A stretch of DNA of 64,000 bases, taken from a virus (lineage: Duplodnaviria > Caudoviricetes). This document shows, one piece after another, positions 1-64,000 of this stretch. The position numbers and the translations under genes are program-made. Position 1 is the first letter of the stretch, and every line of letters starts with the position of its first letter. The stretch is taken from IMG/VR virus record IMGVR_UViG_3300028888_000002, one strand, 5' to 3'. Under the pieces are notes generated by a model. That model saw only the letters and a list, made by a program, of their open reading frames with translations, was not told the origin of the DNA and did no database searches.

Positions 1-15
1 CCATACTGAAATCCT

Positions 16-261
16 TTAAGAAATGTGATACTTGCACATAACGTAAAGCAGGCTGATTACAAGGGCACTGATTACGGTAATGCTCAACAGGACAACCGCC
101 TTGAACGGCTGCTTTCGGGACGCTTCCAGGTAACGACCGTGTTCATATTCCAGGGCTGCGTAAATGCTTGAAACAAGCAGGTAGTCGTCCTGGCTATCGC
201 TGACACTGTGGGCACGATACTGCTTGAACGCAGCTACACCTTGTTCATATTTGTTTGGCAT
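16..261 (-). CDS. hypothetical protein with C-terminal transmembrane segment
   Basis: ORF track; hydrophobic C-terminal stretch AVVLLSITVISALVISLLYV. Confidence 0.6.
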   Translation of the reverse strand: MPNKYEQGVAAFKQYRAHSVSDSQDDYLLVSSIYAALEYEHGRYLEASRKQPFKAVVLLSITVISALVISLLYVMCKYHIS

Positions 262-296
262 TCTGTTCCTCGTTAGGTTTATAGTTTCTTTTAAGC

Positions 297-575
297 CTAG
301 TTTGTTACTATAGGATTTCCTTTGAATACGTCAAACTCACTTTCAAAAGTGGCTTCGTCATAAACAACAATATCGTCACCGTTTTTAACAATATATGTGC
401 CAACTTGTGCCGTGTAACTAAATCCATTTGCGGTGCGAATGCAAATCGGAGACCCCTGTGCCACTACCGTTCCAGAGACGGACGCTCTACCTTTGCAAAA
501 GCGGAGAACTTCTAGTAAGTTGTCACCCCTGTAGTAAATGCAATCGCACACTGTTCCTTTAGTATTAGATGTCAT
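297..575 (-). CDS. hypothetical phage protein
   Basis: Start moved to MTSNTKG, whose ATG overlaps the upstream stop (ATGA). Confidence 0.55.
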   Translation of the reverse strand: MTSNTKGTVCDCIYYRGDNLLEVLRFCKGRASVSGTVVAQGSPICIRTANGFSYTAQVGTYIVKNGDDIVVYDEATFESEFDVFKGNPIVTN

Positions 576-1012
576 ATGGACCTTAACTTCTTTGGAGTTC
601 CTTTTTGTCTTAACAATGCTTGGTAGGCAAGTCCATTGCGAATGCGAGTCCACCTCCGCAGATTTGCCATAGCTTCGGAGGGGTCGGTGCCATCGTGCTT
701 GCACAATTCCACTTCCATTGCATAGTAGGCATATTGGCTGTGGGCATAAGCCATCTGTAGCCTGTGCAGGGCAGCAACGGCACCGTGGCGTTCTTGGCGA
801 AGTTTCTTTCTTCTGTCTCGGAAAATATCAAACAACTCCGACCATTTCTTGCGTTCGGCAAGGACTTGGTTGGACAAATCCTCAATGACTTTTTCCACAA
901 GTTCGGCAGGGTAGAAATCCACATATTCGTGGCGGTAGCCCCCGTGTTCGTCCATATAGAAATTGCGTTTGTGCCCCTTGAGGCGGTTCATAGCTAATGT
1001 CTTTACAGGCAT
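572..1012 (-). CDS. hypothetical protein
   Basis: ORF in tightly packed minus-strand array. Confidence 0.65.
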   Translation of the reverse strand: MPVKTLAMNRLKGHKRNFYMDEHGGYRHEYVDFYPAELVEKVIEDLSNQVLAERKKWSELFDIFRDRRKKLRQERHGAVAALHRLQMAYAHSQYAYYAMEVELCKHDGTDPSEAMANLRRWTRIRNGLAYQALLRQKGTPKKLRSI

Positions 1013-1013
1013 A

Positions 1014-1487
1014 TTACTTCACCCCCTTTTCATACGGAATGTCCCGCATAAATCCATTTTCGCCCATTTCGGTCAACGGACGATACTGTTCTGTGTCAAT
1101 GCCGATTTCCTGGACGATTTCTTTTGCAAGTTGCCATTCGCTGCCCTGTTCGCTGCCGTCCGTGGACCACCTGTCAATGACCCCGTGCTTCAAACAGACG
1201 ACAAGCCCCGCCTTTACTGCGGAGTCAAAATCATTGTCGCCTGGGTGCGTCCGAAGACCCCCGCAGTCCGTGATACCTAAACCCTTGTAGCAGTTGCAGT
1301 CAAAGTCAAGCGGTTCTTCGTCACCGCCCGTAAACTTCAAGGTGAAAGTCTTTTCGTCGTGGACGAACGCACAGCGAATTTTCCTTGCTTTGGCTGCACG
1401 GACGAGCGAACGCATATCCTTACAGAACTCTTTTGTAAGCGGGCGTTCACGCTGTTCAATGTTAATGTCGTAGTAGTTACCATACAT
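1014..1487 (-). CDS. hypothetical protein
   Basis: ORF in tightly packed minus-strand array. Confidence 0.7.
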   Translation of the reverse strand: MYGNYYDINIEQRERPLTKEFCKDMRSLVRAAKARKIRCAFVHDEKTFTLKFTGGDEEPLDFDCNCYKGLGITDCGGLRTHPGDNDFDSAVKAGLVVCLKHGVIDRWSTDGSEQGSEWQLAKEIVQEIGIDTEQYRPLTEMGENGFMRDIPYEKGVK

Positions 1488-1492
1488 AGTGA

Positions 1493-2098
1493 TTACCCCT
1501 GTGCGATAGCTTTTTGCTTCTGTTCAACAAAGTTCTGCGGGAACACGACACCCTCCAGGTCCTTTGCAGCCTGCATAGCGTCGCCCCAATCAAAGGACGG
1601 CTTACGGGTCTTTCCCTTGTTTTCGTCCGATGGCTTTGACAGCAGGTCCGCTTCTTGCAGGAACATATAGGACCAGGCTTCCATCTGCTTTTTCAACTGC
1701 TGCTTCAACTTCTTTTCGTATGCGTCCTTGCGGGAGCGATACATAATCATAAGTTCCCGCAGGATTCGGCTGTGGCAATCATACATAGCGTCGTCCATAA
1801 CCGTTTCAACGTAATAGTGCTTGTTTCTGCTGCCCTTGTAGGAATAAATGTCAAATTGGTCCTTTGTCAAGTGCAGGCGTTCGTAGAAGTATTGAACCAC
1901 GACCTGCAATTCCTTTCGGGTATAGTAGCCGAACTCACGCATTTTGCTAGTCCCCGTCACTTCGTCCAGGGTAATGCCATATCTAGCGATTAGCCTGTCA
2001 CGCAGACGGATAGCGTTTGCACGTTCGGGGTCCGATTCGTCGGAAACTTCAATGCGGTATTGCAGGTCACGCAAAATCTTCAAAACTTTGGAATCCAT
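1493..2098 (-). CDS. hypothetical protein, N-terminus DUF2786-like
   Basis: SDPERANAIRLRDRLIARYGI resembles the DUF2786 helix; AAGGA RBS upstream. Confidence 0.6.
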   Translation of the reverse strand: MDSKVLKILRDLQYRIEVSDESDPERANAIRLRDRLIARYGITLDEVTGTSKMREFGYYTRKELQVVVQYFYERLHLTKDQFDIYSYKGSRNKHYYVETVMDDAMYDCHSRILRELMIMYRSRKDAYEKKLKQQLKKQMEAWSYMFLQEADLLSKPSDENKGKTRKPSFDWGDAMQAAKDLEGVVFPQNFVEQKQKAIAQG

Positions 2099-2114
2099 AA
2101 TAAAATCCTTGTAG

Positions 2115-2145
2115 GAAAAATAGGCGGGGCTGCTGTGCCCCGCCT
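2115..2145 (-). terminator. intrinsic terminator
   Basis: AGGCGGGGC-6nt-GCCCCGCCT hairpin followed by ATTTTT on the minus strand. Confidence 0.7.
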
Positions 2146-2155
2146 GGGGTGAAAC

Positions 2156-2941
2156 TTACTTGGCACGGACCACGATTACACGGATATGCCAACAGACGAT
2201 ATTGTAACCGCCACATTCAATGGAGCGAACTTCACACTTGCCTGCGGTGCCCGTGAGGAAGCCGTTAATCACGGCATATCCCTGGGTGCCCGTAGTGACT
2301 TCAAGACCGCTGTAATCTTCGGTAGCACCGATATAGGACTTGATACGGTGGTGCAGGTCCTTGACAAGTGCCTGGGCATCTTCTTTGGCACGAATGTCAA
2401 GTTGTTCGTCGGTGGCTTCGGCAACACGCTTGAGGCTGTCCTGCACGTTCCACATACACTTGCCCTGGGACTTCCAATAGTCGTAGTTGCTCCACTTGCC
2501 TTCTTCCTTTAAGGTCTTGATACGCATAACAGCAATATCCCTGCGGGTCTTGTATTCGTAGGCGAAAGCCTTTGTCAAGTCAACTGCGTAATTTTGGAGT
2601 GCCTGCGGGATAGACTTGATTTCGGCTTCTGCGTCAGCCTTTTCCTTGCGGAGTCTTTCAAGTTCCATTTCGTCGCTAGTGATTTCACGGGTCCTGCGTT
2701 CAATGGATTCACGGGCGTTGTCAGCAGTAGAAATCGGACCGAAAGCCAATTCCCAATCGTTGAACATCGTGTGGGCGTTGTGAGAATCGTTGCCGTCACC
2801 GACGTAGGAGTAGCCCTTCTTCGCACACTTCGCAACAGCGTTGTTGAGGCGGACCTGTGCCTTTGCGATAGCGTCCTTATTCTTTTGAATGCGGGCGTAG
2901 GCACGTTCAATGTCTTTGTCAATGGTGCGGATATTTCTCAT
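2156..2941 (-). CDS. early coiled-coil hypothetical protein
   Basis: True start MRNIRT follows the ACCGAGGA RBS of promoter cassette 1. Confidence 0.75.
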   Translation of the reverse strand: MRNIRTIDKDIERAYARIQKNKDAIAKAQVRLNNAVAKCAKKGYSYVGDGNDSHNAHTMFNDWELAFGPISTADNARESIERRTREITSDEMELERLRKEKADAEAEIKSIPQALQNYAVDLTKAFAYEYKTRRDIAVMRIKTLKEEGKWSNYDYWKSQGKCMWNVQDSLKRVAEATDEQLDIRAKEDAQALVKDLHHRIKSYIGATEDYSGLEVTTGTQGYAVINGFLTGTAGKCEVRSIECGGYNIVCWHIRVIVVRAK

Positions 2942-2944
2942 TTT

Positions 2945-3034
2945 GGAATCCTCGGTTGAAGTGGTTGTCTTTCCTTTACGCCCTAAATATAACAAAATAC
3001 CTAGTCGTTGTCAACAGGTATTTTAAAAATTTTT
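2945..3034 (-). promoter_or_regulatory. early promoter cassette copy 1
   Basis: TTGACA(3014-3009)-17bp-TATATT(2991-2986); AT-rich UP tract; AATACCT..AGGTATT inverted repeat; leader ACAACCACTTCAACCGAGGA. Confidence 0.85.
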
Positions 3035-3043
3035 GAATTTTTT

Positions 3044-3223
3044 TCAAGGTCGCCCACAGCGGTGTCGGGCGAGAACTGAATTTCTGCGTCTAGCCCGTTC
3101 CGCAAGTTCCTGGGCTTCCCGTTTACGCCTGTTGTCTTCCCGTCTGCGACGTTCCGCTTCCTGCTCACGTCTGCTACGGGCTGCACTATCCAGGCAACAG
3201 ATTGCAGCAGCAGCCCCGAACAT
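3044..3223 (-). CDS. small Arg/Glu-rich protein (59 aa, not in ORF track)
   Basis: GGAGG RBS then MFGAAAAICCLDSAARSRREQEAERRRRE...; fills the gap between neighbours. Confidence 0.5.
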   Translation of the reverse strand: MFGAAAAICCLDSAARSRREQEAERRRREDNRRKREAQELAERARRRNSVLARHRCGRP

Positions 3224-3225
3224 AG

Positions 3226-3510
3226 CTATTCCTCCACGCAGGTAAAACTAACAGGATAGGGGTAGCGTTCCATATTTTGATTGTAGGCTCCCGCCCTAGT
3301 GCTTTGATAGTCCGTCTTGTTCTCAATGGAACACTTGATTTTCCTGGGCTTTTCAACAGGAATTTCCTGCTTTATGCAGACGGATTTCAAGCTAGGGTGC
3401 AGGGAGCTGCGGGCAGCTTCGCACTGCTGCAAATCCTGGAACGTCAAACGGGTGTCAACACCCCCTTGCCCTAGATAGACGATAACAAGAACGAATATGG
3501 TCTTAATCAT
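3226..3510 (-). CDS. hypothetical protein with signal-like N-terminus
   Basis: MIKTIFVLVIVYLG hydrophobic start. Confidence 0.6.
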   Translation of the reverse strand: MIKTIFVLVIVYLGQGGVDTRLTFQDLQQCEAARSSLHPSLKSVCIKQEIPVEKPRKIKCSIENKTDYQSTRAGAYNQNMERYPYPVSFTCVEE

Positions 3511-3666
3511 AAAGTTTACCTACCCTTATTTTTAGATATGACTTTTTGTAAATGTCGGGATATTCCTTGCATATTTCGGCAACCCTGTTTTCAGCAGATT
3601 TCCTAGATTTGCAAGACGCAAGATACCTATGGGTGCCACACGATTCGTCAAACACGTTGTAGATTT

Positions 3667-3867
3667 TCACGGGGCTTCCTCCACAACTTCGTAGCTGTCT
3701 TCGGGCAGCAACCGCAAAGAACCCCAGGTGCCCTTGATATGACCCCTGTCGTCAATATGGGTCACGGTCCCGACCTTGCCGATTAGGTTCTTTTCGGAAA
3801 TCGGCAGGGAGCCGTCGGAGTCCGTGGCGAACCCCAAAATCCTAATCTTGTCGCCAACCTTTACCAT
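3667..3867 (-). CDS. DUF4314-like small protein
   Basis: VGDKIRI...GTVTHIDDRGHIKGTWGSLRLLPEDSYEVV pattern. Confidence 0.65.
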   Translation of the reverse strand: MVKVGDKIRILGFATDSDGSLPISEKNLIGKVGTVTHIDDRGHIKGTWGSLRLLPEDSYEVVEEAP

Positions 3868-4238
3868 ACGTGATACAGCTCCCCATATTCAGCACAGCAT
3901 TTTACTTCGTTCCAAATTTGGTCCGAAATTTCTTCAATTTCGGGGTGCTGCTGAAAGGCTTCCCAAAGAGGCTTCGGGTCGTAACATACGTCCACAGGCT
4001 TTTGGCAGAACGCAACGATAGCTTCGGGTGTTCCTTCGGGGAACGTGAACTTGTCGTCACGTTCGTGGACCTTGCCGAGCATATACGTCGGGTTGATAAG
4101 GCTCTTTTCAACCTTCTTTGCGTCTTCAACAAACTGCGAATTGAGAACGGCACCGAAGCACTGCGTCGCAATTTTTTCAACTTCTTCGTAATAGCGGGGA
4201 TAGCTTGAGCTACCGCCCCAACTAAAATCTACTCCCAT
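3861..4238 (-). CDS. hypothetical protein
   Basis: ORF in packed array. Confidence 0.65.
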   Translation of the reverse strand: MGVDFSWGGSSSYPRYYEEVEKIATQCFGAVLNSQFVEDAKKVEKSLINPTYMLGKVHERDDKFTFPEGTPEAIVAFCQKPVDVCYDPKPLWEAFQQHPEIEEISDQIWNEVKCCAEYGELYHVW

Positions 4239-4240
4239 AC

Positions 4241-4795
4241 CTATGCCTCCTTTTCGTGATAAAGTTCTTTTAAGTTCTTACACGCTTGGGCGATTTGCAT
4301 AATCCTGGCTAACTTGTCGTTGTATGCCTGCATAGCCTTGATAGATTCTGCACGTTCGTCAAAGTCTTCCTGGTTCAAGTCTGCGTCTAGCACGGCTCCC
4401 GATTGGGCAAGCACTTCAGCAGCATATTCAAACAGACGCTTGTCAATCTTGTCGGGGTCGTCCGTCGTCAAGTGGACGATTGTTTCAGCCCCCGTTTCCC
4501 TGGTGTCTGCGAAACAAAGGACGGACACCCTGTAAGACGGTTTCTTGTCAAAGAAACCCGTGCTGTTCCAAATGTTAAACTGAAACTTTACAGCGTTGAA
4601 CTTTTCCCTGGAATAGTCCCCTACAAGGTAAGTGGACGGCTTGTCGTAACTGTCCATATTCCAACCGTTACCGCAGTGACCGATAGGGACCAACGCCTTT
4701 TCATTGGTTATCCTATACCAAACGTCAAAGAAAAACTTTGAAGTCCCGATACGTTGTGGTCCGAAAATTTTTTCATTATTGAATACGTCGTTCAT
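4241..4795 (-). CDS. hypothetical protein
   Basis: Start MNDVF after AAGGA RBS. Confidence 0.65.
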   Translation of the reverse strand: MNDVFNNEKIFGPQRIGTSKFFFDVWYRITNEKALVPIGHCGNGWNMDSYDKPSTYLVGDYSREKFNAVKFQFNIWNSTGFFDKKPSYRVSVLCFADTRETGAETIVHLTTDDPDKIDKRLFEYAAEVLAQSGAVLDADLNQEDFDERAESIKAMQAYNDKLARIMQIAQACKNLKELYHEKEA

Positions 4796-4805
4796 AATCA
4801 AATCC

Positions 4806-5519
4806 TTACGGGTAAATGTCCATAACAAGTGGGTTTCTCTTGTAGCCTGGTCCCGAAATATCCCCCAGGATATACGTGACCGTGAAATTCAGCATTTTCA
4901 AGAAATGCGGGGCGAACCTGGGTAGGTCCGAACATTCGTCCTGGTAGGCGAACTTCTTACGGGAATCCCCGAAGATAATGTCCGAATAAATCGGGAACGC
5001 CTGGTGTGCGTCAACGGGGTTTAGCCCGCACAGGCTATCCAATCGTTTCAGCAAATCCGTAACGTCCGCAGGCGTGAGAATGAAACGCCATTCTTCGTTC
5101 TTCGGACGCAGTTTGTAACCCTGGCTCTTGTCGGACTTGACAAGGGACTTCCTGTGACGATTGAGCAGCCATTGAGCCAAAACCTTGCTGCGGGAACTTC
5201 CCGTGTAAAGGTGCGGTAGCTTTTCAATGGAAGCCATTTCCTTGAGTGAGTTCACCTTACGCATAAGGGTGAACCACTTGTCAAATTCAGCAGGGGACAC
5301 TACCTTGTAAATAGGTAGTTCGTCTTTTACGGATTTGAAAGACCGCTTACCTTCTTCGGCTTCTTCCATTTCACGATTGAAGCGGTCCATATCGGCATCA
5401 AACGTGGCTTGATACTTTTCGTAAAGTTTCTGTTCAAGTTTGTCAAAAGCGTCGTCAGCCTTTAAGTAGTTCTTAAAGGAATGTGCGTCCACACGATACC
5501 AATAAATGCTGCTGCCCAT
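4806..5519 (-). CDS. hypothetical protein
   Basis: Start MGSSIYWY adjacent to upstream stop. Confidence 0.65.
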   Translation of the reverse strand: MGSSIYWYRVDAHSFKNYLKADDAFDKLEQKLYEKYQATFDADMDRFNREMEEAEEGKRSFKSVKDELPIYKVVSPAEFDKWFTLMRKVNSLKEMASIEKLPHLYTGSSRSKVLAQWLLNRHRKSLVKSDKSQGYKLRPKNEEWRFILTPADVTDLLKRLDSLCGLNPVDAHQAFPIYSDIIFGDSRKKFAYQDECSDLPRFAPHFLKMLNFTVTYILGDISGPGYKRNPLVMDIYP

Positions 5520-5520
5520 A

Positions 5521-5814
5521 TTATACTTCCCACCTGTTGTATTCGTTATCCTTGTCACCCCAGGCGATACCGCTAAAACGAATCTTTGGGGGCTTGCCTG
5601 GGTCGTTCATATTGGTTCCCCACATATGGATATAGTAGCCCTTGCGGGAACCCGCCATCATATAGGTATAATACCAACAGCCACTATCCGTGACCTTATA
5701 TCCGAAGCCCTTCAAGCGTTCGTAAGCCTGGTCAAAAGTGACCCTGCCTTTTGTAAGGTCATCGCACAGTGTATGGGCGAAATCGTTAAATGCTCTTTGG
5801 GTAGTAGAAGCCAT
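5521..5814 (-). CDS. hypothetical protein
   Basis: ORF in packed array. Confidence 0.6.
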   Translation of the reverse strand: MASTTQRAFNDFAHTLCDDLTKGRVTFDQAYERLKGFGYKVTDSGCWYYTYMMAGSRKGYYIHMWGTNMNDPGKPPKIRFSGIAWGDKDNEYNRWEV

Positions 5815-5822
5815 CGTCTTAC

Positions 5823-6035
5823 CTACTTCTTAATGTTGTGGGTGTCCACGTAGTTTTCGTTGCACAGGATTACCTGTTTGTTGCCAATGTAGGCATACAT
5901 ATATTCACCGCTAATGCCGTGCCAATCGGAGCAATCGCTTGCACCCATAGAAATGCTGGCACCATACTTCTTGAGCAGGTCCTTGAGTTCCTTTTTGAAG
6001 TTAGCGGGCGTGAGTTCTGCTGTCGCCATTATCAT
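5823..6035 (-). CDS. early hypothetical protein
   Basis: First gene after promoter cassette 2. Confidence 0.65.
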   Translation of the reverse strand: MIMATAELTPANFKKELKDLLKKYGASISMGASDCSDWHGISGEYMYAYIGNKQVILCNENYVDTHNIKK

Positions 6036-6116
6036 ATCCTCGGTTGAAGTGGTTGTTTCTTCTACCTTAAATATAACAAATTACCTAGTGGCTGTCAATA
6101 GGAAAATGAAAAATTA
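6036..6116 (-). promoter_or_regulatory. early promoter cassette copy 2
   Basis: TTGACA(6098-6093)-17bp-TATATT(6075-6070); same leader ending ACCGAGGA. Confidence 0.85.
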
Positions 6117-6288
6117 TTTCTTTTCTTTCAACCAGGCAACATTGCCGTCAACCATAACCTTTTTCGGGTGTAGCAAACATTTGGTCGCTATGGCATCAAT
6201 CGCAGATGTAAGGACGCTATTCAAGCCTAGTTCCTGTGAAGTAGAAAATTTCTGTTCTTCAAATTCAATTTCAATTTTCTTTTTCATT

Positions 6289-7143
6289 TTAGTTTTCCTT
6301 TGTTATTCGGTTTCTTGTTTTAGGGTCCAACGGGATATTCGGGAATTTCGTTATATTCCATTGGGCGGGTTCAACTATTCTGCACCAACGTCGGGGAGTG
6401 ACAAATACATCCCCGTTAAACAGGTCAACTGTTCCGTCGTCCCGTTTAATTGTTTCGTTGACATCGCAAACCGTGTAATATCCCTGGGCAGTCTGCACCA
6501 GGATTTCGCCACGCTCCGTAGCGTCGTGTTTAGTAGGCTTTACGTCCGCATATTCTAGCCATTCCGTATAGTGGCAATCCGAGGTTCTTCGGACATACCA
6601 ATTCATTCTTGCGACCCTGGCGATTTCACCCAGGGGCGTTTGAGGGTCATAGCCGATAGTGTGCTTTTCGTGCCGAAGCATATTGCAGATAGCGTTGACC
6701 GTCCGTTGGTCCAGGGGTTGTTCCCACTGTTCCGTGCCTTCGGTCCCCGTCGGTTTCGGGGTTAGCTTGTTCTGCATAACCGTGGCACCCTGGCGGGAAT
6801 ACACCGAAACGCATTCCTGCGGGATAGTCTTGAACGTCCCCTGCTGCGTTCTTATGTAATAAACGCCCTGCGGGATTTCCTTGTAGTCCTTATAAACCCT
6901 GTTGGGCTTTCGGGACTTGTAGGCTTCCCAACCTTTGATAGTTTGGTAGTAGAAAAACATCGCCACACAGGTATAGATAACCCACAGACACGAATTTTCA
7001 GTAATCACCATACACGCTAGGCATTCTGCAAGTATCGTCGTTAAGAGCGAACTTACGGTAAAACAACCGTGAAAACCTTTTGCTAGGAATATCCCGCAAG
7101 TGGCTGCGGAAATGACTGTGAGAATTATTGTGATTTCTAACAT
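6289..7143 (-). CDS. membrane protein, hypothetical
   Basis: About three N-terminal hydrophobic segments. Confidence 0.65.
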   Translation of the reverse strand: MLEITIILTVISAATCGIFLAKGFHGCFTVSSLLTTILAECLACMVITENSCLWVIYTCVAMFFYYQTIKGWEAYKSRKPNRVYKDYKEIPQGVYYIRTQQGTFKTIPQECVSVYSRQGATVMQNKLTPKPTGTEGTEQWEQPLDQRTVNAICNMLRHEKHTIGYDPQTPLGEIARVARMNWYVRRTSDCHYTEWLEYADVKPTKHDATERGEILVQTAQGYYTVCDVNETIKRDDGTVDLFNGDVFVTPRRWCRIVEPAQWNITKFPNIPLDPKTRNRITKEN

Positions 7144-7154
7144 AGTGTTATCCC

Positions 7155-7409
7155 TTACAAACGGTGGCTGTCAAAGCGTTCGCTAATTTCGTCAAACCGC
7201 TGTCGGCAGTATTCAGCGAAGTCGCCTAACGACCATTCCTTATAGACAAATTCTTTGGACTTGTAGTCCCCGTAAGCCCGCAGCCTCCATTCGTTGTCGG
7301 GATTGCCACAGAACGCCTTTGCGTCGGCTTCGGTTTCTACGAACTTGATAGGGTCACTTGTCATTACGTGACCGTCTTTGCAGTGCGATTCAACATACAG
7401 TGCGAACAT
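7155..7409 (-). CDS. hypothetical protein
   Basis: ORF in packed array. Confidence 0.6.
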   Translation of the reverse strand: MFALYVESHCKDGHVMTSDPIKFVETEADAKAFCGNPDNEWRLRAYGDYKSKEFVYKEWSLGDFAEYCRQRFDEISERFDSHRL

Positions 7410-8035
7410 TACTTACCCCTATTTTGTTGAATTGTTTTGAGTTTTCCTAGCAGGTCCACGACTTGTTCCCTGTTAGGCGTATTGGCTAACATAGCTTCCA
7501 GGTTCTTTCGCTGTTGGTCGTGAAGCGTGTAGCCCGTAGCGTCCAAACCTTTGGCGGTATCTACGGTTTTAGCTTCGGGCTTCGGCTGTTCCTTTTCGGC
7601 TTCGTCCTTTGGCTTGTAAGTGACCCGTGCCATAGCGTGAATGTAAACCGTTTCACCATTCTTGTGAGCCTTCTTCGCTTCGTCTTCGGATAGCACGATA
7701 CACTTGCCATACTTGCCGACCTTGTAAAGAACCTGGCGTGGAACGTCCAGGTAGGTCGGGTAATACTTTCGGGGCAGGTATAGTTCAAGCAGGAACATTA
7801 TTCCGCTATATGCTCCCGCAAGCCCGAAGGCAAGCATTCCCTTGAACGGACTAATACCTAGCACAGCCAGGAACCTTGTAGGGTCCGTAAACCCATACAC
7901 GATAAACGCAACTACATACAGCAGCGTTAGGACACGGAACACGGACGTTCCCCTGTAAAGTCCGTTGCTCTTGCAGATTTCAGCGACGAAGACAATGAGC
8001 CACGCCACGATAACGAAAGTGAATCCTACTACCAT
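7409..8035 (-). CDS. membrane protein, hypothetical
   Basis: Three N-terminal hydrophobic segments; same overall layout as 6289..7143. Confidence 0.65.
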   Translation of the reverse strand: MVVGFTFVIVAWLIVFVAEICKSNGLYRGTSVFRVLTLLYVVAFIVYGFTDPTRFLAVLGISPFKGMLAFGLAGAYSGIMFLLELYLPRKYYPTYLDVPRQVLYKVGKYGKCIVLSEDEAKKAHKNGETVYIHAMARVTYKPKDEAEKEQPKPEAKTVDTAKGLDATGYTLHDQQRKNLEAMLANTPNREQVVDLLGKLKTIQQNRGK

Positions 8036-8037
8036 TT

Positions 8038-8700
8038 TTAGTCCTTTGTTTGAAGTTTCTTACCCTTTGCCTTCTTCGGGGAAATGTCGTCCCATTCCTT
8101 GCGGTGCTTCCGATGCCATTCCACAATATCCCACAGGTAGGGGTTCTGTTCAAAGATTTCTTCGCAAACCAGGTCCTTGCGGTCGTGGGTTTCCAGGTCG
8201 TCCAGGAACTTGCAGAAACGGAGCAGGTAGGTTCGCATAAGTTCGTCGCATTGACAAATCCTGCTTGCCGTCGGCAGGTCGCTGCGGGTCCCTAACTTAA
8301 CTTCACGGGCGAAGTTTTGGAAGTTGGTAAATTCCTGCACGTATTCCAGGACTTCCCAAACACACAGTTGTGTGCCCTCCAGGAACTTTTTAGTCAAGAA
8401 CCTGGGTGTGCCCTTATGCTCGCCCGCTTTGATAGTGTCGGCAGACAAGCGTCTTCCAAGAGCGAACATACTGCCACGCATATTGCTAATACGGTTCTTG
8501 TATTTGTTCGCCTGGATTTGGCTAATCGTGGGAATAACCCCCAGGAAGTAAGGGGGTGCGTTTTCGTCCATTTCGGACATTTGACAGAGAAGTTCCTTTG
8601 CGAGAAGTGCCCCTCGGTCGGATTTCAAGATTTTCTGCATAGCCCCGTATTCTTCCAGGGTTACGTTTTTGATATTGGAGTCCTTAAAAAGATTACTCAT
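8038..8700 (-). CDS. hypothetical protein
   Basis: Start MSNLFKD, downstream of the previous gene stop. Confidence 0.65.
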   Translation of the reverse strand: MSNLFKDSNIKNVTLEEYGAMQKILKSDRGALLAKELLCQMSEMDENAPPYFLGVIPTISQIQANKYKNRISNMRGSMFALGRRLSADTIKAGEHKGTPRFLTKKFLEGTQLCVWEVLEYVQEFTNFQNFAREVKLGTRSDLPTASRICQCDELMRTYLLRFCKFLDDLETHDRKDLVCEEIFEQNPYLWDIVEWHRKHRKEWDDISPKKAKGKKLQTKD

Positions 8701-8711
8701 AGAGTTGCCAT

Positions 8712-9044
8712 TTAATTGAATTGACGGACAATCCAGGCGGGGACCAATACGTGAGTGCCTTCCTGGAACGAACCGTCGGGGTTGACATAGTAATTGTTGA
8801 GGATAACTTTGCACTGCGACTTCGGAGCATAGTAGAAGCGTCTGCTGCACTTGCCATCCTTAAAGAGTGGCGTATAGTCAAAGCACCAGGCTTTTTCAGT
8901 TTCTTTGCAAGCCACTTCAACCCAACAGTCAATGTCGCCCAACTTGACCTGTTCCATAACGGGCAGGTTATTAAATTCATTAAAGAACTTGACCCAATCG
9001 GCAGTTGTTTGGATTTTGTCAAAGCACTTAAAGTTGCACTTCAT
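8712..9044 (-). CDS. early hypothetical protein
   Basis: Start MKCNFK after the cassette 3 RBS. Confidence 0.7.
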   Translation of the reverse strand: MKCNFKCFDKIQTTADWVKFFNEFNNLPVMEQVKLGDIDCWVEVACKETEKAWCFDYTPLFKDGKCSRRFYYAPKSQCKVILNNYYVNPDGSFQEGTHVLVPAWIVRQFN

Positions 9045-9047
9045 TTT

Positions 9048-9131
9048 GCTATCCTCGGTTAAAAGTGGTTGTCTTTCTACCGTAAATATAACAAAATATC
9101 TAACCGCTGTCAACAGGTATTCAAAAAAATT
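9048..9131 (-). promoter_or_regulatory. early promoter cassette copy 3
   Basis: TTGACA(9113-9108)-17bp-TATATT(9090-9085); leader ACAACCAC..AACCGAGGATAGC. Confidence 0.85.
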
Positions 9132-9516
9132 ATTTATAGTATCGCTTGAACCCCGTGCGGGTGTTCTTGACCTGGAACACTCCCCACGAATAGGTCGTTT
9201 CTAGCAGTGTCTTGCCATCGTATTCGTGGTATTCCTTGTTCCTGCGTCGGTATCTTGCAAAGTAGCGTTGCAGGGCGTGTCTAGCGTCGTAAGCCCTTAC
9301 GACCGCATTGGGAGCATCCGAATCCCAAAAGGAACCGAACAGGCGGTCGCTTCTACGGATTTCGTAGGTGTCCATACACAACTTGATAGAGTCCCGCATT
9401 TCGTGGAACTTGTGGACCCTATACCACCTGGTAGATTTGACTATCGGGATGCACAGGACGCTGACTATGCACAAGATACCGAGAGCCATACTTACGTTTT
9501 CGTAGATTTCGCTCAT
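9130..9516 (-). CDS. hypothetical protein with N-terminal TM helix
   Basis: MALGILCIVSVLCIPIV. Confidence 0.6.
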   Translation of the reverse strand: MSEIYENVSMALGILCIVSVLCIPIVKSTRWYRVHKFHEMRDSIKLCMDTYEIRRSDRLFGSFWDSDAPNAVVRAYDARHALQRYFARYRRRNKEYHEYDGKTLLETTYSWGVFQVKNTRTGFKRYYK

Positions 9517-9746
9517 ATACCCTCCGAAAGTTTACGTCCGCATACGGGACAAAAGTTAATCGTGACTGACACTACTGAATTGCCGTCCTTGTTGTCTATG
9601 ACTGTTAAGAAGCAGTCGCGTTCGTCGTCAACGGAATGCGTGACAAATAGTTCATAGCGGTTGTCCCCGCCCAGGAACAAATCCACCTTTGCCCTGTCTT
9701 CACGATTACGGGAATCGCCCTTAAATTCTTCGCAAAACTTACACAT
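9513..9746 (-). CDS. small zinc-ribbon protein (CxxC...INFCPVCGR family)
   Basis: MCKFCEE...INFCPVCGRKL. Confidence 0.7.
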   Translation of the reverse strand: MCKFCEEFKGDSRNREDRAKVDLFLGGDNRYELFVTHSVDDERDCFLTVIDNKDGNSVVSVTINFCPVCGRKLSEGI

Positions 9747-9969
9747 CCTGGGACTTCTCACGTTCACGTAATTTAGCCGATTCTTCCCATTCAACGTTGG
9801 GGTCAAACTTCGGGTAGTTTTCAATTTCTTCTTCGCTCACTTTCTGTTTGAACGTCAATCGGGCATACTGCCGACATACGGGGCAGTAGTCGTTTTGCCA
9901 ATCCATAAGGCTGTCATAAGCGATTAGGGATTTGCATTTTCCGCATTTGTAGAGTCTGTTCCACAGCAT
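9739..9969 (-). CDS. small zinc-ribbon protein
   Basis: CGKC...YCPVC. Confidence 0.6.
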   Translation of the reverse strand: MLWNRLYKCGKCKSLIAYDSLMDWQNDYCPVCRQYARLTFKQKVSEEEIENYPKFDPNVEWEESAKLREREKSQDV

Positions 9970-10163
9970 TTCTTATACTCCCTTAAATCACGCCCGCACA
10001 TCGGGCAAAAGTTAATCGTAGCACTTTCGTCGCCATAACACTCTATACGAAAACCCGTAGGGCTTTTATACAGGTGGAAGCGGTCGGTGCAGTCCCAAAA
10101 GTCTTCCCCGCTAATATCCCTGCCAATATCACCAATCAATTTTTCGCAATACTCACACGCCAT
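9924..10163 (-). CDS. small zinc-ribbon protein (INFCP family)
   Basis: MACEYCE...INFCPMCGRDL. Confidence 0.7.
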   Translation of the reverse strand: MACEYCEKLIGDIGRDISGEDFWDCTDRFHLYKSPTGFRIECYGDESATINFCPMCGRDLREYKKCCGTDSTNAENANP

Positions 10164-10362
10164 TCTTCGCCCCCGTGAGGTCCCTGCCACAGACGGGGCA
10201 GAACTTGATTATGGCATAGATAGCACCCTGGTCCGCATTCAAGGAATACACCCCGTCTTTCGTGCGGTCAATATAAATCCTGCTGCAAGACTGCTCCCCG
10301 CTTATATCCAGGTCCACGTTGTATTCGGGCAGCGGGTCGTTATGTTCACAATACTTACACAT
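10153..10362 (-). CDS. small zinc-ribbon protein (INFCP family)
   Basis: MCKYCEH...IKFCPVCGRDL; AACCGAGG RBS. Confidence 0.7.
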   Translation of the reverse strand: MCKYCEHNDPLPEYNVDLDISGEQSCSRIYIDRTKDGVYSLNADQGAIYAIIKFCPVCGRDLTGAKNGV

Positions 10363-10612
10363 TTGATTTTACCTCGGTTTTATAGCACCATTTCCAGGAA
10401 CCGCTAGACTTCACGTAACGGATTCGTCCCTTGTAAAAGAAATGGAACCCGTCTTTGTTTGCCCCGTCCTGGTTTCCAAAGTTGCACATATACACGGTAG
10501 TAGATGAATCAAGGAACCCGTCTTTCGGGGGAGCCACATAAATCCAAACGTCACATTTAGGGCGTTCTTCGTCAAACGTCTTCCAGGGTATAGTCACTGT
10601 TTCTGTAATCAT
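10355..10612 (-). CDS. DUF551-like small protein
   Basis: W..F.EERP....WIYV...W pattern. Confidence 0.5.
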   Translation of the reverse strand: MITETVTIPWKTFDEERPKCDVWIYVAPPKDGFLDSSTTVYMCNFGNQDGANKDGFHFFYKGRIRYVKSSGSWKWCYKTEVKSNV

Positions 10613-10756
10613 TTCAAGCAGTCCCCATTTGCGTAGGGGTCCACGCATTCAATCGTGATTTCGTCTTGATAGTGCGTGATTACGTCCACGATACGGAATA
10701 CCCCGTGCGTCGTGTTGACATACACTTCTGCGTCCAGGTTTAGTGCTTGACTTAAT

Positions 10757-10969
10757 TTATTTAGAAGTTCGTGTCCGTCCATTTTTCTTTTCCTTTAAAG
10801 ACCAGGCTATGAATGCGTCGCTACACGTTTCGTATTTCTGTTCCTTTCGTTTGCCGTCTGCATAGCAGAACGACTTCGCAGGGCACGTCTTACAGTTTTC
10901 GTTCATTACGGATTCAATGAGCCTGCTAATGTTCTTTGCGTTTCTTACAAAGTGCTGCAAGTTGTTCAT
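10757..10969 (-). CDS. small Cys-rich hypothetical protein
   Basis: CKTCPAKSFC...C. Confidence 0.55.
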   Translation of the reverse strand: MNNLQHFVRNAKNISRLIESVMNENCKTCPAKSFCYADGKRKEQKYETCSDAFIAWSLKEKKNGRTRTSK

Positions 10970-11316
10970 TACTGCTCCCAGGTGATTACAAAGTATTTCT
11001 TACCAGGCTCCGCACCCCATTCGGGTCGTCCTGTATCAATGCGAATTTTCGGTTTCTTGAACACAAGCCGTCGGGACATATCGTCTTTCTTCGGATAGCT
11101 CAAGGTGAACACAAGCGTGTCAAAGTCCTTTCGGATTTCAAAGTAAATGGACCCCGCAGGATTAAGCCACGGTTGGTTCGGGTTCTTTTCGTAGCACAGG
11201 CGACTATACCAAAATTCTTTCAGTTCCCTGTATTCTTCAAGTTTGACCCCGCTCTTAATAAGGTCAAACCATTCCTTTTTCAAGGACAACGTAAGTGTGG
11301 TGCTTCTTTTTCTCAC
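10969..11316 (-). CDS. ASCH-domain protein
   Basis: LSLKKEWFDLIKSGVKLEEYR matches the ASCH GxKxxExR motif. Confidence 0.8.
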   Translation of the reverse strand: MRKRSTTLTLSLKKEWFDLIKSGVKLEEYRELKEFWYSRLCYEKNPNQPWLNPAGSIYFEIRKDFDTLVFTLSYPKKDDMSRRLVFKKPKIRIDTGRPEWGAEPGKKYFVITWEQ

Positions 11317-11516
11317 GGTTCCGTCCCCATAGAGGCTTCTAGTTCCTGGTCTTTCAAACGCTTGTATTTAGCAAGTGTCCGTAAATTAAAAATACAGCCC
11401 TCTTCGTCTTTTCGCAATCTATCGTCGTCGGGGAAATCATTAAAGACTTCGCAGTATTCGTCTGCGTCTTCTAGCCCCACTTCGTAGCGGTGATACGGAC
11501 ACTTGCTGCACTTCAT
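11313..11516 (-). CDS. small Cys-rich hypothetical protein
   Basis: MKCSKCPY...C...GC. Confidence 0.55.
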   Translation of the reverse strand: MKCSKCPYHRYEVGLEDADEYCEVFNDFPDDDRLRKDEEGCIFNLRTLAKYKRLKDQELEASMGTEP

Positions 11517-11519
11517 ACG

Positions 11520-11726
11520 CTACACCTTACGCAAGCATTCAGCGTCAAAGTAGCCACGGTAGCCCTGCAAGAACACAACTTCGTCCCCGCTGCAAGCCTG
11601 GAACGAATCACCACGGCAGGACCACACCTTGCCCTTGTTGTTTTCCGCTTCCAGGCAGTCAACCATTTCTACCTGGTCGCCATCGTGAAACTTCGGGGTA
11701 AATTCTTTTTCGGTTTTCTTTGCCAT
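11520..11726 (-). CDS. small KOW/SH3-like hypothetical protein
   Basis: PKFHDGDQV...GKVW pattern. Confidence 0.55.
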   Translation of the reverse strand: MAKKTEKEFTPKFHDGDQVEMVDCLEAENNKGKVWSCRGDSFQACSGDEVVFLQGYRGYFDAECLRKV

Positions 11727-11749
11727 TTTTGTTTTTCCTTGTTGTTGGT

Positions 11750-11956
11750 TTAATACGTTCCCGAAATGCTAGTGATTTCTTGCATCGGGAAATCGTGTTG
11801 CTTCAAATAGTCACGGCAGCATTCGCACAGTCTAACCGTGCGAAGTTCCTGGCGGTCCTGGATTTGGACTCGCTTGTGGTTGTCACCTGTCCCACGTTTC
11901 CCGCACTTAAAGCATTCGTAAATAGGTTCGCCATTGGGTGCAGTTGCTACTACCAT
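11750..11956 (-). CDS. small zinc-binding hypothetical protein
   Basis: CFKC...LCECC; AAGGA RBS. Confidence 0.55.
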   Translation of the reverse strand: MVVATAPNGEPIYECFKCGKRGTGDNHKRVQIQDRQELRTVRLCECCRDYLKQHDFPMQEITSISGTY

Positions 11957-11970
11957 ATTGATATTCCTTG

Positions 11971-12201
11971 TTAAGCCTTTATATGAATTTTGTCGCTTCC
12001 GAATTGACGTGTGATACGGACGGGACGTAGTTCTTTTACCCAATATACGCATCCGCAATTACGGCACCAATATGCCCTGCTGCCGTCATATCCGCAGCCA
12101 ACTACCTTACGCTCGCAGGAACTAGGGCAATCACAGGGGTGCGTCAATTCTGTAATCTTGTCCCAATCGGGGGCTTTACGCCAATCTTCGTCGCTTACCA
12201 T
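11971..12201 (-). CDS. small zinc-binding hypothetical protein
   Basis: CPSSC...WCRNCG. Confidence 0.55.
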   Translation of the reverse strand: MVSDEDWRKAPDWDKITELTHPCDCPSSCERKVVGCGYDGSRAYWCRNCGCVYWVKELRPVRITRQFGSDKIHIKA

Positions 12202-12203
12202 AA

Positions 12204-12470
12204 TTACACTCCAAATTTACCGCCAAAGAATGCCTTGAACGCTTCAAAATTTTTAGGGATTTCCCATTCCTTGTGCGGACGCTTCACCCTGTCTTCGGGC
12301 TGAATTTCACGACCGCATACAGGGCAGAAGTTAATCGGCATTTCAAGCGTTTCGTCCTCAAAGTAAACCCGCAGATTACCGTATTGGATATTAGCCCCGT
12401 GGCGAAGCAGTTTCTTGCCTACCAGGGTTATGGGGTTATACTTGCAATACATACAGGGTTCTTTATTCAC
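12204..12470 (-). CDS. small zinc-ribbon protein (INFCP family)
   Basis: CMYC...INFCPVCGREI. Confidence 0.7.
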   Translation of the reverse strand: MNKEPCMYCKYNPITLVGKKLLRHGANIQYGNLRVYFEDETLEMPINFCPVCGREIQPEDRVKRPHKEWEIPKNFEAFKAFFGGKFGV

Positions 12471-12479
12471 GGGGGCACC

Positions 12480-12914
12480 TCATTTAAGGTTCTTGAACGG
12501 GACCCATTGAACGTCAATACGGCTCCGCTCAAAGATTTGGTCCGTTAGATACACCAGGCACGGGTAAGCCGTAGGATAGCCGAAAGCCATATCCCTGCAA
12601 GCCTTCTTCGTGTAGCCGTGTCCTACGGCATACAGGCTTTTGTCAAACCCGCTTTGCGTTTGGCAGTAGAACAGGTTCCCGAAGATACGAAAACAGTTGG
12701 GCTTCATTTTGTCGCCCGTGGGCTGTGCCCGCAGGAACGTTTGGCAGGACTGTGCCAGGGCTATGAGCATAAGGCTACGGGACACGTCCTCGTTGCGGAA
12801 CTTGAAAGCGGACTGCATAAGGTCTAATCCCTGGTTGAACAGTCCGACCTTGCCGATGCCCTTGAACTTCTTACGGTCCAGGTAAATAATGTCACTTTTT
12901 GGAATTTCTTGCAT
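12480..12914 (-). CDS. hypothetical protein
   Basis: Start MQEIPK after GAGG RBS. Confidence 0.6.
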   Translation of the reverse strand: MQEIPKSDIIYLDRKKFKGIGKVGLFNQGLDLMQSAFKFRNEDVSRSLMLIALAQSCQTFLRAQPTGDKMKPNCFRIFGNLFYCQTQSGFDKSLYAVGHGYTKKACRDMAFGYPTAYPCLVYLTDQIFERSRIDVQWVPFKNLK

Positions 12915-13293
12915 TTTGGCGGTCCTCGTATTTCTTGTAAGCCTTTTCAATTCGGCTAACAGCGTCTTCCAGGGGGATATTGCCCTTGACGCTATCACGA
13001 CTAGCTTCTTCGGGAGTAAGGAAATCGTCCCCCATAAATTCGTAAAAACCTAGCTTATGCCCGTAGGAACCGTGGTGACAGATTACGTCCCCGTCGGACC
13101 ACGGGAACGTAACAGCGTCACCGTGGTTATAAATCTTGCCTAACTTAAACGGGATATTCTTTTCTTTCAACTTGTCCGTGAGCCGTGCGATATACGGGGC
13201 ACCGTTGAAGTTCTCAACGTTGCCTACTATCGTCATAGCCATAAGGGATTCAAGCATATCCACGTCGGCTGCGGTCATTTGTTCTTTTGCCAT
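12892..13293 (-). CDS. hypothetical protein
   Basis: GGAG RBS; DVICHHGSYG motif typical of phage hypotheticals. Confidence 0.65.
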   Translation of the reverse strand: MAKEQMTAADVDMLESLMAMTIVGNVENFNGAPYIARLTDKLKEKNIPFKLGKIYNHGDAVTFPWSDGDVICHHGSYGHKLGFYEFMGDDFLTPEEASRDSVKGNIPLEDAVSRIEKAYKKYEDRQNARNSKK

Positions 13294-13303
13294 AAATACT
13301 CCA

Positions 13304-13618
13304 TTATCTGCGGAAATCGTAGTTCAAGGGCTTATTCAACGACCACATATTCAGCACGGGGTCATACGGGAACGCCACGCCAGGATTTGCCCTGCGGAGG
13401 CTCTTGATACGTGCTGTGACCTGCACCTTATGAATGCAGTCAAAGAACACGAACTTGTAATCGCCATACGGTAAGGTCCAATGCTTCGTGGAACCGCCAC
13501 GCTTCTTCATACGCAAGTAGCTGTCGGCTGCTTCAAAGCCCAGGTCCTTGTAGAACTGCGGAACGGTATCGTAACCTTTGGCGGTGAGCCATTTGGGAAT
13601 ACGGGCGGTTTTTGGCAT
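13304..13618 (-). CDS. early hypothetical protein
   Basis: Start MPKTAR after the cassette 4 RBS. Confidence 0.7.
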   Translation of the reverse strand: MPKTARIPKWLTAKGYDTVPQFYKDLGFEAADSYLRMKKRGGSTKHWTLPYGDYKFVFFDCIHKVQVTARIKSLRRANPGVAFPYDPVLNMWSLNKPLNYDFRR

Positions 13619-13621
13619 TGA

Positions 13622-13710
13622 GCTATCCTCGGTTAAAGTGGTTGTTTCTTTACACCCTAAATATAACAATTTACCTAGTCCCTGTCAATAGGTAAACTGA
13701 AAAATTTTGA
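13622..13710 (-). promoter_or_regulatory. early promoter cassette copy 4
   Basis: TTGACA(13688-13683)-17bp-TATATT(13665-13660); TTTACCTA-N11-TAGGTAAA inverted repeat. Confidence 0.85.
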
Positions 13711-13750
13711 AAATAAAAATGCCCCGCAGGTCGTGAAATCCTGCGGGGCA
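13711..13750 (-). terminator. intrinsic terminator
   Basis: TGCCCCGCAGG..CCTGCGGGGCA hairpin followed by TTTTTATTTT on the minus strand. Confidence 0.8.
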
Positions 13751-13768
13751 CCCAACCACCCCTAGCGG

Positions 13769-14530
13769 TTACTTTTCACCCAAAAGTTCACGGGGAATCC
13801 ACTTGCCCGTTCGGGCACGGTGGATATAGTTTTCAGCTTTCTGCAAGTCAATTTCCACGCTGTCCTTGCGACCCACACGAAGGATATACTTCAAAGCAGT
13901 CGCACACAGGAACTTTTGCGTAAGCGTCAGCTTGCAATCCATTTCCATAAAGTTTTCCAGGATAGCAATAGACTCAATGCCTAGCTTTTCTAGTCCCTTA
14001 TAGTGCGAGGGGTCTGTGGCTTGCTTGACCTGCTCAACGACTTCAATCGGTTCACTCATTTTTTCGTTCCTTTGGTTAATAATGGTTTCACAATTATAGA
14101 ACTTTCCTAGCTCCGTGAATACCAGGGCTTTCAACCGCTGCACGGTTTTATCCGTAAGAATGTCGCCTAGTTCGTTGAGCGTTAGGCGGTGCTTAACGGG
14201 TTCGGTATGTTCCACGTCTGCCGTCCACGACTTGCCCAATTCAACTATCGCACGGTCCGTGTAGCTAAATTCTAGCGTAATCTTATGCGGGTCCTTTTCA
14301 CGGGAACTCTCCGACAACACATTCAAGGTGTCCGTCTTGTAAAGAGTTATCTTGAACGGGTTAATTAGAAGACCGTCATTCTCAAACACGCAGAGCCAAT
14401 CCACGTCAAGGTCCTGCGTATGGGATGAAACTACGTCCTGGATGTATTTTGAATGCTCCAACACGTCCTGCAAATTGAACAGGCGTATGTTTGGATTTTC
14501 CAGGTATGTCTGTATAAACGATTTCTTCAT
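13769..14530 (-). CDS. protein with C-terminal DUF3310 (T7 gp1.7-like nucleotide kinase) domain; likely internal start at 14059
   Basis: DPSHY..IESI..FLCATALKYILRVGRKDSVEIDLQKAENYI; internal AAAGGAA RBS + ATG at 14059. Confidence 0.7.
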   Translation of the reverse strand: MKKSFIQTYLENPNIRLFNLQDVLEHSKYIQDVVSSHTQDLDVDWLCVFENDGLLINPFKITLYKTDTLNVLSESSREKDPHKITLEFSYTDRAIVELGKSWTADVEHTEPVKHRLTLNELGDILTDKTVQRLKALVFTELGKFYNCETIINQRNEKMSEPIEVVEQVKQATDPSHYKGLEKLGIESIAILENFMEMDCKLTLTQKFLCATALKYILRVGRKDSVEIDLQKAENYIHRARTGKWIPRELLGEK

Positions 14531-14964
14531 TACTGCGGTTCTCCTGCGTGGCTTGTCTGCCACGATATATGGATTAGCTCGTCCTTGTGGTGCGTATCGG
14601 GAACGATACGGAACCCACGGCTACGAAGCGAATCCTTGACGGCATTACGGTATTTCTTTGCATCCACATACTTGAAGTAAGTGTTTTCAAAAGCCGAGGT
14701 GTCAACAGTCACTTCACATTTACGGTCTTTCGCAGCATCGTCTATGAGAGCTAGGACCTGGTAAAGCATTTTGTTGGCGTGTTCACGGACTTTCTTGTGC
14801 ATAACTTTCTGTGCGGTCTTCGTCACTAATTGTGCTTCGGCACAGGTGTAATTCTTGATACGGTCCCGTTTCCGCTTATAGTATATAACCCCCAGGACAA
14901 TGCCTACGGCTATAAGCAACAATACGGACGTTACCGCAATCAAGAATACAGGTGACGCACACAT
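14530..14964 (-). CDS. hypothetical protein with N-terminal TM helix
   Basis: VFLIAVTSVLLLIAVGIVLGVIYYKRK. Confidence 0.65.
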   Translation of the reverse strand: MCASPVFLIAVTSVLLLIAVGIVLGVIYYKRKRDRIKNYTCAEAQLVTKTAQKVMHKKVREHANKMLYQVLALIDDAAKDRKCEVTVDTSAFENTYFKYVDAKKYRNAVKDSLRSRGFRIVPDTHHKDELIHISWQTSHAGEPQ

Positions 14965-14966
14965 AG

Positions 14967-15824
14967 CTAGGTCTTGTCCTTGACAACGTAATCGTCAATG
15001 ATTACGGGGTGAACATACACTGTGGAATTGGAGCTTCCTTCAAACGTGATAACCTGGTAGCCAGGAATAGGGATAGCTACGCAGTCCTTTGAATACGGGT
15101 CAATTTGACACTGAATGCCAGGGCATACGTGCATATTGACATCTACCCCGTCAAGCCTGCTGTTAATGGTCGTAGCGTTCACAGTGGCTAAATGGTGGAA
15201 ATGCCCACAGAAGTATTCAAAGGTGTAGGGTGCTATCAAGTCGCCTACTTCTGCGGGAAGCAGGTTATCCTTCATAAAGCGGTGATACAGGCGGGAATTT
15301 TGAAACGGCTTGTGCGTGAACAGCAGCGTGTCTGCCGTGTTCCACTTGTTTTCCAATACGTGAGCAGCAAGTTTGGTAATGCCCTTGTAAGGGTCCACCG
15401 TTCCCGAATCCAGGACAACAAGCGTCTTGCTGCCAACAGTAGCAAACAAGCACTGACCGCCAACGTCCTTGAAACCGTCGGTCTGCTTTAAGCCCCACTG
15501 CAAACAGGGAAGAACCTTGTCTGCCACTTCTGTAAGGATTGCACGGTTGTCGTGGTTCCCAGGCGTGACAAGCAGCGGGGACTTTTCGTCCTTGCGAAGT
15601 TCAAGTGCGTCCTTGAAGACCTTTTCGTAACGCTCACGCTTTACGTCGTCGGAAACTTTCGGGTCGTCGTCAACAATGTCGCCTGTAATCACGATAGCGT
15701 CGTAGCCCGTAGGCAGTGTCTTTTGGGCACTGCGAACAACTGCGTCCCATTGGTCGGCAGTATTAAATTTGCCGTCATAGTCCGCACCGTAATGAATGTC
15801 GGATAGCTGCAAAATGTTATACAT
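14967..15824 (-). CDS. calcineurin-like metallophosphoesterase, CpdA/Icc-like
   Basis: SDIH, TGDIVD, PGNHD, H, CGHFH motifs and C-terminal PGIQCQ...PGYQVI as in CpdA. Confidence 0.85.
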   Translation of the reverse strand: MYNILQLSDIHYGADYDGKFNTADQWDAVVRSAQKTLPTGYDAIVITGDIVDDDPKVSDDVKRERYEKVFKDALELRKDEKSPLLVTPGNHDNRAILTEVADKVLPCLQWGLKQTDGFKDVGGQCLFATVGSKTLVVLDSGTVDPYKGITKLAAHVLENKWNTADTLLFTHKPFQNSRLYHRFMKDNLLPAEVGDLIAPYTFEYFCGHFHHLATVNATTINSRLDGVDVNMHVCPGIQCQIDPYSKDCVAIPIPGYQVITFEGSSNSTVYVHPVIIDDYVVKDKT

Positions 15825-16043
15825 TTAATCCTCGGTTGTTAAATGGTTATCCACCCATTCGGAGCCTAGCAGAACGGAAATAGCGTAGTAAATGCCTTCT
15901 TCGTAGCCCGCACCAAATGAGCGTTTGTCCAACGTGGGGTCCTTTGCGGACGCTATACGGAACGCACTAGCACCCTCACGGATAGTCTTGTATTTCTTTA
16001 CGGAATCAAGTAAGCCCTTAATGTCTTCGGGATTTACAAGCAT
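15825..16043 (-). CDS. hypothetical protein
   Basis: Start MLVNPED overlapping the upstream stop. Confidence 0.55.
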   Translation of the reverse strand: MLVNPEDIKGLLDSVKKYKTIREGASAFRIASAKDPTLDKRSFGAGYEEGIYYAISVLLGSEWVDNHLTTED

Positions 16044-16510
16044 TACTTCTTTGCCTTTTTCGGAGCGTTCGCCTTTACGGTCTTGTAGGTCCCGTTGTTC
16101 CAAATGAACTTGTCGCCATAGGTCGTGACGACAGTGAAGTTCTTCAACGTGGACAACGGCTTGTCGTCAATGCCCAAAACGTTCGGTTCCTTGCGAAGCA
16201 GGTCAAAGGCGAAGCCGAACATACGTTCCCCGATTTCAGCGATAGTCTTGTCCTTAACGTCATAGTTAATACTTGCGGGGCACATCTTAAATTCTACACG
16301 GAACCCCGCCATCTTTTTTCCGACTATGAGCGTGTAGGGTATGTCAAGCAACACATAGTCGTCTTTGCGTTCCTTGATTGTGGCGTTGGTATAAAGAGCC
16401 AGGGCGTGAATACAAAGGTTGCCCACTTCTGCGTTGGCGGTCTTCTTTGCACGGGTCTTTTTCGGGGCAGCGGGTTTCGTTGCGGTCTTCGTTTCAATCT
16501 TTTTAGCCAT
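16043..16510 (-). CDS. hypothetical protein with basic Lys/Ala-rich termini
   Basis: MAKKIETKTATKPAAPKKTRAKK; preceded by a CGCTA-type promoter at 16546-16563. Confidence 0.7.
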   Translation of the reverse strand: MAKKIETKTATKPAAPKKTRAKKTANAEVGNLCIHALALYTNATIKERKDDYVLLDIPYTLIVGKKMAGFRVEFKMCPASINYDVKDKTIAEIGERMFGFAFDLLRKEPNVLGIDDKPLSTLKNFTVVTTYGDKFIWNNGTYKTVKANAPKKAKK

Positions 16511-16544
16511 AGGGTGTGTTCCTTAATTTAATGGTTTCTAATTC

Positions 16545-16787
16545 TTATATAGTCGCTTGGCGACCAGGAATGCTGTCGGACGTTAGCGACCAATGCGTAA
16601 CACCGTCCAGGCGTGTGCCGTCGGGACGTGCCCAGGTCTTGCTGCGTCGGTTGTAAATGCCTTCTTCAACGAAGCCGTCGGCAGTCTTCGTCAATACTTT
16701 AAGCACCTCCTTGCTAGGTGTCCCCCAGGTTACGGGAACCCACTTGATAGTTAGGTGCTGCTGTTTGAAATCGTCGTTATTGTTCAT
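16545..16787 (-). CDS. DUF551-like small protein
   Basis: KWVPV...P...VL...VTHW. Confidence 0.6.
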   Translation of the reverse strand: MNNNDDFKQQHLTIKWVPVTWGTPSKEVLKVLTKTADGFVEEGIYNRRSKTWARPDGTRLDGVTHWSLTSDSIPGRQATI

Positions 16788-16898
16788 TTATTCTCACTTT
16801 GATAGAAATTCGTGCCAATGGGGGCGACTCGGTAAGTCACAGGTGTTTAGGTGTTTGGGTTAGTGCGACAGTCGCACCTGCCCCCGAAAGGCTAATGG

Positions 16899-17273
16899 CT
16901 AGTCGTTATAGCGTTTTTGGAATGCCTGCAACTTTTCAGTTACTTCTTTCAGTTTCAACTTTAACGCCTTGTTTTCTTCCTGGTAGCGGGCTGCAAGCGT
17001 CGTCCCGTCAAATTGCGGTTTTGTCTGCAAGTCCCACAGGTTCTTTTCCAGGATGGTAATCTTTTCGGTCATACGCTTAATGCAAGCGTCTTTCAAGTCG
17101 GCAGCGTCCCGCAGCTTCCTAATGGCTTCGTCCTTTGCGTCCAGGACGGCATCGGCTTCGTCCTTTGCATAGACGAGCATTTCAATGTCTGCCTGGTTAT
17201 CGGCAGAGCCATTTTCAAAAGTGCAGTCTTTGGTGACGCACGTCTTTACACGGTAGTATCTTAATTCGGGCAT
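16899..17273 (-). CDS. coiled-coil hypothetical protein
   Basis: Start MPELRYY after AAGGA RBS. Confidence 0.6.
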   Translation of the reverse strand: MPELRYYRVKTCVTKDCTFENGSADNQADIEMLVYAKDEADAVLDAKDEAIRKLRDAADLKDACIKRMTEKITILEKNLWDLQTKPQFDGTTLAARYQEENKALKLKLKEVTEKLQAFQKRYND

Positions 17274-17283
17274 AGTGGGTTCC

Positions 17284-17808
17284 TTAACGTTTGCGGACAA
17301 GCACCAGGCGAAGCATAGTGTTAGCGTCCAGGGGCTTGTCAATGCAGGGTCTTGAAGTCTTAACGCTGTCGCCAAAAGAGCCACACAGCCCGATAATGCC
17401 GAGGGTCCCGTCGTCTTTCATTCCCCAGGTCCCCAACAGCGATTCGCATAACGGGTTGTCCGCTGTAATGTCTTGAAGCATAAGCGGTCGCCACTGTGCG
17501 TGGAATTTTTTAAGGACACGTTCCGCAGCAGCGATAGTGTAGTATGCGTGACCCGCCTGGACTGCGTAGCCAATTCCAGGCAAATCATCGTCATAAATGG
17601 TTTCCTGGTATTTGGGTCCGTCAATCTTCGGATAAATGTAGGCTTTGACAAGCGTTTGCAGGGAACGGCAGGCATAGTCAATGGCTCCCGTAATCTTCTG
17701 CAACTTGTTCGTATCAATGCCGTCAACTTTCTGTGCTGTATCGGTAATAGTCTTCTTTGACTTCTGTAACGTTTTAGAAATCTGTTTCAATGTGCAAATG
17801 TTTTCCAT
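17284..17808 (-). CDS. hypothetical protein
   Basis: Start MENICTL after GAGG RBS. Confidence 0.6.
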   Translation of the reverse strand: MENICTLKQISKTLQKSKKTITDTAQKVDGIDTNKLQKITGAIDYACRSLQTLVKAYIYPKIDGPKYQETIYDDDLPGIGYAVQAGHAYYTIAAAERVLKKFHAQWRPLMLQDITADNPLCESLLGTWGMKDDGTLGIIGLCGSFGDSVKTSRPCIDKPLDANTMLRLVLVRKR

Positions 17809-17837
17809 TAGGGTTCCTCTAATAAGGATATAGGCGG

Positions 17838-18092
17838 TTAGCGTAAGCAACCGTTCATATCTTTTAGAATTTTCAATCGGGCTTTGGTAAACTTCATATC
17901 CTGGATATGCTTCAAGGCTTCGTCCTTGAACTGTTCCTCAAAGTGAAGCATATCGCTAGTGTTGTCCCGCTTGCCCGCCATACGGATTTCCATTTCGGCT
18001 TCGGTAGCCGAACGAATTACAAACGGCTCCTTTTGGAACTCCCGTGTGTATGCGTTCCAAAATTCTTTCTTTGCGTTGAAAATGAATACCAT
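17838..18092 (-). CDS. hypothetical protein
   Basis: ORF directly downstream of the sigma-like gene. Confidence 0.55.
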   Translation of the reverse strand: MVFIFNAKKEFWNAYTREFQKEPFVIRSATEAEMEIRMAGKRDNTSDMLHFEEQFKDEALKHIQDMKFTKARLKILKDMNGCLR

Positions 18093-18095
18093 AGG

Positions 18096-19055
18096 TCAGT
18101 ATGCGAACGTGTGTAACAAGTATTTTGAAAGGTCTGCGTTTTCGTCCAGGGACGCAGACGTGTGAAGCACTCCCTTTCTGCACAGGACCTTGTAGGTGTT
18201 GTAGGAAATGCTGTGGTGTTCTTCAAACGTCCTACACATCTTGTCCCAACGGCTTTCGTTCCTGGGGACCTTGTTCTTACGCAGGGACGGGTTGTTAATC
18301 ACCGTGGGCAGCTTGCCGTCCACGTAGTTTTTGAACATTCCACGCAGACCCCTCCAGGCGTTTTCTACACGGGAGCGGGACCAACCCTTTTCCTTGTAGA
18401 ACTTGTTATAGATATGGGACGCTGTGAGAATGCCACGGGACCGCTGCCGTGCAAGCGACAAGTGCTTCACAGGCTCACGGTCAAGCCTGCCCTCGCAGAA
18501 ATCCTTGAATATCCGCAAGGCATCGCCACGTAGGGCACGGATATACGGGAGCATAGCTTTCGGGTAGTCGTGACCTTCTTCGGTCCCGTCGGAAAGTTTC
18601 TTGCTGTAATCTTCCAGGATATATCCGTAGGTCACGTCGGAAATGTCAATCGGGTCGTCGTCGGGTTGACGCTCCGTAGATTCGGAAATATCCCGCATTG
18701 TTTGAATGGGCGTGAGTGTGTTGTCGTCGGAACACGCAGGATTGATAGCCTTTCTAGCCCACGCCTTATTTCTCTTTGCAGCGGGATTCTTGACCTTTTC
18801 AATCTTAATAAGGCACGGACCCCTTGTAGCCTTTTTCACCAGGGCAGAAACGTCTTGCAGCTTGTTACGCAGCCAGGTTTCAAACGTAGCCTTGCTAGGG
18901 TGGTCGGGGTCGTAGGTCACGCAGGCTTGACAGAAAAGCAACTGTGCTTGCAGCAGCAAGTCATCAGCCAGGTCGGGGCATTGGTAGGCGTATTTGTCAA
19001 CAACGCTAGAAATTACCCCTGCATATTGGTAATACAGTTCTTCGGTAGGTTTCAA
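18096..19055 (-). CDS. phage RNA polymerase sigma-factor-like protein (sigma70 region 2)
   Basis: LYYQYAGVI..V..Y...DDLLLQAQLLFCQACVTYDPD..KATFETWLRNKL matches sigma region 2 (DLxQExxxxLxxAxxxFDxxxxxxFxTY); TTG start. Confidence 0.7.
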   Translation of the reverse strand: MKPTEELYYQYAGVISSVVDKYAYQCPDLADDLLLQAQLLFCQACVTYDPDHPSKATFETWLRNKLQDVSALVKKATRGPCLIKIEKVKNPAAKRNKAWARKAINPACSDDNTLTPIQTMRDISESTERQPDDDPIDISDVTYGYILEDYSKKLSDGTEEGHDYPKAMLPYIRALRGDALRIFKDFCEGRLDREPVKHLSLARQRSRGILTASHIYNKFYKEKGWSRSRVENAWRGLRGMFKNYVDGKLPTVINNPSLRKNKVPRNESRWDKMCRTFEEHHSISYNTYKVLCRKGVLHTSASLDENADLSKYLLHTFAY

Positions 19056-19066
19056 GGGTCGGGGTT

Positions 19067-19145
19067 CCTCGGTTTAACAGGTTCGGTTTTTAGGTTGTAG
19101 TATAAATCTAACAAATTACCAACATTTTGGCAACAGGTTTATGTC
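19067..19145 (-). promoter_or_regulatory. degenerate early promoter cassette upstream of the sigma-like gene
   Basis: ACCTG-TTGCCA(19133-19128)-17bp-TAGATT(19110-19105); GGTAATTTGT; AACCGAGGA RBS. Confidence 0.65.
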
Positions 19146-19151
19146 ATAAAA

Positions 19152-19598
19152 TTATTTACGTTCGGGGTCGTCGCTACCGAAAGCAGCAGCCTGGTTACGC
19201 AGGATTTCAATGGCTTCGTCGGGAGTTACCTGGCGATAGCTCAACCCGCCCACTTTCACCATTCCACGGAACGGTCGGCTGTCCTGCTTGTAGTCCTGCA
19301 AGGTCCAGGGATTATGCCCTGTCTTCGGGGGTTCCTGCGTGATTTCCTGGAACAGCTCCCACTGCATAGGGTAGGACGTTCTAAACCTAACCTTGTGGTC
19401 CGTAACAAGCGTGTAGTGGATAGTAACCTGGTCCTGCTGCGGTTCAATACGAACGTCCATAATATCTAGCGTATGTTCGGCAAACATACCCCTTGTTTCT
19501 TTTCGGGCTATGTATTCGGCAATCTTGTCTAGGGTCGTGTATTGTGCGAACAGCGTGTCACGCAGGTTATAGATAAATGCTTCGTCGGGGATAGGCAT
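19152..19598 (-). CDS. hypothetical protein
   Basis: AAGGAG RBS. Confidence 0.65.
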   Translation of the reverse strand: MPIPDEAFIYNLRDTLFAQYTTLDKIAEYIARKETRGMFAEHTLDIMDVRIEPQQDQVTIHYTLVTDHKVRFRTSYPMQWELFQEITQEPPKTGHNPWTLQDYKQDSRPFRGMVKVGGLSYRQVTPDEAIEILRNQAAAFGSDDPERK

Positions 19599-19610
19599 AC
19601 GTGGCTCCTT

Positions 19611-19823
19611 TTAGATACGGCTGAAACTACCGCTAATAAGCGTGTCCTTGCGGTTGGCGATAACATTGTGAATGTGGTGCCACCTGGCGAGAGCCTTTGT
19701 GTAGGCTTCACGGACGGTCTTGTTATATTCGCTAACGGAATAGATTTCTTCGGAAGTCCGCTGTTCCGTAGAACCGTTGCGGACCCAAGTAATGACGATT
19801 TTGAATGCGGGGGAATTGGACAT
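19611..19823 (-). CDS. hypothetical protein
   Basis: GAGG RBS. Confidence 0.6.
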   Translation of the reverse strand: MSNSPAFKIVITWVRNGSTEQRTSEEIYSVSEYNKTVREAYTKALARWHHIHNVIANRKDTLISGSFSRI

Positions 19824-19833
19824 AGTAACCTCG

Positions 19834-20277
19834 TTAGATAGCCCAGGTAGGGAGTTGCTTTCCGTTCTTGAACACTTCCACGTTGCGGACGGACCACATA
19901 GATTCGTAAGTCTTGAGTGTGCTGCGGACGCTGCTAATGTGCTTATACTTGAACACTGTGGGTTCTTCGTGGAAGAAGTTCACACGGACTTCGTAGCATT
20001 CTTTCCTGTTGCGGGGCTTGTGTTCCTGGGACATATAGATAGTCAGTCCGTCAACCCCGTTGGCAATCTGTTCGTCGGTGTATTCCCGCCAATCCCATTT
20101 AGTGCAGTTGGTATTTTCAATGATATAGTCAAAGGACTTCTTTGTGAGAACCTTGCGGTTATCCACCTTGAACCCGTTGTTACGCAGGTCACGGATAAAC
20201 TGCTTCTTTGTCGGGTAGTCCCTTTCAATGTGCTGTAAAGCACCCGTATCGTCTTTGACAGAAGCCTTGAAAATCAT
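19834..20277 (-). CDS. early hypothetical protein
   Basis: First gene after cassette 5. Confidence 0.7.
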   Translation of the reverse strand: MIFKASVKDDTGALQHIERDYPTKKQFIRDLRNNGFKVDNRKVLTKKSFDYIIENTNCTKWDWREYTDEQIANGVDGLTIYMSQEHKPRNRKECYEVRVNFFHEEPTVFKYKHISSVRSTLKTYESMWSVRNVEVFKNGKQLPTWAI

Positions 20278-20283
20278 TGTTAT

Positions 20284-20370
20284 ACCTCGGTGGTTGTGGG
20301 TGGTTGTTTTCCTTACACCTTAAATATAACAATTTACCAGGTAGCTGTCAATAGGAAAATTAAAATTTTT
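20284..20370 (-). promoter_or_regulatory. early promoter cassette copy 5
   Basis: TTGACA(20351-20346)-17bp-TATATT(20328-20323); leader ACAACCAC..ACCGAGG. Confidence 0.8.
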
Positions 20371-20371
20371 C

Positions 20372-20409
20372 AATAAAAAGCGGGCGGGTCGTTGCAATCA
20401 ACCCGCCCT
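20372..20409 (-). terminator. intrinsic terminator closing the ncRNA candidate
   Basis: GGGCGGGT..ACCCGCCC hairpin followed by GCTTTTTATT. Confidence 0.8.
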
Positions 20410-20811
20410 ACCACAATCGCCACTCTACTCTTTTCGTTGGGACCTACGTCAGTCATAGGTCGGTCCCGTAGGGAACTTCCCTCGCAAGAGTCCTACAAGT
20501 CGCTTTATTAGCCACGGTTGCGGTTCCCGTGAAGCCCCTGGGTCCGACAGGGCTTTATCGGAGCGTTTTTAGTTAGGATTACGCACAACCCCCCAGGTCC
20601 GTTTAGCCACCTGTTTGGCGATAGCAGCACCCGCTAGAATCGGACTAGCAGCTTTATGGGGGAACAACCTACTACGGGCTTCGGTTTCTATTACCCCATT
20701 CAGCAGCACACACCCCTTGCAAGGGATATGCCATTTATGGTGGAAGCACCAACTTCTCGGCAGGCATAACGTTTGCAACCGCTACGCAAGCCTATCCACC
20801 CAAGTGCTGTA
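20375..20811 (-). ncRNA. candidate structured non-coding RNA (~400-430 nt), family unknown
   Basis: No credible CDS; own promoter (20817-20833) and terminator; at least 8 hairpins, several with G-U pairs that form only on the minus strand. Confidence 0.6.
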
Positions 20812-20816
20812 ATTCT

Positions 20817-20833
20817 AATATAGCAAGATAGCG
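20817..20833 (-). promoter_or_regulatory. compact phage promoter motif CGCTA-N5-CTATATW (one of 14 copies)
   Basis: CGCTATCTTGCTATATT; other copies at 16546, 21752, 24816, 27111, 31451, 32667, 34843, 38795, 42293, 42785, 57774, 61391, 63656. Confidence 0.75.
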
Positions 20834-21517
20834 TCAAACTCCGATATTCCCGAACAGGTAGAACGGTCCTGTAAGTTGTCGGAGGCGTTGGTTCGCCACG
20901 TCGTAGTATTCCTTGCACAGTTCGGTCCCGATAAACTTTCGGGCTTCCAACACGGCTGCTTCTGCCGTGGTCCCGCTTCCAATGCAGGGGTCAAACACTA
21001 TATCCCCGTGGTTGGAACTAGCCCGTATGAGCCGTCTAAACAGGTCCAGGGGCTTTTCCGTCGGGTGTCGCTTGCTAGACCCGCAGGGGTGTCGCCATAC
21101 GGGGGATTGGCAGAACTCATTGAACGTTGCGTTGGACTTACGCATAAACACGCAGCATTCCACGGACGATAGCCAAAGGTGCTGCCCGTTCATAGGCGAT
21201 GGGTTCGTCTTTTCCCAAATACAGAGCCTTGTAGAAAGCCCCTTGTCAACTCCCGCCTTACGCAGCATAGACACCTGTTCTGTTCCACAGAAAATATAAA
21301 TGCTCCCCTTACAGATACGGATTACCTCGTCCATAAACTTGTCAAGCGGGAACGTTAGAACGTCGGCAGCTTCCTTGTTAATGTGACGCAGCCCGCCTTC
21401 TTCACGGTCGGAACATTCGTCGTAGGGAATATCCGTCAAGACCATATCCACGCAGTTGTCTTCTAGCCTTGCCATATATTCCAGGCAATCCATATTATAG
21501 AGTTTGTTCAATTCCAC
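20834..21517 (-). CDS. DNA N6-adenine/N4-cytosine methyltransferase, beta class (MTase 1)
   Basis: DCLE, TDIPY (motif IV), HPTEKP, DPCIGSGTT (motif I after IV). Confidence 0.9.
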   Translation of the reverse strand: MELNKLYNMDCLEYMARLEDNCVDMVLTDIPYDECSDREEGGLRHINKEAADVLTFPLDKFMDEVIRICKGSIYIFCGTEQVSMLRKAGVDKGLSTRLCIWEKTNPSPMNGQHLWLSSVECCVFMRKSNATFNEFCQSPVWRHPCGSSKRHPTEKPLDLFRRLIRASSNHGDIVFDPCIGSGTTAEAAVLEARKFIGTELCKEYYDVANQRLRQLTGPFYLFGNIGV

Positions 21518-21704
21518 TTTTATACTTTTCCTTTTCGCTCAAAGTTTCAAGCATAGTAATCGGCAGGGTAGCTAACGCTGCAAGTGCCCAGGACACTTCT
21601 TCTTTCGTGATTTCGCCCGACTCAACCATTTTACGTGCTGCGTCCATAGGGGTGCGTGTTTTCACAACAGCGTTCAACTTTTTCCAAAATTGCAGAATAT
21701 CCAT
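21495..21704 (-). CDS. hypothetical protein
   Basis: AAGGA RBS; precedes MTase 1. Confidence 0.55.
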   Translation of the reverse strand: MDILQFWKKLNAVVKTRTPMDAARKMVESGEITKEEVSWALAALATLPITMLETLSEKEKYKSGIEQTL

Positions 21705-21712
21705 AAATCCTT

Positions 21713-21749
21713 AAAATAAAAAGTAGCGGGGCAACACGCCCCACTACTA
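21713..21749 (-). terminator. intrinsic terminator-like hairpin after recA
   Basis: AGTAGTGGGGC..GCCCCGCTACT followed by TTTTATTTT on the minus strand. Confidence 0.7.
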
Positions 21750-21774
21750 CAAATATAGACAGATAACGACCTTT

Positions 21775-23091
21775 TTAGGTTGCGTCTGCTGCGGGTTCGG
21801 CTACGGGTTCGGCAGCAGGCTTTTCAGCGTAGTTGTTGCCGTATTTGGCAGGACGCTTTGTCGCCACAGCGTCTTCGTGTTCTTCCCATTTCGCCCTTAC
21901 ACGTTCTGTGAGTTCCTTCGCCATTTCGGGGTTGTCTTCACACAGCTTAATAAGTTCGTCACGGGTAAATTCTTCGCCAAATTCGTCGTCAAAGTTAGCC
22001 TTGCGTTCGGGGTCTTCGGTAGCCCAACCGATAATCCAATCCACGGAAAGATTAGCGTTGCCTTCCTGGGATTTCTTGTCTTCCCTGCATTCCGCAGTCC
22101 AACCGTTCTTTTCAAGCCACGCTTTAAGGTTGGGGAGGGATTTCTTCTTTGCCGTAGCACTCCAAGCGATAGCGTTAGCAGCCTTTGTGAGCAGCTTGCC
22201 GTCGTCGCCACGCAGGTCAAACAGGTAGTCAATGTTGGAACCGATATTGTCAATACCGTAGTCAAAGTAAGCGGTATAGACGATTTCACGGAACGGACGG
22301 GGTGTCTTTGACTTCGTTGTAACAGCCTTGACGACCACGCCTACCTTTGTGCCCTCACGCTCAATAAATGCGAGCCTGGACAGCTTCAAGCGGGTATGGC
22401 AGTAGAACTCCATAGCGTCACCGTTGCCCGTTTTTTTCTTCGGGGCGAACGCACCCACGGCACCGAAGTTGCAGCGGGTCTGCGACACGATAATGAGCGT
22501 GAGTTTCTTGCGTTCCAACGCCTTGTGCTTGTTACGGAAAAAGTCCTGGGACAAGAACTTTGCGATTTGGGCACCGTAGTCACCGTCGTCCTTGACTTCT
22601 TCACCCTTTGCCTGCTGCTTTGCACGTTTGGCTTCCTTTTCCTTTTTGGTCTTGTCTGCAAGACCGTCCAGGGAGTCCACCGCATAGATACCATACATAT
22701 CTTCGGGCATCCAATTCAGCATATTCGTAAGTTTACCGTCCATTTCTTCAACGGTTTCGGAGTCTTCAAATTTAAGGTTTCCAATCTTACGAACTTCGGG
22801 GTGAATGTTCACACCATACAGGCGTTCGGTCTTGAACGTATCGCCCGTTTCGGAGTCGTCCGACTCCCAAACAAGTTTAGCTTTCGGACCGCCCATAGCC
22901 CAATAGGTTGACGCAATCATTTCGTTCTTGATAAAGGTCTTACCCGCAGAGCTATCGCCCCAAATTTGGATAATGGCACCGAACGGCAAACCATAGACAC
23001 CTTTATCGCCACCAATGAGCAGGTCAAGCAAATCGCTGCCCATACGCACACGGGGTTCTTCCACAACCACGTTTTCTTTCTTTTTAGCCAT
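21775..23091 (-). CDS. recA: RecA/UvsX-like recombinase with a 57-aa C-terminal insertion
   Basis: GSDLLDLLIGG..GLPFGAIIQIWGDSSAGKT (Walker A), AVDSLDGL (Walker B), IIVSQTR, GNGDAMEFY, KSKTPRPFR, YGID. Confidence 0.9.
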   Translation of the reverse strand: MAKKKENVVVEEPRVRMGSDLLDLLIGGDKGVYGLPFGAIIQIWGDSSAGKTFIKNEMIASTYWAMGGPKAKLVWESDDSETGDTFKTERLYGVNIHPEVRKIGNLKFEDSETVEEMDGKLTNMLNWMPEDMYGIYAVDSLDGLADKTKKEKEAKRAKQQAKGEEVKDDGDYGAQIAKFLSQDFFRNKHKALERKKLTLIIVSQTRCNFGAVGAFAPKKKTGNGDAMEFYCHTRLKLSRLAFIEREGTKVGVVVKAVTTKSKTPRPFREIVYTAYFDYGIDNIGSNIDYLFDLRGDDGKLLTKAANAIAWSATAKKKSLPNLKAWLEKNGWTAECREDKKSQEGNANLSVDWIIGWATEDPERKANFDDEFGEEFTRDELIKLCEDNPEMAKELTERVRAKWEEHEDAVATKRPAKYGNNYAEKPAAEPVAEPAADAT

Positions 23092-23105
23092 AGTAATATC
23101 CTGGT

Positions 23106-23140
23106 TAAAAAGGGGCGTTAGCGTGAGCCAACGCCCCCTG
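23106..23140 (-). terminator. intrinsic terminator after ssb
   Basis: GGGGCGTT..AACGCCCC followed by TTTTT on the minus strand. Confidence 0.75.
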
Positions 23141-23157
23141 TTTGTTTACGGGTTATT

Positions 23158-24717
23158 TTACTTCTTGCGAGCCATCAAGCGTTTGCACTTGTCACACTTG
23201 GACCAAATGGCTTCGGGACAACGGCTGCACAAAGGCATTTTTTCACAGTCGGTTCCGAACTCATAACCATTCGGGCATTCGCCTTCGTCCACGTCACGCT
23301 TCGGCACAGACCTCGGAGCGGGCTTTGCAGGCTGTTCTTCGGGCTGTTCGTCGTCAAACGGCATAGTCGGTGCAGGTGCTTCGGAACGGGTCGTTTCTTT
23401 GGACGAATCCTGGTCCACGGCAGTCTTGCGGGAATTGCGACGGGCTGCGGTGTAAGGGTCCGTATTGAAATCGGCTTCGTCAAGGGTAGCGTCTTTCGGT
23501 TCGTTATCCTTGAAGCGGGCAGGGGCTTCGTCCTGTGCAGGGCGACGACGTGCGGGTGCCTCGTCTTCTTCCTGGACGGGGCGACGACGAGCAGGGGCTT
23601 CGTCCTGCGGTTCTTCTGCAACAGGGCGACGACGAGTCGGTGCAGGCTGTTCGTCTTCGGCTTCGTCGGCAACAGGGCGACGACGTGCAGGTGCTTCGTC
23701 CTGCGGTTCTTCGGCAGCAGGACGACGACGTGCCTGTGCGGGCTGTTCGTCTTCTTCAACTTCTGCGTGGCGACGACGATTAGTCGGCTGTTCGTCACCC
23801 ATATCGTCGGACGGGTTGTTATCACGGAAACGTGCAGGTGTAGCCTGTCCTTCGTCGCCTTCGTCGGGCTGATTTTCATAGCCCTCTTCAACGTCGTCGG
23901 GGTCGCCATAAAGAGCAGCTTTAAGTTGGTCGTAGGTCTTAATCACCATCATAGCGTCAAGCGACGGGCACTTTGCGAGAACGTCCGCAGCGATTTCTTC
24001 CTTGCGTTCGTTGAACTCAAAGTTAGCAGCTTTCTTGAATTTCTTGCCGTTGCCCATAGTGTCTTCGTTCACGTTGAACGACACGACACGACCTTCTTCA
24101 ATGGAAGTGTCGGCAAAGTTCACAACGCCCTTGCCACGCATACAGGCGGTGGCACGGTCCTGCAAGTCCTTTGAGAAGACAGCGTGGGACACTTCAAAAA
24201 TCTTCGGGTCTTCGCCCTTGTCGTAAAATTCGTCGGTGAGTTCCTGGACAACGTAAATGCACTTGCGACGGGCAAAGAGCTTGCGGGCTTCGTCCTTTGT
24301 GCGTTCGTCTTTCCAAAGTTCGTCGGCACGTTCGCAAATCGGGCACGGCTTACCGAAGTTTTTCTTCGGGCAAATGTAGTCACCGTTCCCAGGTCCGATG
24401 CGGGTATGCACCATAAGGTCAAGCACGTAATCCAGGTCGCCAACCATAACCTTTGCGGGGTTCGGGTTGCCGTTACGCAGAAATTCGGGTTCGTCCTTTG
24501 TGCGGACAACTTCGGGATGGTTCTTTGTTGCAATCTTCCACGGAAGAATGTTAATGTCGTGGTAAGTGCCAGGGTCGCCCATTTTGAAAAATTTGAGTTT
24601 GGTGGACCCATAGTTCATAAATCCTTGACGGGTTACACCACCGTTGGATTCACGGGTATCTGTTTGCTGTTGGGTGCGACGACCCAGGGACATACGGCTG
24701 CGGTCATATCCTGCCAT
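23158..24717 (-). CDS. T4 gp32-like single-stranded DNA-binding protein with repetitive C-terminal region and terminal Cys cluster
   Basis: H..IG..N..YICPKKNFGKPCPICE zinc motif, long acidic tail, position between uvsY-like and recA. Confidence 0.75.
   Translation of the reverse strand: MAGYDRSRMSLGRRTQQQTDTRESNGGVTRQGFMNYGSTKLKFFKMGDPGTYHDINILPWKIATKNHPEVVRTKDEPEFLRNGNPNPAKVMVGDLDYVLDLMVHTRIGPGNGDYICPKKNFGKPCPICERADELWKDERTKDEARKLFARRKCIYVVQELTDEFYDKGEDPKIFEVSHAVFSKDLQDRATACMRGKGVVNFADTSIEEGRVVSFNVNEDTMGNGKKFKKAANFEFNERKEEIAADVLAKCPSLDAMMVIKTYDQLKAALYGDPDDVEEGYENQPDEGDEGQATPARFRDNNPSDDMGDEQPTNRRRHAEVEEDEQPAQARRRPAAEEPQDEAPARRRPVADEAEDEQPAPTRRRPVAEEPQDEAPARRRPVQEEDEAPARRRPAQDEAPARFKDNEPKDATLDEADFNTDPYTAARRNSRKTAVDQDSSKETTRSEAPAPTMPFDDEQPEEQPAKPAPRSVPKRDVDEGECPNGYEFGTDCEKMPLCSRCPEAIWSKCDKCKRLMARKK
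23515..23790 (-). repeat. tandem coding repeats (E/Q)DE(A/Q)PA(x)RRRP, about 6-7 units, in the SSB tail
   Basis: Repeated GACGAAGCCCCTGC..CGTCGTCGCCCTG units. Confidence 0.8.
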
Positions 24718-24867
24718 ATTGAACTCCTATTTGTTTAGTTTGCGTTTTGCGTTTTGTTTCTGTTCACTATTCACATAACCCTTTGGAGCGGAGAACCCCG
24801 CAGGGTTGATAATTCAATATAGCAACATAGCGACAAAATTGCTATATGTCATACTGAAAACTTTGTG

Positions 24868-25356
24868 TTACCTGCCGTTCAAATGCCTACGGATAGAGTT
24901 CGTGGATTCGTCGCCCGCCCAATCTTCGGCTACGCCTTTGGAACTCAACACGTTAGACTTTGACAGCATCATACGGACGGCACATTCAATCATAGACTTC
25001 TTTTGGTCAAGAGCCTTAACCTTGCCGTCCAACTTTTTAAATTCCTTTGTCTTTTCAACGATAACCTTACGCTGCTCCACCAGGCGGGAGTCGGACGCAA
25101 CCAGGGCTGTGACTTCGGGGATAGTCAACTTGACCTTGTTCTTTTCAGCGTCCTTACGGATTTCAAGTTCAACTTCGCCCTCCATTCGTTTGAGGGTGTC
25201 CGCTGCGTCGTCACGTTCCGCAAGGGCATCCACAGCCAGGTCGCTGTAATAGGCATACAAGGACGACTGCATAGCCACTGCGGGCTGCAAATCCATAAAG
25301 TCAATTTCCAAGTCGGGGTCAACCGTATTTATGGAAAAGTTGTAGTTCCCGTTCAT
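24868..25356 (-). CDS. UvsY-like recombination mediator (coiled coil)
   Basis: DLEID..DL....Q..LY.YY..L...A; KLTIPEV; LDQKKSMIE; context next to ssb/recA. Confidence 0.6.
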   Translation of the reverse strand: MNGNYNFSINTVDPDLEIDFMDLQPAVAMQSSLYAYYSDLAVDALAERDDAADTLKRMEGEVELEIRKDAEKNKVKLTIPEVTALVASDSRLVEQRKVIVEKTKEFKKLDGKVKALDQKKSMIECAVRMMLSKSNVLSSKGVAEDWAGDESTNSIRRHLNGR

Positions 25357-25398
25357 AAGGGTTCCTTTTGTTTAAGGGTTAATCGGGTTAAAAAATAA

Positions 25399-25471
25399 TG
25401 GACGTGACAGGGCTTGAACCTGTAACCGTCGGGTTATGAGTCCGATGCACTAACCATTGTGCTACACGTCC
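25399..25471 (-). tRNA. tRNA with CAT anticodon (Met or Ile2), no encoded CCA
   Basis: GGACGTG acceptor pairs with CACGTCC+A; D arm GCAC-AATGGTTA-GTGC; loop CTCATAA; T arm ACAGG-TTCAAGC-CCTGT. Confidence 0.9.
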
Positions 25472-25483
25472 ATTTCAGCCTAG

Positions 25484-26428
25484 CTACTTCAAGGACCTGT
25501 AAGCAGCCAGGACAATGCCAGGAAATCCCGTGTCATAGGTGTTAATGGCAAATTCTTCCATAACACGGCAAATGCGGTCACTGCTCTTTTTAAGCAGGAT
25601 AGCGGAGCAGTAACCCAGGACGGCACGACGGATAGTTTCAGCGTCAACGTTGCCCTTGAGTTCCCGCAGGGACTTGTTAATTTCATTCCAGGACGGCTTG
25701 CTGTCACAAAGGGCACGGCAAAGGTCCAGGGTATTCGGGTCGTCTTCAAGACCACCCTCCAGGATTTTCAACTGTGCTTCAACGTCGTTGGGGCTTGCCA
25801 TAACCTTTTCAAGTGCAACCAGGGCAGCACGGGGCGAGCCGTCGGCAGATTCAATGATAGCCGTAAGAACCTTGTCGTCCACTTCAAACTTTTCCGCTTC
25901 GGCAGTCCGCAGGACCAACTTGCCCAACTGTCGGGCGTTGAGCGGTTCTAGCTTCCATTGGGTGCTGCGGGTGGCGAGAGCCTTACCCTCGTCGCCTTTA
26001 AGCAACTGCTGTAAGTTCGTTGTGCAGAAGAAGAAATAGACGTGGGCGGGCATATCCTCGGTAGGCTTCAAGAATGCACGTTTAGCGTCTGCGGTCATAC
26101 CGTGGGCTTCGTCAATGATATAGACCACGGACCTGCCTTTAAGGGGCAGAGAACGCATTTGGTCCCTAATGTCACGGACGGTATCAATGCCACGGTTGTC
26201 GGACGTATTGATTTCGTGAATGCTGAAATCGGGGTCAGCGTGAAGCAGCTCCGTAGCGATAATGCGGGCGATTGTGGTCTTGCCTGCACCGCTAGACCCG
26301 TAGATAATGTGGCAGTGCGACACACGCTTCGGGTCCTGTGCGAAATGGGTTTGAATGGCATTGATTACCTCGGTGTTGCCTACCATATCGGCAAACGTCT
26401 TCGGGCGATACACTTGATAAAGTGACAT
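25484..26428 (-). CDS. dnaX: clamp loader, DnaX gamma/tau-like AAA+ ATPase
   Basis: SLYQVYRPKTFADMVG, GSSGAGKTT, RGIDTVR, IIDEAH, AFLKPTE, GSPRAAL. Confidence 0.9.
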   Translation of the reverse strand: MSLYQVYRPKTFADMVGNTEVINAIQTHFAQDPKRVSHCHIIYGSSGAGKTTIARIIATELLHADPDFSIHEINTSDNRGIDTVRDIRDQMRSLPLKGRSVVYIIDEAHGMTADAKRAFLKPTEDMPAHVYFFFCTTNLQQLLKGDEGKALATRSTQWKLEPLNARQLGKLVLRTAEAEKFEVDDKVLTAIIESADGSPRAALVALEKVMASPNDVEAQLKILEGGLEDDPNTLDLCRALCDSKPSWNEINKSLRELKGNVDAETIRRAVLGYCSAILLKKSSDRICRVMEEFAINTYDTGFPGIVLAAYRSLK

Positions 26429-26429
26429 A

Positions 26430-26789
26430 TTACAGATTCCCCAGGGAAATGTTGTATTTGGTGGTTAAGAGTTTTTCCAGGTCGTCCTTGAGCGAAAGGA
26501 CTTCGCCCATATTCGGGTCGTGACCCGTAAAGGTGCGGAGTATAGAAGACGCAAAGTCTTCAAGGTTGGAGTTCGCAAGTTCCTGTTCCTTTTCTTCAAG
26601 TTCTTCTTCCAGGTCTTCAACACGGGAAGCCAGGGTAGCATTGTCGTCTTCAAGGCTATCAATGCGGTCTTCGTATTCTGCCTGGAGTCTATCAATGCCG
26701 TCCTTGATTTCGTCGGCAATATCGGTATATTTTTCTGCAAGGCGGTCAACGTTGTCCTTGATGTCTTGCACGTCGGTATCTGTTACCAT
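26430..26789 (-). CDS. acidic coiled-coil hypothetical protein
   Basis: Start MVTDTD after AACCGAGGA RBS. Confidence 0.65.
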   Translation of the reverse strand: MVTDTDVQDIKDNVDRLAEKYTDIADEIKDGIDRLQAEYEDRIDSLEDDNATLASRVEDLEEELEEKEQELANSNLEDFASSILRTFTGHDPNMGEVLSLKDDLEKLLTTKYNISLGNL

Positions 26790-26835
26790 AGTTAATCCTC
26801 GGTTTTGGGTTAAAACAGTGATACGGGCACACGCT

Positions 26836-27090
26836 TTACGTGTTGACGGGTTCGGCACCCGTGTATTTTTGCAGCAGGCGTTCCACTTCGTTTTTGAAAT
26901 CAAGAACGTCGTTCTGCAACGGCACGGTCCCCGTATATTTTTTGAGAAGTTCATAGCATAACGATTCTGTCGTAATGTTATCCAGGACCGAAGCAGTGTC
27001 CGTCGGGAGCCTGTCAAGGTTATCAAGGGCTTCGGTAACTACCGCTTGAATATCGCCCAGGTATTTCTTTGCAACTTCAAAGTTATTCAT
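26836..27090 (-). CDS. hypothetical protein, paralog of the C-terminus of 26430..26789
   Basis: Shared L.N...E...L...TG..P....VL..K...E.LL..KY pattern. Confidence 0.65.
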   Translation of the reverse strand: MNNFEVAKKYLGDIQAVVTEALDNLDRLPTDTASVLDNITTESLCYELLKKYTGTVPLQNDVLDFKNEVERLLQKYTGAEPVNT

Positions 27091-27127
27091 AGGTTGGTTT
27101 CCTTAATAGGTATATAGTCGTATGGTG

Positions 27128-27910
27128 TCAAATTCCGATATTGCCGTAAATGTAGAACGGTCCCGTCAAGTCCCGCAGACGCTTGTTTGCCACTTCGCAG
27201 TATTCGGTATTTGTTTCAAATCCGATAAATTTGCGGTTTTCCATAACCGCAGCGACGGCAGTAGTCCCGCTACCCATACAGTTATCCAGGACCACTTCGC
27301 CAGGATTCGTGTAGGTTCTCACCAGGTATCGGATTAGGTCAACGGGCTTTTCCGTCGGGTGCAATTTGTTGGCGTGGACGGGCGTAAAGCTAATGATAGA
27401 TACGGGGTGTTTGTCCGTATAGACATTCTGCTGTTTAGCCATTGTATTCTTATGCAGCAGCCCGCAGGTGTTAAGCCCCCCGCCATTTCGCACGGGAACG
27501 TCCCGTAGGGTCTTTTGGGGATAATACCGCATAGAGTGACCGTTGTTGGTGAAACAAGCACTGCTCTTGCTGAATACGCTAATCAATTCGTGGATTCTAC
27601 CGCATTGGTAGTTCATTAGCTGAAAGTTGCTAGGCTTTTCCTTGTTCCAAACCCAATCGTAACGATACATAGCCACGTTGCTCGCACGTAGCAGGCTGCT
27701 GAATGGTTCGGAACCGAACAGGACAATAGCCCCATCTTCACGGATAACCCGCTTATACTGTTCCCACAGCGGTTCAAACGGGATAACAGAATCCCACTTG
27801 CAGGCGGTAGTCCCGTAAGGCAAATCGCAGATTATACAGTCAACGGAGCCGTCGGGGATTTCTTTCATACCCTCCAAACAGTCCATATTGTAAATGCGGT
27901 TCAAATCCAT
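27128..27910 (-). CDS. DNA N6-adenine/N4-cytosine methyltransferase, beta class (MTase 2)
   Basis: DCLEGM, CDLPYG, HPTEKP, DNCMGSGTT. Confidence 0.92.
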   Translation of the reverse strand: MDLNRIYNMDCLEGMKEIPDGSVDCIICDLPYGTTACKWDSVIPFEPLWEQYKRVIREDGAIVLFGSEPFSSLLRASNVAMYRYDWVWNKEKPSNFQLMNYQCGRIHELISVFSKSSACFTNNGHSMRYYPQKTLRDVPVRNGGGLNTCGLLHKNTMAKQQNVYTDKHPVSIISFTPVHANKLHPTEKPVDLIRYLVRTYTNPGEVVLDNCMGSGTTAVAAVMENRKFIGFETNTEYCEVANKRLRDLTGPFYIYGNIGI

Positions 27911-27913
27911 ACG

Positions 27914-28726
27914 CTATACTCCAATGTTTCCGTAGATATAGAACGGACCCGTCAAATCCCGCAGACGCTTGTTCGCCTTGTCAAAGTAATCCTTGTCGGT
28001 TTCAAACCCGATAAACTTACGGTTCTCTAAAACTGCTGCAACAGCAGTCGTCCCGCTACCCATACAGTTATCCAAAATGGTATCACCTGGATTTGAGTAG
28101 GTGCGGACAAGATAACGGATTAGCTCCACAGGTTTCTGTGTCGGGTGGAAGCGTTGGTCCAGGTCGCTCTTGTATTCCTTTGAGTAACTTTGGCAGTGCG
28201 GGATTTTCGCACATACTACGCTAATCGGATAGCGGGTTCCGTCTTCCTGCGGACGGGTCCTGTGCATAGACCCATAGATATTGTTCCCGATAAATTCATT
28301 GTCCTTAAAGGTCTTTCGCTGCGTGAGAAATTCCTTTTTATCCACAAGCCATTTCTGCGGGTTGAACGTAGGCTTCCCCGATTTGGAAAACACAATAATG
28401 TTTTCGTGAAGTTTAAGGTGCTTACTATCCTTGCTGAAACCCGAAGCAGGTTTGTTTTTGAGCCAACACAGTTCTTCCCTAAATTGGGAAATGTTGCTGC
28501 TAATGAGCATACTTGTAAACGGCTGCGAGCCGAACAAAATAATCGGGGCGGTATCTTTACAGATACGGTGGTATTGCTCCCACAGCGGTTCAAACGGAAT
28601 AACAGAATCCCAGGCACAAGAGGTCGTGCCATAAGGTAAATCACAAATGACACAATCCACCGTTCCGTCGGGAATTTCTTTCATTCCAACCAGGCAGTCT
28701 TCGTTATAAATTCTGTTCAGTTCCAT
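27914..28726 (-). CDS. DNA N6-adenine/N4-cytosine methyltransferase, beta class (MTase 3)
   Basis: Start MELNRIY; CDLPYG, HPTQKP, DNCMGSGTT. Confidence 0.92.
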   Translation of the reverse strand: MELNRIYNEDCLVGMKEIPDGTVDCVICDLPYGTTSCAWDSVIPFEPLWEQYHRICKDTAPIILFGSQPFTSMLISSNISQFREELCWLKNKPASGFSKDSKHLKLHENIIVFSKSGKPTFNPQKWLVDKKEFLTQRKTFKDNEFIGNNIYGSMHRTRPQEDGTRYPISVVCAKIPHCQSYSKEYKSDLDQRFHPTQKPVELIRYLVRTYSNPGDTILDNCMGSGTTAVAAVLENRKFIGFETDKDYFDKANKRLRDLTGPFYIYGNIGV

Positions 28727-28727
28727 A

Positions 28728-31412
28728 TCAATGTGCAGCCTCAAACTTCGCCTGCCAATTTTCGGGCATACCCTCGGTCCGCAAGGCTCCCACTTCTGTC
28801 ATTTTAGCCCAGGACCCGTCAACGTAAGACGCATCGGCTTCAATGACAAGCGGAACGCAAATCCACGGAAATTCTTCGCTTACACGCTTCACACCGTTGC
28901 CATAGACAATCTTCGCCACCTTGTCTTCTTCGCCCTCTTTAACGAGAGCAATAATAGCGTCGTGAATTTGTCCGATAATGCAGGAAAGCAAGCCCTGGGA
29001 CTTGAAGTCCTGCAAGTCGTAGGTCAATGCTCGCAGCAAGATATGGAACGCAGACCCTTGAATGCAGCAGTTCGTAGCCTGGGTGTAGCCCATAGGTCCC
29101 CAACAGCGGAAACCCGTGTAGGACTGCACATAGCCCATCTTTTGATAGCGGTCCCATTCGGTCCTACGCCACGCATTATAGACCTTGAAGCGTTGGTTCC
29201 AAAATATATCGTCGCCTTTCTTGACGTGTGCTTCCCACTTTTCGTAGGTCGTAATCTTGTGGTCCTTTGCCAAATGTTCCTTCGTGTAGGCAGGCATATT
29301 GTTCCACATATTTCGGGCACACGACTTGTAGGACGCACCGTAGAACGACGAGAACACATAGCCCGATTTGATAGACGAGCGTTCTTCCTTTGTAAGTTCT
29401 TCGGGCGTTCGGATATACATATCGCAAGCAGTATCACGGTGCATATCCGAAGCGGGGTTCTGCAAGTAGTGAATCATCTGCGGGTCGTGGTGATAGCTTG
29501 CGGACACCATAACTTCCAGGGACTTGTAGTCCATTTCCATAAAGCGGTAGCCCTTTGGAGCCACGAACAACGTTCGCAGGATTTTCTTCATTTCCTTATC
29601 ACGCTTCGGAATGTTTTGAAAGTTCGGGCTGTCAGCCGACGAACGGTAGGTTCGGGGACCCGCATCGTCTTCACCGCCCGCACCCGTTGACAGGTTAAAG
29701 AACGGACGGATTAGGTAGGCTTGCTTTTCTTCGTCCCATACGGCTTCACGTCTGTAGCCATCCAGGAAGTCCATAATCTTTGCCCAACGACGCATTCCCA
29801 AAATGGACTTGCAGAACGGGGTTCCCAACTTTTCCAGGGTGTCGCCCGTAGCGTCTTCCTTACCCGAAGGCGGTTTCAGCTTGCAAATCTTGTAAAGGAC
29901 TTCGGCAATTTGTTTGTTAGAGAGCGGGTTGAAAGTTTCGCCAGGGTGCAGCTTGCACCACTGCTTCGCTTCGTCGGACGCTTTGACGGCTTCTTCGGAT
30001 TCCTTGAACTTGTCTTCAAGTTCCTTTTGCAAGTCGTTAATCCTGCCATAGTCAATCGGCAAACCCTCGGACTGCACACGGGCGAGAGCGTCCATACCTT
30101 TCATAAAGAAGCGGAACGACTTTTCAAGACCAACCATCTGTGCGGACTGAATGTCACGCAGCGGGAGCGTATAAATGGAGTCAAGACCGCAATAGTAGAT
30201 AATGTCGCCTTTGGGGACACCCACGCCCTTTTTGAGCAGGTTAAAGGCGTTGCAGCTCTTTGTGTCTTCCCCGTCCATAATCGTAGAAATGAAATGGTCC
30301 GCTTTGTTGTCGTAGCCGATAACGCCCAATTCACAGTAGGTGTGGAATTTCAGCCCAACCTTTTGGGAGTTGTCTAGGACGTGGGCACCCAGGCAAGTGT
30401 CCCAGGACCAATTATCAATCCAATCTGTGCGGGAGTTATGCAGACCCGCCCTAAACCTGGTCCAACAGGCTTCATAGTCAGCCTTGTGTGCAACCAACCC
30501 TATTTTCTTGTGGTGCGTGAGTTTATACCAGGCATTCACCAGGCGTTCGTTGTCACCGTCCCACCAAATACCGATAGCGTGATACTCACCGTCCTTACGA
30601 TAGCCGACGGACGCAGCCTTGATTTCGTGACCTGCACGGTGGGGTTTCAAGCCCGTGGTTTCGTAATCAATGGAAACGTCGTGATAGCCTTCGGGAGCCT
30701 TGTCAAGTTGGTCTGTTTCAGCCCATTCAATGATTTCTTCAATCCAATCGGCTGCGGTGTCTGCATCGCCTGTGGTGCGAACGTCCGTCGGTATTTTCGG
30801 CAGCGGGGTATCTTTTATTTGATAGGCTAGACGGATATGCTGCGAGAAATACATATACGGGCAACCGTCGTCACGCTGCCAGGTCAAAAATTCGGGCGAG
30901 TAGGTCGGGCAAATCCAACAGTTGTAGAAGCGGTCGGGAATGCGTTTACCGTAAAGGTCCGACGGCTTCGTGTTGCCGATACGTCCGCTCATACGGTCCC
31001 AAATAAGTGCCTGGATAGCTGCGGGACCCATAGGAATGATTACGTTCGGCTTCAATTCGTTAATGAGCCTGTTCAAGCGTTCCTTGCAACAGTCGGGCTT
31101 CGGGTCCTTGTCGTTTTGACACGGGCACGGGATTACATAACCAATCCAGGCGGATTCCAGGAAATCCCTGGGCAGTCCACGCCTACCCTGCAAGTCCCAA
31201 AGATAATCATACATTTTATGTAGGAACACCGTGTCGTGGTCGTTGCCTTCCTTTCCACGGGGGTGGTCGCACAGGAACAGAACCTTGTCCTTGCCCTTAC
31301 CCGCAAACGGTAAATCCTTGCCCGATTGGTCTAATCCGCAGGCTAGACAGCCTGTAAGTTTCGGCTTCGCTGACATTGCTTGAATGGCAGCGGGAATTTT
31401 GAAAAAGCCCAT
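28728..31412 (-). CDS. polA: family A DNA polymerase with N-terminal UDG-family-4-like domain and 3'-5' exonuclease
   Basis: CLAC..CC UDG-like N-terminus; DYETTG exo I; RSSADSPNFQNIP; motif A DYKSLE; motif B RSSIKSGYVFSSFYG; motif C IHDA. Confidence 0.92.
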   Translation of the reverse strand: MGFFKIPAAIQAMSAKPKLTGCLACGLDQSGKDLPFAGKGKDKVLFLCDHPRGKEGNDHDTVFLHKMYDYLWDLQGRRGLPRDFLESAWIGYVIPCPCQNDKDPKPDCCKERLNRLINELKPNVIIPMGPAAIQALIWDRMSGRIGNTKPSDLYGKRIPDRFYNCWICPTYSPEFLTWQRDDGCPYMYFSQHIRLAYQIKDTPLPKIPTDVRTTGDADTAADWIEEIIEWAETDQLDKAPEGYHDVSIDYETTGLKPHRAGHEIKAASVGYRKDGEYHAIGIWWDGDNERLVNAWYKLTHHKKIGLVAHKADYEACWTRFRAGLHNSRTDWIDNWSWDTCLGAHVLDNSQKVGLKFHTYCELGVIGYDNKADHFISTIMDGEDTKSCNAFNLLKKGVGVPKGDIIYYCGLDSIYTLPLRDIQSAQMVGLEKSFRFFMKGMDALARVQSEGLPIDYGRINDLQKELEDKFKESEEAVKASDEAKQWCKLHPGETFNPLSNKQIAEVLYKICKLKPPSGKEDATGDTLEKLGTPFCKSILGMRRWAKIMDFLDGYRREAVWDEEKQAYLIRPFFNLSTGAGGEDDAGPRTYRSSADSPNFQNIPKRDKEMKKILRTLFVAPKGYRFMEMDYKSLEVMVSASYHHDPQMIHYLQNPASDMHRDTACDMYIRTPEELTKEERSSIKSGYVFSSFYGASYKSCARNMWNNMPAYTKEHLAKDHKITTYEKWEAHVKKGDDIFWNQRFKVYNAWRRTEWDRYQKMGYVQSYTGFRCWGPMGYTQATNCCIQGSAFHILLRALTYDLQDFKSQGLLSCIIGQIHDAIIALVKEGEEDKVAKIVYGNGVKRVSEEFPWICVPLVIEADASYVDGSWAKMTEVGALRTEGMPENWQAKFEAAH

Positions 31413-31477
31413 AAATCTTTATTCCGTAAACGTTAAACTTCTGTAATATAGATATAGCACAAGAGCGACTAAAAGAT

Positions 31478-31510
31478 AGAAATGCCGAAGCTATAAAGCC
31501 TCGGCATTCC
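31478..31510 (-). terminator. intrinsic terminator-like hairpin after clamp 1
   Basis: AATGCCGA..TCGGCATT followed by TCTATCTTTT on the minus strand. Confidence 0.6.
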
Positions 31511-31532
31511 TTTCTTACGAGGACACAACAAA

Positions 31533-32630
31533 CTATTTGGTAGCGGTCGCACCCTGGACGAACTGCATAAATTCGCCCGATTGGAAAACAAGGGACAAGG
31601 ACGGGGGAGCCGTCGGGTCCATATCCATATAGCAAAGGGTAAAGTCCATAACCTTGTTGGACGCTTCCAACAAGAACGAAGTGTTTACCCAAACTTCGGT
31701 GTTCTGCGGGTCTTCTTCAAGTTCGGTTTCCCACGGGATAGTTTCGGACGCTTCACCGCCTGTCTTTTCGGCATACAGTTCAAGTTCGTCCTTACGGAAC
31801 GTCAAACGCACCATACGGGCATTCTTCTTGTCAACGCCCGAAGCCAGGATAGCCACACGGGACACGGCTTCTGCGATATTGTTCGGAAGACGACCCTTGA
31901 CGAGAACCTTTGCTTTTTCAAATGCGGTCGGGAACGTAGAAAGACCGTCAAACGGATATGCTACGTGGTCCTTACGCTTTGCAGAAAACACGGTGCCGTC
32001 GGCATACTTGAGGTGCAACCAGGCATCGCTTACGCAGTAGCCCGTCGGGGTGCCCACCTTGAAAGCGTTGTTGAACACCGTATCGTCAACCCAAAACGGG
32101 TCCATACGTTCGGACAACTTGTTAATGCAGACACGCACGGAGTCGGTTTCATAGACTGCGGAGCCTTCGCCATAGTCATTCACTGCAACGCCACGGATAT
32201 TTTCAGCGTTACCCGAAAGATTACAGATATTCACAGCGTCAATGAATGCTTCGGGGAGGGGCTTGTATTCAAGCGACACCACGTTAAGGTCACGAATAAG
32301 GTTCATTACTTTGGACGAATCCTGGAGGGTCATAGTAGCCTTTGTGCGACCCGCCTTGATTTTAACCTTTGAGTCCACGACTTCAAGCGACAAGGTAACG
32401 TCGGACATACGGGAAACAAGGTTAAAGAAGTCCGCACCCTTTACAGAGAACGAAACGTTCTGCGTGTCGCACGGGGCAGACACAGCGATTTCGCTGTTGT
32501 AGGAACTGACAGACGCACCCGTGAAAAGAAGGAGGTCCGTGCCGTCAATCAAAGTGTTGCCTGTTTCAACACCAGGCATTACCTTTTTGAGAGATTCAAT
32601 GAGTTTAGCTTTTTCAATTTGGATTGCCAT
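31533..32630 (-). CDS. sliding clamp, DnaN/beta-like (clamp 1)
   Basis: 365 aa; I.K..L..SL..V, SYNSEIAVS, F.V....F.NLV, ETDSVR, YPF, AVSRVAILA; next to the polymerase. Confidence 0.75.
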   Translation of the reverse strand: MAIQIEKAKLIESLKKVMPGVETGNTLIDGTDLLLFTGASVSSYNSEIAVSAPCDTQNVSFSVKGADFFNLVSRMSDVTLSLEVVDSKVKIKAGRTKATMTLQDSSKVMNLIRDLNVVSLEYKPLPEAFIDAVNICNLSGNAENIRGVAVNDYGEGSAVYETDSVRVCINKLSERMDPFWVDDTVFNNAFKVGTPTGYCVSDAWLHLKYADGTVFSAKRKDHVAYPFDGLSTFPTAFEKAKVLVKGRLPNNIAEAVSRVAILASGVDKKNARMVRLTFRKDELELYAEKTGGEASETIPWETELEEDPQNTEVWVNTSFLLEASNKVMDFTLCYMDMDPTAPPSLSLVFQSGEFMQFVQGATATK

Positions 32631-32683
32631 TGTAGGTTTCCTTTATGTTGTTGTGTTCACGATAGGTATATAGTCGCATAGCG

Positions 32684-33313
32684 TCAATTACACGCTTTCT
32701 TGAATGCGTCCCAACGTTCGTCGTCTGCGTCAAAGCCTTCCAGGATAATGGGGGCTGCTTCGTGTGCATAGGGCAGGGCACGGACCGTGTTGTATTCGTA
32801 AAATTCTTCTGCGTCACGCAGTTTCAGTTCTTGCAGCAGTTCGGGATTTTGGAGTTCTTCTTCGGAGTATTCGCCCTTGTGGAGTTCCATAATATCCTTG
32901 TCGTCGTAGTCGTCTGCAAGACACTTGATACAGAGCTGTCTTTCATACACTGCAACAGTGACCTGGACTTCTTCGGTAAACTCACGGTCAAACAGGAACT
33001 TGCGATAATCGTCCCTGGCGACCCAAGACTTAATCCACCCCACCGAAAGTTCGTTGTTGCCCGTTTCTGCCACAAGCTGCATCCTGCACGACGACAAGAG
33101 GTCATTTGCGGTAAGCCATTTTTCCAGGTCTTTAAGGGTGTATTCCTTGTCCCTGGTCCTGGTGACTTCCGTTGTGCCAATCATAGCCTTTTCAAGCCCG
33201 TGCAGAATGCAAATGTTGTCACCCTCAAATTCGTCACGGCAGGTCGCTTCGTCAAATCGTTCCTTGACGAGTGCCCCGCAGTGGTCCAAATTGTATTCGG
33301 TATTCTGTTCCAT
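32684..33313 (-). CDS. conserved-type phage hypothetical protein carrying a 57-aa insertion homologous to the RecA insertion
   Basis: GLEKAMIG [insert] VAVYERQLCI...AEEFYEYNT...PII. Confidence 0.75.
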   Translation of the reverse strand: MEQNTEYNLDHCGALVKERFDEATCRDEFEGDNICILHGLEKAMIGTTEVTRTRDKEYTLKDLEKWLTANDLLSSCRMQLVAETGNNELSVGWIKSWVARDDYRKFLFDREFTEEVQVTVAVYERQLCIKCLADDYDDKDIMELHKGEYSEEELQNPELLQELKLRDAEEFYEYNTVRALPYAHEAAPIILEGFDADDERWDAFKKACN

Positions 33314-33337
33314 ATTATCCTCGGTTTTGTCGGTTAA

Positions 33338-34819
33338 TTATCTACGGGGGCGACCGCCACGGCTACCCGTGCGTCTTCCCGTCCGTCTTGCGGGCATACT
33401 GTCTTCGTCTTCGCTGCCGTCCCATTGTTCTTCCTGGCTCATATCCACACGGGACAACAGTTCGCATTCCATATAAGGTCTGCCGATAGCCAAACAGGTG
33501 GTGCAGACAACAGAATCCTGGACGGGGGCACCGTCACGGGTCGTATTGCAGGCAAGGCGGGTAATGCCACGCTTCTTTTCTGTGGGCGTGTGGTTAATCG
33601 TAATCATTTTGGTTACGTGAGCCACCTTTCGTATATCTTCGGACACCTGGTTTTCGGCTGCGTCCTGTTCGCCACCCACGGTAGCACGTCCCGTTTGGGA
33701 AACGGTTGCGAGCATACACTTACGGGTGCTTGCAAGACCACGAAGGGCTTTCCAACAGCGGTTAATCTTTTCACGTTCGTCGCTGCCAGGTCCCAGGTCC
33801 ATAATGTCTGCGTAGTCCACGCAGATAACTTCGGGTGCCCAACCGTTATAGACTTCCATATCCTTGAGTTCGGCTTCAAGACCCTTTACAGACAGGGTGC
33901 CTGTCGGGAACGTTCGCAGCTCAAACTTGTCGTTACGGGTAATCTTTCGGAACGCAGCCTGGGCTTTCTCAATGCCCTCAATGCTTGCGTCCACCCTATG
34001 CGACGGTTCGCTAACGTCGGCAAGTTGAGCGTTGCCCTCGTCGTCATAGACCATAACGGGATAATGCAATTCTTCGCCATAGCGGGACGACCCCGTAAGC
34101 ATTTGCCAAAATCTACGGACAACCTGCTTTTCGGACATTTCTAGCGAAACGTAAAGGACGTGCTTTCCCTGCAACGCAGCCTGGACCGCAATAGTCATAA
34201 GCCACCAGGTCTTACCGCTTTTCGGTGGACCGATAACGGCTACGAAGTCTTCCTGGATAAATGGACCGATTACGCTGCCCAGGACACCAGGCATTGTAAA
34301 GATTTCTTCTTCCTCGTTGACGAAAGCGTTGGCGATTGTGGCAGCGTCCCTAAACAGGTTCACGACCTGTGCCTGTCGCACGTCGGGCTTCGTAAATTCC
34401 GCAATAGCGTGATACCCGCTAGATACGTCCCCGTTTTGAATGGCACGGTTCAATTTTTCCGTTAGCAAGACCAGGGTGCGTTTCTGCAAATACTTGATAG
34501 CATTGTCGGTAGCCAGGGCTTCGTTTGTCGGCAACCATTCGTCGGACGCAGTGTCAAGAAAAGCCTTGACCATTTCCCCGTCGGCTTCTTTGAGTTCCGT
34601 ATAACGGTTGGCGTAAATGTCACTAATTGCCGTCTTCGGTGCTTCGCCATAGCGGTCATAGAAAGTCAAGACCCACGACGAAACAATCTTGCCCATATTG
34701 CTTTCAAACAGGATAGGGTCACACGACTTTCGGCATTTAGCCAAAAGGGGCGTGGACATAATCATATTCGCTAAAAGCCTACGTTCTTCGCTTATATCTA
34801 CTTTTTGGCGTTGGAGCAT
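33338..34819 (-). CDS. DnaB-like replicative helicase
   Basis: GPPKSGKT, YVSLEMS, VICVDYADIM, LRGLA, TVSQT, SEDIRK. Confidence 0.88.
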   Translation of the reverse strand: MLQRQKVDISEERRLLANMIMSTPLLAKCRKSCDPILFESNMGKIVSSWVLTFYDRYGEAPKTAISDIYANRYTELKEADGEMVKAFLDTASDEWLPTNEALATDNAIKYLQKRTLVLLTEKLNRAIQNGDVSSGYHAIAEFTKPDVRQAQVVNLFRDAATIANAFVNEEEEIFTMPGVLGSVIGPFIQEDFVAVIGPPKSGKTWWLMTIAVQAALQGKHVLYVSLEMSEKQVVRRFWQMLTGSSRYGEELHYPVMVYDDEGNAQLADVSEPSHRVDASIEGIEKAQAAFRKITRNDKFELRTFPTGTLSVKGLEAELKDMEVYNGWAPEVICVDYADIMDLGPGSDEREKINRCWKALRGLASTRKCMLATVSQTGRATVGGEQDAAENQVSEDIRKVAHVTKMITINHTPTEKKRGITRLACNTTRDGAPVQDSVVCTTCLAIGRPYMECELLSRVDMSQEEQWDGSEDEDSMPARRTGRRTGSRGGRPRR

Positions 34820-34853
34820 TTAAAACTTATCCTCGTAAGATATATATAGTCCG

Positions 34854-37076
34854 TTAGCGACCAAACCTGGCACCCTTGCGTTCCAGGATTTCTGTCAGCA
34901 AGTCGGTGGAAGCGGTTTCCTTTCCGTCCAAAACGCCATCAAGCATTTTCGCCCTAGCGTCCAGGACTTCAATGGCTTCCATATCCACGGTTCCAGGTGC
35001 TACAAGATAGTAAGAAGTGACGGAGTTATGCTGCCCCGACCTGTGCAGACGGTCTTCTGCCTGCCTGTGGAAGTTCGGGGTGTGCGAAAATTCAGCGAAA
35101 GCCACATCGGAGCAGACTTCCTGGAAGCCGTCAATGCCGACACCGCCCGCCTGGATATTGGCGACGATTACACGGCACTTTGGGTCGTTAATGAACTTCT
35201 TACGGGTTTCTTCACGTTCCGTGGCGGTCATACCGCCATAGATAATCGCAGGGCTGTAATCCTTGAGCGTGTCATAGAGGACTTCCACGACGGAGCGGTG
35301 CCACGCAAACAGCAGCAACTTCTTGTCCGATTCCAGGAAGTCTTCAATCCACTGCAACATAGACTTCTCTTTGAGAGCGTAGGCGGTTCGGAGCAGGTGG
35401 GCGACCTTATTGCGGGCGTTCTCACGTTCGCCCTTGATAGTTTCACCCGAAAATGCGATACGTTCCTCTTCGTAGTAATCGTCCATAGCGGATTGGTCCA
35501 CTTCAAGCGGGACGACTTCCATAACTTTGGGCGGGAGGTCTTTCATTACTTCGTTCTTCGTCCTGCGGAGCATACAGCGGACAAGCAGTTCGTGGAGTTC
35601 TTCCACATTGGACGCACCGTTGAACTTTACCCTGCCATAGCTGTCAGTCTGCGGGTCACAATACCTGTTCTTGAACATATAGAAGTTCTTGAACATAGAC
35701 GGCTCCACGATAGAAAGCAGCGTCCAAAACTGCATAGGCTTTGACATAGCGGGCGTTCCGCTCATACCGATACAGTGCGGGATAATCTTTGAGAGTTCCT
35801 TGAAAGCGATAGCTCTTTGAGAGTCGGGGTTTCCGATAGCCTGCACTTCGTCGCCTACAAGCAGACGGAACCCAACCTGGGCAAGCGGACCATCGCACAC
35901 GTAGAACACGTTGGTTTTACCGTTGCGTTCGGTGGACTCAAAGTGCCCCGCCCAATCCGAAAGCACGTCCCAATTTATGATATAGCTCTTATACTTTGAC
36001 AGCGGGTGCGGGGTCTTACCGCTCAACACTTCAACGTCGGGATAATGCTTCTTTGTAGCCCCTACCCATTTCCTATACGCTTCCTGCCACTGCAACTTCG
36101 TAGGGGCGTTCACCACATAAAGAGCGGGATAGGCATTCGCATAGACCATCCAGGACAACGCTTCTACGGTCTTACCGCAGTTGTGGACGACTGTATGGTT
36201 CGCAACAAAGTTCCCGAAATTCAGCACCTTTACGTCGTAGGTCATTCGCATTCCTGCGGACGTGATAGACACGACTTTCGCCATAGCGGACTTGCCGTCC
36301 CTTTCAACCTGGACGTATGCGTTCAAGGTGTCCTTGATTTCGGTCCAACCACTATCCGTAAGCACCTTATGGTCGGGCGTGGCAATAATGTAGGTATCGT
36401 CTTCAAGGGTAGCGTGGACGCAGCGTTTGATACCGCTTTGGATAACGTCCACGACTTCACCCATACCCAACGTATGCCCGTCTGCCAACAAACACTGAAT
36501 ATCCCAATCGCACGTCCCCTTTGTCCTGGCGAAAGCACGATACAGGGATTCCAGGGAAGTCTTGCGGGTCTTCCCGTTATTTCGGACGGTCACGGTCATA
36601 TCGCCACAGACGCAACCCATTTCGTCGCCCAGGGCAAGGCGACCGTGACGGAGCTGTGCGAACTTCAAGAAATCAATTTGGTAAGAACGCAGCCCAGGAA
36701 TAAGGGTTCCTTCGGGGTCCAACTTCGTAGCGTCAATCTTTGCCTGCTGCTTAACACGGGGGTCTTCACGCTTTTCGTTGGGGTCCTTTTCTTTCGGGGG
36801 ATTTGTCCAACCCGAAGCCTCCATCCAGGTCTTCGTCCCAATGTTCCAGGGAACTTCCCATTTTTGAGTCGCAGCGTTGTATTGACGTTCGGGCAGCTTG
36901 CGAACGCCTTCAAGAACTTTCTTCCAGGCATCCTTGTTATACGTGAACCAGGTCAACGCCACAATGGACTTGTCAACTTTCGTAAATTCGGCTTCATATC
37001 GCACACCCGCAATAGGTTCAATGGGCGTGGGGGCACGGCTCAATCTGTCCGACAAGCCAATAAGGTCATAACTCAT
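34854..37076 (-). CDS. SNF2/SMARCAL1-like helicase with HARP-like N-terminus and mini-intein
   Basis: LRSYQ, DEMG|CGKT, DEVQ, MSGTP, LRRTK, AGGVGID, QAEDRLHRSGQ. Confidence 0.9.
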   Translation of the reverse strand: MSYDLIGLSDRLSRAPTPIEPIAGVRYEAEFTKVDKSIVALTWFTYNKDAWKKVLEGVRKLPERQYNAATQKWEVPWNIGTKTWMEASGWTNPPKEKDPNEKREDPRVKQQAKIDATKLDPEGTLIPGLRSYQIDFLKFAQLRHGRLALGDEMGCVCGDMTVTVRNNGKTRKTSLESLYRAFARTKGTCDWDIQCLLADGHTLGMGEVVDVIQSGIKRCVHATLEDDTYIIATPDHKVLTDSGWTEIKDTLNAYVQVERDGKSAMAKVVSITSAGMRMTYDVKVLNFGNFVANHTVVHNCGKTVEALSWMVYANAYPALYVVNAPTKLQWQEAYRKWVGATKKHYPDVEVLSGKTPHPLSKYKSYIINWDVLSDWAGHFESTERNGKTNVFYVCDGPLAQVGFRLLVGDEVQAIGNPDSQRAIAFKELSKIIPHCIGMSGTPAMSKPMQFWTLLSIVEPSMFKNFYMFKNRYCDPQTDSYGRVKFNGASNVEELHELLVRCMLRRTKNEVMKDLPPKVMEVVPLEVDQSAMDDYYEEERIAFSGETIKGERENARNKVAHLLRTAYALKEKSMLQWIEDFLESDKKLLLFAWHRSVVEVLYDTLKDYSPAIIYGGMTATEREETRKKFINDPKCRVIVANIQAGGVGIDGFQEVCSDVAFAEFSHTPNFHRQAEDRLHRSGQHNSVTSYYLVAPGTVDMEAIEVLDARAKMLDGVLDGKETASTDLLTEILERKGARFGR
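36180..36614 (-). mobile_element. mini-intein (145 aa, no homing endonuclease) in the helicase Walker A motif
   Basis: Starts CVCGDMTV (block A), ATPDHKVLT (block B TxxH), TYDVKV..NFVAN (block F), VVHN|C (block G). Confidence 0.92.
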
Positions 37077-37079
37077 ATC

Positions 37080-38135
37080 TTAACCATTCCTATAATCGGG
37101 GATTGTTACGTTACGGTTCGTTCGGCACCACTGCACGAAACGGAACCACCTTTCATTTCCAGGATAGATAAACGTCAATGGAAGCACCTTGCCGTTGGCA
37201 GACGCATTCCATTCTTTCACAAGCGTTACCGCCATACCTACGTCGGCAAGACGGACCCTGTTATCCACCACGGACATAAGCATATCACGGTTGGCGTAAT
37301 ACCAATCCACAAACTTCTTTACACCGTTCCAATAGGTAGCCATAGAAGTGGACGGCATACCCCGCAGGTATTCCGAATCCTTGATAGCCTGTTCCGCAGC
37401 GGTTACAGCCAACTTCGGGAGTGCGGATTTGATAGCGGTGTCCTTGTTCATTTCCCACAGGACCTCGCAAAACGGACTCCATTCCGTGCCCGCCTTTGTC
37501 TGCGAGCAAAGGAACGAAGCCAGGGACTTGCGGGGTATCTTCCCGTTCTCAATGGGCGGGAACCAATACCCGCCATTCTTGTGGGCGTTTTCCACGTAGT
37601 CCAGGCATTTTTCAATAGTGTCTAGGGCAGACGGAATGTCGGCAAACTTTTCTTTCAAGAGAGTGGGACCGCCCCCTTTCTGTTCGGTCTTCGCCAACCA
37701 TTTCTTGTCCCACTTGTGGGAGTTCACGAAAAATCCCGTCGCAAGCCAAACGACTTCACGGCAGGTCGTGTCCCAAACATTACTGCTCAACTTCGTTACG
37801 GACAGGAACGAATAGGACTGCGTGAGTTCGTGAAGCCTGCTCAAATCGGCATCGGACATACTGTCCTTATGGGCGACCAGGTGCAGGTTAAATCCACGCT
37901 TGGGGGCTTCTGCTTTTGGCTTCGGCTTGGGCTGCTTCGGTCGGTCCTCACGGATTGTTGCGTGGGTTCGGACAACAGAAAAACGGGGGGCAGCGAACTG
38001 TTCCGTGAACAGGTCTTGTGCTTCCAGGCGAACTTCAAGAATATCCTTGCCACGGACGACGACACGGGCAGAAACGCCCTCGTTTTTCAGCCATTCGTTC
38101 AACTTGGGCAAAAGTGTGTTAGCTGTTTCTGCCAT
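37080..38135 (-). CDS. hypothetical protein in the replication block
   Basis: Long ORF; start MAETAN overlapping the upstream stop. Confidence 0.7.
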   Translation of the reverse strand: MAETANTLLPKLNEWLKNEGVSARVVVRGKDILEVRLEAQDLFTEQFAAPRFSVVRTHATIREDRPKQPKPKPKAEAPKRGFNLHLVAHKDSMSDADLSRLHELTQSYSFLSVTKLSSNVWDTTCREVVWLATGFFVNSHKWDKKWLAKTEQKGGGPTLLKEKFADIPSALDTIEKCLDYVENAHKNGGYWFPPIENGKIPRKSLASFLCSQTKAGTEWSPFCEVLWEMNKDTAIKSALPKLAVTAAEQAIKDSEYLRGMPSTSMATYWNGVKKFVDWYYANRDMLMSVVDNRVRLADVGMAVTLVKEWNASANGKVLPLTFIYPGNERWFRFVQWCRTNRNVTIPDYRNG

Positions 38136-38515
38136 CACGCACCCTTTAACGTCTTCCACTTTTGCAGCATTTGTTCAAACGTGCCCAACGGTATCGGGCA
38201 GGTCTTGATAAAGATATTCCCCAATTTCTTCTGTGACAAATCCGCTTCGGACAATGCAGGAGCTATCGGGAGCATTTTGCCACGATAGAGCGGGTCAAAC
38301 CATACAGCGGACGGCTTCCACTTGCGTCGCTGCATTTCACGGATTACCTTGCCGTGATACCAAACCAATGAACCCCAGGGGAGTGCATAGAACCAGGTCC
38401 TCACATTCGTGGGGCTACGCCACTGCGACGAGCGGATTTTACAAATGTCCCTGTGCAGGGCTGTCAGCAGCCTGTCGGGTAGTTCGGGTAAAAGATTAGG
38501 GTGCCAAAGTTGCAT
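38135..38515 (-). CDS. pyrimidine-dimer DNA glycosylase/DenV-related (TIGR02328-like) protein
   Basis: MQLWHPNLLPELP..LL...HRD...YH..V.REM.RR.W....W.DP.YRGK. Confidence 0.7.
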   Translation of the reverse strand: MQLWHPNLLPELPDRLLTALHRDICKIRSSQWRSPTNVRTWFYALPWGSLVWYHGKVIREMQRRKWKPSAVWFDPLYRGKMLPIAPALSEADLSQKKLGNIFIKTCPIPLGTFEQMLQKWKTLKGA

Positions 38516-38780
38516 TAGTCGTGTCCTTGTCTTGTAAATTTTTTATGACGCTAACGATTTCGTCAATAGAATCACAGCCGTCAAAAGAGCCGTCCTGGAC
38601 AGTAATAAAGAAATCGGATTCCACGTCGCATTCCAAAAACAGCCTATCTACGTTGTCAAAGCAGGTAACGCTAGACAGGCGTTCGGAATTTTCCAGGCAT
38701 TCCCGTGTGGTGCCGTATTGGTTTTCAAACCAATCTAGCACCCATTCTTTGATATTGGTCGTGTTGGTTAAGTCTTTCAT
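38496..38780 (-). CDS. acyl-carrier-protein-like protein lacking the DSL serine
   Basis: Acidic 94 aa; FDNVDRLFLECDVESDFFITVQDGSFDGCDSIDEIVSVI aligns with ACP DSLDxxELxxxxExxFxIxIxDxxxxxxxTVxxxVxxI. Confidence 0.55.
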   Translation of the reverse strand: MKDLTNTTNIKEWVLDWFENQYGTTRECLENSERLSSVTCFDNVDRLFLECDVESDFFITVQDGSFDGCDSIDEIVSVIKNLQDKDTTNATLAP

Positions 38781-38822
38781 AGCTCACTACTACATATATA
38801 GCAAGATACCGCCAAACTTGCA

Positions 38823-39257
38823 CTAATGGTCGGTTTCGGTTTCCTTGACAAGCCAATAGGTTCCGTAACGCTTGCCCGTTCGGGGGTCCTTGTCGGTCCT
38901 GCATTCAATATGCAGACCCAACTTCTTCAAGTTGAAAATTTGGGCACTCAAACGGAAGCAGCCGAACATTTCCAGGGCATCAAGCGGTGTAATCGTGTGC
39001 CCGCCCTCAAGCCATTCCTTGATAGAGAGCATTTGCGACTTCTGCGACGACTTGTCAATCTGCCAGGACGGTTGAACGCCACTTTGGTCTGCCGTGGGCT
39101 TGACCTGCAAATTGAGCAGCAGGGCATCGGGTGTAATCGGGGTCCAATCCTTAACTACAAGGTCGGACTTGCCCTTGAACTTGATATAGATTTTCTTCGG
39201 GAGTTTACCCTCGTAGGCTTCTATGAGTTCCTGCGGAACGATAAACGGTTCTGTCAT
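38823..39257 (-). CDS. winged helix-turn-helix protein
   Basis: SQ...I...L..G.TITPLDAL.MFGCFRLSA.I..LK..G..I. Confidence 0.75.
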   Translation of the reverse strand: MTEPFIVPQELIEAYEGKLPKKIYIKFKGKSDLVVKDWTPITPDALLLNLQVKPTADQSGVQPSWQIDKSSQKSQMLSIKEWLEGGHTITPLDALEMFGCFRLSAQIFNLKKLGLHIECRTDKDPRTGKRYGTYWLVKETETDH

Positions 39258-39281
39258 TGTGCTATCCTCGGTTTAGGGTTA

Positions 39282-40391
39282 TTACGACATAGGTGCAAAC
39301 AGAGTAGTCGCTTTGCCGTCCGTCCACACGGTCGGGTGTGTCAAGAACTTCGTAGCCTTGAACACTACGGGTGAATTGTCGTCAAAGCGTTCCATAAGTT
39401 TAAGAAGTGCCAAAGCGTCCATTTTGACACCCGTGTAGTTGTCAAATGCGTAGTCCGACGGGACCGCCTGCACACCCAGGTATTCCGTGCCATACGTGAG
39501 CATTACAGGGCAGAACCCCTTTGTCGTATGCTTCACGATTACGGACAAGCGTTTCAGTTCGTCACGGAGCGACTTTACGTTCACTTTAAGGACCGTGGTG
39601 AACTTGTCCTGGGTATCAACGATATGGTGGAAATCGGGGTAGGTCCCGCCAACGAACGCACCATACACAGAGAACTGCTTACCCTCAAAACTGTAATGCC
39701 CTACGTGCAACATAAGGTTACAGTCAGTGCCTAGCAGGGACATAGCCTTGAACGCCTTGCACGGAATGGCACGACGGAATGTAGGTTCCTGGACTAGACT
39801 TGTGTAAATGAGTGCGTGGCGGTCCGTCGCAGCGAACCCGTGATTTACGTCGCTGCTTTCAAACAGAATGCTGTTCAATGCCGTGTATTGGGTGTCTTCA
39901 ATGCACAGGGGCGAAATGTATTTGTGGATATACTTAATGTCATATTCCGTCATAGTTACCCACCCCTCGTCCGTATCAATGGGGATAACTAGCGTCGGGC
40001 AGTCCTTACCAGGAACGCCCGCAATCTTACCGCAGGTCAAGCAGTTGTCCTTGAACACCAGGGCTGTGCCCTCACGTTCCACCAGGAACACACCGCTGCT
40101 GCGGGGAGCCTTTGCGAGCATATTTTCCAAAGTCGGGTATTCAACAGCCAGGTCAATTTCCCCACTTCCACGAAGCCCTTTCAACGAAAGGTCAGCGTAG
40201 CATTCCGTATCGGTCACACGGATAAAGCCGTCCCCGTCCTTATAGTAGATACGGACAAACTTTAAAATTTGGACGGTTGTCCTCTTCGGGACAATGCAGT
40301 TCACGGCAGAAATGAACCGTGCGAGCAGGTCACGGGAAATGCTAAACGACGCTTCGGCTGTCTTTGATTTCAATGCAAGATTAAAAGCCAT
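39282..40391 (-). CDS. sliding clamp, DnaN/beta-like (clamp 2)
   Basis: FSISRDLL...VPKRTTVQIL...VTDTE; ALNSILFE; AATDRHAL; GTYPDFHHIV; C-terminal LFAPM. Confidence 0.8.
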   Translation of the reverse strand: MAFNLALKSKTAEASFSISRDLLARFISAVNCIVPKRTTVQILKFVRIYYKDGDGFIRVTDTECYADLSLKGLRGSGEIDLAVEYPTLENMLAKAPRSSGVFLVEREGTALVFKDNCLTCGKIAGVPGKDCPTLVIPIDTDEGWVTMTEYDIKYIHKYISPLCIEDTQYTALNSILFESSDVNHGFAATDRHALIYTSLVQEPTFRRAIPCKAFKAMSLLGTDCNLMLHVGHYSFEGKQFSVYGAFVGGTYPDFHHIVDTQDKFTTVLKVNVKSLRDELKRLSVIVKHTTKGFCPVMLTYGTEYLGVQAVPSDYAFDNYTGVKMDALALLKLMERFDDNSPVVFKATKFLTHPTVWTDGKATTLFAPMS

Positions 40392-40392
40392 A

Positions 40393-40641
40393 CTATAACC
40401 CGTAGGAAAGTTTTACTTGTTGCAGTTTATTCTTAAATTCGTCGGTGGTCCAATCGTGCTTACCGCAGAAGTCCTCGCCCCGTCCCCAGGCAACGCACTT
40501 GTCGTCCCACAGGTGAGCAACAAAGTAGCCCACTCCCGACGTAAAGACACGTAAGCACGGGTGCTTCTTTTTCGCTGCACCCTTGATAGTGCAATCGGGG
40601 AATACTTCCTTGCAGATAGAAACAAACTCTTTGGCTTCCAT
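40393..40641 (-). CDS. hypothetical protein
   Basis: ORF between primase and clamp 2. Confidence 0.55.
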   Translation of the reverse strand: MEAKEFVSICKEVFPDCTIKGAAKKKHPCLRVFTSGVGYFVAHLWDDKCVAWGRGEDFCGKHDWTTDEFKNKLQQVKLSYGL

Positions 40642-40654
40642 AATCACCCCTGGG

Positions 40655-41587
40655 TTAAATCATATCCAATTCTTTCATAACGCTGCGGGCTTCGTCGGGC
40701 GTAAGGTCGCCAGGGTCACGGGGGTTCCCTTTAGCGTCAAGCCCAAATTCAGCAGCACACACTTCAACGGAGCAGCCACAGGCTGAAATATCCCTGGCGT
40801 ATTCACGGGCGTGTTCCTGGGCTTCGGGTTCGGGGTCAAACAGGAACACCACTTCTTTCCACATAGAAATCAAGTTCACCTGTTCACGGGTAAGGGAAGT
40901 CCCGAACGTTGCGACGGAGCCTGGACCCATACGCCATTGGTCAAACACGCCTTCCACGACCACGATACGGTCCTTGTTTCGGGCAAGTTCGGCACCATAC
41001 AGCAGGTGCTTATGGTGGACCACGGCTTTATCCACGGGGCAGCACTTGTAGCGTAAATCCTGCATTCCCGTATAGTCACGCCCCTGGAACGTGCAAAGGT
41101 TCCCCCAAACGTCGTAAACGGGGATTATGACACGGAAACGAAAGTCAATCCCTTGCCAATATCCAATATCGGTAGTCCCCAGGATTCCGTGATAGAACTC
41201 CAATTCTTCGGGGTCAAACTTTCGGACTTCGCTCAAATAGCGACGGTGGCATTCCTTTAACGGCTCGCCTGGAAGCGTGATACTCTTTACGTTAGACTTG
41301 TGCGTTTGTTCCGCTTGCAGAAACGGATTGATACCCTTTGAATACTTCTGTATAAGCTGCCGTGCCGTGTCCATAGGGATATGGGCAGCAAGCGACACAG
41401 CCTTTACAGGGTGCCCGCCTTTGCAACGCCAACATTGGTAATCCCCTTTAGCTATACCAAAAGAACCGTGGTTACTATGGTCCGAACAAAAGGGGCACTG
41501 TATGTTAATCCTACCAGGTGAGCAGTTTTTACCTTCATCCCAATACGGCACATTAAGGTCAGTGAATAAACTTTTCCAATCAATCAT
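40655..41587 (-). CDS. DNA primase (zinc finger + TOPRIM)
   Basis: CPFC..H...CWRC; RVIIPV..FQGR; VVVEGVFD; GTSLTREQ; FLFDPE. Confidence 0.88.
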   Translation of the reverse strand: MIDWKSLFTDLNVPYWDEGKNCSPGRINIQCPFCSDHSNHGSFGIAKGDYQCWRCKGGHPVKAVSLAAHIPMDTARQLIQKYSKGINPFLQAEQTHKSNVKSITLPGEPLKECHRRYLSEVRKFDPEELEFYHGILGTTDIGYWQGIDFRFRVIIPVYDVWGNLCTFQGRDYTGMQDLRYKCCPVDKAVVHHKHLLYGAELARNKDRIVVVEGVFDQWRMGPGSVATFGTSLTREQVNLISMWKEVVFLFDPEPEAQEHAREYARDISACGCSVEVCAAEFGLDAKGNPRDPGDLTPDEARSVMKELDMI

Positions 41588-42222
41588 TGTGCTTTCCTTT
41601 GTTGAGCAAGCAACGACCTAAATGGCTTCCAACTTAATTCACCCCCATTAGCTTTATATTGCTTATAGGCTTCTAAATCCCTGTGAATACTTGCGGTTGC
41701 TTTTTTAGTCATAGCTTTACGGTATTCTGTATTAGTCCCCCACAGACGCTTAATAACTTCTGCGTGTTCCTCACGCTTTTCAGCAGTCCATATCCGTTCT
41801 TGTGCATTATGCAGCTTACTATGGAACTCTTTTGTAGCCCGTATAGCTGCACAGGCTTCTTTAACGTGCAGGGTATGTTCGGGCGATTGCTTTACGCCTG
41901 TCTTTGCTTCGCTAATGTGCTGTCGGTGTTCTACCGTAAATTCGGGGACGTGCCCTTTCCCCCATAAGGTTTGTTTATACTTATCGGATAAATCCCTTGT
42001 AGAGTGCGTTCGGTTATGCTCCCGCCCGTTCATAAATACCAACTCACACGCAGGTCTGTTATAGAGTAACCCTAATTCCATAAGGTCCTTACGGGATAAA
42101 CCCATATCTTCAAACCTATGGTGAATATGGTATTTTTCTAAAGATTCCGTCGCTTCTTTAAACCCTTGAATAGTATCAATAGGCTCACAACAGTAAGCTA
42201 CCGCTTGCTTCTTGCTAAACAT
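41584..42222 (-). CDS. free-standing HNH homing endonuclease with NUMOD3-like repeats
   Basis: YHIHH...ELVFMNGREHNRTH; EHRQHISEAKTGVKQSPEH; more AT-rich than neighbours. Confidence 0.75.
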   Translation of the reverse strand: MFSKKQAVAYCCEPIDTIQGFKEATESLEKYHIHHRFEDMGLSRKDLMELGLLYNRPACELVFMNGREHNRTHSTRDLSDKYKQTLWGKGHVPEFTVEHRQHISEAKTGVKQSPEHTLHVKEACAAIRATKEFHSKLHNAQERIWTAEKREEHAEVIKRLWGTNTEYRKAMTKKATASIHRDLEAYKQYKANGGELSWKPFRSLLAQQRKAQ

Positions 42223-42226
42223 AAAA

Positions 42227-42286
42227 AGCCACCTCCAATTTGTTGGGGTTATTTACGCCCCGACGATGCATCAAATCGGAGGGGCT
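42227..42286 (-). promoter_or_regulatory. RBS-sequestering hairpin upstream of the HNH gene
   Basis: AGCC-CCTCCGATTTG pairs with CAAATTGGAGG-TGGCT, covering the GGAGG SD just before the ATG. Confidence 0.7.
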
Positions 42287-42331
42287 GTTTTTAATATAGC
42301 AACATTGCAACATTCTAGCAATTACCGAAGT

Positions 42332-42631
42332 TTAAACGTCAACCTTAATGCTGTCAAGATACTGCTGAATGATAGCGTGAACACGCTGACGGGATATGCC
42401 CTCGTTAATGGCAATCTGCGAATAAGACATACCCTTTTCGTGCATTTCGTAGAACTTCTTTCCACGCAGGTCACGGTCTTCGGTAATCTTGCCCTTTACA
42501 GGACGGAAGCCCTGGTGCAAATGGGCACGGGCAAAATAGGCACATTGGGCATAAGTTTTGCCCTTCGGGATTTTGTTGTTCTTGACGGCTTCAATCTGTG
42601 TAGCCGTCCAATTCTTGTATGGAGTCAACAT
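42332..42631 (-). CDS. small HTH DNA-binding protein (sigma region 4-like)
   Basis: GMSYSQIAINEGISRQRVHAII. Confidence 0.7.
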   Translation of the reverse strand: MLTPYKNWTATQIEAVKNNKIPKGKTYAQCAYFARAHLHQGFRPVKGKITEDRDLRGKKFYEMHEKGMSYSQIAINEGISRQRVHAIIQQYLDSIKVDV

Positions 42632-42641
42632 ATAGCACCTC

Positions 42642-42773
42642 TCATTTATAAAACAATTCTTGTATCATTGTTACAGCATATAGAGCGAATATGGATATTG
42701 CTATCATCGTGACGAGAATACACACGACGACAAAAGATATGGTCCCTAACGCTCTTAATCCACGCCAAAACAT
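42642..42773 (-). CDS. 43-aa single-TM peptide (not in ORF track)
   Basis: MFWRGLRALGTISFVVVCILVTMIAISIFALYAVTMIQELFYK; follows the promoter at 42785. Confidence 0.45.
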   Translation of the reverse strand: MFWRGLRALGTISFVVVCILVTMIAISIFALYAVTMIQELFYK

Positions 42774-42802
42774 CTGTCAATACCTATATAGCAACAAAGC
42801 TG

Positions 42803-42958
42803 CTATTCTTCGTCTTCCCGCAGCAATTCCAGGTGAGTAGTCGTCGTGGGCGGTTGCATAGCCATAAACGCTTCTGCCTTTGATTCCGTCGTGAAAAGAC
42901 GATACTTTGGCTTGTATGCGGGGTTAGTAGATTCACAGACTACCAAAAACTTAATCAT
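42803..42958 (-). CDS. 51-aa hypothetical protein (not in ORF track)
   Basis: ATGA overlap with the upstream stop; GGAGG RBS. Confidence 0.5.
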   Translation of the reverse strand: MIKFLVVCESTNPAYKPKYRLFTTESKAEAFMAMQPPTTTTHLELLREDEE

Positions 42959-43446
42959 TGCAATTCCCTCCCACAAATGGGACAGAACAAGATACTATCG
43001 CTAGAAATCTGCAAGTCTTCGTTGAGTGGTGACGCTTTAAGGACATAGCCCTTTTCACTGTCACGGACAACCTGGAACGTGCTGTCGTCCCCGAAGTCTT
43101 CGCCCCCGATACCCACTTCAAGCAGACCGCAGTTGCAGTGCGGGCACTTGTTGGGTATCATAGCCTTTGCCTTTTCGGTCAGCTTCAATCCCAGGGGGTT
43201 CTTACCAATGTCAGCCCTGGCACGGTAGTTACGCTCAAGCTGCATAGCGTCGTTGGCTAGGTCGTAAAGGTGAGAATGGATTACCTGGAAGTCAAGGTAG
43301 CAGGAATGGACCACATCAAGTTTTTCCTTGTATTCGGGGTGTTCCTTAATAAGTTCTTCCAGGAACTTGCCACAGTCCAATTCGTTCGCCTTACGGACAA
43401 GGGGCTTCAAACTCTTTGCGTAGTCGTGGAAATCCTTGAAGTTCAT
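42955..43446 (-). CDS. hypothetical protein with C-terminal zinc ribbon (FCPICGR)
   Basis: CPHC...ILFCPICGRELQ. Confidence 0.65.
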   Translation of the reverse strand: MNFKDFHDYAKSLKPLVRKANELDCGKFLEELIKEHPEYKEKLDVVHSCYLDFQVIHSHLYDLANDAMQLERNYRARADIGKNPLGLKLTEKAKAMIPNKCPHCNCGLLEVGIGGEDFGDDSTFQVVRDSEKGYVLKASPLNEDLQISSDSILFCPICGRELQ

Positions 43447-44351
43447 TCCTCCTCCACTTCTGCGAACAGGACGGAGTTGAACGGGGTCTTCGTGCCCTTA
43501 ATCCAAACAAGCGTGTAGCTGTTATAGACTTCAATATCGGTCAATTCGTAGATTTCGCCCACGGTGAGTTCGCCCTTGTCGTCGCCCCACCACCCCGAAT
43601 TTTTGTCGTTTCGTATGCACTTGATTTTACGGGGTTCGTGGTTATCAATGTCAAGTTCACCGAACATAAGGGAACGCCTGGATTCCTTGCTTTCGGGATT
43701 ATCCTTGTGGCTTCCGAAAGACGGGGGGACATTGATAGCCAGGTGCGTAATCCTTACAAGGTATAATTCGTTGTCGTTTCCTTTTTCAAACTCACCGCAA
43801 AGCGTCACGTCGGACGTAAAGCCGTTCAATACAAGCGTCTTCAAAGTCTGCCCGCAGAGGTAGCGGTGCGAATCCACATTCACCACCGCCACAAGCCCGT
43901 GTTCCTTGTCGGGACGGATAGTCGCAACGCTACCAACCTTGTAAACCAAGTTGGCTGCTGTAGCCGACGGCTTTTCGTTTGTCGGGAGCAGTGAAGCGGG
44001 ACGCATATTTTCGGGCAACTCCAAAAAGTCCGCAATAACCCGTTCCGAAACACGATACTTGCGACCGTCGTTCGTGAAATTCACGGGGATTTCCACGACG
44101 GTAATGTTTCTAGGCTTCTGCGAACTAAACGGGTCCGCAGGGTCGCCACTGTCGGTCTTTTCCAGGAAGCCTTGAACTTCCTTAAAGTCCGTGTGGGAGT
44201 TTATAAGGTAATTCAAGCAGGTTGTAAATTCCTTTGCAGCCTTGACCCAATCTTCGTTTTCAAGGGCTTCACCGTTCGCATACTTGTCAGCGTTCATTTT
44301 AATGGTGTCAGCCACGTAGTAAAGTTTGTTCTTGATTTCTTCTCTTGTCAT
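43443..44351 (-). CDS. hypothetical multi-domain protein
   Basis: Start MTREEIK. Confidence 0.65.
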   Translation of the reverse strand: MTREEIKNKLYYVADTIKMNADKYANGEALENEDWVKAAKEFTTCLNYLINSHTDFKEVQGFLEKTDSGDPADPFSSQKPRNITVVEIPVNFTNDGRKYRVSERVIADFLELPENMRPASLLPTNEKPSATAANLVYKVGSVATIRPDKEHGLVAVVNVDSHRYLCGQTLKTLVLNGFTSDVTLCGEFEKGNDNELYLVRITHLAINVPPSFGSHKDNPESKESRRSLMFGELDIDNHEPRKIKCIRNDKNSGWWGDDKGELTVGEIYELTDIEVYNSYTLVWIKGTKTPFNSVLFAEVEEE

Positions 44352-44355
44352 AGGA

Positions 44356-44538
44356 TTAACCCCCGAAAACAGTTTCAATGTAACCGTCCAGGGCGAAAGC
44401 ACCCAGGAGGACAAGGGCACCTGCGATGCCCTGTGCCCAATAGACGACCTTTGCAACCCTAGCCTTGTGGCGGTTGTAAGCGGTCCAGGAAGAATATCCG
44501 TTAGGAATGTATTCGTTGAAATGGAAATTGTTAGCCAT
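44356..44538 (-). CDS. small membrane protein
   Basis: GGAGG RBS; C-terminal hydrophobic helix. Confidence 0.55.
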   Translation of the reverse strand: MANNFHFNEYIPNGYSSWTAYNRHKARVAKVVYWAQGIAGALVLLGAFALDGYIETVFGG

Positions 44539-44555
44539 TGTGGTTGTCCTCCAGG

Positions 44556-44870
44556 TTAAATCTTTTCGTGTTCAATGCGGTAGATTTCGGCTTCCACCTT
44601 TTCCATATAGGTGTCCGTGACTTCGCCAACGGTTACGTCCTTAATGCCCGCAAACGCAGCTTCAAGAGCAGTCTTGCATAAGGCTGCAACTTCGGCAGAC
44701 TTGAAAGCGTAGGTTGCGTGATACCTGCTGCAAAAACCGCCATTGTAGCAGAACTTTGCGTCAGCGAACTTCTTTGCGATACGCCCCACTTTGGAAGCGT
44801 AATTGATAATGTAGGTGACGCTAACCGTAAACGGGTAGGTCTGCAATGTTTGGTAGTCGGCAGTAATCAT
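44556..44870 (-). CDS. early hypothetical protein
   Basis: Start MITADY after the cassette 6 RBS. Confidence 0.7.
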   Translation of the reverse strand: MITADYQTLQTYPFTVSVTYIINYASKVGRIAKKFADAKFCYNGGFCSRYHATYAFKSAEVAALCKTALEAAFAGIKDVTVGEVTDTYMEKVEAEIYRIEHEKI

Positions 44871-44873
44871 TTT

Positions 44874-44960
44874 GGAAGCCTCGGTTAAAGTGGTTGTCTT
44901 TCCTTTACACCCTAAATATAACAAAATACCTGTGTGGTGTCAACAGGTATTGTTAAAAAT
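44874..44960 (-). promoter_or_regulatory. early promoter cassette copy 6
   Basis: TTGACA(44943-44938)-17bp-TATATT(44920-44915); AATACCTG-N11-CAGGTATT. Confidence 0.85.
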
Positions 44961-44977
44961 GATATGTTAAATTTAGT

Positions 44978-45694
44978 TTACACTACTTCAAAATCACGGG
45001 GCTTGTTCCGTATCGGGAAGTCGTGTTCACGGATTAGGTCCACGTAGGTCTGCAAGGACTCACGGTAGTCCTGGTGTTGGTCGGAGTCGCCACCTACTTT
45101 ACCGTTGAGCAGAGTTTCATTAGTCATAGCTACGCACAAATGCAGGTGTTCGCATTCAAGACCGAGGAATTGGTCTTCGCTGCCCCACTTGTTGAAGCGT
45201 GGCTCAAACAGGAACCCGTGGTTGTATGCCATTACGTCCTGTATCGCACCCACACGCATACAGAACCCGCAGGAATAGAACGGGTTGCACAACGTCCCTG
45301 TGTCCACGACCGTGGCACCGCTCAAAGGGACGAAAATCTTTTGGTGCCGTGCGTCGTGTTCGCAGGAATACAGCATACAATCAATGCTGTATGTCCGCAT
45401 AAGGTTTAGGACCTTTTCGGGGTTGTATTCCGTCGGGTAGCGGTCCCCGTCAAAGAACTCAACGTAGTCGTTGTAATCGGGCGAAAATTCCCGTAGAATA
45501 AACTGCAAGCCCGTGTTACGGTTCATTCCCCTATGACCTGCCGACGGCATAAGGACATAGCGACAGCCCAGGGCTTCGCATTCCTTAATGTCTTCGGCAG
45601 TCGGAGCGTCAAACACGAACACGGTATGGTCGTCGTGCGGGAACTTTCGGATATTTTCCGTTTGGTTATGGGATAGAATTACACGATAGAGCAT
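44978..45694 (-). CDS. GT-A fold glycosyltransferase (GT2-like)
   Basis: VILSHNQ, RGMNRNTGL, FFDGD (DxD), F.PRF.KWGSEDQFLG. Confidence 0.75.
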   Translation of the reverse strand: MLYRVILSHNQTENIRKFPHDDHTVFVFDAPTAEDIKECEALGCRYVLMPSAGHRGMNRNTGLQFILREFSPDYNDYVEFFDGDRYPTEYNPEKVLNLMRTYSIDCMLYSCEHDARHQKIFVPLSGATVVDTGTLCNPFYSCGFCMRVGAIQDVMAYNHGFLFEPRFNKWGSEDQFLGLECEHLHLCVAMTNETLLNGKVGGDSDQHQDYRESLQTYVDLIREHDFPIRNKPRDFEVV

Positions 45695-45697
45695 AGG

Positions 45698-47431
45698 CTA
45701 ATACTTCATAACGTAAATAGACCCATTCAACTTCACGAACAGCATTTCGCCCCTGGCGATTTCAGCCAAAGCGTTACCGCCATTGGACGGGGAAGCGTTG
45801 TCATACGTGAAGGCTTGTTTTACGAGGTTCATATACACGTCGGACGTATTACCCGATATGCCCTTACCTGTGCTTCCCCAATAGTTCGGGGGCACAAAGG
45901 ACGTGTCTTTACAGAAATATACTGTAGTTGTAGGCAAATGACTACCGTCCTTGTCCTGCGAGAACAAGTTAGCCTGTGCGGTAGAACCCGTCGGGTTCGC
46001 CACAGTCCCAAACGGCAACAGCATATGGTGAACCCTTACCGTGTAGATAACACCGTCAACAAGTTCGTCGTAGTCAATATATAAACTATTACTCGGAGTC
46101 CACCATCGGCAGTTTTGGTCGGTCTTAATAGTTTCCCATTTTACGGTATTGTCGGTAGGTGCAAAGATAGCTCCCCACGTATAGTAATCTAGTTCCGTAG
46201 CACCCTTAAATTTGAACGAAGCCGTCTTACTATTGTAATAGAATGAAATAGACCCCTGGTAATCGGGACAATCCTCCTTGACGGTTATAAAGGACGCACC
46301 GTTGCGGATAACACAAATCCTTGCCCAATCCCAATTAGTTGCGGGGTCGGTCCCACTACTTTTCATAGAATAGGCATAGCGGGTATTCACGCTATCGTCA
46401 AACAACAGCGGGATTGCCGTAATGTCAAAATTGGACAATACAACTTTTTCCGAACCTCCACCGCCACCACCTGCGGAGGCAGTCTTCCAGGTAACGGAAC
46501 CGTTCTTATGAATAGTGACGACTTTGCCTTCGTCCAAATTAGAGAAGCGAATTTCGTCGGAGTCGTAGCCACACGCTTGATAACGGGAAGACGCATAGGC
46601 GTGAGCCACAATAAGGACAACTTCGCAGCCCCATTCCATTGTAGCCATAATTTGCTGATACAGACCAGGCTTACTCGTTGTCGGGGTCAAGTTACCGCCA
46701 GGGCTTTGAGAAACAATACCATAATTGGCTACAATACCACCGCCCTGCATCCAATTAGCATAAACGACAAACGGAACGTAACCGTCCCAATAACCGCCAG
46801 GGTTGGCAGTGAAACGGCTACCCGATAGACAATCCTGTGCTATGACTTGACCGCCTTGCCTACCCTCAAAATCGGTAGTGGCTCCCGAAACTGTTTTGTA
46901 AGCACCGACCTTAACCACACCATTGTTAGAAATGCCATTCGTATGAATTAACGGTGCAAGGGGCGTGGACCAAAAGTTGAAGCCCCCAGGTAAAGAAGAC
47001 GCAGCGTAAGGATATGCAGAATAAATGTTAATCATATCCTTTGTGACAGCCATATTCCAACTGCCATTCAACTTGAAGTCGCTGCAATCTATGAACGTGC
47101 TGTCATTCAAAAAACGGCTATCCAGGATTAGTCTTACGTCCGAGGGAAGTTTACCGCTTATGAAAATGTTAAGGGGCGGTTTTACCTGTGGACCACGCCA
47201 CGGGGCAGATGCACCGTCCAATTCACGGATAATTAGTTCCCCCAGGTCCACATTACGATAGCCCGAACTATCCCTTGACGGGGATATAGCTTCAATAACG
47301 TTGTCAATCTTTTCCTGCGTGATTACGAAATCATAATGGATAGCTTCTGCCAACTGATTAGCGTTTACAGGCTTAAAAATATCGTTTGGGCGATAATCGG
47401 TGTGGATTTCGTTATTCGGGTTATTCAGCAT
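45698..47431 (-). CDS. putative virion/tail-associated protein
   Basis: 577 aa, beta-rich Gly/Asn/Ser/Thr/aromatic composition, poly-Gly linker between domains. Confidence 0.5.
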   Translation of the reverse strand: MLNNPNNEIHTDYRPNDIFKPVNANQLAEAIHYDFVITQEKIDNVIEAISPSRDSSGYRNVDLGELIIRELDGASAPWRGPQVKPPLNIFISGKLPSDVRLILDSRFLNDSTFIDCSDFKLNGSWNMAVTKDMINIYSAYPYAASSLPGGFNFWSTPLAPLIHTNGISNNGVVKVGAYKTVSGATTDFEGRQGGQVIAQDCLSGSRFTANPGGYWDGYVPFVVYANWMQGGGIVANYGIVSQSPGGNLTPTTSKPGLYQQIMATMEWGCEVVLIVAHAYASSRYQACGYDSDEIRFSNLDEGKVVTIHKNGSVTWKTASAGGGGGGSEKVVLSNFDITAIPLLFDDSVNTRYAYSMKSSGTDPATNWDWARICVIRNGASFITVKEDCPDYQGSISFYYNSKTASFKFKGATELDYYTWGAIFAPTDNTVKWETIKTDQNCRWWTPSNSLYIDYDELVDGVIYTVRVHHMLLPFGTVANPTGSTAQANLFSQDKDGSHLPTTTVYFCKDTSFVPPNYWGSTGKGISGNTSDVYMNLVKQAFTYDNASPSNGGNALAEIARGEMLFVKLNGSIYVMKY

Positions 47432-47470
47432 ATCGGAAACCTCTTTTCCTTAAAAATAACTTTTTATTCC

Positions 47471-50386
47471 CTACAACGCTTCGGTCGCAGCGATAATTTT
47501 AGCTCTAAAATCATACACGGAGTTCACGAACTTTTCAATCTTGTCGGCATAGTCCTTGAAGATTTCAAATCGGAACGGGGAATACTGCCCGTTGTTTTCG
47601 GGCAACTGCCCAATGAACTGCGGGGTGGAAATATGGAACTCCGACAAGTCGTCCTGCAAGTTCTTCAAGCGTTCACCGTTATCACCGCAAAGCCCCGCCA
47701 AATTATAAGCTAAAAGATACAATTCGTGGATAATATCCATAAGCGACCACTTTTCGGGGTCCACGTATTTAGCACACTTCGGAATAGGATTACGCATAGT
47801 GATATAGTGGTATTCGTCACCGCTAGGGCTTACAGCGTCCACAGACAGGAACGAACCCAGGCTAGGACTGCCCGACAACTTTGACACCGATATGCTTTCG
47901 CACGGGAACACATAGAACGTATAAGAGTCGTTTGACCCGTAGGACTTCGTTGTGCTTTCCAACGCTTCGTGAACAATCGCCATTTGCATAGAGCGGGTCT
48001 GCGACACGTAGCTAGAATGGTAAAACAGGATATGCCCAGGGTTGGCGATTTCGTAATACAGGCTTGAACCCGATTTGACCTTTGCGTATTTTGCGACAAA
48101 TTCAAGGTAGGGCATTTCCTTGTAATGCCAGGACTGCATAGAAAGTAAATCGCCATAGACACCGAAGCACGGGAACTTCGTTTCTCGCCCGTGGTCTATT
48201 GAATAGCCGATAATGTCAGCAAGTTCTTCGTTGACGCTAGTTGCCGATTCATTGAACGAACGGTAATAGGTCACGAACGTAGTAGGTGCCTGGGCTTCTT
48301 CGGCAGACGCAGGAACCTTGCCGTCGGGGAAGAAGATATTGCCCAGGTAAACAGATTCGTTCTTTACTAGAACTTTCGCAAGGTTTAGCTGTGCGGACTT
48401 GTGCTTGTAAAGGGATTCGGAAACGGGACCCAATGCTTTCGGCTGTGCCGTGGCTGCGTCAAGGGCTGCGTATTGCTCCATAAGGATAGCGTCGTCGTTT
48501 ACGTTGTCGCCACCCTGGTAGCCGACGGTCATAGGCTCACGGGTATCGTTCCCCTGGTCGTCCTTTGCAGGCGTGTCTTTTACAGGAGTAGCCACATTCA
48601 GCCCTGCCGTGACATTTGTCATATTCGCAATAATGTAACCCGCCACGCAGTTGAACTCTATGCTACGGTTTCGGACTTGATAATTCGTAGAATCATTAGA
48701 CGGGAACATAACGAACCCGATGCCGTCCGTAGGATATGCCACGTTCACGCTGTCACCCTCGGCAACGGTCTGCCCGCCCGAAGACGTTTGTATGACCTGC
48801 CCGCTCTTTTTGTTCACCTTGTAAGCGACAAACGGGACACCCAAATTACGGTTCCAATCGTCGTTTACACCGCTTACAGGGTTAAACGACGGAGCAGCCA
48901 TATACACTTCGTCGTCGTTCAAGCTGCCGTCCTTACCGCTGATTACGTGGGCAGCTTCATTGAACGCAGACATAATAGCGTCATACATTTTTTCATACGC
49001 ATTTTCTGTGGGTTCAAGGACGTTGTTGTTTTCAAACTCAACGACCATTTGTCGCCATATCGCAGTCATTTGATTTTCCACTATGTCAGCGAACCCGCTG
49101 TCAAGCCTCCACCTGTCGTAGTTCTTACCGCTAGGGTGGACATTGTTTACGTCCATTTGCAACAGCCAAAACTGCGTAATCGTGGACGGTTCAACACCGT
49201 AAGCCTGGAAGCCTTCCAGGATATAGTTGAGCAGCATATTGTAGGCGGTTTCGTAACGCTGCTGCCATTGGTCCATAAGTGCCACGAACGTTTCCGTGAA
49301 AATCGGGGCAAAGATTTCGGACACGCTAGGCTTGTCACTGTCACCGTCCGAAACTTCAACGTTCGTGCCGTTAAGCGACATTTTGTCAGTATCTAACTGT
49401 GCGAACGTGTGACCCACACGCAACGGCTTTGCAGACCCCTCGCCATACGAACGCCTGGGGTAGAAAGCGTTAATCGCAGGTAGATATTCGTTAGTGTAGG
49501 AACTGCCCCAATACTGCAAGGCACGTTCAAGCATATACATTGTATTGGGCAGGTAATACGGGGTGCCGTCAAGATACCAGGTGTCGGGGTTTTGATAGTC
49601 AAACTTGCCGATATACGAAGCCTGCCTTACGACCATTTTCGGGTCGGGAACAGGTAACGGGAGCGGTGTAAATCCCCGTCCTGGCGGGTTGTTATTAAGG
49701 TCTATTTGGTGGACGGTCCCGTTGCTCTTTGACGGGATTGGCAGCTTATACCAATACGCACAGGTGACGTTCGGAACAATGCTGTCAAGCAGCGGGAGCG
49801 GTGTAATCTTGAAATACAGGGCACCCCAATACTGCTGTATCATTCCCAGGTAGGATTCCAGGCACAGCAGCCCGTCGGTCATAGAAATAAGGGCTAGGAT
49901 TGTCTGCTTAATGGTAGCCTTTACACCCGAAAGCAAATCGCCCGCAAGACTGCCTGTCTGCGTGGCAAGAATGCCCATAGCATCGTAAAGTGCCCAATAG
50001 TTAGCTTCGCCCATATAGCGACGCAGGATAGGCGTGTCCTGGACGATTTCCCAGGCTTCCTTTGCGAAATCCAGGGTGAACGTCCCCGTGAAATCTGCAC
50101 CCAGGTCGTTAATTTTCCCAAGCAGTTCCGCATACATTTCTTCAATCTGCTTCAAGCGGTCCAACCAATCGTTCAACCACTTGTCAATCTGCTTCAACGA
50201 AGACTTCTTACCCTTAATGAGCGGACCCATTAGCGTATGAAGCGTGTCATACGCATTACGGGCACCCAGGACGGCTGCGGAAACATACGGGTTGTTGTCC
50301 TCGGCTGCAATAGCTACGTTGTCGTCCATTATGCTGTCGGACGGCTTTTCCTTGAACAACGAACCGATTTTGGAAAAAAGGTTCAT
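47471..50386 (-). CDS. large hypothetical protein, putative virion structural
   Basis: 971 aa ORF co-oriented with the amidase and tail-like gene. Confidence 0.55.
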   Translation of the reverse strand: MNLFSKIGSLFKEKPSDSIMDDNVAIAAEDNNPYVSAAVLGARNAYDTLHTLMGPLIKGKKSSLKQIDKWLNDWLDRLKQIEEMYAELLGKINDLGADFTGTFTLDFAKEAWEIVQDTPILRRYMGEANYWALYDAMGILATQTGSLAGDLLSGVKATIKQTILALISMTDGLLCLESYLGMIQQYWGALYFKITPLPLLDSIVPNVTCAYWYKLPIPSKSNGTVHQIDLNNNPPGRGFTPLPLPVPDPKMVVRQASYIGKFDYQNPDTWYLDGTPYYLPNTMYMLERALQYWGSSYTNEYLPAINAFYPRRSYGEGSAKPLRVGHTFAQLDTDKMSLNGTNVEVSDGDSDKPSVSEIFAPIFTETFVALMDQWQQRYETAYNMLLNYILEGFQAYGVEPSTITQFWLLQMDVNNVHPSGKNYDRWRLDSGFADIVENQMTAIWRQMVVEFENNNVLEPTENAYEKMYDAIMSAFNEAAHVISGKDGSLNDDEVYMAAPSFNPVSGVNDDWNRNLGVPFVAYKVNKKSGQVIQTSSGGQTVAEGDSVNVAYPTDGIGFVMFPSNDSTNYQVRNRSIEFNCVAGYIIANMTNVTAGLNVATPVKDTPAKDDQGNDTREPMTVGYQGGDNVNDDAILMEQYAALDAATAQPKALGPVSESLYKHKSAQLNLAKVLVKNESVYLGNIFFPDGKVPASAEEAQAPTTFVTYYRSFNESATSVNEELADIIGYSIDHGRETKFPCFGVYGDLLSMQSWHYKEMPYLEFVAKYAKVKSGSSLYYEIANPGHILFYHSSYVSQTRSMQMAIVHEALESTTKSYGSNDSYTFYVFPCESISVSKLSGSPSLGSFLSVDAVSPSGDEYHYITMRNPIPKCAKYVDPEKWSLMDIIHELYLLAYNLAGLCGDNGERLKNLQDDLSEFHISTPQFIGQLPENNGQYSPFRFEIFKDYADKIEKFVNSVYDFRAKIIAATEAL

Positions 50387-50389
50387 AGG

Positions 50390-50827
50390 CTATTTCTTCT
50401 TGTTGTCGGGAAGTGCAGGGGCGTTCATATTGACACGGTTCAAGATACCCTTTGCCATAAGGTAGTTAATGTATGCAAGCAAATGCTTGCACGGAGCAGC
50501 TACCTGCTTCGGGTTATTGATTTTCTTGTTGACGTGACCCGTTCCAGGATAGGTGGACCCGATTTTTGCAAGCGGGTCCTGGACGTAGTATTGGAACGCA
50601 GGACAAGAGCAGAAAATGTAAGACACGGGACTTTGGAAATTGACCTTGCCCGTTTCGTCCTTCTGCAATTCCACTTCCATAGTGTATAAGCCGTTGGACC
50701 CCGTGGCTGTCCCTTTAAGCAGGACGTAATGACCGTTATGCTTTGCGGAACTGTGACGGACCTTTGGAGTTACCTTTGGGGAAAACACCTTTGAATAGTT
50801 GTCAGCTAGATTTTTTAGCGTAAGCAT
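50390..50827 (-). CDS. SWIM zinc-finger protein
   Basis: CSCPAFQY...PCKHLLA (CxC-xn-CxH). Confidence 0.75.
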   Translation of the reverse strand: MLTLKNLADNYSKVFSPKVTPKVRHSSAKHNGHYVLLKGTATGSNGLYTMEVELQKDETGKVNFQSPVSYIFCSCPAFQYYVQDPLAKIGSTYPGTGHVNKKINNPKQVAAPCKHLLAYINYLMAKGILNRVNMNAPALPDNKKK

Positions 50828-50845
50828 TTTGCATACCTCGGTAAT

Positions 50846-51679
50846 TTAAGCGGACTGCACCCAACCGCTATCGGTGTAGTAGAAACCGTTCTTTGACACG
50901 GTGTAGGGCATTACGGTAGCGTCCTGGGTATGAGCCACGATAGGGGCATCCGTGGACGGCTTACTGTAAAAGAAACTGTCGGCTGCGACGTTCACGGTCC
51001 CGCCTTCGGGCATAGGACTAGGCGACGGCACAGGGGTATCTTCTTCAATTTCATTCAAGAGCATAGCGACGTTGCTCTTGAACGTTTCAAAACCCGCTTC
51101 GGCACCAGGGGCGTTGCACCACATCGCAGGGCATAGCTTACCCGTGATTTGGTTGTGCATAATGATATTGCTTACCTTGATACCAAATTCGTCGCAAAGC
51201 CACGCAGTAAGCTGCACGGCTTTCATATAGGTTTCGTCGTTGAAATACCACCCGTCGTCCATAGGGTCACAGCATTTACGCCCCGTCTTGCAGGAACAGA
51301 TTTCCACGTTAATGGTGTTAGCGTGACCCGCCACACCTGCGTGGCTCATAGAGAGCGGACCCTTGTAGGTTGAGGGACCCCAACCAGGGACTTCACAGGC
51401 GTTCTTTTTACCCACACGGGACCCACAGCTATACGTGCAGAAATGGGTCTTCGGGTTCACCATTTCCCAAATAGCGGATTTACCCACAAGATAGTGAGCG
51501 TTTGAGCCACGCTCCGCATACGACTTGTAGGCTGCGAGCATACCCGCAGGACCGTCGCTGTTACTTGAAAAACCCGAAGTGAAATGAATGACAATATAGG
51601 CGGGAGCGTTCCTGCCCCACCTTGTAATGTTAGCCCATAGCTTGTGGGCTGACGATATGGACGGTTTACTGACAGCCAT
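50846..51679 (-). CDS. N-acetylmuramoyl-L-alanine amidase (Amidase_2), probable endolysin
   Basis: YIVIHFT, AHYLVG, NTINVEIC, IIMH...KLCP zinc ligands; short C-terminal binding domain. Confidence 0.85.
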   Translation of the reverse strand: MAVSKPSISSAHKLWANITRWGRNAPAYIVIHFTSGFSSNSDGPAGMLAAYKSYAERGSNAHYLVGKSAIWEMVNPKTHFCTYSCGSRVGKKNACEVPGWGPSTYKGPLSMSHAGVAGHANTINVEICSCKTGRKCCDPMDDGWYFNDETYMKAVQLTAWLCDEFGIKVSNIIMHNQITGKLCPAMWCNAPGAEAGFETFKSNVAMLLNEIEEDTPVPSPSPMPEGGTVNVAADSFFYSKPSTDAPIVAHTQDATVMPYTVSKNGFYYTDSGWVQSA

Positions 51680-51707
51680 ACCTTAAATATACATTATTTG
51701 TAGAAAG

Positions 51708-52118
51708 CTAGGTGCTTTCCGTGTCTTTCAAAAAGTCGTCAATCCAACCCTTTTGAGCATTTTCCCACAGGGTCATAGCGAATTGAGAAGCCAGGTCGTT
51801 ATACAGAATGGATTTAACCATACAGGTCATAGCCCCTGGGGACATATTCCCGATGGCTCCCGCAGTAAGGGCACCCATCAGTTTTTGGGCGACATTTTCA
51901 GCCATAAAGTAGCCCACGATTACGGGAACCAGGTTCCCGTCTTCCCTGCGGGTTTCTACAAGTTCATTGAAGCAGTCGGACAGTTCGTGAGTCTTTTCTG
52001 CCAGGGACTTGATTACAGGTGTCAACGTGAGTTCTTTCAAAGTCTTGTCATTTAGCAAGGATTCTTTGAGTTGGTCGTAAGCTGCTTTCCAATTTTCTTT
52101 AAGTTCTTCGTCAATCAT
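51708..52118 (-). CDS. hypothetical protein
   Basis: Start MIDEELK (ATGA overlap). Confidence 0.6.
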   Translation of the reverse strand: MIDEELKENWKAAYDQLKESLLNDKTLKELTLTPVIKSLAEKTHELSDCFNELVETRREDGNLVPVIVGYFMAENVAQKLMGALTAGAIGNMSPGAMTCMVKSILYNDLASQFAMTLWENAQKGWIDDFLKDTEST

Positions 52119-52873
52119 AGAGTAACCGCCTTTGGCTTGTCCTGCCAAAATTTGTCAATTATTCCCAACTTCGCATACCGCTTGATAGCCTGTTCCGCAG
52201 ACGTAATGTTGCTGTAATGCGTCGGCACGTCCAATAGAAGCTGTTGCAGCGTGTAGTCGGGGTGCTTCTGTGCTTCAAGTTTAAGTGCATCTATGGTTCG
52301 GGTGAACGTCGTAGAACGCTTACCAATCTTGCTCCCCGCAGGTGCCTGGTTCTCGCCTATACGCTCAAAGCAGGTCTTCCAATAATCCAGGTCCGCAGGG
52401 AACAGGTAAATCCCGCTGTTCGTCCCACCGTAAACGTCCTTTTCAAACGGGTCGTAGCCCCTGGCAAAACGGGCATACTGTCCGTCAACGACAATAAGCC
52501 CCAACCCCAATTCTTCCAGGATTACTTTCTTCGGGGAGTAATACCAATCTTTCAAGACACTAACGGGGACAGCGATATAGGAAGCCGTGGCTACGTTACG
52601 CCAACGGCTCGCCTGGGCGAACACCTTGTAATTCAGTTCCATCTTCGCTTCAATCGTGAAGACCCGCTCCCCATTCTCATAGACCAAATCGCAGGACACC
52701 CCCGAAATACCCACTTCTTCGTGAAGCGTGTAGTTCGGGAACAGGTTTGACTTCTTCAAGATTTCACAAAGTTCAACTTCGCTAAAAGTCTTTTTCAATT
52801 TACAACTCCGTTCATTATGCTTAAAGCTGCCAAACGCTTCCTTAAATTCGGCTATGGGCATCATCATTGACAT
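52115..52873 (-). CDS. PD-(D/E)XK nuclease-fold protein
   Basis: EEV......CDLV......IEAK.....VFAQA..W...A..SYIAVP...GLGLI. Confidence 0.7.
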   Translation of the reverse strand: MSMMMPIAEFKEAFGSFKHNERSCKLKKTFSEVELCEILKKSNLFPNYTLHEEVGISGVSCDLVYENGERVFTIEAKMELNYKVFAQASRWRNVATASYIAVPVSVLKDWYYSPKKVILEELGLGLIVVDGQYARFARGYDPFEKDVYGGTNSGIYLFPADLDYWKTCFERIGENQAPAGSKIGKRSTTFTRTIDALKLEAQKHPDYTLQQLLLDVPTHYSNITSAEQAIKRYAKLGIIDKFWQDKPKAVTL

Positions 52874-53169
52874 TTGACAACCTTTGCTGTCTTGCCCGCC
52901 AACAGTGCGTCAAAGATAGGGAATACGTCGTTTGCACACAGACCGCCCAGGTGCTTCATTTGACTTTTCAAGCAGCGGATAATCGTGTCTTTACCCTCAT
53001 CGCAGACAAGGTAAATGTTCTTTGCGTAGTATTCCCCGTTCTTAACGCCCACTTCAAAAATGCGGGTGTTCATTTGGGTGCGTTCCAGGAAATCCACCAA
53101 CCGTGGGAATGAAAGCCCCTGGCACATTCCGCATTCATTCATACATTCCAAAAAGCCTTCAAAGTTCAT
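52864..53169 (-). CDS. hypothetical protein
   Basis: Start MNFEGF. Confidence 0.55.
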   Translation of the reverse strand: MNFEGFLECMNECGMCQGLSFPRLVDFLERTQMNTRIFEVGVKNGEYYAKNIYLVCDEGKDTIIRCLKSQMKHLGGLCANDVFPIFDALLAGKTAKVVKCQ

Positions 53170-53509
53170 AGTTTTTACATTCCTTTTCCCATTCTTCTTC
53201 GCTGCGTTTAATCCACCCATAGAACTCTTTGTCCCACAGCACTTTCATAGCTAAACGCCAGGGGTGCGTAATGAACGACAAAGTTCTGTAAGCGATATAC
53301 ACCAGGCGGTCTTTCCAAAATTCGGGTTCCCACGACGACAAGGCGTATGTGGAAATATCCCAATCCGTCGGGTCCGACGTTCTGCAATACGGGCAGTAGA
53401 ACGGACCCTCTTCGTCGCCCAGGACAAATTCGCTAGAACCCGTCCACAGGCACTTTCGGCAACGGACGGGGTAGTAGCTTTTCCAATGGTGCTTTTGGAC
53501 TAGCTTCAT
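53159..53509 (-). CDS. zinc-ribbon hypothetical protein
   Basis: CRKCLWTG...YCPYC. Confidence 0.6.
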   Translation of the reverse strand: MKLVQKHHWKSYYPVRCRKCLWTGSSEFVLGDEEGPFYCPYCRTSDPTDWDISTYALSSWEPEFWKDRLVYIAYRTLSFITHPWRLAMKVLWDKEFYGWIKRSEEEWEKECKNYEL

Positions 53510-53787
53510 TTCTTGCCCTTGAATTTCTTCGTCTTTGATTCGGTCGGGGCAGCGACGGGAACAGCTTGAAATTCCTTACGCATAAATTCCGTCACACGGG
53601 CGTAAGCCTTGTCGTTGCTTTCCTGCGAGAAGCCCCGATATTCGGTTCGGGCGGGATAGACCGTGGTCGTGCCGTCGTCTTCTTCACAGAGGACGATAGC
53701 CCAACCAAAAATATGCAAAAATGAGTTCACGAAATGGAACAAGCCCGTTTCACGAAATTCCGACCAACTTTTCTTTTCGTAAGCCAT
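53506..53787 (-). CDS. conserved-type phage hypothetical protein
   Basis: WSEFRETGLF..VN.FLHIFGWAIV...YPART..RGF. Confidence 0.65.
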   Translation of the reverse strand: MAYEKKSWSEFRETGLFHFVNSFLHIFGWAIVLCEEDDGTTTVYPARTEYRGFSQESNDKAYARVTEFMRKEFQAVPVAAPTESKTKKFKGKK

Positions 53788-54350
53788 TACTTACCTTCCT
53801 TTTGTTCAACATACTGTTTAAGTGCTGCCAGGGCTGCACCGTCACCGTTGTCACGGTCATACAGGCGGGGGTCAAACGATTCTGCGTCCAGGGGCAACTT
53901 CACCTTGATTACACGACCCTTGACGTAATCGGCATAGTCGTAGCCGTCAAGCAGTTCGTGTGCTTCTTCCAGGGCGAGCGGTCCTGGCGTGTAATGCAGC
54001 AACCCCATTCCAAGCGGGTGTGAGCAGTTGTAGAGGGCACACAGGACCTCGTAGCGGTCAAGCCCCATATCCTTAAAGTTAATAAGTCCCATAGCGGTTT
54101 CCTTGCGTTTCTGTTGTTCTTTCATACGATATTCAAAGGGGTAGATAGCCTTGCAGACGACCTCGTTTTCAAAGTTCTTCTGCCAATAGCGTTCCTTGAA
54201 AAACCATTTCTTGCGGACGGCACAGCGGGCAGCGGAGCAATACATAGCTTCGTGGGATAGCCACAGGTTGTCTTTCAAGCGGTCGTTGCACCACTTGACG
54301 AAATCCTTGTAGGAAATATGCAGGTTGCTGTCAAGCACGGATTTATACAT
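53787..54350 (-). CDS. two-domain hypothetical protein, likely internal start at 54092
   Basis: Internal AAGGA RBS before MGLINF; C-domain VLCALYN...DYVKGRVIKV...YDRDNG. Confidence 0.6.
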   Translation of the reverse strand: MYKSVLDSNLHISYKDFVKWCNDRLKDNLWLSHEAMYCSAARCAVRKKWFFKERYWQKNFENEVVCKAIYPFEYRMKEQQKRKETAMGLINFKDMGLDRYEVLCALYNCSHPLGMGLLHYTPGPLALEEAHELLDGYDYADYVKGRVIKVKLPLDAESFDPRLYDRDNGDGAALAALKQYVEQKEGK

Positions 54351-55017
54351 TCTTGTCCTCCACGTTAATAGGCGGTAATTCCATAGACTTTTCGTCCATA
54401 AGGCACTTGACCCCGTAATCCCCAAGACGGAGTTCGGCATAGGCGTTCACTTCGGCTTTAGCCCTGGCTACGATTTTAGCCATATCCTCACGGAACCTGT
54501 CGTGGGCATACCGAATGCTTGCAGGGGAATTTTCACGGAAGCACCGCATACTATGGAGCAATTCTTTCATTTGCGTTTTACCCATAGGCTTGCCCGATTC
54601 AAGTGCCTGCTCAATTTCAGCTTCAAACCGCTTAATTCCGTCACGGAAATCGTTGAATTTCTCGTCAATGTGCTGCCCATATTCGTAGGCGAGGTTTTCC
54701 ATTTCAACGGGGGACGTGGGTTTACCGTGAATGCGGGTGATGGTGCAGGGCACTCCACTATCTACGTGACCCGCAGTGAGAAATTCTGCCCATTGGATAG
54801 GGGTCATTTCCACTTCAACAATAGCAGGGTTCTTTCCGTGGACGTGTCTATCGGTCGGGGTGCCACCCCAATTTGTCACAGATGCTTGACTGATACGAAT
54901 ATACACGGGGGAGTCGGTCTTGATTTCGGAGCCGAACATCGGCATCGGGGCACCGCATTGAAGTCGCCCCCAGGTAATCACGCCCATATAGTCTTTTTCA
55001 TAGGTCTTGTCGTTCAT
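54343..55017 (-). CDS. conserved-type phage hypothetical protein
   Basis: MFGS, IVEVEMT..QWAEF, GVPCTI; AACCGAGG RBS. Confidence 0.7.
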   Translation of the reverse strand: MNDKTYEKDYMGVITWGRLQCGAPMPMFGSEIKTDSPVYIRISQASVTNWGGTPTDRHVHGKNPAIVEVEMTPIQWAEFLTAGHVDSGVPCTITRIHGKPTSPVEMENLAYEYGQHIDEKFNDFRDGIKRFEAEIEQALESGKPMGKTQMKELLHSMRCFRENSPASIRYAHDRFREDMAKIVARAKAEVNAYAELRLGDYGVKCLMDEKSMELPPINVEDKNV

Positions 55018-55031
55018 AGGTGTTCCTCGGT

Positions 55032-55319
55032 TTAGCGTTCAAACATTTTATTCCAGGCAGGGTGCATTTCATACTTCGCCTTGAACTGCGATTTGGTAAG
55101 GTTCGGAACATTCAACCAATAGGTGCAGTTCCGTTCGTGCAAATACTTCGGAATGAAATCATATCCCCCGCTAGGGGAAATGGTCTTCACGTCAAAAAAC
55201 TTCGTCTTATTGTGACGAACAGCAAGGAAGGGTTCCCCCAAATCGGTGAGAACCACAATTTCCTTATGGGCGGGAGCCGTTTCAATCGGCTCCCAAACTT
55301 TCTTACGGGATTTAGACAT
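55032..55319 (-). CDS. DUF551-like small protein
   Basis: WEPIETAP....IVV...TYW. Confidence 0.6.
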   Translation of the reverse strand: MSKSRKKVWEPIETAPAHKEIVVLTDLGEPFLAVRHNKTKFFDVKTISPSGGYDFIPKYLHERNCTYWLNVPNLTKSQFKAKYEMHPAWNKMFER

Positions 55320-55584
55320 TAGTCACCCCCATTTGCTTATACAGAACTGCGTAAATCGTCCCTTCAACCGCAGAGTGTTCGCCCAAGATACGTGTAGCGA
55401 CACACTTCTTACCCGACGTAGTTTCGTAAACAGAAACGTAGTAGAGGCAAGTAATACCTGCTTTACCCTTTTTGGTAGTGAACGACCTGCCGTCAATCGT
55501 GAACTCAAAAATTCCGTTGGCATCGTCGCATTTCGTCATAACGATATTCTTGTAGAACCAATCGTTAAATTCGTTCCTATTCAT
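55312..55584 (-). CDS. early hypothetical protein
   Basis: Start MNRNEF after the cassette 7 RBS. Confidence 0.7.
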   Translation of the reverse strand: MNRNEFNDWFYKNIVMTKCDDANGIFEFTIDGRSFTTKKGKAGITCLYYVSVYETTSGKKCVATRILGEHSAVEGTIYAVLYKQMGVTNV

Positions 55585-55587
55585 TTT

Positions 55588-55680
55588 GCTATCCTCGGTT
55601 GAAGTGGTTGTCTTCTCTTTACGTCTATAATATAACAAATTACCTGCTCTTTGTAAACAGGTAATTTAAAATTTTTTAAA
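55588..55680 (-). promoter_or_regulatory. early promoter cassette copy 7
   Basis: TTTACA(55657-55652)-17bp-TATATT(55634-55629); AATTACCTG-N11-CAGGTAATT. Confidence 0.8.
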
Positions 55681-55681
55681 A

Positions 55682-56914
55682 TTATTTACGCAGGGCTGCG
55701 TATTCGTCGGGATAGGCTTTCTGTATCGCTTCTTCGGTAATCGTGTAGGTCTTAATCCCGTCGGCAGCATATACCTCGTTCAAGCGGGTCGCTGCGTCGG
55801 GATAAAGTTTCATAAGCACGTCTAGCTTCGTGTTGGGGTCTTCGCCATAGAGAGTAGCCAACCGCATAACGCCACACTTCATTTGCAGGTCGTAAAGTTC
55901 TGCACGGGTGAGTTTCTTCGGCTTCTGTTCTTTGGGGACGACCACGGCAGTTTCGTCGTGGGAGCCATCAGCAGCAGCGTCAAGGTGGACGCTTGACACC
56001 TGTTCAGCGGTAATAACGGGCTTACCCGTTTCTTCCACGACCTGCTTTGCTTCTTCCACGTTCTCAACCACGGGAAGTTCCTGGGGTTCTGCGGGCTTCA
56101 CTTCAAGCACGGTATCGTGGTCTTCAAGGAACCTCACGGATTCGGAAGCGTCCACGGTTTCGGGTTCTGCGGGCTTCGCCTTAATTTGCAGGTCAATATG
56201 GTCCACGGCATTGGTGGCAACCGCTTGAACGTCCACAGTAAGCGTCCCGTCTTCGGACAGGTCCTTGATTTCCTTGCTGACAACCTGCATTTCGGGGTGA
56301 ACCAGGGTGGTTACGGTTTCTGCTGTTTCCAGGACGCTTTCCTTGACATCTTCGGGAATGTCTGCGACGCTTACGGGTTCCTTTGGCGGGTAGTTCTCAT
56401 AAGACGGTGCCAGGGCTTCCAGGCATTCGGCTTCGTTCTTGATTAGCCCGCTAGGTATCGGGTCAAGAACACCCAGGGTTTCGTCCACAATCGGGGCTTC
56501 GGGTTCTTCCTGCGGTTCGGCTATCGGCTGTGCAATCGGTGGACCTGGGGGGATAGAGGTCTGCACACAGTCGGGACCCGCCAACAGGCAATCGCAGGTG
56601 TCCTGTTCCTTTTGTGACGGCTCCACCGTTTCTGCCTGCTTTTCGCAAACTTCGTCGGAGCCGAGGACATTGTTCAAGGCTTCCATAAGTTCTTCAAACG
56701 TAGTGCCCGTGAACGGCTTGTAAAGCACCATAATGTTGGTGAGTTCCAACATACCGTTATCGGCTTTCTTTTCGTCGTAGCAAAGCCCAAAGACAGGGTA
56801 TTCCCTGTGTTTAATCTTGCTGCCGTCTTCGGCAACCGTGCCCTTAACGTCAGCCTTGTAGTTGGCACGGGCAAAGTAGCGAAGGTCTTTGGATTGTTTC
56901 TTCGTAATGAGCAT
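55682..56914 (-). CDS. acidic Glu/Pro/Val-rich hypothetical protein
   Basis: Long low-complexity middle with folded-looking termini. Confidence 0.7.
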   Translation of the reverse strand: MLITKKQSKDLRYFARANYKADVKGTVAEDGSKIKHREYPVFGLCYDEKKADNGMLELTNIMVLYKPFTGTTFEELMEALNNVLGSDEVCEKQAETVEPSQKEQDTCDCLLAGPDCVQTSIPPGPPIAQPIAEPQEEPEAPIVDETLGVLDPIPSGLIKNEAECLEALAPSYENYPPKEPVSVADIPEDVKESVLETAETVTTLVHPEMQVVSKEIKDLSEDGTLTVDVQAVATNAVDHIDLQIKAKPAEPETVDASESVRFLEDHDTVLEVKPAEPQELPVVENVEEAKQVVEETGKPVITAEQVSSVHLDAAADGSHDETAVVVPKEQKPKKLTRAELYDLQMKCGVMRLATLYGEDPNTKLDVLMKLYPDAATRLNEVYAADGIKTYTITEEAIQKAYPDEYAALRK

Positions 56915-56918
56915 AGTC

Positions 56919-57767
56919 TTAAACTCCAATGTTGCCGTAAATGTAGAACGGACCCGTGAGTGCTTTCAAGCGGGCGTTCGCTTTTTCATAGTAGGTCTTG
57001 TCCGTTTCAAAACCTATAAACTTTCGCTTTTCCATAACCGCTGCGATAGCGGTTGTCCCGCTACCCATACAGTTGTCCAGGATTACTTCGCCTGGATTAG
57101 TGAACGTCCGTATAAGGTATCGGAGCAGTTCAACGGGCTTCTGCGTCGGGTGCAGGACCGTGGATTCGTGTTCACGCTGAATAGCGATAATGCTTCGGGG
57201 CAGCTTCTTACCGACGGGCACGGTCGCTTCAACACGCTTAACGCTATCGTATGTCCTGCCCTCGTAATCACGCCCGAAGTCCTTTTTGGGCGGGTCGCTC
57301 AAATTCAAATGTGCCCCGTAGCAGTTGTTGGTCTGCTTATGAGGACCGCTTCCACGGGAGTGGTTAATCGGACCGTCTTCATACTGCGGGTTGTAGGTCG
57401 GCAGGGACTTGTAGAACACGGCAATGTCTTCGTGGCAACGCATAGGCATTCGGTTGGCATTGAGAAAGCCCGTCACCCTGCACTTGTCCCATACCAGGTT
57501 GTAACGCCACAGCTTTTCGTTTGAGAGCATAAGTTTGGCGGTAAACATTCCCTGGCAAAACAACAGGATAGCCCCATTATCCTTGATTACACGTTCATAC
57601 TGTGCCCACAGCGGTTTAAAAGGAATAATCCTATCCCATTGGGCGTTCGGGTTATTCTTATGCAGGACTTCATAGGGCAAGTCACAAATAATAGCGTCAA
57701 TGCTGCCGTCGGGGATTTCTTTCATACCCTCAAGGCAGTCCATATTGTAAATTCGGTTTAGGTCCAT
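56919..57767 (-). CDS. DNA N6-adenine/N4-cytosine methyltransferase, beta class (MTase 4)
   Basis: DCLEGM, CDLPY, HPTQKP, DNCMGSGTT. Confidence 0.92.
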   Translation of the reverse strand: MDLNRIYNMDCLEGMKEIPDGSIDAIICDLPYEVLHKNNPNAQWDRIIPFKPLWAQYERVIKDNGAILLFCQGMFTAKLMLSNEKLWRYNLVWDKCRVTGFLNANRMPMRCHEDIAVFYKSLPTYNPQYEDGPINHSRGSGPHKQTNNCYGAHLNLSDPPKKDFGRDYEGRTYDSVKRVEATVPVGKKLPRSIIAIQREHESTVLHPTQKPVELLRYLIRTFTNPGEVILDNCMGSGTTAIAAVMEKRKFIGFETDKTYYEKANARLKALTGPFYIYGNIGV

Positions 57768-57791
57768 ATTACAAATATAGCAGTTTAGCGG

Positions 57792-58004
57792 TTAATCGTG
57801 ATACGGGACAGCGAACCACCACTTTACGGGAACTTGCAGGCAACGCCCGATATGCGGGGAAAAGACACTGAATCGCTGCGAGAAAAAATCATAGTAGCCC
57901 GTGCAGGGTTCGGAGCAGCCCTCAATGATTACCAGGTAAGACAGGGGCTTCGGGTCCATACTGCTAGGGCGAACGTCCTTAAACTTGTGCCAGGTTCCGA
58001 ACAT
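57792..58004 (-). CDS. DUF551-like small protein
   Basis: WHKFKDVRP...YLV...VKWW..VP. Confidence 0.55.
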   Translation of the reverse strand: MFGTWHKFKDVRPSSMDPKPLSYLVIIEGCSEPCTGYYDFFSQRFSVFSPHIGRCLQVPVKWWFAVPYHD

Positions 58005-58007
58005 AGG

Positions 58008-58442
58008 CTAATCCTTGTTTACGACCACCACGGGGGTCGCACTAATGAACGACGGGTTACGCCCGTAGCTATACTGCATAAGCAAATTCTTACGGTATTT
58101 GTTGACTTTCAAATAGACGTTCAACCAAATATGAAACCATTCAATAGGCGTGTGACGCACGGACATAGTTTTGTCCGTATCGGGGATAGGCATAGCCCCC
58201 ACGGTAAGAGGTCGCCCCGCCATATTCGGGTTGTTGCTGTATGACTGCGTGAGAGCCATCATAGCGTTGGCATAACGTTCACGCAATTCATACATAGCCA
58301 TTTTGTGCTTGAAGTCGGATTCGGCTTTGCACCGTTCAAAGCGGTCCACCTGGTCTTTAAGGACCGATGCCTGGTCTAGCAGCTTCCCTGCAAGTTCCAG
58401 GTGCGTGTCCAGGACTTGAATAAATTCTTTCGGTATAGGCAT
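58008..58442 (-). CDS. hypothetical protein
   Basis: ORF in packed array. Confidence 0.6.
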   Translation of the reverse strand: MPIPKEFIQVLDTHLELAGKLLDQASVLKDQVDRFERCKAESDFKHKMAMYELRERYANAMMALTQSYSNNPNMAGRPLTVGAMPIPDTDKTMSVRHTPIEWFHIWLNVYLKVNKYRKNLLMQYSYGRNPSFISATPVVVVNKD

Positions 58443-58453
58443 AGTTACCCCAT

Positions 58454-58651
58454 TTAAGCGTCTTCTTCATTGATAATCGTAATGGATTCAATACGTTCAA
58501 CGTCACGCTGTTGGAAAATCTTTTCAAAGAGTTTAGCCCTGTTTTCAGCCATACATTCCACCGTGTAGGCTTCACGCTTCACGCTTGCAGGGCGGTTCTG
58601 CGTGGCTGCTAACTTGTGGCAATCAATGAGGACATAAGTATAGTATTTCAT
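58454..58651 (-). CDS. hypothetical protein
   Basis: GGAG RBS. Confidence 0.55.
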   Translation of the reverse strand: MKYYTYVLIDCHKLAATQNRPASVKREAYTVECMAENRAKLFEKIFQQRDVERIESITIINEEDA

Positions 58652-58663
58652 AGCTGCTCCCTG

Positions 58664-59299
58664 TTATTTGATTAAAAGCACGTTATAAGCGTCCAAGCCC
58701 GAAGTAGTTTGATACGGGACACGCATACGGAAATCCCCACGAATCCCGCTAGTGTAGTCGTCGTCGGGGTTAAATTGAATAAGGCAGTAACCCCCGTCGC
58801 ACGGGTCCACGGTCCCCGTCAAGAACCGCATATCCCGCCCGTAGTTTTTGTTTATGCCCCACGCACTGTCTTCAACAAAGCAGTATTCGTGGTAGCCCCC
58901 TACACGGTCCAGGAACGCTTTGGTGTTCTGTAAATAACTGTCACGGATATTGTCGGTAGGGTTGGAATTAGCCTTACCCTGCGTGGCACCCATATAGCGG
59001 GCAGCGTCAATGAAATCGTCAATGGTCGGCAAACGCCAACCGTTCGGCAGTTCACTCAAAATGCGTTTAATAGCCGTGGTCGTGTAGTAGTAAACCCTGT
59101 CGGCAAAGTCCACGGCATAAACGCCCCGACCAAAGTCGTCAATGCTCAAACGTTTTGCAGTCCAGGTCTTGCCGTTAATCGCCACGGTTTCGGGGTTGAA
59201 ATCCTTTACAGGCGTGACGGGGTGACTATAAAGGGTATTGGCATACCCGATAAAGTCGGACATACCCATATTACTTACGAGGTTACAGTCTAATGCCAT
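58664..59299 (-). CDS. Fibrobacter succinogenes major paralogous (FISUMP)-like domain protein
   Basis: ETVAINGKTWTAKRL...YYYT...LPNGWRLPTIDDF matches the TVxIGxQxWMAENL...PxGWHLPSxxEW pattern. Confidence 0.65.
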   Translation of the reverse strand: MALDCNLVSNMGMSDFIGYANTLYSHPVTPVKDFNPETVAINGKTWTAKRLSIDDFGRGVYAVDFADRVYYYTTTAIKRILSELPNGWRLPTIDDFIDAARYMGATQGKANSNPTDNIRDSYLQNTKAFLDRVGGYHEYCFVEDSAWGINKNYGRDMRFLTGTVDPCDGGYCLIQFNPDDDYTSGIRGDFRMRVPYQTTSGLDAYNVLLIK

Positions 59300-59310
59300 A
59301 GAGCCACCGC

Positions 59311-59622
59311 CTAGTCAAAGAAACCAACTTCTGCCATAGCGTCCGTGACCAACTTCACCTGGTAGGCGTAGTTGTAGCCGTCCAGGTTCACGGTCTTGTG
59401 ACGGTTGCCCTGGGCGATATGGACCAGGAGGCACGGGCTTTTCGTGAAGTAGAAGTTCCAATGGTCAATAGCACCGTTCGGACGCTGTTCAACCCAATGT
59501 TCGGGCTTCCAACCCATAGTGTGCATAAGGTCTGCGACGAACACGACAATGGGCAGGTTCGGGTCCAGGAAGTTTTGGGTGATGCCGTTGGCGATTTCTG
59601 CGATTTCCTTGTTCATAGTCAT
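59311..59622 (-). CDS. hypothetical protein
   Basis: AACCGAGGATAGCACAATG RBS module. Confidence 0.65.
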   Translation of the reverse strand: MTMNKEIAEIANGITQNFLDPNLPIVVFVADLMHTMGWKPEHWVEQRPNGAIDHWNFYFTKSPCLLVHIAQGNRHKTVNLDGYNYAYQVKLVTDAMAEVGFFD

Positions 59623-59636
59623 TGTGCTATCCTCGG

Positions 59637-59960
59637 TTAGATATGGTTTTCCTTGACGAAAGTGCTGCTAGAGTAAATGGACGAAGCGATTGTGTTCACT
59701 GCGGTCAAGAGCGTGTCCTTGTCGTCAAGCTGTGCAGGAACCTTGAAATCCAGGATAGCCGTTCCGTTGACGGGACAATCGCTCAAATCCACGGGAACAC
59801 CGTTAGCCCTAAAGGAATGTGCAGTGAAACTCCAAACGCCTGCAAAAATGTCATAGCTTGCGTCAATGTAGAAAGCTGCGTTACGCTTCGTCGCCTTTGC
59901 GAACCACTGCTTGACCTGCTTTCCGTTACGGGTATATTTGAGAATTGTTTCTACTGCCAT
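59637..59960 (-). CDS. early hypothetical protein
   Basis: Start MAVETI after the cassette 8 RBS. Confidence 0.7.
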   Translation of the reverse strand: MAVETILKYTRNGKQVKQWFAKATKRNAAFYIDASYDIFAGVWSFTAHSFRANGVPVDLSDCPVNGTAILDFKVPAQLDDKDTLLTAVNTIASSIYSSSTFVKENHI

Positions 59961-59963
59961 TGG

Positions 59964-60045
59964 GCTATCCTCGGTTATTGGTTGTCTTTCTGCGTATAAT
60001 ATAACAAAATACCTGCCGTTCGTCAACAGGTATTGTTAAAATAAT
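59964..60045 (-). promoter_or_regulatory. early promoter cassette copy 8
   Basis: TTGACG(60026-60021)-17bp-TATATT(60003-59998); AATACCTG-N11-CAGGTATT. Confidence 0.8.
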
Positions 60046-60059
60046 ATGTTATATTTTTA

Positions 60060-61385
60060 TTACATACAGCAAATGTCTTGCCGTGTGAGCGGGCGACCGC
60101 AGACGGGGCAGGCTACGCCCTCAAGGTCGCTGTATGCGTCGTCCAGGTAGTCGTTGCAATCCGAAATATCCTCTACGGCACCCCTGTAATTATGGATTGA
60201 GCGGGATAGTGCCGAAAGTTCCCTGTCGGACCACTTGCACGGCTTCGGGGCTTTCAGCTTCGCAATTTTCCCCAGGGCGGTATCGGCAACGTCCAGGGTT
60301 TCAGTGACTTCTTCGTAGTTACGGATAGACTGCACTAGCGGACGCAGGCGACCTTCCCATTTGCACGGCTTCGGTTCCTGCAAGTCTTCCAGGGCGTTCA
60401 AAGCGGACCTGCACCGACGATAGCGGGTCACGACGGAGCCATACTGCGTGATAGAATCCGAAAGGGCTACAAGTTCCTTTTCCGTATGCTTCGGGGGCTT
60501 CGGGAACACCAGGGCACCCAACTTTTCAAGGGCGGGCGTTACACGGGCGAGAACACGGCAGGTCCCGACGTAGTTGTTGCAGACTTCAAGTTCCTTTTCC
60601 AATCCCTTGATTACTGCGGACTTGTCCCCGTTCTCAAGCCATTCGGGGATTTCGGGGTAGTTCTTGATAGCCTTGTAATCGTCAATCGTGCGTTTGAGTG
60701 CTTCCAACTTGCGGGTGAGTTCGTCAATCTTCGGCTGCGTAGCCTTTGCCTTTTCGTAAAGGTCTTCGGCTTTTTCCACCCAACTGAATGACCCCACGGA
60801 CTTTTCAAGACCCTCAACCGTTTCCTGTGCGGTGTTCACCAGGTCCGACGTGTCGGAAACCTTACGCTTTGCAAGCGTAAGAATATCGTCAACGCATTCA
60901 AGCCCCGCAAGTTCGTTCAAGTATTTGGACGCTTCGCCTGGTGTAGCTGCGAGCAGGAACGGTGCGTCAAACTGCTTCTGCACGGAAGCGTCTGCCAGGT
61001 TGAACAGCTTCGTGACGGCTTCGGGCACGTCGGTTCGGAGTGCTTCGTAAACCGTGTCGTCCACAATGTAGCCGTTAAAGGTGTTGGACCGCTTGCGTTC
61101 TACTACGTGACCGTCCACCACTATCGTCACGGACGTATATTCGTCGTCCTTGAACTTAATAGTGCTGCTTTCCTTTGTCGTCGGTTTCTTGCTAGGCTTC
61201 GTCTGCTTCTGTGCCCAATACGATACGAAGTCGTGCGGGGCTTCGTTGAAAAGGACCCAATAGAACGCACGTAGCACGGCTGTCTTGCCGTGGTTGGAAC
61301 CACCCTGCAAAACGGTGGAACGCCCCAGGTCCAATTCAAGGTCCTTGTGGCATTGGAAATTGTGCAATTTAATCTTTGTTATCAT
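60060..61385 (-). CDS. SbcC/Rad50 (gp46-like) N-terminal half: Walker A, Q-loop, coiled coil, zinc hook
   Basis: MITKIKLHNFQCH, GGSNHGKTAVLRA, VQKQFDAPFLL, ends CPVCGRPL. Confidence 0.85.
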   Translation of the reverse strand: MITKIKLHNFQCHKDLELDLGRSTVLQGGSNHGKTAVLRAFYWVLFNEAPHDFVSYWAQKQTKPSKKPTTKESSTIKFKDDEYTSVTIVVDGHVVERKRSNTFNGYIVDDTVYEALRTDVPEAVTKLFNLADASVQKQFDAPFLLAATPGEASKYLNELAGLECVDDILTLAKRKVSDTSDLVNTAQETVEGLEKSVGSFSWVEKAEDLYEKAKATQPKIDELTRKLEALKRTIDDYKAIKNYPEIPEWLENGDKSAVIKGLEKELEVCNNYVGTCRVLARVTPALEKLGALVFPKPPKHTEKELVALSDSITQYGSVVTRYRRCRSALNALEDLQEPKPCKWEGRLRPLVQSIRNYEEVTETLDVADTALGKIAKLKAPKPCKWSDRELSALSRSIHNYRGAVEDISDCNDYLDDAYSDLEGVACPVCGRPLTRQDICCM

Positions 61386-61410
61386 AATAGTATATAGTCG
61401 TGTAGCGTTA

Positions 61411-61614
61411 TTATTGCTGCGAACCCAACTGCATAAATTCGTGAAGTTTGCGTTGGCAGTCTTCGCACAGGTTATAGTTCACGTATGAATGTGCGTATTC
61501 TTCGTGGCAGTTGGACCAATCCGTATTCGCCACGACCTTTACAGAACCGCCCATATCCAGGGTGTTGTTGTATCGGGCGGGCTTGCTGTGACAGCGGGAG
61601 CATTCACCGTTCAT
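61411..61614 (-). CDS. small zinc-binding protein
   Basis: CSRC...LCEDC. Confidence 0.55.
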   Translation of the reverse strand: MNGECSRCHSKPARYNNTLDMGGSVKVVANTDWSNCHEEYAHSYVNYNLCEDCQRKLHEFMQLGSQQ

Positions 61615-61702
61615 AAAGACCCCTATTGGTTGCTAATGCAAAGGAACAGCATTCCTGCTGCCCCTAGAATGAACGCTAGTCCATACTGCAAGATTTTGAA
61701 AA

Positions 61703-62338
61703 TCACTTAATGAGTTCCTTCGGCAAAAGGCGTTCCCTGGTTTCGGGGTAGCGACAAATCAAGTAGCCACGGAGCATAGCGTAATAGACCTTGTAAAGAC
61801 CCTGTGCAGGACCGTAAATGTGCGTATCAATTTGGAAGAACGCACTCAAGAACGGCAGCAGCGGATTGTCTGCGTAACGCTTGACGGGTAAATCCTTCGT
61901 GTATTCGTCCATACACGGGAACATCACCAACGGACGTTCCGTTATAGCGACAACGCAAATGGGGGTTTTCTTATAGGCGTAGGTAAACTTCGTTACGCTT
62001 TTCAGCTTCTCAACGTTTTCAGTCAAGCCCAAACTCTTTGTAAGGCTGCGGGCGAAGTCTGCCAAGAAATTGAACTGTTCCTCGGAGCAGTCCATAAGGC
62101 TTTCAAGAATGCCCTGGGGCTTTTTATTACGCAAGCGTTCAAGCAGGCACTTGCCCAACTTCGTGACCTTGTAACCCCACGGGTCCGTTTCTTTCTTTGC
62201 GGGCTGTGCCTTGTCTTCAATATCCTTGCGACGCTTTACGCTCTTTTCAAGAGTCTTGCGACGTTCTGCAATCCTTTCAAAGACAGCCTTGTATTTAGGC
62301 TTTTCGTCTTTTACGGGTTTCTGTTTTTTGGTAGCCAT
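61703..62338 (-). CDS. hypothetical protein with basic N-terminus
   Basis: AACCGAGG RBS. Confidence 0.65.
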   Translation of the reverse strand: MATKKQKPVKDEKPKYKAVFERIAERRKTLEKSVKRRKDIEDKAQPAKKETDPWGYKVTKLGKCLLERLRNKKPQGILESLMDCSEEQFNFLADFARSLTKSLGLTENVEKLKSVTKFTYAYKKTPICVVAITERPLVMFPCMDEYTKDLPVKRYADNPLLPFLSAFFQIDTHIYGPAQGLYKVYYAMLRGYLICRYPETRERLLPKELIK

Positions 62339-62555
62339 TTCGTTTCCTCGGTTTTTGTGAAAAGTTGTATGAATAAGTTTGTCCGTTGTCGGACAAGCAG
62401 CCTGCCGTAACGTCCAGGCATTGAAAGGTCCGTGAAACTTCGTCGTCCACCTGGGGTTCTACAAGTTTACGGAGTTCCGTTTCGGACAAGGTGCTGCTGT
62501 TCGCAGACACCTTAACCGTCACGGTGTAAGTCTTTTCAAAGACCAATTTAGCCAT
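62295..62555 (-). CDS. hypothetical protein
   Basis: Start MAKLVFE. Confidence 0.5.
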   Translation of the reverse strand: MAKLVFEKTYTVTVKVSANSSTLSETELRKLVEPQVDDEVSRTFQCLDVTAGCLSDNGQTYSYNFSQKPRKRNGYQKTETRKRRKA

Positions 62556-62751
62556 TAAGCCATTCCTCTTCGGGGATAACCTTGATACGCTTTGTAACTT
62601 CGGATATAAACACGTCGTCACCTAGATTTTGGCTCTTAACAAAGGTGGCGTGTTCCACAGCGGATTTCTTTGTCCCGAACGTTGCGGTATAGTTTTCGTG
62701 TGAAACCTTGTCATACCAGGTTACGTTATATTCAATAACTGCGTTTTCCAT
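62548..62751 (-). CDS. hypothetical protein
   Basis: Start MENAVIE after AAGGA. Confidence 0.55.
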   Translation of the reverse strand: MENAVIEYNVTWYDKVSHENYTATFGTKKSAVEHATFVKSQNLGDDVFISEVTKRIKVIPEEEWLNG

Positions 62752-62801
62752 TTTTGTTTTCCTTTTCTTAAAGTGGCAAGGATAAAATAACAAAAATGTT
62801 T

Positions 62802-63383
62802 TTAGAACGAATACTCTTTGTCTGCGTCAATATCGGTTCCCGCCACGTCGCCAACCATAAGGACTTGAACGCCTATCTTGTCCACAAGCGTAGCGATTAC
62901 CTGCCCAAGTTCCTTACGGGGCTTGACTTCTTCACCGTCACGCAAATGCCCGAACGGTTCGTCAAGCAGCAAGAACGGTCGCTTGCCTGCAAGACGCAAG
63001 CAGCCGACACGCAGGGCGAAGCTAACGGAGTCAACTAGACCGCCACCCGAAGAATCCAACGGGTCCAACTTCGCACCGCCCTTACAAATACGGAACTCCG
63101 TGTCAACCTTGCCACGCTTCGGGACAAAGTTCACGGCAAATTCATAACCAGGGAAAAGCAGGTCCAGGCAATTCTGCACGGACCTTTGAACAGCGTCTTT
63201 AAGTTGGTCCTGCGTCTTTGACGCAACGTCCTGCAAGAGAGCCAGGGCTTTCTTTTGGTTGCTGCAATCAGCCTGCAAGCCTTCCAACTTCTTTCGGTTG
63301 TCTGCAAGCGACTTTTCGGCAAGGTCAAGTTGGGCACGACCCGACACGACTTTCTTGTGAAAATCTTCCAGGGTCAGCGACAT
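62802..63383 (-). CDS. SbcC/Rad50 C-terminal half: coiled coil, ABC signature, Walker B
   Basis: PLDSSGGGLVDSVSFALR, FLLLDEPFGHL. Confidence 0.85.
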   Translation of the reverse strand: MSLTLEDFHKKVVSGRAQLDLAEKSLADNRKKLEGLQADCSNQKKALALLQDVASKTQDQLKDAVQRSVQNCLDLLFPGYEFAVNFVPKRGKVDTEFRICKGGAKLDPLDSSGGGLVDSVSFALRVGCLRLAGKRPFLLLDEPFGHLRDGEEVKPRKELGQVIATLVDKIGVQVLMVGDVAGTDIDADKEYSF

Positions 63384-63625
63384 TACACACCCGCTTCGGT
63401 AAGAAGTTTGTCGGCAGCTTCAAGGTATTCTTCCTGGGCTGCACGGTTGTCTTCAAGTTCCTGCTCAATCTTTTCCTGCAACGCTTCGGCTTCTGCAAGG
63501 GAAGAAACGTTGTAGTCACGCTGCCAGGTTTCTTCAATAGCCTTTTTCTTGCCCTCGGCTTCGGAGCGTTGATTTTTGAGTTTGTCAATACGGGCTTTGA
63601 CGTTTTCAATATCTACTGTTGCCAT
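63383..63625 (-). CDS. 80-aa coiled-coil protein coupled to the Rad50 C-half
   Basis: Heptad pattern; TAATG overlap with the next gene. Confidence 0.7.
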   Translation of the reverse strand: MATVDIENVKARIDKLKNQRSEAEGKKKAIEETWQRDYNVSSLAEAEALQEKIEQELEDNRAAQEEYLEAADKLLTEAGV

Positions 63626-63670
63626 TTTTCGGTTTTCCTTTTTGGTTCTAATTGTTATATAGTCCGTGGG

Positions 63671-64000
63671 CTACTTTTTTTCTTCGGGGACATAGGAATC
63701 AATAATGTCCTGTGTAGCCTTGCGAACTTCCTTGTCCTTTTCTTTCAAAATCGCAGCCTGCACGTTTGCGATAAAGTCAAGGTGCGGGACTTCAAAATCC
63801 TGCAAGCCTTCCAGGTAGGTTTCAAGTTCCTGGCGGGATTCACGCTTCGGGTCGGGGTGGACCTTTCCGAACTTTTTGAGCGGGACTTCCTTTACGGACA
63901 AATCGGACGTGTCAAGAATGTAGCAGCGGGGCTTGTAGTCTTCCATATCCGAAGCCTGGATATTCAAGCAGCCACAGGTCACGACGGACGCATTCTTGAA
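63671..64000 (-). CDS. SbcD/Mre11 (gp47-like) nuclease, C-terminal part (truncated by the window edge)
   Basis: VVTCGCLNIQASDMEDYKPRCYILD resembles the NPGS..R...D....P tail of SbcD; adjacent to the Rad50 halves. Confidence 0.55.
   Translation of the reverse strand, partial: FKNASVVTCGCLNIQASDMEDYKPRCYILDTSDLSVKEVPLKKFGKVHPDPKRESRQELETYLEGLQDFEVPHLDFIANVQAAILKEKDKEVRKATQDIIDSYVPEEKK

What the first reader, a model, noticed from the sequence alone, without database searches (positions are those of the whole stretch)
1..64000. CCAG/CTGG occurs almost only as CCWGG: footprint of a host defence motif neutralised by overlapping methylation
Seen by eye: in the stretches I scanned (about 1-9 kb, 45-50 kb and spot checks), CCAG is followed by G and CTGG is preceded by C in nearly every case, across dozens of sites. 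The only exceptions I noticed were CCAGA at 472-476 and GCTGG at 5955-5959. CCTG followed by C or T is common, so this is not simple codon bias. TCAG also seemed to be followed only by C or T (tentative). Inference: hosts restrict an asymmetric CCAG site (type IIG/III/BREX-like), and the phage has purged every instance except those inside CCWGG, where cytosine methylation by a phage MTase or host Dcm-like enzyme blocks recognition. This predicts CCWGG as the target of one of the four MTases. The rare exceptions may mark recently acquired genes.
Basis: partly seen in the sequence, partly recalled or inferred. Interest (0 to 1): 0.75.

Follow-up and report, generated by a model that had tools for sequence, protein, structure and literature searches.

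The report
Phage purges CCAG except within CCWGG
A large rumen phage has removed the four-letter DNA word CCAG from its genome everywhere except inside CCWGG, which points to an undescribed host restriction target that is probably masked there by methylation, but probably not by the four methylases in this window.

Summary
Observation confirmed. Over both strands CCAG occurs 373 times: 371 as CCAGG, 2 otherwise (about 300 expected). Codon-preserving nulls and strain SNPs (1 gain against 34 expected; CCWGG gains 5 against 4) show live, specific selection. It is one of about 50 purged words in a ~215-kb rumen phage clade. Pro-Gly forces CCNGG, so a phage cannot lose both CCAG and CCGG. This lineage dropped CCGG and freed CCWGG; a sister lineage dropped all CCAG (0 against 195) and kept CCGG. 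The CCWGG excess is mostly a codon sink, not Vsr drive. Best reading: a host defence targets the 4-mer CCAG and CCWGG methylation exempts it (0.6). The prediction that one of the window's four methylases does this is not supported: three are absent or broken in lineages with the exemption, the fourth is intact in a lineage without it. Remaining candidates: a host enzyme, or a fifth phage methylase 23 kb upstream. Host, nuclease and methylation are all unobserved. First readers noted the same pattern in neighbouring windows of this genome; I found no note on other DNA.

The parts
1..64000 (.). Genome-wide footprint: 371 CCWGG sites (236 CCAGG and 135 CCTGG on +), only 2 CCAG sites outside CCWGG; continues in 29 kb upstream on an identical contig
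472..476 (+). Exception 1, CCAGA; Ser-Gly codons of a 92-aa ORF (297-575, minus) with no homolog in the relatives fetched, GC 0.42
5955..5959 (-). Exception 2, CCAGC on the minus strand; Ala-Ser codons of a 68-aa ORF (5823-6029, minus) with a 66% homolog in a relative, so probably a point mutation and not a new gene
20834..21517 (-). Beta-class amino-methylase A (DIPY, short recognition region). Absent at this locus in L135 and G004, frameshifted in G011 and other strains that keep the exemption
27128..27910 (-). Beta-class amino-methylase B (DLPY). Cassette gene: missing in conspecific L139, replaced in G001, absent in G011 and L135
27914..28726 (-). Beta-class amino-methylase C (DLPY). Absent in G011 and at this locus in L135
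56919..57767 (-). Beta-class amino-methylase D (DLPY). An intact 87% ortholog sits in a lineage that has purged CCWGG

Best explanation
Hosts of this phage clade carry a DNA-targeting defence, most likely a type II-like restriction enzyme, whose target is the non-palindromic 4-mer CCAG/CTGG. The phage escapes by synonymous removal of every site, as it does for about 50 other words (depletion and ongoing selection shown; host enzyme inferred). Pro-Gly can only be written CCNGG, so one of CCWGG or CCSGG must be tolerated (follows from the genetic code). In this lineage CCWGG is made harmless, most likely by methylation inside the overlap (inferred): an inner-C mark falls inside the CCAG site on both strands, an adenine mark on the CCAGG strand. 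Freed from selection, CCWGG became the sink for codons pushed out of neighbouring forbidden words (shown). The protecting enzyme is probably not one of the four beta-class methylases. Within this reading I put a methylase conserved in the host at about 55%, the fifth phage methylase 23 kb upstream at 30%, and one of the four or an unseen gene at 15%.
For: Counts and nulls. Strain SNPs: CCAGH gains 1 against 33.8 expected, like CCGG 0/28.8 and GATC 0/25; CCWGG gains 5 against 4.3. All 37 Pro-Gly pairs are CCWGG, and optional-frame CCWGG is 236 against 94, so it is free and not merely tolerated. Lineage Y: CCAG 0/195, all 29 Pro-Gly as CCSGG, CCGG kept. Lineage Z: optional CCWGG 9/69 and CCAGH 21/160, the same ratio 0.13. 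The three CCAGH words rise and fall together across genomes. G008 avoids CCWGG without avoiding CCAGH, so pressure on CCWGG exists in the host pool and the window lineage must be shielded from it or have left it. Constrained shuffle gives about 270 CCWGG against 300 seen. CC(m6A)G is a measured phage methylation motif (PMC4190342).
Against: No methylation data, no host and no nuclease identified. G008 shows that CCWGG can be avoided on its own, so loss of both classes in Y and Z does not prove a single 4-bp target. No phage methylase is positively tied to CCWGG; 71-78% homologs of the fifth enzyme sit in other phages where CCWGG is depleted. Lineages are few, related and often fragments; gene calls are crude.
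Confidence: 0.6

Rival explanations
1. The host enzyme natively recognises the degenerate 5-mer CCAGH (G excluded at position 5). CCWGG is a separate matter: either no such system in this lineage's hosts, or a separate EcoRII/BstNI-type system neutralised by methylation.
For: Fits every count in the window. G008 shows independent CCWGG avoidance (optional 15/69 against CCAGH 161/184), so Y and Z could lose CCWGG for that reason.
Against: Needs equal depletion of two unrelated targets in Z (0.13 and 0.13) and total loss of both in Y. A terminal H is uncommon among recognition sites (from memory).
Confidence: 0.2
2. Three unrelated asymmetric 5-bp systems, one for each CCAGH word (BsrI-like ACTGG, BspNCI-like CCAGA and an unknown third; names from memory), add up to an apparent 4-mer.
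For: The phage also depletes other asymmetric words such as CCTTC, CCAAG and CCTGA, so the host pool has many such systems.
Against: The three words co-vary across genomes (G007 0.11/0.05/0.05, G008 1.14/0.91/1.38, G009 0.31/0.29/0.46), whereas TCAGA and TCAGG vary independently.
Confidence: 0.08
3. One reading: one of the four window methylases modifies CCWGG and provides the exemption.
For: Beta-class m4C enzymes for CCWGG exist (M.MvaI, M.BstNI; from memory). D is present in every exempt lineage where its locus was seen.
Against: The near-complete G011 phage (222 kb, about 990 CCWGG, under 20 CCAGH) has only D intact and A frameshifted. L135 has none of A, B, C at their loci, yet CCWGG 95/37 and CCAGH 0/95. 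D is intact and 87% identical in lineage Y, with 1 CCWGG in 35 kb.
Confidence: 0.08
4. Mutational drive: very-short-patch (Vsr) repair converts CTWGG to CCWGG and shapes the pattern without selection.
For: CCAAG/CTTGG is low (24/178) where CCWGG is high.
Against: Cannot remove CCAGC or CCAGT while sparing CCTGC and CCTGT. Where G007 has CCAAG in the xCC-AAG frame (78 sites) the window escapes by any synonymous route, and CCAGG is not among the seven commonest states. The constrained shuffle explains most of the excess. No Vsr found in the phage genomes searched.
Confidence: 0.03

Closest known systems
Restriction-site avoidance in dsDNA phages (Rusinov et al. 2018, PMC6286503; review PMC8410138)
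   Same: Synonymous purge of short words on both strands in a dsDNA phage; CCAGH behaves like the purged palindromes CCGG and GATC in the SNP test.
   Different: The word is a 4-bp non-palindrome, purged almost completely, with one exempt context. That survey found no systematic avoidance for type I and III sites and places type IIG close to type I.
Blocking of restriction enzymes by overlapping Dcm (CCWGG) methylation (established knowledge, from memory)
   Same: A site is immune only where it overlaps CCWGG.
   Different: Known from enzyme assays on E. coli DNA; here read from a genome-scale evolutionary footprint. No C5 methylase found in the part of this phage examined.
M.Phi15I, CC(m6A)G, and M.Phi145II, CY(m6A)G, of lactococcal 936 phages (PMC4190342)
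   Same: Shows that CCAG is a real phage-relevant motif.
   Different: Those phages methylate CCAG and this one purges it. M.Phi15I is alpha-class and shows no similarity to the fifth methylase here.
Orphan beta-class (PF01555) phage methylases
   Same: The four window enzymes belong here.
   Different: Their presence does not track CCWGG retention; their targets remain unknown.

Membership tests
Restriction-site avoidance (type II-like) | Word depleted beyond codon and Markov nulls on both strands | tested here: met
Restriction-site avoidance (type II-like) | Ongoing purifying selection against new sites | tested here: met
   1 gain against 33.8 expected among conspecific strains
Restriction-site avoidance (type II-like) | A host carries a nuclease for that word | not testable with these tools
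   Host not identified; only weak hints (Fib_succ_major-like gene below cut-off)
Overlap protection by CCWGG methylation | Exempt context is exactly CCWGG and is selectively neutral | tested here: met
Overlap protection by CCWGG methylation | CCWGG is methylated in phage DNA | not testable with these tools
   No methylome data available
Overlap protection by CCWGG methylation | One of the four window methylases tracks the exemption | tested here: not met
Overlap protection by CCWGG methylation | The fifth phage methylase tracks the exemption | tested here: inconclusive
   Present in this genome, L298 and G007, absent in G008; its locus not seen in Y or Z; homologs in other phages give mixed signals
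Dcm/Vsr system | C5 cytosine methylase and Vsr encoded by the phage | tested here: not met
   Four are PF01555; no PF00145 in G001 or on the G011 phage contigs; no Vsr. About a third of this genome was seen only through a relative.
Dcm/Vsr system | Directed CTWGG to CCWGG conversion | tested here: not met
BREX | 6-bp non-palindromic motif (from memory) | tested here: not met
   All flanking bases 5' of CCAG are used and the purge covers the whole 4-mer in lineage Y
Type III / IIG restriction | Asymmetric site, usually without systematic avoidance | tested here: inconclusive
   Asymmetric yes, but purged in both orientations; PMC6286503

The most novel reading that the evidence does not exclude
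Rumen bacteria carry a widespread, undescribed restriction system with the 4-bp asymmetric target CCAG. The fifth phage methylase, a 220-aa M.TaqI-like catalytic domain that lacks the separate C-terminal recognition domain, was acquired to mark CCAGG, solving a genetic-code bottleneck: phages purge what they can and methylate the sites that Pro-Gly forces them to keep.
Probability: 0.15. Interest if true: 0.7.

Novelty: new variant of a known kind. Interest (0 to 1): 0.5.

Why it matters
The footprint names a concrete target, CCAG, for a host defence that I could not find described as a restriction site in the searchable literature, and it gives a testable prediction for an uncultured phage and its host. 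It also shows a general constraint that is easy to test elsewhere: Pro-Gly, Ala-Ala and Gly-Pro force CCNGG, GCNGC and GGNCC, so site purging has a floor, and sister phages solve it in opposite ways. Reading which forced sites are free and which are merely tolerated is a way to infer methylation and host range for uncultured phages. The underlying strategies (site avoidance, overlap blocking) are known.

Tried and rejected
Vsr drive: rejected. By-product of other purged words or codon bias: rejected. One palindrome YCWGR uniting the TCAG and CCAG patterns: rejected, since G008 loses TCAGA (0.07) but keeps CCAGA (1.14). A mirror exemption in lineage Y (CCGG only inside CCSGG): rejected, 33 of 183 sites are GCCGGA; the gaps match two ordinary 6-mer classes. 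A relaxed methylase marking A in any SSASS context: rejected because CCAGC is purged. Assigning targets to methylases by word content of other phages that carry homologs: no consistent signal. Homology of the fifth methylase to M.Phi15I: none. A sixth, NPPF-type methylase found in G007, G011 and Y is absent from the window and G001. Host identification failed: the genome scan returned only distant methylases, ENA contigs are not held for whole-record search, no genus search by name, IS homologs led to another phage, and all sequencing runs are gut metagenomes. Fishing for the fifth methylase's locus in lineages Y and Z found nothing, which shows nothing. Laying contigs on the methylase region showed cassette rearrangement near B and C in one run but cannot show expression. 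Paper searches found no CCAG restriction enzyme; the library is incomplete.

Full report
The observation. Expected under an order-2 Markov model: 125 CCAGG and 308 CCAGH. CCTGH is at expectation (437/413), so the target is asymmetric. A codon shuffle of 49 kb of genes gives 266 +/- 13 CCAGH against 0. A swap chain that keeps codon counts and forbids every other rare word still gives about 350, so the gap is not a by-product. It is the only 4- or 5-mer in the window restricted to one following base. TCAG followed by a purine is also zero.

What the window is. It is the replication and early region of a ~215-kb phage from ruminant guts. It has purged about 50 words: eight palindromic tetramers, several pentamers, some thirty hexamers and gapped palindromes. 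An ENA contig of 219.5 kb is 100% identical over 31.8 kb and was used to read 29 kb further upstream, where the pattern continues. The host is unknown; a Fib_succ_major-like gene is a weak hint towards Fibrobacter or Bacteroidota.

Selection is live and specific. Among 1,170 isolated SNP alleles in conspecific strains, changes creating CCAGH number 1 against 33.8 expected, the same behaviour as CCGG (0/28.8) and GATC (0/25). Changes creating CCWGG number 5 against 4.3 (alleles are not polarised). An IS607-like insertion in one strain carries 24 CCAGH in 3.7 kb. Of the two window exceptions, one lies in an ORF without homologs in relatives, the other in a gene shared with a relative.

The genetic-code bottleneck. 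Pro-Gly can only be written CCN-GGN, so it always contains CCAG on one strand or CCGG. In the window all 37 Pro-Gly pairs use CCWGG, all 67 Ala-Ala use GCWGC and all 31 Gly-Pro use GGWCC, while the avoidable CTNAG is zero. CCWGG in the optional frames is 236 against 94, so it is free. Relatives, placed on a polymerase tree, solve this differently. The window's clade (G001, G010, G011, L135) has no CCGG and free CCWGG. Lineage Y (L138, L149, L011) has CCAG 0/195, routes all 29 Pro-Gly through CCSGG and keeps CCGG. Lineage Z uses CCSGG mainly where forced and depletes optional CCWGG and CCAGH equally (0.13). G007, sister to Z, is intermediate (optional CCWGG 41/84, CCAGH 10/190). G008 does not avoid CCAGH but does avoid CCWGG. 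So CCAG avoidance is clade-wide but variable, and the exemption is lineage-specific. G008 also means that a natively degenerate CCAGH site cannot be excluded.

The CCWGG excess. It is 2.6-fold over a plain codon shuffle, but about 270 of 300 sites are reproduced once forbidden words are enforced and partly depleted words are capped. CCAAG is separately avoided: where G007 has it before Lys, the window escapes by any synonymous route. Vsr drive is therefore not needed.

Which enzyme. The four window methylases are beta-class amino-methylases, not C5 enzymes. A is missing at its locus in L135 and G004 and is frameshifted in G011 and other strains. B is missing in conspecific L139. The nearly complete G011 phage, 222 kb with about 990 CCWGG, has neither B nor C. 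D is present in the exempt lineages seen, but an intact 87% ortholog with a similar recognition region lies in lineage Y, with one CCWGG in 35 kb. None tracks the exemption. I found it 23.2-23.8 kb before the window: 220 aa, NPPY motif, fold like the M.TaqI catalytic domain in a modest model (pLDDT 63). It is present in L298 (94%) and G007 (75%), not found in G008, and falls in an assembly gap in G011. Its locus was not recovered for Y or Z, and homologs in other phages give mixed signals. It is the last known phage candidate, not a demonstrated one. A methylase shared by all hosts of this lineage would give the same footprint and fits the poor match between phage methylase content and retained words.

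Mechanism. Shown: the purge, the neutrality of CCWGG, the Pro-Gly constraint, the sink. Inferred: a host enzyme on CCAG; methylation of CCWGG; its source. Near-total loss in both orientations resembles type II avoidance more than type I, III or IIG, for which a survey found no systematic avoidance (PMC6286503). CC(m6A)G is a measured motif of a lactococcal phage methylase (PMC4190342); I found no CCAG restriction enzyme in the searchable papers.

Verdict. A real and unusually clean footprint; a new variant of known anti-restriction behaviour. Interest 0.5.

Noticed in passing
window 1-64000: W-centred pentamer palindromes forced by dipeptides are kept and free (GCWGC, GGWCC), their S-centred forms are zero; CGWCG is kept and CGSCG is zero. 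In G007 the same words are kept mainly where forced, and the dipeptides themselves are under-used.
   Followed up: partly
window 1-64000: TCWGA is purged while TCSGA is free in every lineage including G008; CCTGA is a separate purged word; CCAAG is under weaker, more recent avoidance in this species.
   Followed up: partly
window 20834-21517; L286 (G011 C182 60518-61220); P0338, P0339: Methylase A is frameshifted in several relatives, apparently at short homopolymer runs in two different places; possible phase variation.
   Followed up: partly
window 20834, 27128, 27914, 56919 (gene ends): All four methylases, and unrelated beta-class types in relatives, end in the same 13-residue tail; the slot after the polymerase holds 0 to 3 exchangeable methylase genes.
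   Followed up: partly
L280:14827-15489 (23.2-23.8 kb before the window): Fifth methylase, M.TaqI-like catalytic domain only; homologs in many phages, often annotated as hypothetical or oxidoreductase.
   Followed up: yes
L284:635-1546; L382:17457-18374; G007 93107-94018: A further NPPF-type methylase with no significant Pfam hit in three relatives, absent from this species' window and from G001.
   Followed up: partly
L018:1013-2993; L042:9827-16133: G007 and G008 carry a split C5 methylase between helicase and clamp genes; in G007 small ORFs with repeated recognition-like peptides lie between the halves, in G008 an intein-like insert and a TnpB. Absent at this locus in the window.
   Followed up: no
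window, minus strand, near 2993, 6077, 9092, 13667, 20330, 44922, 55636, 60005: Repeated early promoter-leader with a short inverted repeat bracketing the -35 box, like an operator.
   Followed up: no
window 58664-59299: Fib_succ_major-like gene (E 2.5e-5, below cut-off; Atlas agrees); weak host hint.
   Followed up: partly
window 28728-31412, 34854-37076, 38135-38515, 25398-25472: Family A polymerase with a weak UDG-like N-terminal match; SNF2 helicase with a weak intein match; pyrimidine-dimer glycosylase; tRNA-Met.
   Followed up: no
L060, L283-L296 (G011): A GTDB genome labelled Clostridia bacterium RGIG7175 contains about 222 kb of a phage of this clade, probably mis-binned.
   Followed up: partly
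L142:14700-18400: IS607-like insertion (resolvase, NUMOD1 protein, TnpB) that breaks most purge rules but has no GATC, suggesting that its donor also lacks that word.
   Followed up: partly

What the first reader, a model, noticed from the sequence alone, without database searches (positions are those of the whole stretch)
20375..20833. Stand-alone ~400-nt structured ncRNA candidate with its own promoter and terminator
Seen: this is the only long ORF-poor gap in an otherwise gene-dense window. It is bounded by a CGCTA-N5-CTATATT promoter (20817-20833) and a strong terminator (20372-20409). Minus-strand helices: CAGCAC...GTGCTG enclosing AGGC..GCCT, TGGTG-CTTC-CACCA and CATATCCCT-TGCA-AGGGGTGTG (G-U pairs); then ATGGGG..CCCCAT; CTGCTAG-TCCGATT-CTAGCGG; AAGCCCTG-TCGGACC-CAGGGGCTT; CACGG..CCGTG; GTAGG..CCTAC; GACCTATG-ACTGA-CGTAGGTC. 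Loops TCCGA and TCGGA are complementary, suggesting a kissing loop or pseudoknot. It does not look like tRNA, tmRNA, RNase P or a CRISPR array. Inference: a phage middle-phase RNA of unknown class, such as a scaffold, defence decoy or ribozyme.
Basis: partly seen in the sequence, partly recalled or inferred. Interest (0 to 1): 0.75.

Follow-up and report, generated by a model that had tools for sequence, protein, structure and literature searches.

The report
Giant tRNA-shaped RNA in rumen phages
The gap holds two separable, conserved and apparently transcribed phage RNAs that match no catalogued family: a 184-base RNA shaped like an oversized transfer RNA that probably cannot read codons, also found in two other rumen phage groups, and a shorter folded RNA next to the terminator.

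Summary
The gap is a real structured-RNA locus, but it is a small operon, not one RNA. RNA-A (20808-20625) is an enlarged cloverleaf: 8-bp acceptor plus 4-bp T-arm, a 6-bp D-like stem, two long hairpins each capped by an invariant palindromic UUGCAA loop (the Cys anticodon-loop hexamer), and a near-invariant 36-nt core in the variable arm. Six lineages (54-76% identical) in three rumen phage groups keep the fold; 23 of 40 pairs change on both sides. One homolog, absent from the training set, scored 113 bits. RNA-BC ends in a covarying three-way junction (module C). Relatives separate the two RNAs by a tRNA-Met or a 950-bp endonuclease-like gene, or carry either alone. Rumen metatranscriptome contigs cover the locus, in one run at depth 80 against 2-18 on flanking genes (strand not shown). 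No Rfam family or cultured phage matches. Best guess at function, untested: a processed, non-decoding tRNA mimic acting as decoy or self-pairing scaffold. Host unknown. The scan noted this same stretch once before, and other tRNA-like phage RNA arrays on other DNA, but no look-alike sequence.

The parts
20817..20833 (-). Phage promoter motif CGCTA-N5-CTATATT; predicted start about 20810-20808
   Evidence: kept upstream of RNA-A in most ~215-kb relatives. Start site inferred from spacing.
20625..20808 (-). RNA-A, 184 nt enlarged cloverleaf (position 1 = 20808, discriminator = 20625, no encoded CCA)
   Evidence: Alignments A1, A6; model R1 finds L065 and L121.
20801..20808 (-). Acceptor-like stem, 5' strand (pairs with 20633-20626; 8 bp)
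   Evidence: 4 of 8 pairs change on both sides across six lineages.
20739..20800 (-). D-like arm: 6-bp stem (20800-20795 with 20744-20739) carrying an inserted hairpin 20792-20759 with first UUGCAA loop
   Evidence: 5 of 6 stem pairs change on both sides; loop hexamer invariant.
20708..20731 (-). Anticodon-position arm, 9-bp stem, 6-8 nt loop with second invariant UUGCAA
20660..20695 (-). Near-invariant 36-nt core in the variable arm; inner 4-bp helix covaries; two 3-bp pseudoknots possible but invariant, so unproven
20634..20648 (-). T-arm, 4-bp stem and 7-nt T-loop
   Evidence: 2 of 4 pairs change on both sides; canonical T-loop in L024, L065, L121; Rfam tmRNA T-arm fragment aligns in L121 at chance level.
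20619..20624 (-). Linker: insertion site of tRNA-Met (L003, L036, L037, L043) or of a 290-aa DUF559-like endonuclease gene (L039, L073)
20513..20618 (-). Region B: conserved in the close clade, candidate string of small pseudoknots; the 20561-20534 part is optional
   Evidence: Pairs are mostly invariant, so structure is compatible but not proven.
20419..20503 (-). Module C: long helix with invariant GUAG bulge and G-A opposition, topped by a three-way junction
   Evidence: 17 of 25 pairs change on both sides, 91% cells paired; occurs without RNA-A in L005, L006, L007, L057, L080, L092-L107.
20372..20408 (-). Intrinsic terminator (10-bp stem, T-run)
   Evidence: compensatory change in stem; RNA contigs stop at 20402-20403.
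20323..20351 (-). Sigma70-type promoter of the next gene; marks the downstream boundary, not part of the RNAs
   Evidence: 11 of 12 consensus match.

Best explanation
The phage promoter drives one ~430-nt precursor that holds two RNAs. SHOWN: RNA-A folds as an enlarged cloverleaf with a conserved 12-bp acceptor+T branch (8/4 register); RNA-A and RNA-BC are separable units; the locus is present in RNA libraries. INFERRED: host tRNA-maturation enzymes recognise the 12-bp branch and T-loop and release RNA-A as a stable ~184-nt species, leaving RNA-BC. INFERRED: RNA-A does not decode, because its anticodon-position arm is 9 bp with a 6-8 nt loop and its D and variable arms are hugely extended; the two UUGCAA loops (Cys anticodon-loop hexamer, self-complementary) pair with each other or between molecules, and the invariant core binds a partner. 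Most likely job: an accessory tRNA mimic that titrates or blocks a host tRNA-directed factor (anticodon nuclease or other tRNA-sensing defence, or a tRNA enzyme) during infection. My odds: fold and modularity about 0.9, processing about 0.7, decoy role about 0.4.
For: Covariation: 24 of 57 pairs with double changes, 97.5% cells paired against about 40% for slid controls; 23 of 40 in six lineages of 54-76% identity. Out-of-sample homolog L121, 112.8 bits, E 7e-27. RNA-A alone in a 53-kb and a 135-kb phage, both times close to a second enlarged tRNA-like RNA whose anticodon-position loop is complementary to its variable-arm loop. tRNA-Met or an endonuclease-like gene in the linker. RNA contigs 20402-20728 at depth 80 against 2-18 on flanks (X3), 20403-20582 as the only piece in a size-fractionated library (X6), 20594-20798 (X2). 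Patchy presence: absent from complete relatives G003 and G004, as accessory counter-defence genes often are (own knowledge). Phage tRNA variants counter anticodon nucleases (PMC11455837). tRNA-like modules of Y RNA are cut by RNase P and receive CCA (PMC4201824).
Against: No partner, host or phenotype was identified. Contigs give neither strand nor ends, and two of three (X3, X2) span the A/B junction, so processing is not shown; the raw-read run held no reads. T-loops deviate from consensus in three of six lineages. The UUGCAA loops never vary, so their pairing has no covariation support. Published phage counter-defence by tRNA works by replacing the cut tRNA, not by decoy.
Confidence: 0.42

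Rival explanations
1. RNA-A is a self-assembling structural RNA: the two palindromic loops form symmetric intermolecular kisses that build dimers, rings or cages, as in OLE, ROOL and GOLLD; the tRNA frame serves only processing and stability.
For: Two invariant self-complementary loops on long variable stems (duplex -6.1 kcal/mol). An intramolecular kiss alone would be free to drift to non-palindromic partners, as in the neighbouring RNA of L065/L121. Symmetric palindromic kisses bridge chains in OLE, GOLLD and ROOL, which also sit near phage tRNAs; GOLLD linkers sometimes hold tRNAs (PMC12286853).
Against: No palindrome-to-palindrome switch seen in six lineages; invariance equally fits protein recognition of a Cys anticodon loop. 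RNA-A is far smaller than ROOL (581 nt average) or GOLLD.
Confidence: 0.25
2. The invariant 36-nt core of RNA-A, or module C, is a ribozyme or ligand-binding domain carried on a tRNA frame or trailer (for example self-cleavage that matures tRNA ends, as theta ribozymes do).
For: The core is far more conserved in sequence than the stems and may be doubly pseudoknotted. Module C follows tRNA-Met directly in L006. Theta ribozymes sit at phage tRNA 3' ends in gut phages (PMC10879173).
Against: No Rfam ribozyme match. My HDV-like descriptor found nothing in six of seven sequences and an unconserved hit in one; no hammerhead core (descriptor not validated on a positive control). RNA contigs run intact across the core and module C.
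Confidence: 0.12
3. RNA-A is a functional non-canonical tRNA-Cys (allo-tRNA or selC*-like, 8/4 fold) that is charged and decodes.
For: 8/4 branch, long D-like stem, long variable arm and GCA in the anticodon-position loop recall selC* tRNA-Cys and allo-tRNAs, some of which occur in phages and rumen bacteria (PMC5389517).
Against: Loop is 6-8 nt, not a fixed 7; stem 9 bp; discriminator G, C or A, never the U73 that CysRS needs; 184 nt; no Rfam or ARAGORN tRNA call.
Confidence: 0.05
4. The whole ~430-nt transcript is one GOLLD-like RNA with a 5' domain, a variable linker that may hold a tRNA, and a 3' pseudoknotted domain that fold together.
For: A, B and C are adjacent in four lineages of the ~215-kb clade; contigs span the junction; the window's T-loop deviates from consensus in the direction that pairs with the region B loop.
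Against: A occurs without B/C in two other phage groups, C without A in at least three lineages, and a 950-bp gene with its own promoter can sit between them.
Confidence: 0.12
5. Decayed tRNA array with no function.
For: The locus is a hot spot of gain and loss, and a degenerate tRNA-Met lies in a comparable position of a more distant relative (L008).
Against: Compensatory changes in every major helix, invariant loops and core over 54% identity and three phage groups.
Confidence: 0.02

Closest known systems
GOLLD and ROOL RNAs (PMC12286853, PMC5737381)
   Same: Phage-encoded ornate RNAs of unknown function near tRNA genes; tRNA sometimes in the linker; palindromic kissing loops; ROOL first found in rumen.
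   Different: No Rfam match; 184 and ~215 nt modules rather than 580-800 nt; the 5' module is itself a cloverleaf and travels alone.
allo-tRNAs and selC* tRNA-Cys with 8/4 fold; polycistrons of irregular tRNAs (PMC5389517, PMC7609411)
   Same: 12-bp branch in 8/4 register, long D-stem and variable arm, GCA in the anticodon-position loop, polycistronic irregular tRNA context.
   Different: About twice the size, hairpin inserted in the D-loop, no fixed 7-nt anticodon loop, no U73, conserved 36-nt core in the variable arm, no selB*/cysS* context seen.
Bacterial Y RNA YrlA (PMC4201824)
   Same: Non-decoding tRNA mimic with T-arm and acceptor-like stem, processed from polycistrons with tRNA, found in phages.
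   Different: No Rfam match, no Ro60/TROVE gene in five phage records, 5' and 3' ends form the acceptor stem rather than a separate Ro-binding stem.
Phage T4 RNAC and RNAD (PMC3014915, PMC9697503) with the free-standing homing endonuclease SegB in the tRNA region
   Same: Stable small RNAs of unknown function co-located with phage tRNAs, and a free-standing endonuclease gene in the cluster.
   Different: No sequence match to any cultured phage; different size; structural likeness to RNAC/RNAD not tested.
tmRNA
   Same: tRNA-like acceptor and T-arm closing a larger RNA; neighbouring string of candidate pseudoknots.
   Different: No G3-U70 alanine identity, no conserved tag ORF, pseudoknots lie outside the acceptor stem, ARAGORN and Rfam negative.

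Membership tests
Canonical tRNA (RF00005) | Covariance-model or ARAGORN call | tested here: not met
Canonical tRNA (RF00005) | 12-bp acceptor+T branch with 7-nt T-loop | tested here: met
   8+4 bp in six lineages, first pair mismatched in L121.
Canonical tRNA (RF00005) | 5-bp anticodon stem with 7-nt loop | tested here: not met
   9-bp stem, 6-8 nt loop.
allo-tRNA / selC* tRNA-Cys | 8/4 or 9/3 branch | tested here: met
   definition in PMC5389517.
allo-tRNA / selC* tRNA-Cys | U73 discriminator with GCA/UCA anticodon in a normal loop | tested here: not met
   Position 73 is G, G, C, G, C, A in six lineages.
allo-tRNA / selC* tRNA-Cys | Aminoacylation and decoding | not testable with these tools
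   Needs in vitro charging.
tmRNA | G3-U70 pair and tag reading frame | tested here: not met
   Third pair is C-G in all lineages; ORF not conserved; ARAGORN negative.
Y RNA (YrlA) | Rfam model match and adjacent Ro60/TROVE gene | tested here: not met
   (control rang in Deinococcus). A host-encoded Ro60 could not be checked.
GOLLD / ROOL | Match to the family covariance models; length over 500 nt | tested here: not met
GOLLD / ROOL | Phage tRNA-island context | tested here: met
GOLLD / ROOL | Homo-oligomer through intermolecular kissing loops | not testable with these tools
   Palindromic loops are invariant; no covariation signal.
Theta / HDV-like ribozyme | Nested double pseudoknot with catalytic C, G1 within 5 nt of a tRNA 3' end | tested here: inconclusive
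   No Rfam hit; home-made descriptor negative in six of seven sequences but not validated on a positive control.
Hammerhead ribozyme, RNase P RNA, group II intron domain V | Conserved core motifs and Rfam match | tested here: not met
   a loose domain V pattern matched only the window and lies in the segment deleted in L037.

The most novel reading that the evidence does not exclude
RNA-A is a tRNA-Cys-derived RNA whose D, anticodon and variable arms have expanded into two palindromic assembly loops and a doubly pseudoknotted active core, and which self-assembles into a multimeric tRNA mimic that neutralises a host tRNA-directed defence. With the two other enlarged tRNAs of the same phages it would show how ornate phage RNAs grow out of tRNA genes by arm expansion.
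Probability: 0.2. Interest if true: 0.85.

Novelty: new variant of a known kind. Interest (0 to 1): 0.66.

Why it matters
Phage tRNA islands hold several RNAs whose jobs are unknown (T4 RNAC/RNAD, GOLLD, ROOL). RNA-A is small enough to make and probe, has a covariation-backed fold, and gives sharp tests: maturation by tRNA enzymes, loop-loop assembly, and protection against tRNA-cutting defences. It also shows a class of tRNA-shaped genes that ARAGORN and Rfam miss entirely, shared among rumen phages of 53, 135 and ~215 kb.

Tried and rejected
Rfam at gathering and permissive thresholds: only chance hits. BLAST against 50,697 cultured phage records: nothing; the RecA-like protein has only ~30% matches there. 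No host: the window's genome is not held; one copy lies in a MAG labelled Clostridia bacterium, which may be a mis-binned phage contig; model R1 found nothing in 150 other genomes of that phylum; protein look-ups gave no usable host names. Raw-read run X21 had no reads, so strand and ends are untested; small-share runs X13, X14 and zero-share runs were not used. Many pattern-scan hits were chance matches in coding DNA. The 69-aa ORF was rejected. A third UUGCAA in the terminator loop is not conserved in the wider clade, so it was dropped as a kiss partner. Region B pseudoknots could not be proven. The supplementary models of a viral candidate-RNA catalogue (PMC10690425) are not held, so a fragment may be listed there unnamed. 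No protein fold or complex jobs were run: not relevant.

Full report
Setting. The window is part of a large uncultivated phage: almost all genes lie on the minus strand and include RecA-, gp32- and clamp-loader-like proteins and DNA methyltransferases. Close relatives are rumen or gut viral contigs of up to 215-230 kb. The host was not identified.

Observation. The gap 20278-20833 is the longest clean non-coding stretch, though two shorter ones exist. The promoter motif at 20833-20817 occurs exactly three times (0.00 expected) and with up to two mismatches in front of about a dozen minus-strand genes, so it is a phage promoter class. The terminator at 20408-20372 is the strongest in 13 kb, and a separate sigma70-type promoter at 20351-20323 serves the next gene. 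The minus strand folds at z = -2.94; the opposite strand of the 5' half gives -0.87. Rfam gives no match at gathering or permissive thresholds, and no cultured phage matches. The 69-aa ORF has a poor codon score and is 5-15 codons long in homologs.

Homologs show two RNAs. Loci fetched through neighbouring proteins and motif scans gave four full-length lineages in the ~215-kb clade (window type, L003/L036, L024, L037/L038). Between the 5' ~190 nt and the rest, L003, L036, L037 and L043 carry a complete tRNA-Met, and L039 and L073 carry a 950-bp insert with a DUF559-like endonuclease gene and its own promoter. The 5' unit (RNA-A) also occurs without the 3' unit in a complete 53-kb phage, between two other enlarged tRNA-like genes, and in a complete 135-kb phage whose RecA is 50% identical. 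The 3' module C occurs without RNA-A in L005, L006, L007, L057, L080 and L092-L107. Some relatives have neither (L004/G003). The locus is therefore a modular small-RNA operon, not one indivisible RNA.

RNA-A. The consensus fold is a cloverleaf with expanded arms. The 5' strand 20808-20801 pairs with 20633-20626 (8 bp) and stacks on a 4-bp T-arm with a 7-nt loop; the loop is the canonical T-loop in L024, L065 and L121 and deviates in the other three. The branch is 12 bp in the 8/4 register described for allo-tRNAs (PMC5389517). A 6-bp D-like stem carries an inserted 12-13 bp hairpin; a 9-bp arm sits in the anticodon position; both end in the invariant hexamer UUGCAA, which is self-complementary and equals the Cys anticodon-loop sequence (own knowledge). 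The variable arm is a covarying helix topped by a 36-nt near-invariant core with one covarying 4-bp helix and two possible 3-bp pseudoknots that never vary and so are unproven. On alignment A1, 97.5% of cells pair, 24 of 57 pairs change on both sides, and slid controls fall to about 40%; A1 holds many near-identical rows, so the cleaner count is 23 of 40 pairs over six lineages of 54-76% identity. L121 was not in the training set and scored 112.8 bits with new pair types, which is the strongest independent test. There is no encoded CCA and the discriminator varies.

RNA-BC. Module C is well supported: 17 of 25 pairs change on both sides in 11 distinct sequences. It is a long helix with an invariant GUAG bulge, topped by a three-way junction, always directly before the terminator. 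Its function is open; a 3'-stabilising or protein-binding role is my guess.

Expression. Eleven runs on record as RNA hold part of the stretch, mostly ruminant gut metatranscriptomes. In X3 one contig covers 20402-20728 at depth 80 while flanking genes have 2-18 and the bin upstream of the start has none; in the size-fractionated X6 the only piece is 20403-20582; X2 has 20594-20798 at depth 12, similar to its flanks. Runs were found with this stretch, contigs show no strand, and DNA carry-over is possible, so this supports but does not prove a discrete abundant RNA. Two contigs cross the A/B junction, so the precursor exists; processing is not shown.

The window's T-loop can pair with the region B loop (-7.4 kcal/mol), but this drops to -3.8 and -1.5 in other lineages, the partner is deleted in one, a local partner lies just upstream of that loop, and the two RNAs occur apart. 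It is not a conserved feature, though not excluded for this lineage.

Mechanism. Best reading (0.42): a precursor cut by host tRNA enzymes into a stable, non-decoding tRNA mimic plus a trailer RNA; the mimic pairs its two loops, presents the invariant core, and titrates a host tRNA-directed factor. The fold and modularity are shown; processing, loop pairing and the target are inferred. Support for a counter-defence role is circumstantial: tRNA-island context, patchy presence, a companion RNA with a sealed anticodon loop in two phages, and the known contest over tRNA (PMC11455837), where the published mechanism is replacement rather than decoy. Rivals: self-assembling scaffold like OLE/ROOL/GOLLD (0.25; PMC12286853), ribozyme or aptamer core (0.12), one GOLLD-like RNA (0.12), decoding tRNA-Cys (0.05), relic (0.02).

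Membership and novelty. It fails the defining tests for tRNA, selC* tRNA-Cys, tmRNA, Y RNA (no TROVE gene in five records), GOLLD and ROOL, while working like a tRNA mimic of a phage tRNA island. Literature searches found no description; a catalogue of viral candidate RNAs of 29-151 nt could hold a fragment and could not be checked. The scan's notes list this same stretch once, with a tRNA-like elbow (my reading was recorded before seeing it), and analogous arrays in other phages without sequence likeness. Verdict: a real, previously uncatalogued RNA family of a known general kind; interest 0.66.

Noticed in passing
L065:1579-1693 minus; L135:1501-1617 plus (G012 110430-110546): A second enlarged tRNA-like RNA (~115 nt) with normal acceptor, D and T arms; its anticodon-position loop is perfectly complementary (7 bp) to its variable-arm loop. 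Conserved in two different phages, both times near RNA-A; pattern not found in five records of the ~215-kb clade.
   Followed up: partly
L065:1248-1368 minus: tRNA-Leu(UAA)-like gene with a hairpin inserted in the D-loop that carries the palindrome GGCGCC; missed by Rfam.
   Followed up: no
L039:1772-2644; L073:5831-6703: AT-rich 290-aa zinc-ribbon/DUF559-like endonuclease gene with its own promoter in place of tRNA-Met between RNA-A and region B; L038-type alleles keep its 3' flank and look like deletion products.
   Followed up: partly
L080:2690-2950: A different ~260-nt hairpin-rich RNA candidate between a sigma70-type promoter and module C; no Rfam hit.
   Followed up: no
L092-L098, about 7430-7540: Alternative upstream modules in front of module C in the 80%-identity clade, with compensatory changes in one hairpin.
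   Followed up: no
L008:12645-12711: tRNA-Met-like gene lacking most of the T-arm, in a comparable position of a more distant relative.
   Followed up: no
window 2961-3033, 6049-6115, 13638-13720, 20323-20351 region, 44890-44960: A repeated ~70-80 nt early-promoter element similar to the one just downstream of the terminator.
   Followed up: no
window 20834-21517, 27128-27910, 27914-28744, 56919-57767: Four related N6/N4 DNA methyltransferase genes; their number and order vary between relatives.
   Followed up: no
L052:2506-2751; L004:7500-7745; L007:4266-4511: Phage-encoded translation initiation factor IF-1-like gene next to the other tRNA-Met in relatives, absent at that place in the window.
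   Followed up: partly
L007:8747-11155: RecA-like gene of 802 aa against 438 aa in the window, probably intein-containing (a relative carries intein-type Pfam hits).
   Followed up: no

Follow-up and report, generated by a model that had tools for sequence, protein, structure and literature searches.

The question raised by this locus is how one phage comes to carry four DNA methyltransferase genes that agree at both ends and differ in between. The window, as we call the whole stretch of 64,000 nucleotides that was analysed, is from an uncultured rumen phage of about 215 kb. Megablast of two regions against deposited phage genomes gave no match, and the phage is without a cultured near relative. 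A preliminary description saw in these genes a panel of orphan methylases with exchangeable target-recognition regions (TRDs). The panel stands up well, and it is the origin of its diversity that we now see differently.

The four methylases and their surroundings

The genes concerned, and those replication genes that we refer to below, are:

20834-21517 (-): MT1, 227 aa, GTG start; PF01555 at 93.8 bits, phrog_67; locus A, downstream of the RecA-like gene
27128-27910 (-): MT2, 260 aa, motif IV DLPY; PF01555 at 108.9 bits; second member of the tandem pair behind polA (locus B)
27914-28726 (-): MT3, 270 aa, motif IV DLPY; PF01555 at 113.7 bits
56919-57767 (-): MT4, 282 aa, motif IV DLPY; PF01555 at 108.6 bits; locus D
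25484..26428 (-): clamp-loader-like AAA+ protein; PF13177 DNA_pol3_delta2 at 52 bits
31533..32630 (-): DnaN-like sliding clamp 1; PF02768 at 28.3 bits, cut-off 27
39282..40391 (-): DnaN-like sliding clamp 2; matches beta sliding clamp 6MAN over residues 23-310, E 2e-6

All four methylase genes are intact open reading frames with no internal stops. They match PF01555 (N6_N4_Mtase) with scores of 94-114 bits, where 26.7 is the cut-off, and the match covers profile positions 1-220/221; they also match phrog_67 'DNA methyltransferase'. Each has the start M(D/E)LN(R/K)(I/L)YNxDCL and the end HPT(E/Q)KP...GSGTT...RKFIG that had been noted, and the motif order is circularly permuted, with catalytic motif IV (D[IL]PY, residues 29-32) ahead of the AdoMet-binding motifs X and I, HPT(E/Q)KP and GSGTT being in the last 80 residues. 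The middles differ in sequence and length as described, with the refinement that a further conserved motif, HE.I.VF.KS, follows the W.K strand and precedes the truly variable part. MT1 is a short beta-class enzyme with motif IV DIPY, lacking the long insert between motif VIII and HPTEKP.

Solved beta-class methyltransferases (PF01555; M.MboIIA 1G60, M.RsrI 1EG2, CcrM 6PBD, M.BceJIV 8URK and M1.HpyAVI/DpnA 5HEK) have the same motif order, and the Pfam match of the phage enzymes is full-length. From residue 2 to 247 MT2 can be aligned with M.MboIIA (E 2e-18), and it also matches M.RsrI, CcrM and M.BceJIV; its AF2 model is confident (pLDDT 91.8), with an alternating strand/helix core and the lowest confidence in the variable stretch 116-181. 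The phage enzymes differ from the solved ones in having DLPY or DIPY instead of DPPY at motif IV, in being without a partner restriction enzyme, and in adding a 12-residue lineage-specific tail beyond the Pfam domain. Judging by motif IV, these are most probably enzymes of the N6-adenine and not of the N4C kind.

The four cassettes are embedded in the replication module, among clamp, clamp-loader and polymerase genes. All are on the minus strand and so form direct repeats, with replication genes in the intervals of 0.8-29 kb. Their neighbours are polA, clamp, clamp loader, RecA-like, gp32-like and coiled-coil protein genes and genes of unknown function, some small ones being unannotated; the RecA-like and SNF2 genes named earlier are both present. 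The stop codon of polA and the ATG of MT3 are one base apart in the junction sequence. Clamp 1 lies directly upstream of polA-MT3-MT2 and has 32 homologues in related phage contigs, while the clamp 2 orthologue in the relative G002 is directly adjoined by two methylase cassettes, and the synteny of the clamp-loader-like gene is kept in distant relatives. A gp45-type clamp (PF02916) was not found in G001-G003. Pfam and PHROGs scans of the neighbour genes gave no match to a restriction-enzyme or nuclease family beside the methylases, and we reject a classical restriction-modification system for this reason.

Our preferred explanation, which we hold as a whole with moderate confidence, is that the four genes encode active-looking orphan beta-class DNA methyltransferases of four different types. 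The target motif on newly made phage DNA is probably a different one for each enzyme, and several host restriction systems would thereby be blinded at once.

The common C-terminal tail

The conserved 3' ends of the genes encode a tail with the consensus L-T-G-P-F-x-[IL]-[YF]-G-N-[IL]-G, which is present at the end of about 14 methylase types in the lineage. In the window it takes the form LTGPFY[IL][YF]GNIG[VI]:

20837..20875 (-): MT1 C-terminal tail, LTGPFYLFGNIGV
27131..27169 (-): MT2 C-terminal tail, LTGPFYIYGNIGI
27917..27955 (-): MT3 C-terminal tail, LTGPFYIYGNIGV
56922..56960 (-): MT4 C-terminal tail, LTGPFYIYGNIGV

The last codons of the MT4 tail, ATT GGA GTT, double as the GGAG ribosome-binding site of the downstream gene, and the last three tail codons are to that extent partly constrained.

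The tail was found on 27 methylases of the lineage, with motif IV DLPY, DIPY, DPPY or SPPY alike, and on none of 272 foreign methylases. The complete genome G002 has it exactly 7 times, one per methylase and nowhere else, and in the window it is confined to the four methylases. No other protein carries it in the window, in G001-G004, G006 and two more distant relatives, or in a metagenome scan, where the other 72 in-frame matches share nothing past the bare tail pattern. Its invariant residues are encoded by 2-6 synonymous codons, and position 6 tracks the genome and not the enzyme type, being Y in the clade of the window, H (with one R) in G002, and R in L007, L010 and L103. The variety of codons and the concerted change of position 6 within genomes thus point to selection or conversion and not to neutrality. 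In the AF2 monomer of MT2 the tail is an unpacked coil (pLDDT 67) following the last helix, residues 235-249. This free peptide is maintained by selection at the protein level, and such selection explains the conserved C-terminus better than a role as recombination handle does. We found no description of a tail of this kind in the literature searched, which took in few of the subscription journals, and a tail common to a whole methylase set would be new here.

With regard to function, the tail is most likely a docking site by which all the methylases bind one phage-specific partner. The favoured candidate would be the phage's own DnaN-like clamp or replisome, and methylation would in that case be coupled to replication. 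The methylase sites are interspersed with genes for two DnaN-like clamps and a clamp loader, and clamps 1 and 2 are candidate partners. Many foreign phage homologues have, in the place of the tail, QxxLF, a motif similar to that for beta-clamp binding, in forms such as QLSLF, QLTLF or QPSLF, and xLF endings also occur. QxxLF-COOH ends 24 of 145 foreign methylase clusters, as against 8 of 1796 other frames. Methylase arrays of other large phages likewise have a genome-specific common ending, such as the five K[KTQ]LF of L182. The tail of the window does not match the QL[SD]LF consensus, which is met only in the foreign homologues, and complex prediction with clamp 1, clamp 2 and the last 68 methylase residues (alignments A3, A4 and A5) gave a score of 0.04, below the mark for a verdict either way. 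If a clamp is the partner it must bind its other clients differently, as the tail is on no other protein in the window or G002.

We tentatively suggest a more general rule, that phage methylase arrays carry genome-specific C-terminal docking peptides (LTGPFx[IL][YF]GN[IL]G here, and QxxLF or xLF-COOH in many other phages), that imported enzymes must acquire the local one, and that these peptides hold the orphan enzymes at a sliding clamp, of phage or of host, with methylation of new DNA as it emerges from the fork. The literature searched, again with most subscription journals outside its reach, gave no report of a phage or bacterial DNA methylase with a clamp-binding motif.

Rather doubtful, but deserving attention, is a role for the tail within or between the methylases themselves, as a dimerisation hairpin, a contact in a heteromeric 'methylosome', or an autoinhibitory peptide or degradation signal that times activity. 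The confinement of the tail to methylases, one per gene, would suit such a role, and F-x-I-Y-G-N-I-G-V reads as a beta-hairpin with a G-N turn. The solved beta-class relatives M.MboIIA, M.RsrI and CcrM function as dimers. However, the foreign homologues have their clamp-binding-like QxxLF or xLF at the same position, the cassettes sit among clamp, clamp-loader and polymerase genes, and the AF2 monomer leaves the tail unpacked, all of which speak against such a role.

Turnover and origin of the enzyme bodies

Across the lineage, methylase cassettes have been gained, lost, replaced and moved whole. The number of copies per relative ranges from 0 in G003 (100% complete) to 7 in G002 (99% complete), and the cassettes occupy at least 7 intergenic sites in the replication module. 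In L009, L011 and L012 the MT3 and MT2 pair is absent precisely from start codon to stop codon. The preliminary description had looked to relatives for mosaicism and for recognition types moving between loci, and both are found. One type occurs at different sites in three pairs of genes (G002_B2 and L014_A3, 89% identity; L010_B and L014_A2, 87%; G002_C2 and L015_E2, 83%). Genes of one type in different genomes resemble each other less at the ends than in the middle: in the first of these pairs the middle is 84-100% identical and the ends only 58-76%.

The one direct replacement is at the MT2 locus, where G001, a 97%-identical relative, has a different enzyme, with breakpoints at codons ~16 and ~254 of 260, inside the conserved gene ends:

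27146..27861 (-): part of MT2 replaced by another type in G001, from 30-nt-window identity and blastn; surroundings 96-100% identical

In 30-nt windows the identity is 93-100% down to 27862, 23-63% across 27801-27356, 60-80% across 27355-27146 and 100% from 27145 onward. More generally, the junctions are within the first ~16 codons, which are conserved, and within the last ~6-40. The exchanged unit is nearly the whole gene (codons ~17-254), and not the TRD alone as had been supposed. A reciprocal crossover within one genome would delete essential replication genes, so exchange must be by conversion or between co-infecting genomes. Donors were sought for the divergent termini with weak signals only: most of these termini had no candidate reaching 90% identity, and in two cases the best match was a tandem neighbour, at 83-87%. 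An inversion-type or shufflon switch was also considered and is rejected because all copies are on one strand; there is no recombinase family among the genes scanned.

The middles are polyphyletic. The genes of the lineage need 7-9 origins for this segment, and a single clade is rejected (AU test p = 1e-6, delta lnL 331). Each middle has its own full-length relatives, of 53-74% identity, in unrelated phages: for MT1 the best is L016 (53%, residues 3-216), for MT4 it is L105 (74%, residues 1-267), and for MT2 and MT3 it is L182, a 413-kb phage contig in which the MT3-like gene (3162-4001, 59%) is directly upstream of the MT2-like gene (3983-4789, 60%), as a pair. The N2 region co-varies with the TRD, each middle travelling with its own N2, and MT4 is 85% identical to L105 in N2 and 74% in the TRD, as against 16-43% and 23-30% to its own paralogues. 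With full-length relatives elsewhere, middle included, the four genes are four different imported types and not products of shuffling among residents. The diversity of the methylases is thus imported and does not arise in place. Within the lineage MT1 has orthologues in G001 (99.6%) and L014 (94.7%), and MT4 in G001, L102, L103 and G002 (87-99%).

The tree of the variable part disagrees with the rest of the gene, since the C-terminal segment is lineage-specific: segment C2 (residues 223-246) separates the lineage from foreign sequences with an AUC of 0.90-0.96. A quick tree of the gene ends put 27 of 28 genes in one clade (SH-aLRT 97), but a constrained tree with the MT4 group joined to a foreign sequence was not rejected and scored above the free quick tree. 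The ends-only tree is thus weak, and the lineage-specificity of the ends rests mainly on segment C2 and the tail. Imported enzymes come to carry the C-terminal module of the lineage, RKFIGFE...AN.RL..LTGPFx[IL][YF]GN[IL]G.

We consider it improbable that the phage's own recombination machinery reassorts only TRDs among the four resident genes, making new combinations inside one genome and thereby keeping track of host restriction systems. The conserved flanks and variable middles, and the presence of RecA-like and SNF2 genes, are in keeping with this proposal, as is one pair of short methylases, 83% identical, that differ mainly in an internal patch at codons ~58-105, and in Helicobacter pylori the type III mod genes are a documented case of TRDs that move at conserved motifs (PMC3467074). 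The proposal also drew on DNA identity blocks of 18-27 nt, and these exist exactly where they were placed: 27266/28052/57057 in MT2, MT3 and MT4 (encoding NCMGSG), 27763/28579 in MT2 and MT3 (PFEPLW) and 27849/57706 in MT2 and MT4 (EGMKEIPD). However, as evidence of exchange at the DNA level they are not strong. The longest exact matches between paralogue pairs are 0-27 nt, and when synonymous codons were re-drawn from the phage's own codon usage the blocks barely exceeded this null (P = 0.017-0.023 for MT2/MT4 and MT2/MT3, 0.07-1.0 for the other four pairs). In their shared ends the four paralogues are only 33-78% identical at third codon positions, and with synonymous sites largely diverged and the blocks near the codon null there is thus no sign of recent exchange among residents. 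The sole direct replacement spans codons ~17-254, middles travel with their own N2 and have full-length foreign relatives, and reciprocal exchange between direct repeats in one genome would remove essential genes.

Very improbable, and already contradicted, is the reading of ordinary old paralogues that have not moved, with ends that are simply catalytic and S-adenosylmethionine-binding motifs and a tail left over neutrally from one ancestor: N1 and C1 are indeed conserved family-wide, in foreign enzymes too (81% and 83% between MT4 and L105), synonymous sites are largely diverged and the DNA blocks are close to what codon usage would give by chance, but monophyly of the middles is rejected by the AU test, relatives show precise presence or absence, the MT2 replacement and one type at different sites, and the codon variety and concerted position 6 of the tail argue against neutrality.

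Known systems and significance

Orphan methyltransferases are known in phages, with several per genome in jumbo phages (Iyer et al.), and the window resembles these in having several stand-alone methylases in one large genome with a presumed role in escape from restriction. It differs from them in the pool of about 14 types, spread over at least 7 sites in the replication module and with one common tail.

The closest parallel for the exchange is in H. pylori, where the TRD moves between non-orthologous type III mod genes (Furuta & Kobayashi 2012, PMC3467074). In both cases the enzymes are beta-class, recombination is in DNA for conserved motifs, the trees of variable and constant parts disagree, and one variable part is found at different loci and has homologues in distant organisms. 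However, in H. pylori it is the TRD alone that moves, within bacterial restriction-modification systems, whereas in the phages orphan enzymes move nearly whole and the lineage retains only their extremities, chiefly ~38 residues at the C-terminus. Breakpoints flanking only the TRD were not what we found, as they are at codons ~16 and ~254 and N2 co-varies.

For the tail the parallels are the QL[SD]LF clients of the beta clamp and eukaryotic DNMT1, which carries a PCNA-binding motif (PMC9690074). Here too a short disordered C-terminal peptide is found on a DNA methylase, with clamp genes nearby, although LTGPFxIYGNIG is off the clamp consensus and binding is only hypothesised. If the suggestion of docking peptides is correct, phages would have their own equivalent of the coupling of DNMT1 to PCNA, and there would be a reason for the retention of conserved gene ends through swaps of the enzyme bodies.

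The possession of multiple orphan methylases is already known as a phage route around restriction, and this locus adds a well-sampled natural case of turnover in the repertoire, with near-whole cassettes exchanged at conserved termini. The cassettes are also a source of new specificities for methylome engineering. If the tail does tether the methylases to the replisome, it would provide a simple principle by which methylation is completed before packaging, and would help to predict which methylases of phages work together.

The methylase genes and their setting

The preliminary description reported four beta-class DNA methyltransferase genes in the window, and on reading the ORFs all four are real, lie on the minus strand and have no internal stops.

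Methylase genes
20834-21517, minus, MT1, 227 aa, GTG start
27128-27910, minus, MT2, 260 aa
27914-28726, minus, MT3, 270 aa
56919-57767, minus, MT4, 282 aa

Each matches PF01555 (N6_N4_Mtase) across the full profile at 94-114 bits (Pfam cut-off 26.7 bits) and also phrog_67. Their motifs are ordered as in the beta class, with D[IL]PY at residues 29-32 and HPT(E/Q)KP and GSGTT near the C-terminus. M.MboIIA aligns by sequence match with MT2 residues 2-247, M.RsrI, CcrM and M.BceJIV also match MT2, and the AlphaFold2 model of MT2, built on 88 homologues, is confident (mean pLDDT 91.8). Searches of Pfam and PHROGs gave no match to a nuclease family among the neighbouring genes, and the four thus look like orphans; very probably they are a panel of orphan methylases.

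The replication module occupies 20-42 kb of the window, with every gene on the minus strand.

Genes of the replication module
21775-23091, minus, RecA-like
23158-24717, minus, gp32-like
25484-26428, minus, clamp-loader-like, AAA+
28728-31412, minus, family A polymerase (polA)
31533-32630, minus, DnaN-like clamp 1, 365 aa
33338-34819, minus, DnaB
34854-37076, minus, SNF2
39282-40391, minus, DnaN-like clamp 2, 369 aa
40655-41587, minus, primase

One base separates the polA stop from the MT3 start, and three bases separate MT3 from MT2. The relatives include virus records G002 and G003, of 215.3-215.7 kb, and one of 216.3 kb from a metagenome scan. The two clamps are diverged from each other, and both, together with the clamp-loader-like protein, accompany the family A polymerase and are kept in relatives, even in G003, which lacks a PF01555 methylase. 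Residues 260-299 of the SNF2-family helicase give a weak intein splicing domain match (28 bits, below cut-off), and the same faint match is found in a distant relative, L261.

Origin of the genes and the unit of exchange

MT1-MT4 each have full-length relatives, variable middle included, in unrelated phage contigs. In the 413-kb contig L182 the MT3-like and MT2-like genes adjoin, in the same order as MT3-MT2.

Best foreign relatives (homologues outside the phage lineage)
MT1: L016, 53% identity
MT2: L182 3983-4789, 60% identity
MT3: L182 3162-4001, 59% identity
MT4: L105, 74% identity over residues 1-267

We divided the genes, from N- to C-terminal, into segments N1, N2 (residues 33-95), TRD (target-recognition domain, 96-181), C1 and C2 (223-246), of which N1 and C1 are conserved. 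Against foreign L105, MT4 has identities of 85% in N2, 74% in TRD and 42% in C2, and against MT2 the figures are 43%, 30% and 67%; such segment-wise identities show a mosaic. For the 7 lineage types scored, C2 is much more alike between types within the lineage than between lineage and foreign enzymes (AUC 0.90-0.96). The lineage signal is moderate in N1 and C1 (0.68-0.77), and it is absent in N2 and TRD (0.26-0.53). In the middle-segment tree the lineage enzymes require 7-9 origins, and grouping the 27 lineage middles together is rejected by the AU test (delta lnL 331, p = 1e-6). A quick tree of the gene ends places 27 of 28 lineage genes in one clade, but a constrained alternative scored above it, and the claim of lineage-specific ends therefore rests on C2 and the tail described below and not on that tree.

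Turnover can be followed among close relatives. The relative G001 has polA 100% identical to the window and flanks at 96-98%; its MT1, MT3 and MT4 are near-identical and its MT2 locus holds a different enzyme. In 30-nt windows, identity at this locus is 93-100% as far as 27862 (codon 16), 23-63% over 27801-27356, 60-80% over 27355-27146, and 100% from 27145 onwards, a stretch that begins with the gene's last six codons. The swap took nearly the whole gene and not the TRD alone. The window's MT2 allele is also present in G005. In three contigs (L009, L011, L012) MT3 and MT2 are missing precisely from start codon to stop codon, while G002 (99% complete) has 7 PF01555 genes, as three tandem pairs and one MT4-type single, and G003 (100% complete) has none.

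Methylase cassettes occupy at least 7 intergenic sites in the replication module, and one type can be found at different sites (handles give genome, site letter and order): G002_B2 and L014_A3 are 89% identical, L010_B and L014_A2 87%, and G002_C2 and L015_E2 83%. Between same-type genes of different genomes the termini diverge more than the middle, as in G002_B2 and L014_A3 (mid-gene 84-100%, ends 58-76%) and in MT4 and L102 (64% in the C2 window, about 90% elsewhere). Conservation of the protein would predict the reverse, and the pattern fits crossovers in the termini; one pair of short methylases differs also at an internal patch, codons ~58-105. Cassette exchange at gene termini is likely.

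The preliminary description had proposed that the resident genes reassort their TRDs among themselves. The three DNA blocks that it quoted are indeed in the copies named, and encode NCMGSG, PFEPLW and EGMKEIPD. However, the shared ends of MT2, MT3 and MT4 have 73-100% amino-acid identity with third-codon identity of just 33-78%, and the longest exact DNA match between paralogues is 0-27 nt. Against a null in which proteins were held constant and synonymous codons redrawn from the phage's own codon usage, match length gave P = 0.017-0.023 in 2 pairs and 0.07-1.0 in the other 4, so that the blocks mostly reflect conserved motifs and not fresh recombination. No recent exchange of parts among the four is evident. 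In addition, they are direct repeats with replication genes in between, and a reciprocal crossover inside one genome would delete essential functions. With the near-whole-gene replacement in G001 also against it, TRD-only shuffling among the resident genes is quite improbable; the observation itself and the mosaic, mobile nature of the panel stand.

Two further features of the sites may be recorded. Distant relatives L263 and L261 (clamp 1 identity 50-57%) have other DNA-modification genes at corresponding sites, which makes these sites general hot spots for such genes. Found there are C5 methylases, one of which seems to be split, together with a helicase-PF01555 fusion of 734 aa and a Mom-like gene that lies behind RecA.

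Other modification genes in distant relatives
L263: 7800-10004, 20274-20933
L261: 7346-8068, 9713-9979

The motif TTGAC(G/A)C.AT...CTATAT(A/T) recurs where genes end; the stop TGA lies within its TTGAC, and the next ribosome-binding site is ~15-20 nt on (window 20800-20840, 27090-27135 and 57768-57800; L012 12670-12720). Boundaries of cassette presence and absence coincide exactly with this motif, which looks like a promoter or leader of the phage's own.

The C-terminal tail and its possible function

The tail L-T-G-P-F-x-[IL]-[YF]-G-N-[IL]-G plus 1-3 residues ends all 27 distinct tail-bearing lineage sequences (~14 types), whether motif IV is DLPY, DIPY, DPPY or SPPY, and is found in 0 of 272 foreign methylases. 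In the window it is on MT1-MT4 only, and no other protein of the window or G002 has it. The coding pattern occurs exactly 7 times in the complete G002, once per methylase gene end, 4 times in G001 and not at all in G003. Among the matches listed from the metagenome scan, all 12 within 1-2 residues of the stop of a methylase-like ORF are of this lineage; the other 72 in-frame share just the bare pattern.

Invariant tail residues are encoded by 2-6 synonymous codons, so selection acts on the peptide and not on the DNA. Position 6 tracks genome and not enzyme type, also with synonymous variation: it is Y in the window, G005, L014, L102 and three of four G001 genes (the fourth has C), H in G002 with one R, and R in L007, L010 and L103. 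Such concerted change suggests either a partner common to the copies or conversion between them. In the MT2 model the tail follows the last helix, which stops at residue 249, as a coil (pLDDT 67). In two cases the final codons ATT GGA GTx supply the GGAG ribosome-binding site of the next gene, which there partly explains constraint at DNA level. The gene after MT4 (55682-56929, minus) has an ATG 9 nt past the GGAG from MT4's last codons, and probably starts there (MLITKKQSK) and not at the ORF-finder TTG; its acidic product has no family matches.

We consider it somewhat more probable than otherwise that the tail is a functional docking peptide. QL[SD]LF is the bacterial beta-clamp-binding motif. 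For phage Mu, a preprint reports a motif close to this consensus and demonstrates its binding to the clamp. Of 145 foreign clusters, 24 have a QxxLF-COOH ending at the tail's position (QLTLF, QPSLF, QLSLF and others); among other reading frames of the same loci, 8 of 1796 have one. Six unrelated large phages (L182, L119, L032, L059, L147, L108) have arrays of 3-6 tandem PF01555 methylases, and within each array the endings are alike (KKLF, KLF, L[FW], QEILL, QxSLF).

Endings in foreign arrays
L182 (413 kb): five K[KTQ]LF
L119 (363 kb): six L[FW]
L032: five KLF or CLF
L059: three QEILL

The genes for both DnaN-like clamps and for the clamp loader lie among the cassette sites. Taken with the foreign endings, this favours a reading in which the tail would tether the methylases to the clamp or replisome. 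The lineage tail does not fit the QL[SD]LF consensus, and the clamp in particular is a possible but doubtful partner. There is a eukaryotic parallel to the proposed tether in DNMT1, which has a PCNA-binding motif (PMC9690074); in the literature, incompletely covered, we found no paper that reports a phage or bacterial DNA methylase with a clamp-binding motif.

A probable imported and fluid panel

A jumbo phage with several orphan methylases has been interpreted as evading several restriction systems (PMC7824862). In the type III mod genes of H. pylori, recognition domains move by recombination in motif-coding DNA, trees disagree and homologues occur in distant organisms (PMC3467074). The phage locus behaves similarly, with moving parts and conflicting trees, but fails one defining feature of mod TRD movement, as almost the entire gene moves. 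New here are the scale of the cassette pool within a phage replication module and a selected tail across a whole lineage. Most likely, imported orphan methylases form a fluid panel, with cassettes exchanged near-whole at conserved termini and each imported enzyme carrying the lineage-specific C-terminal peptide.
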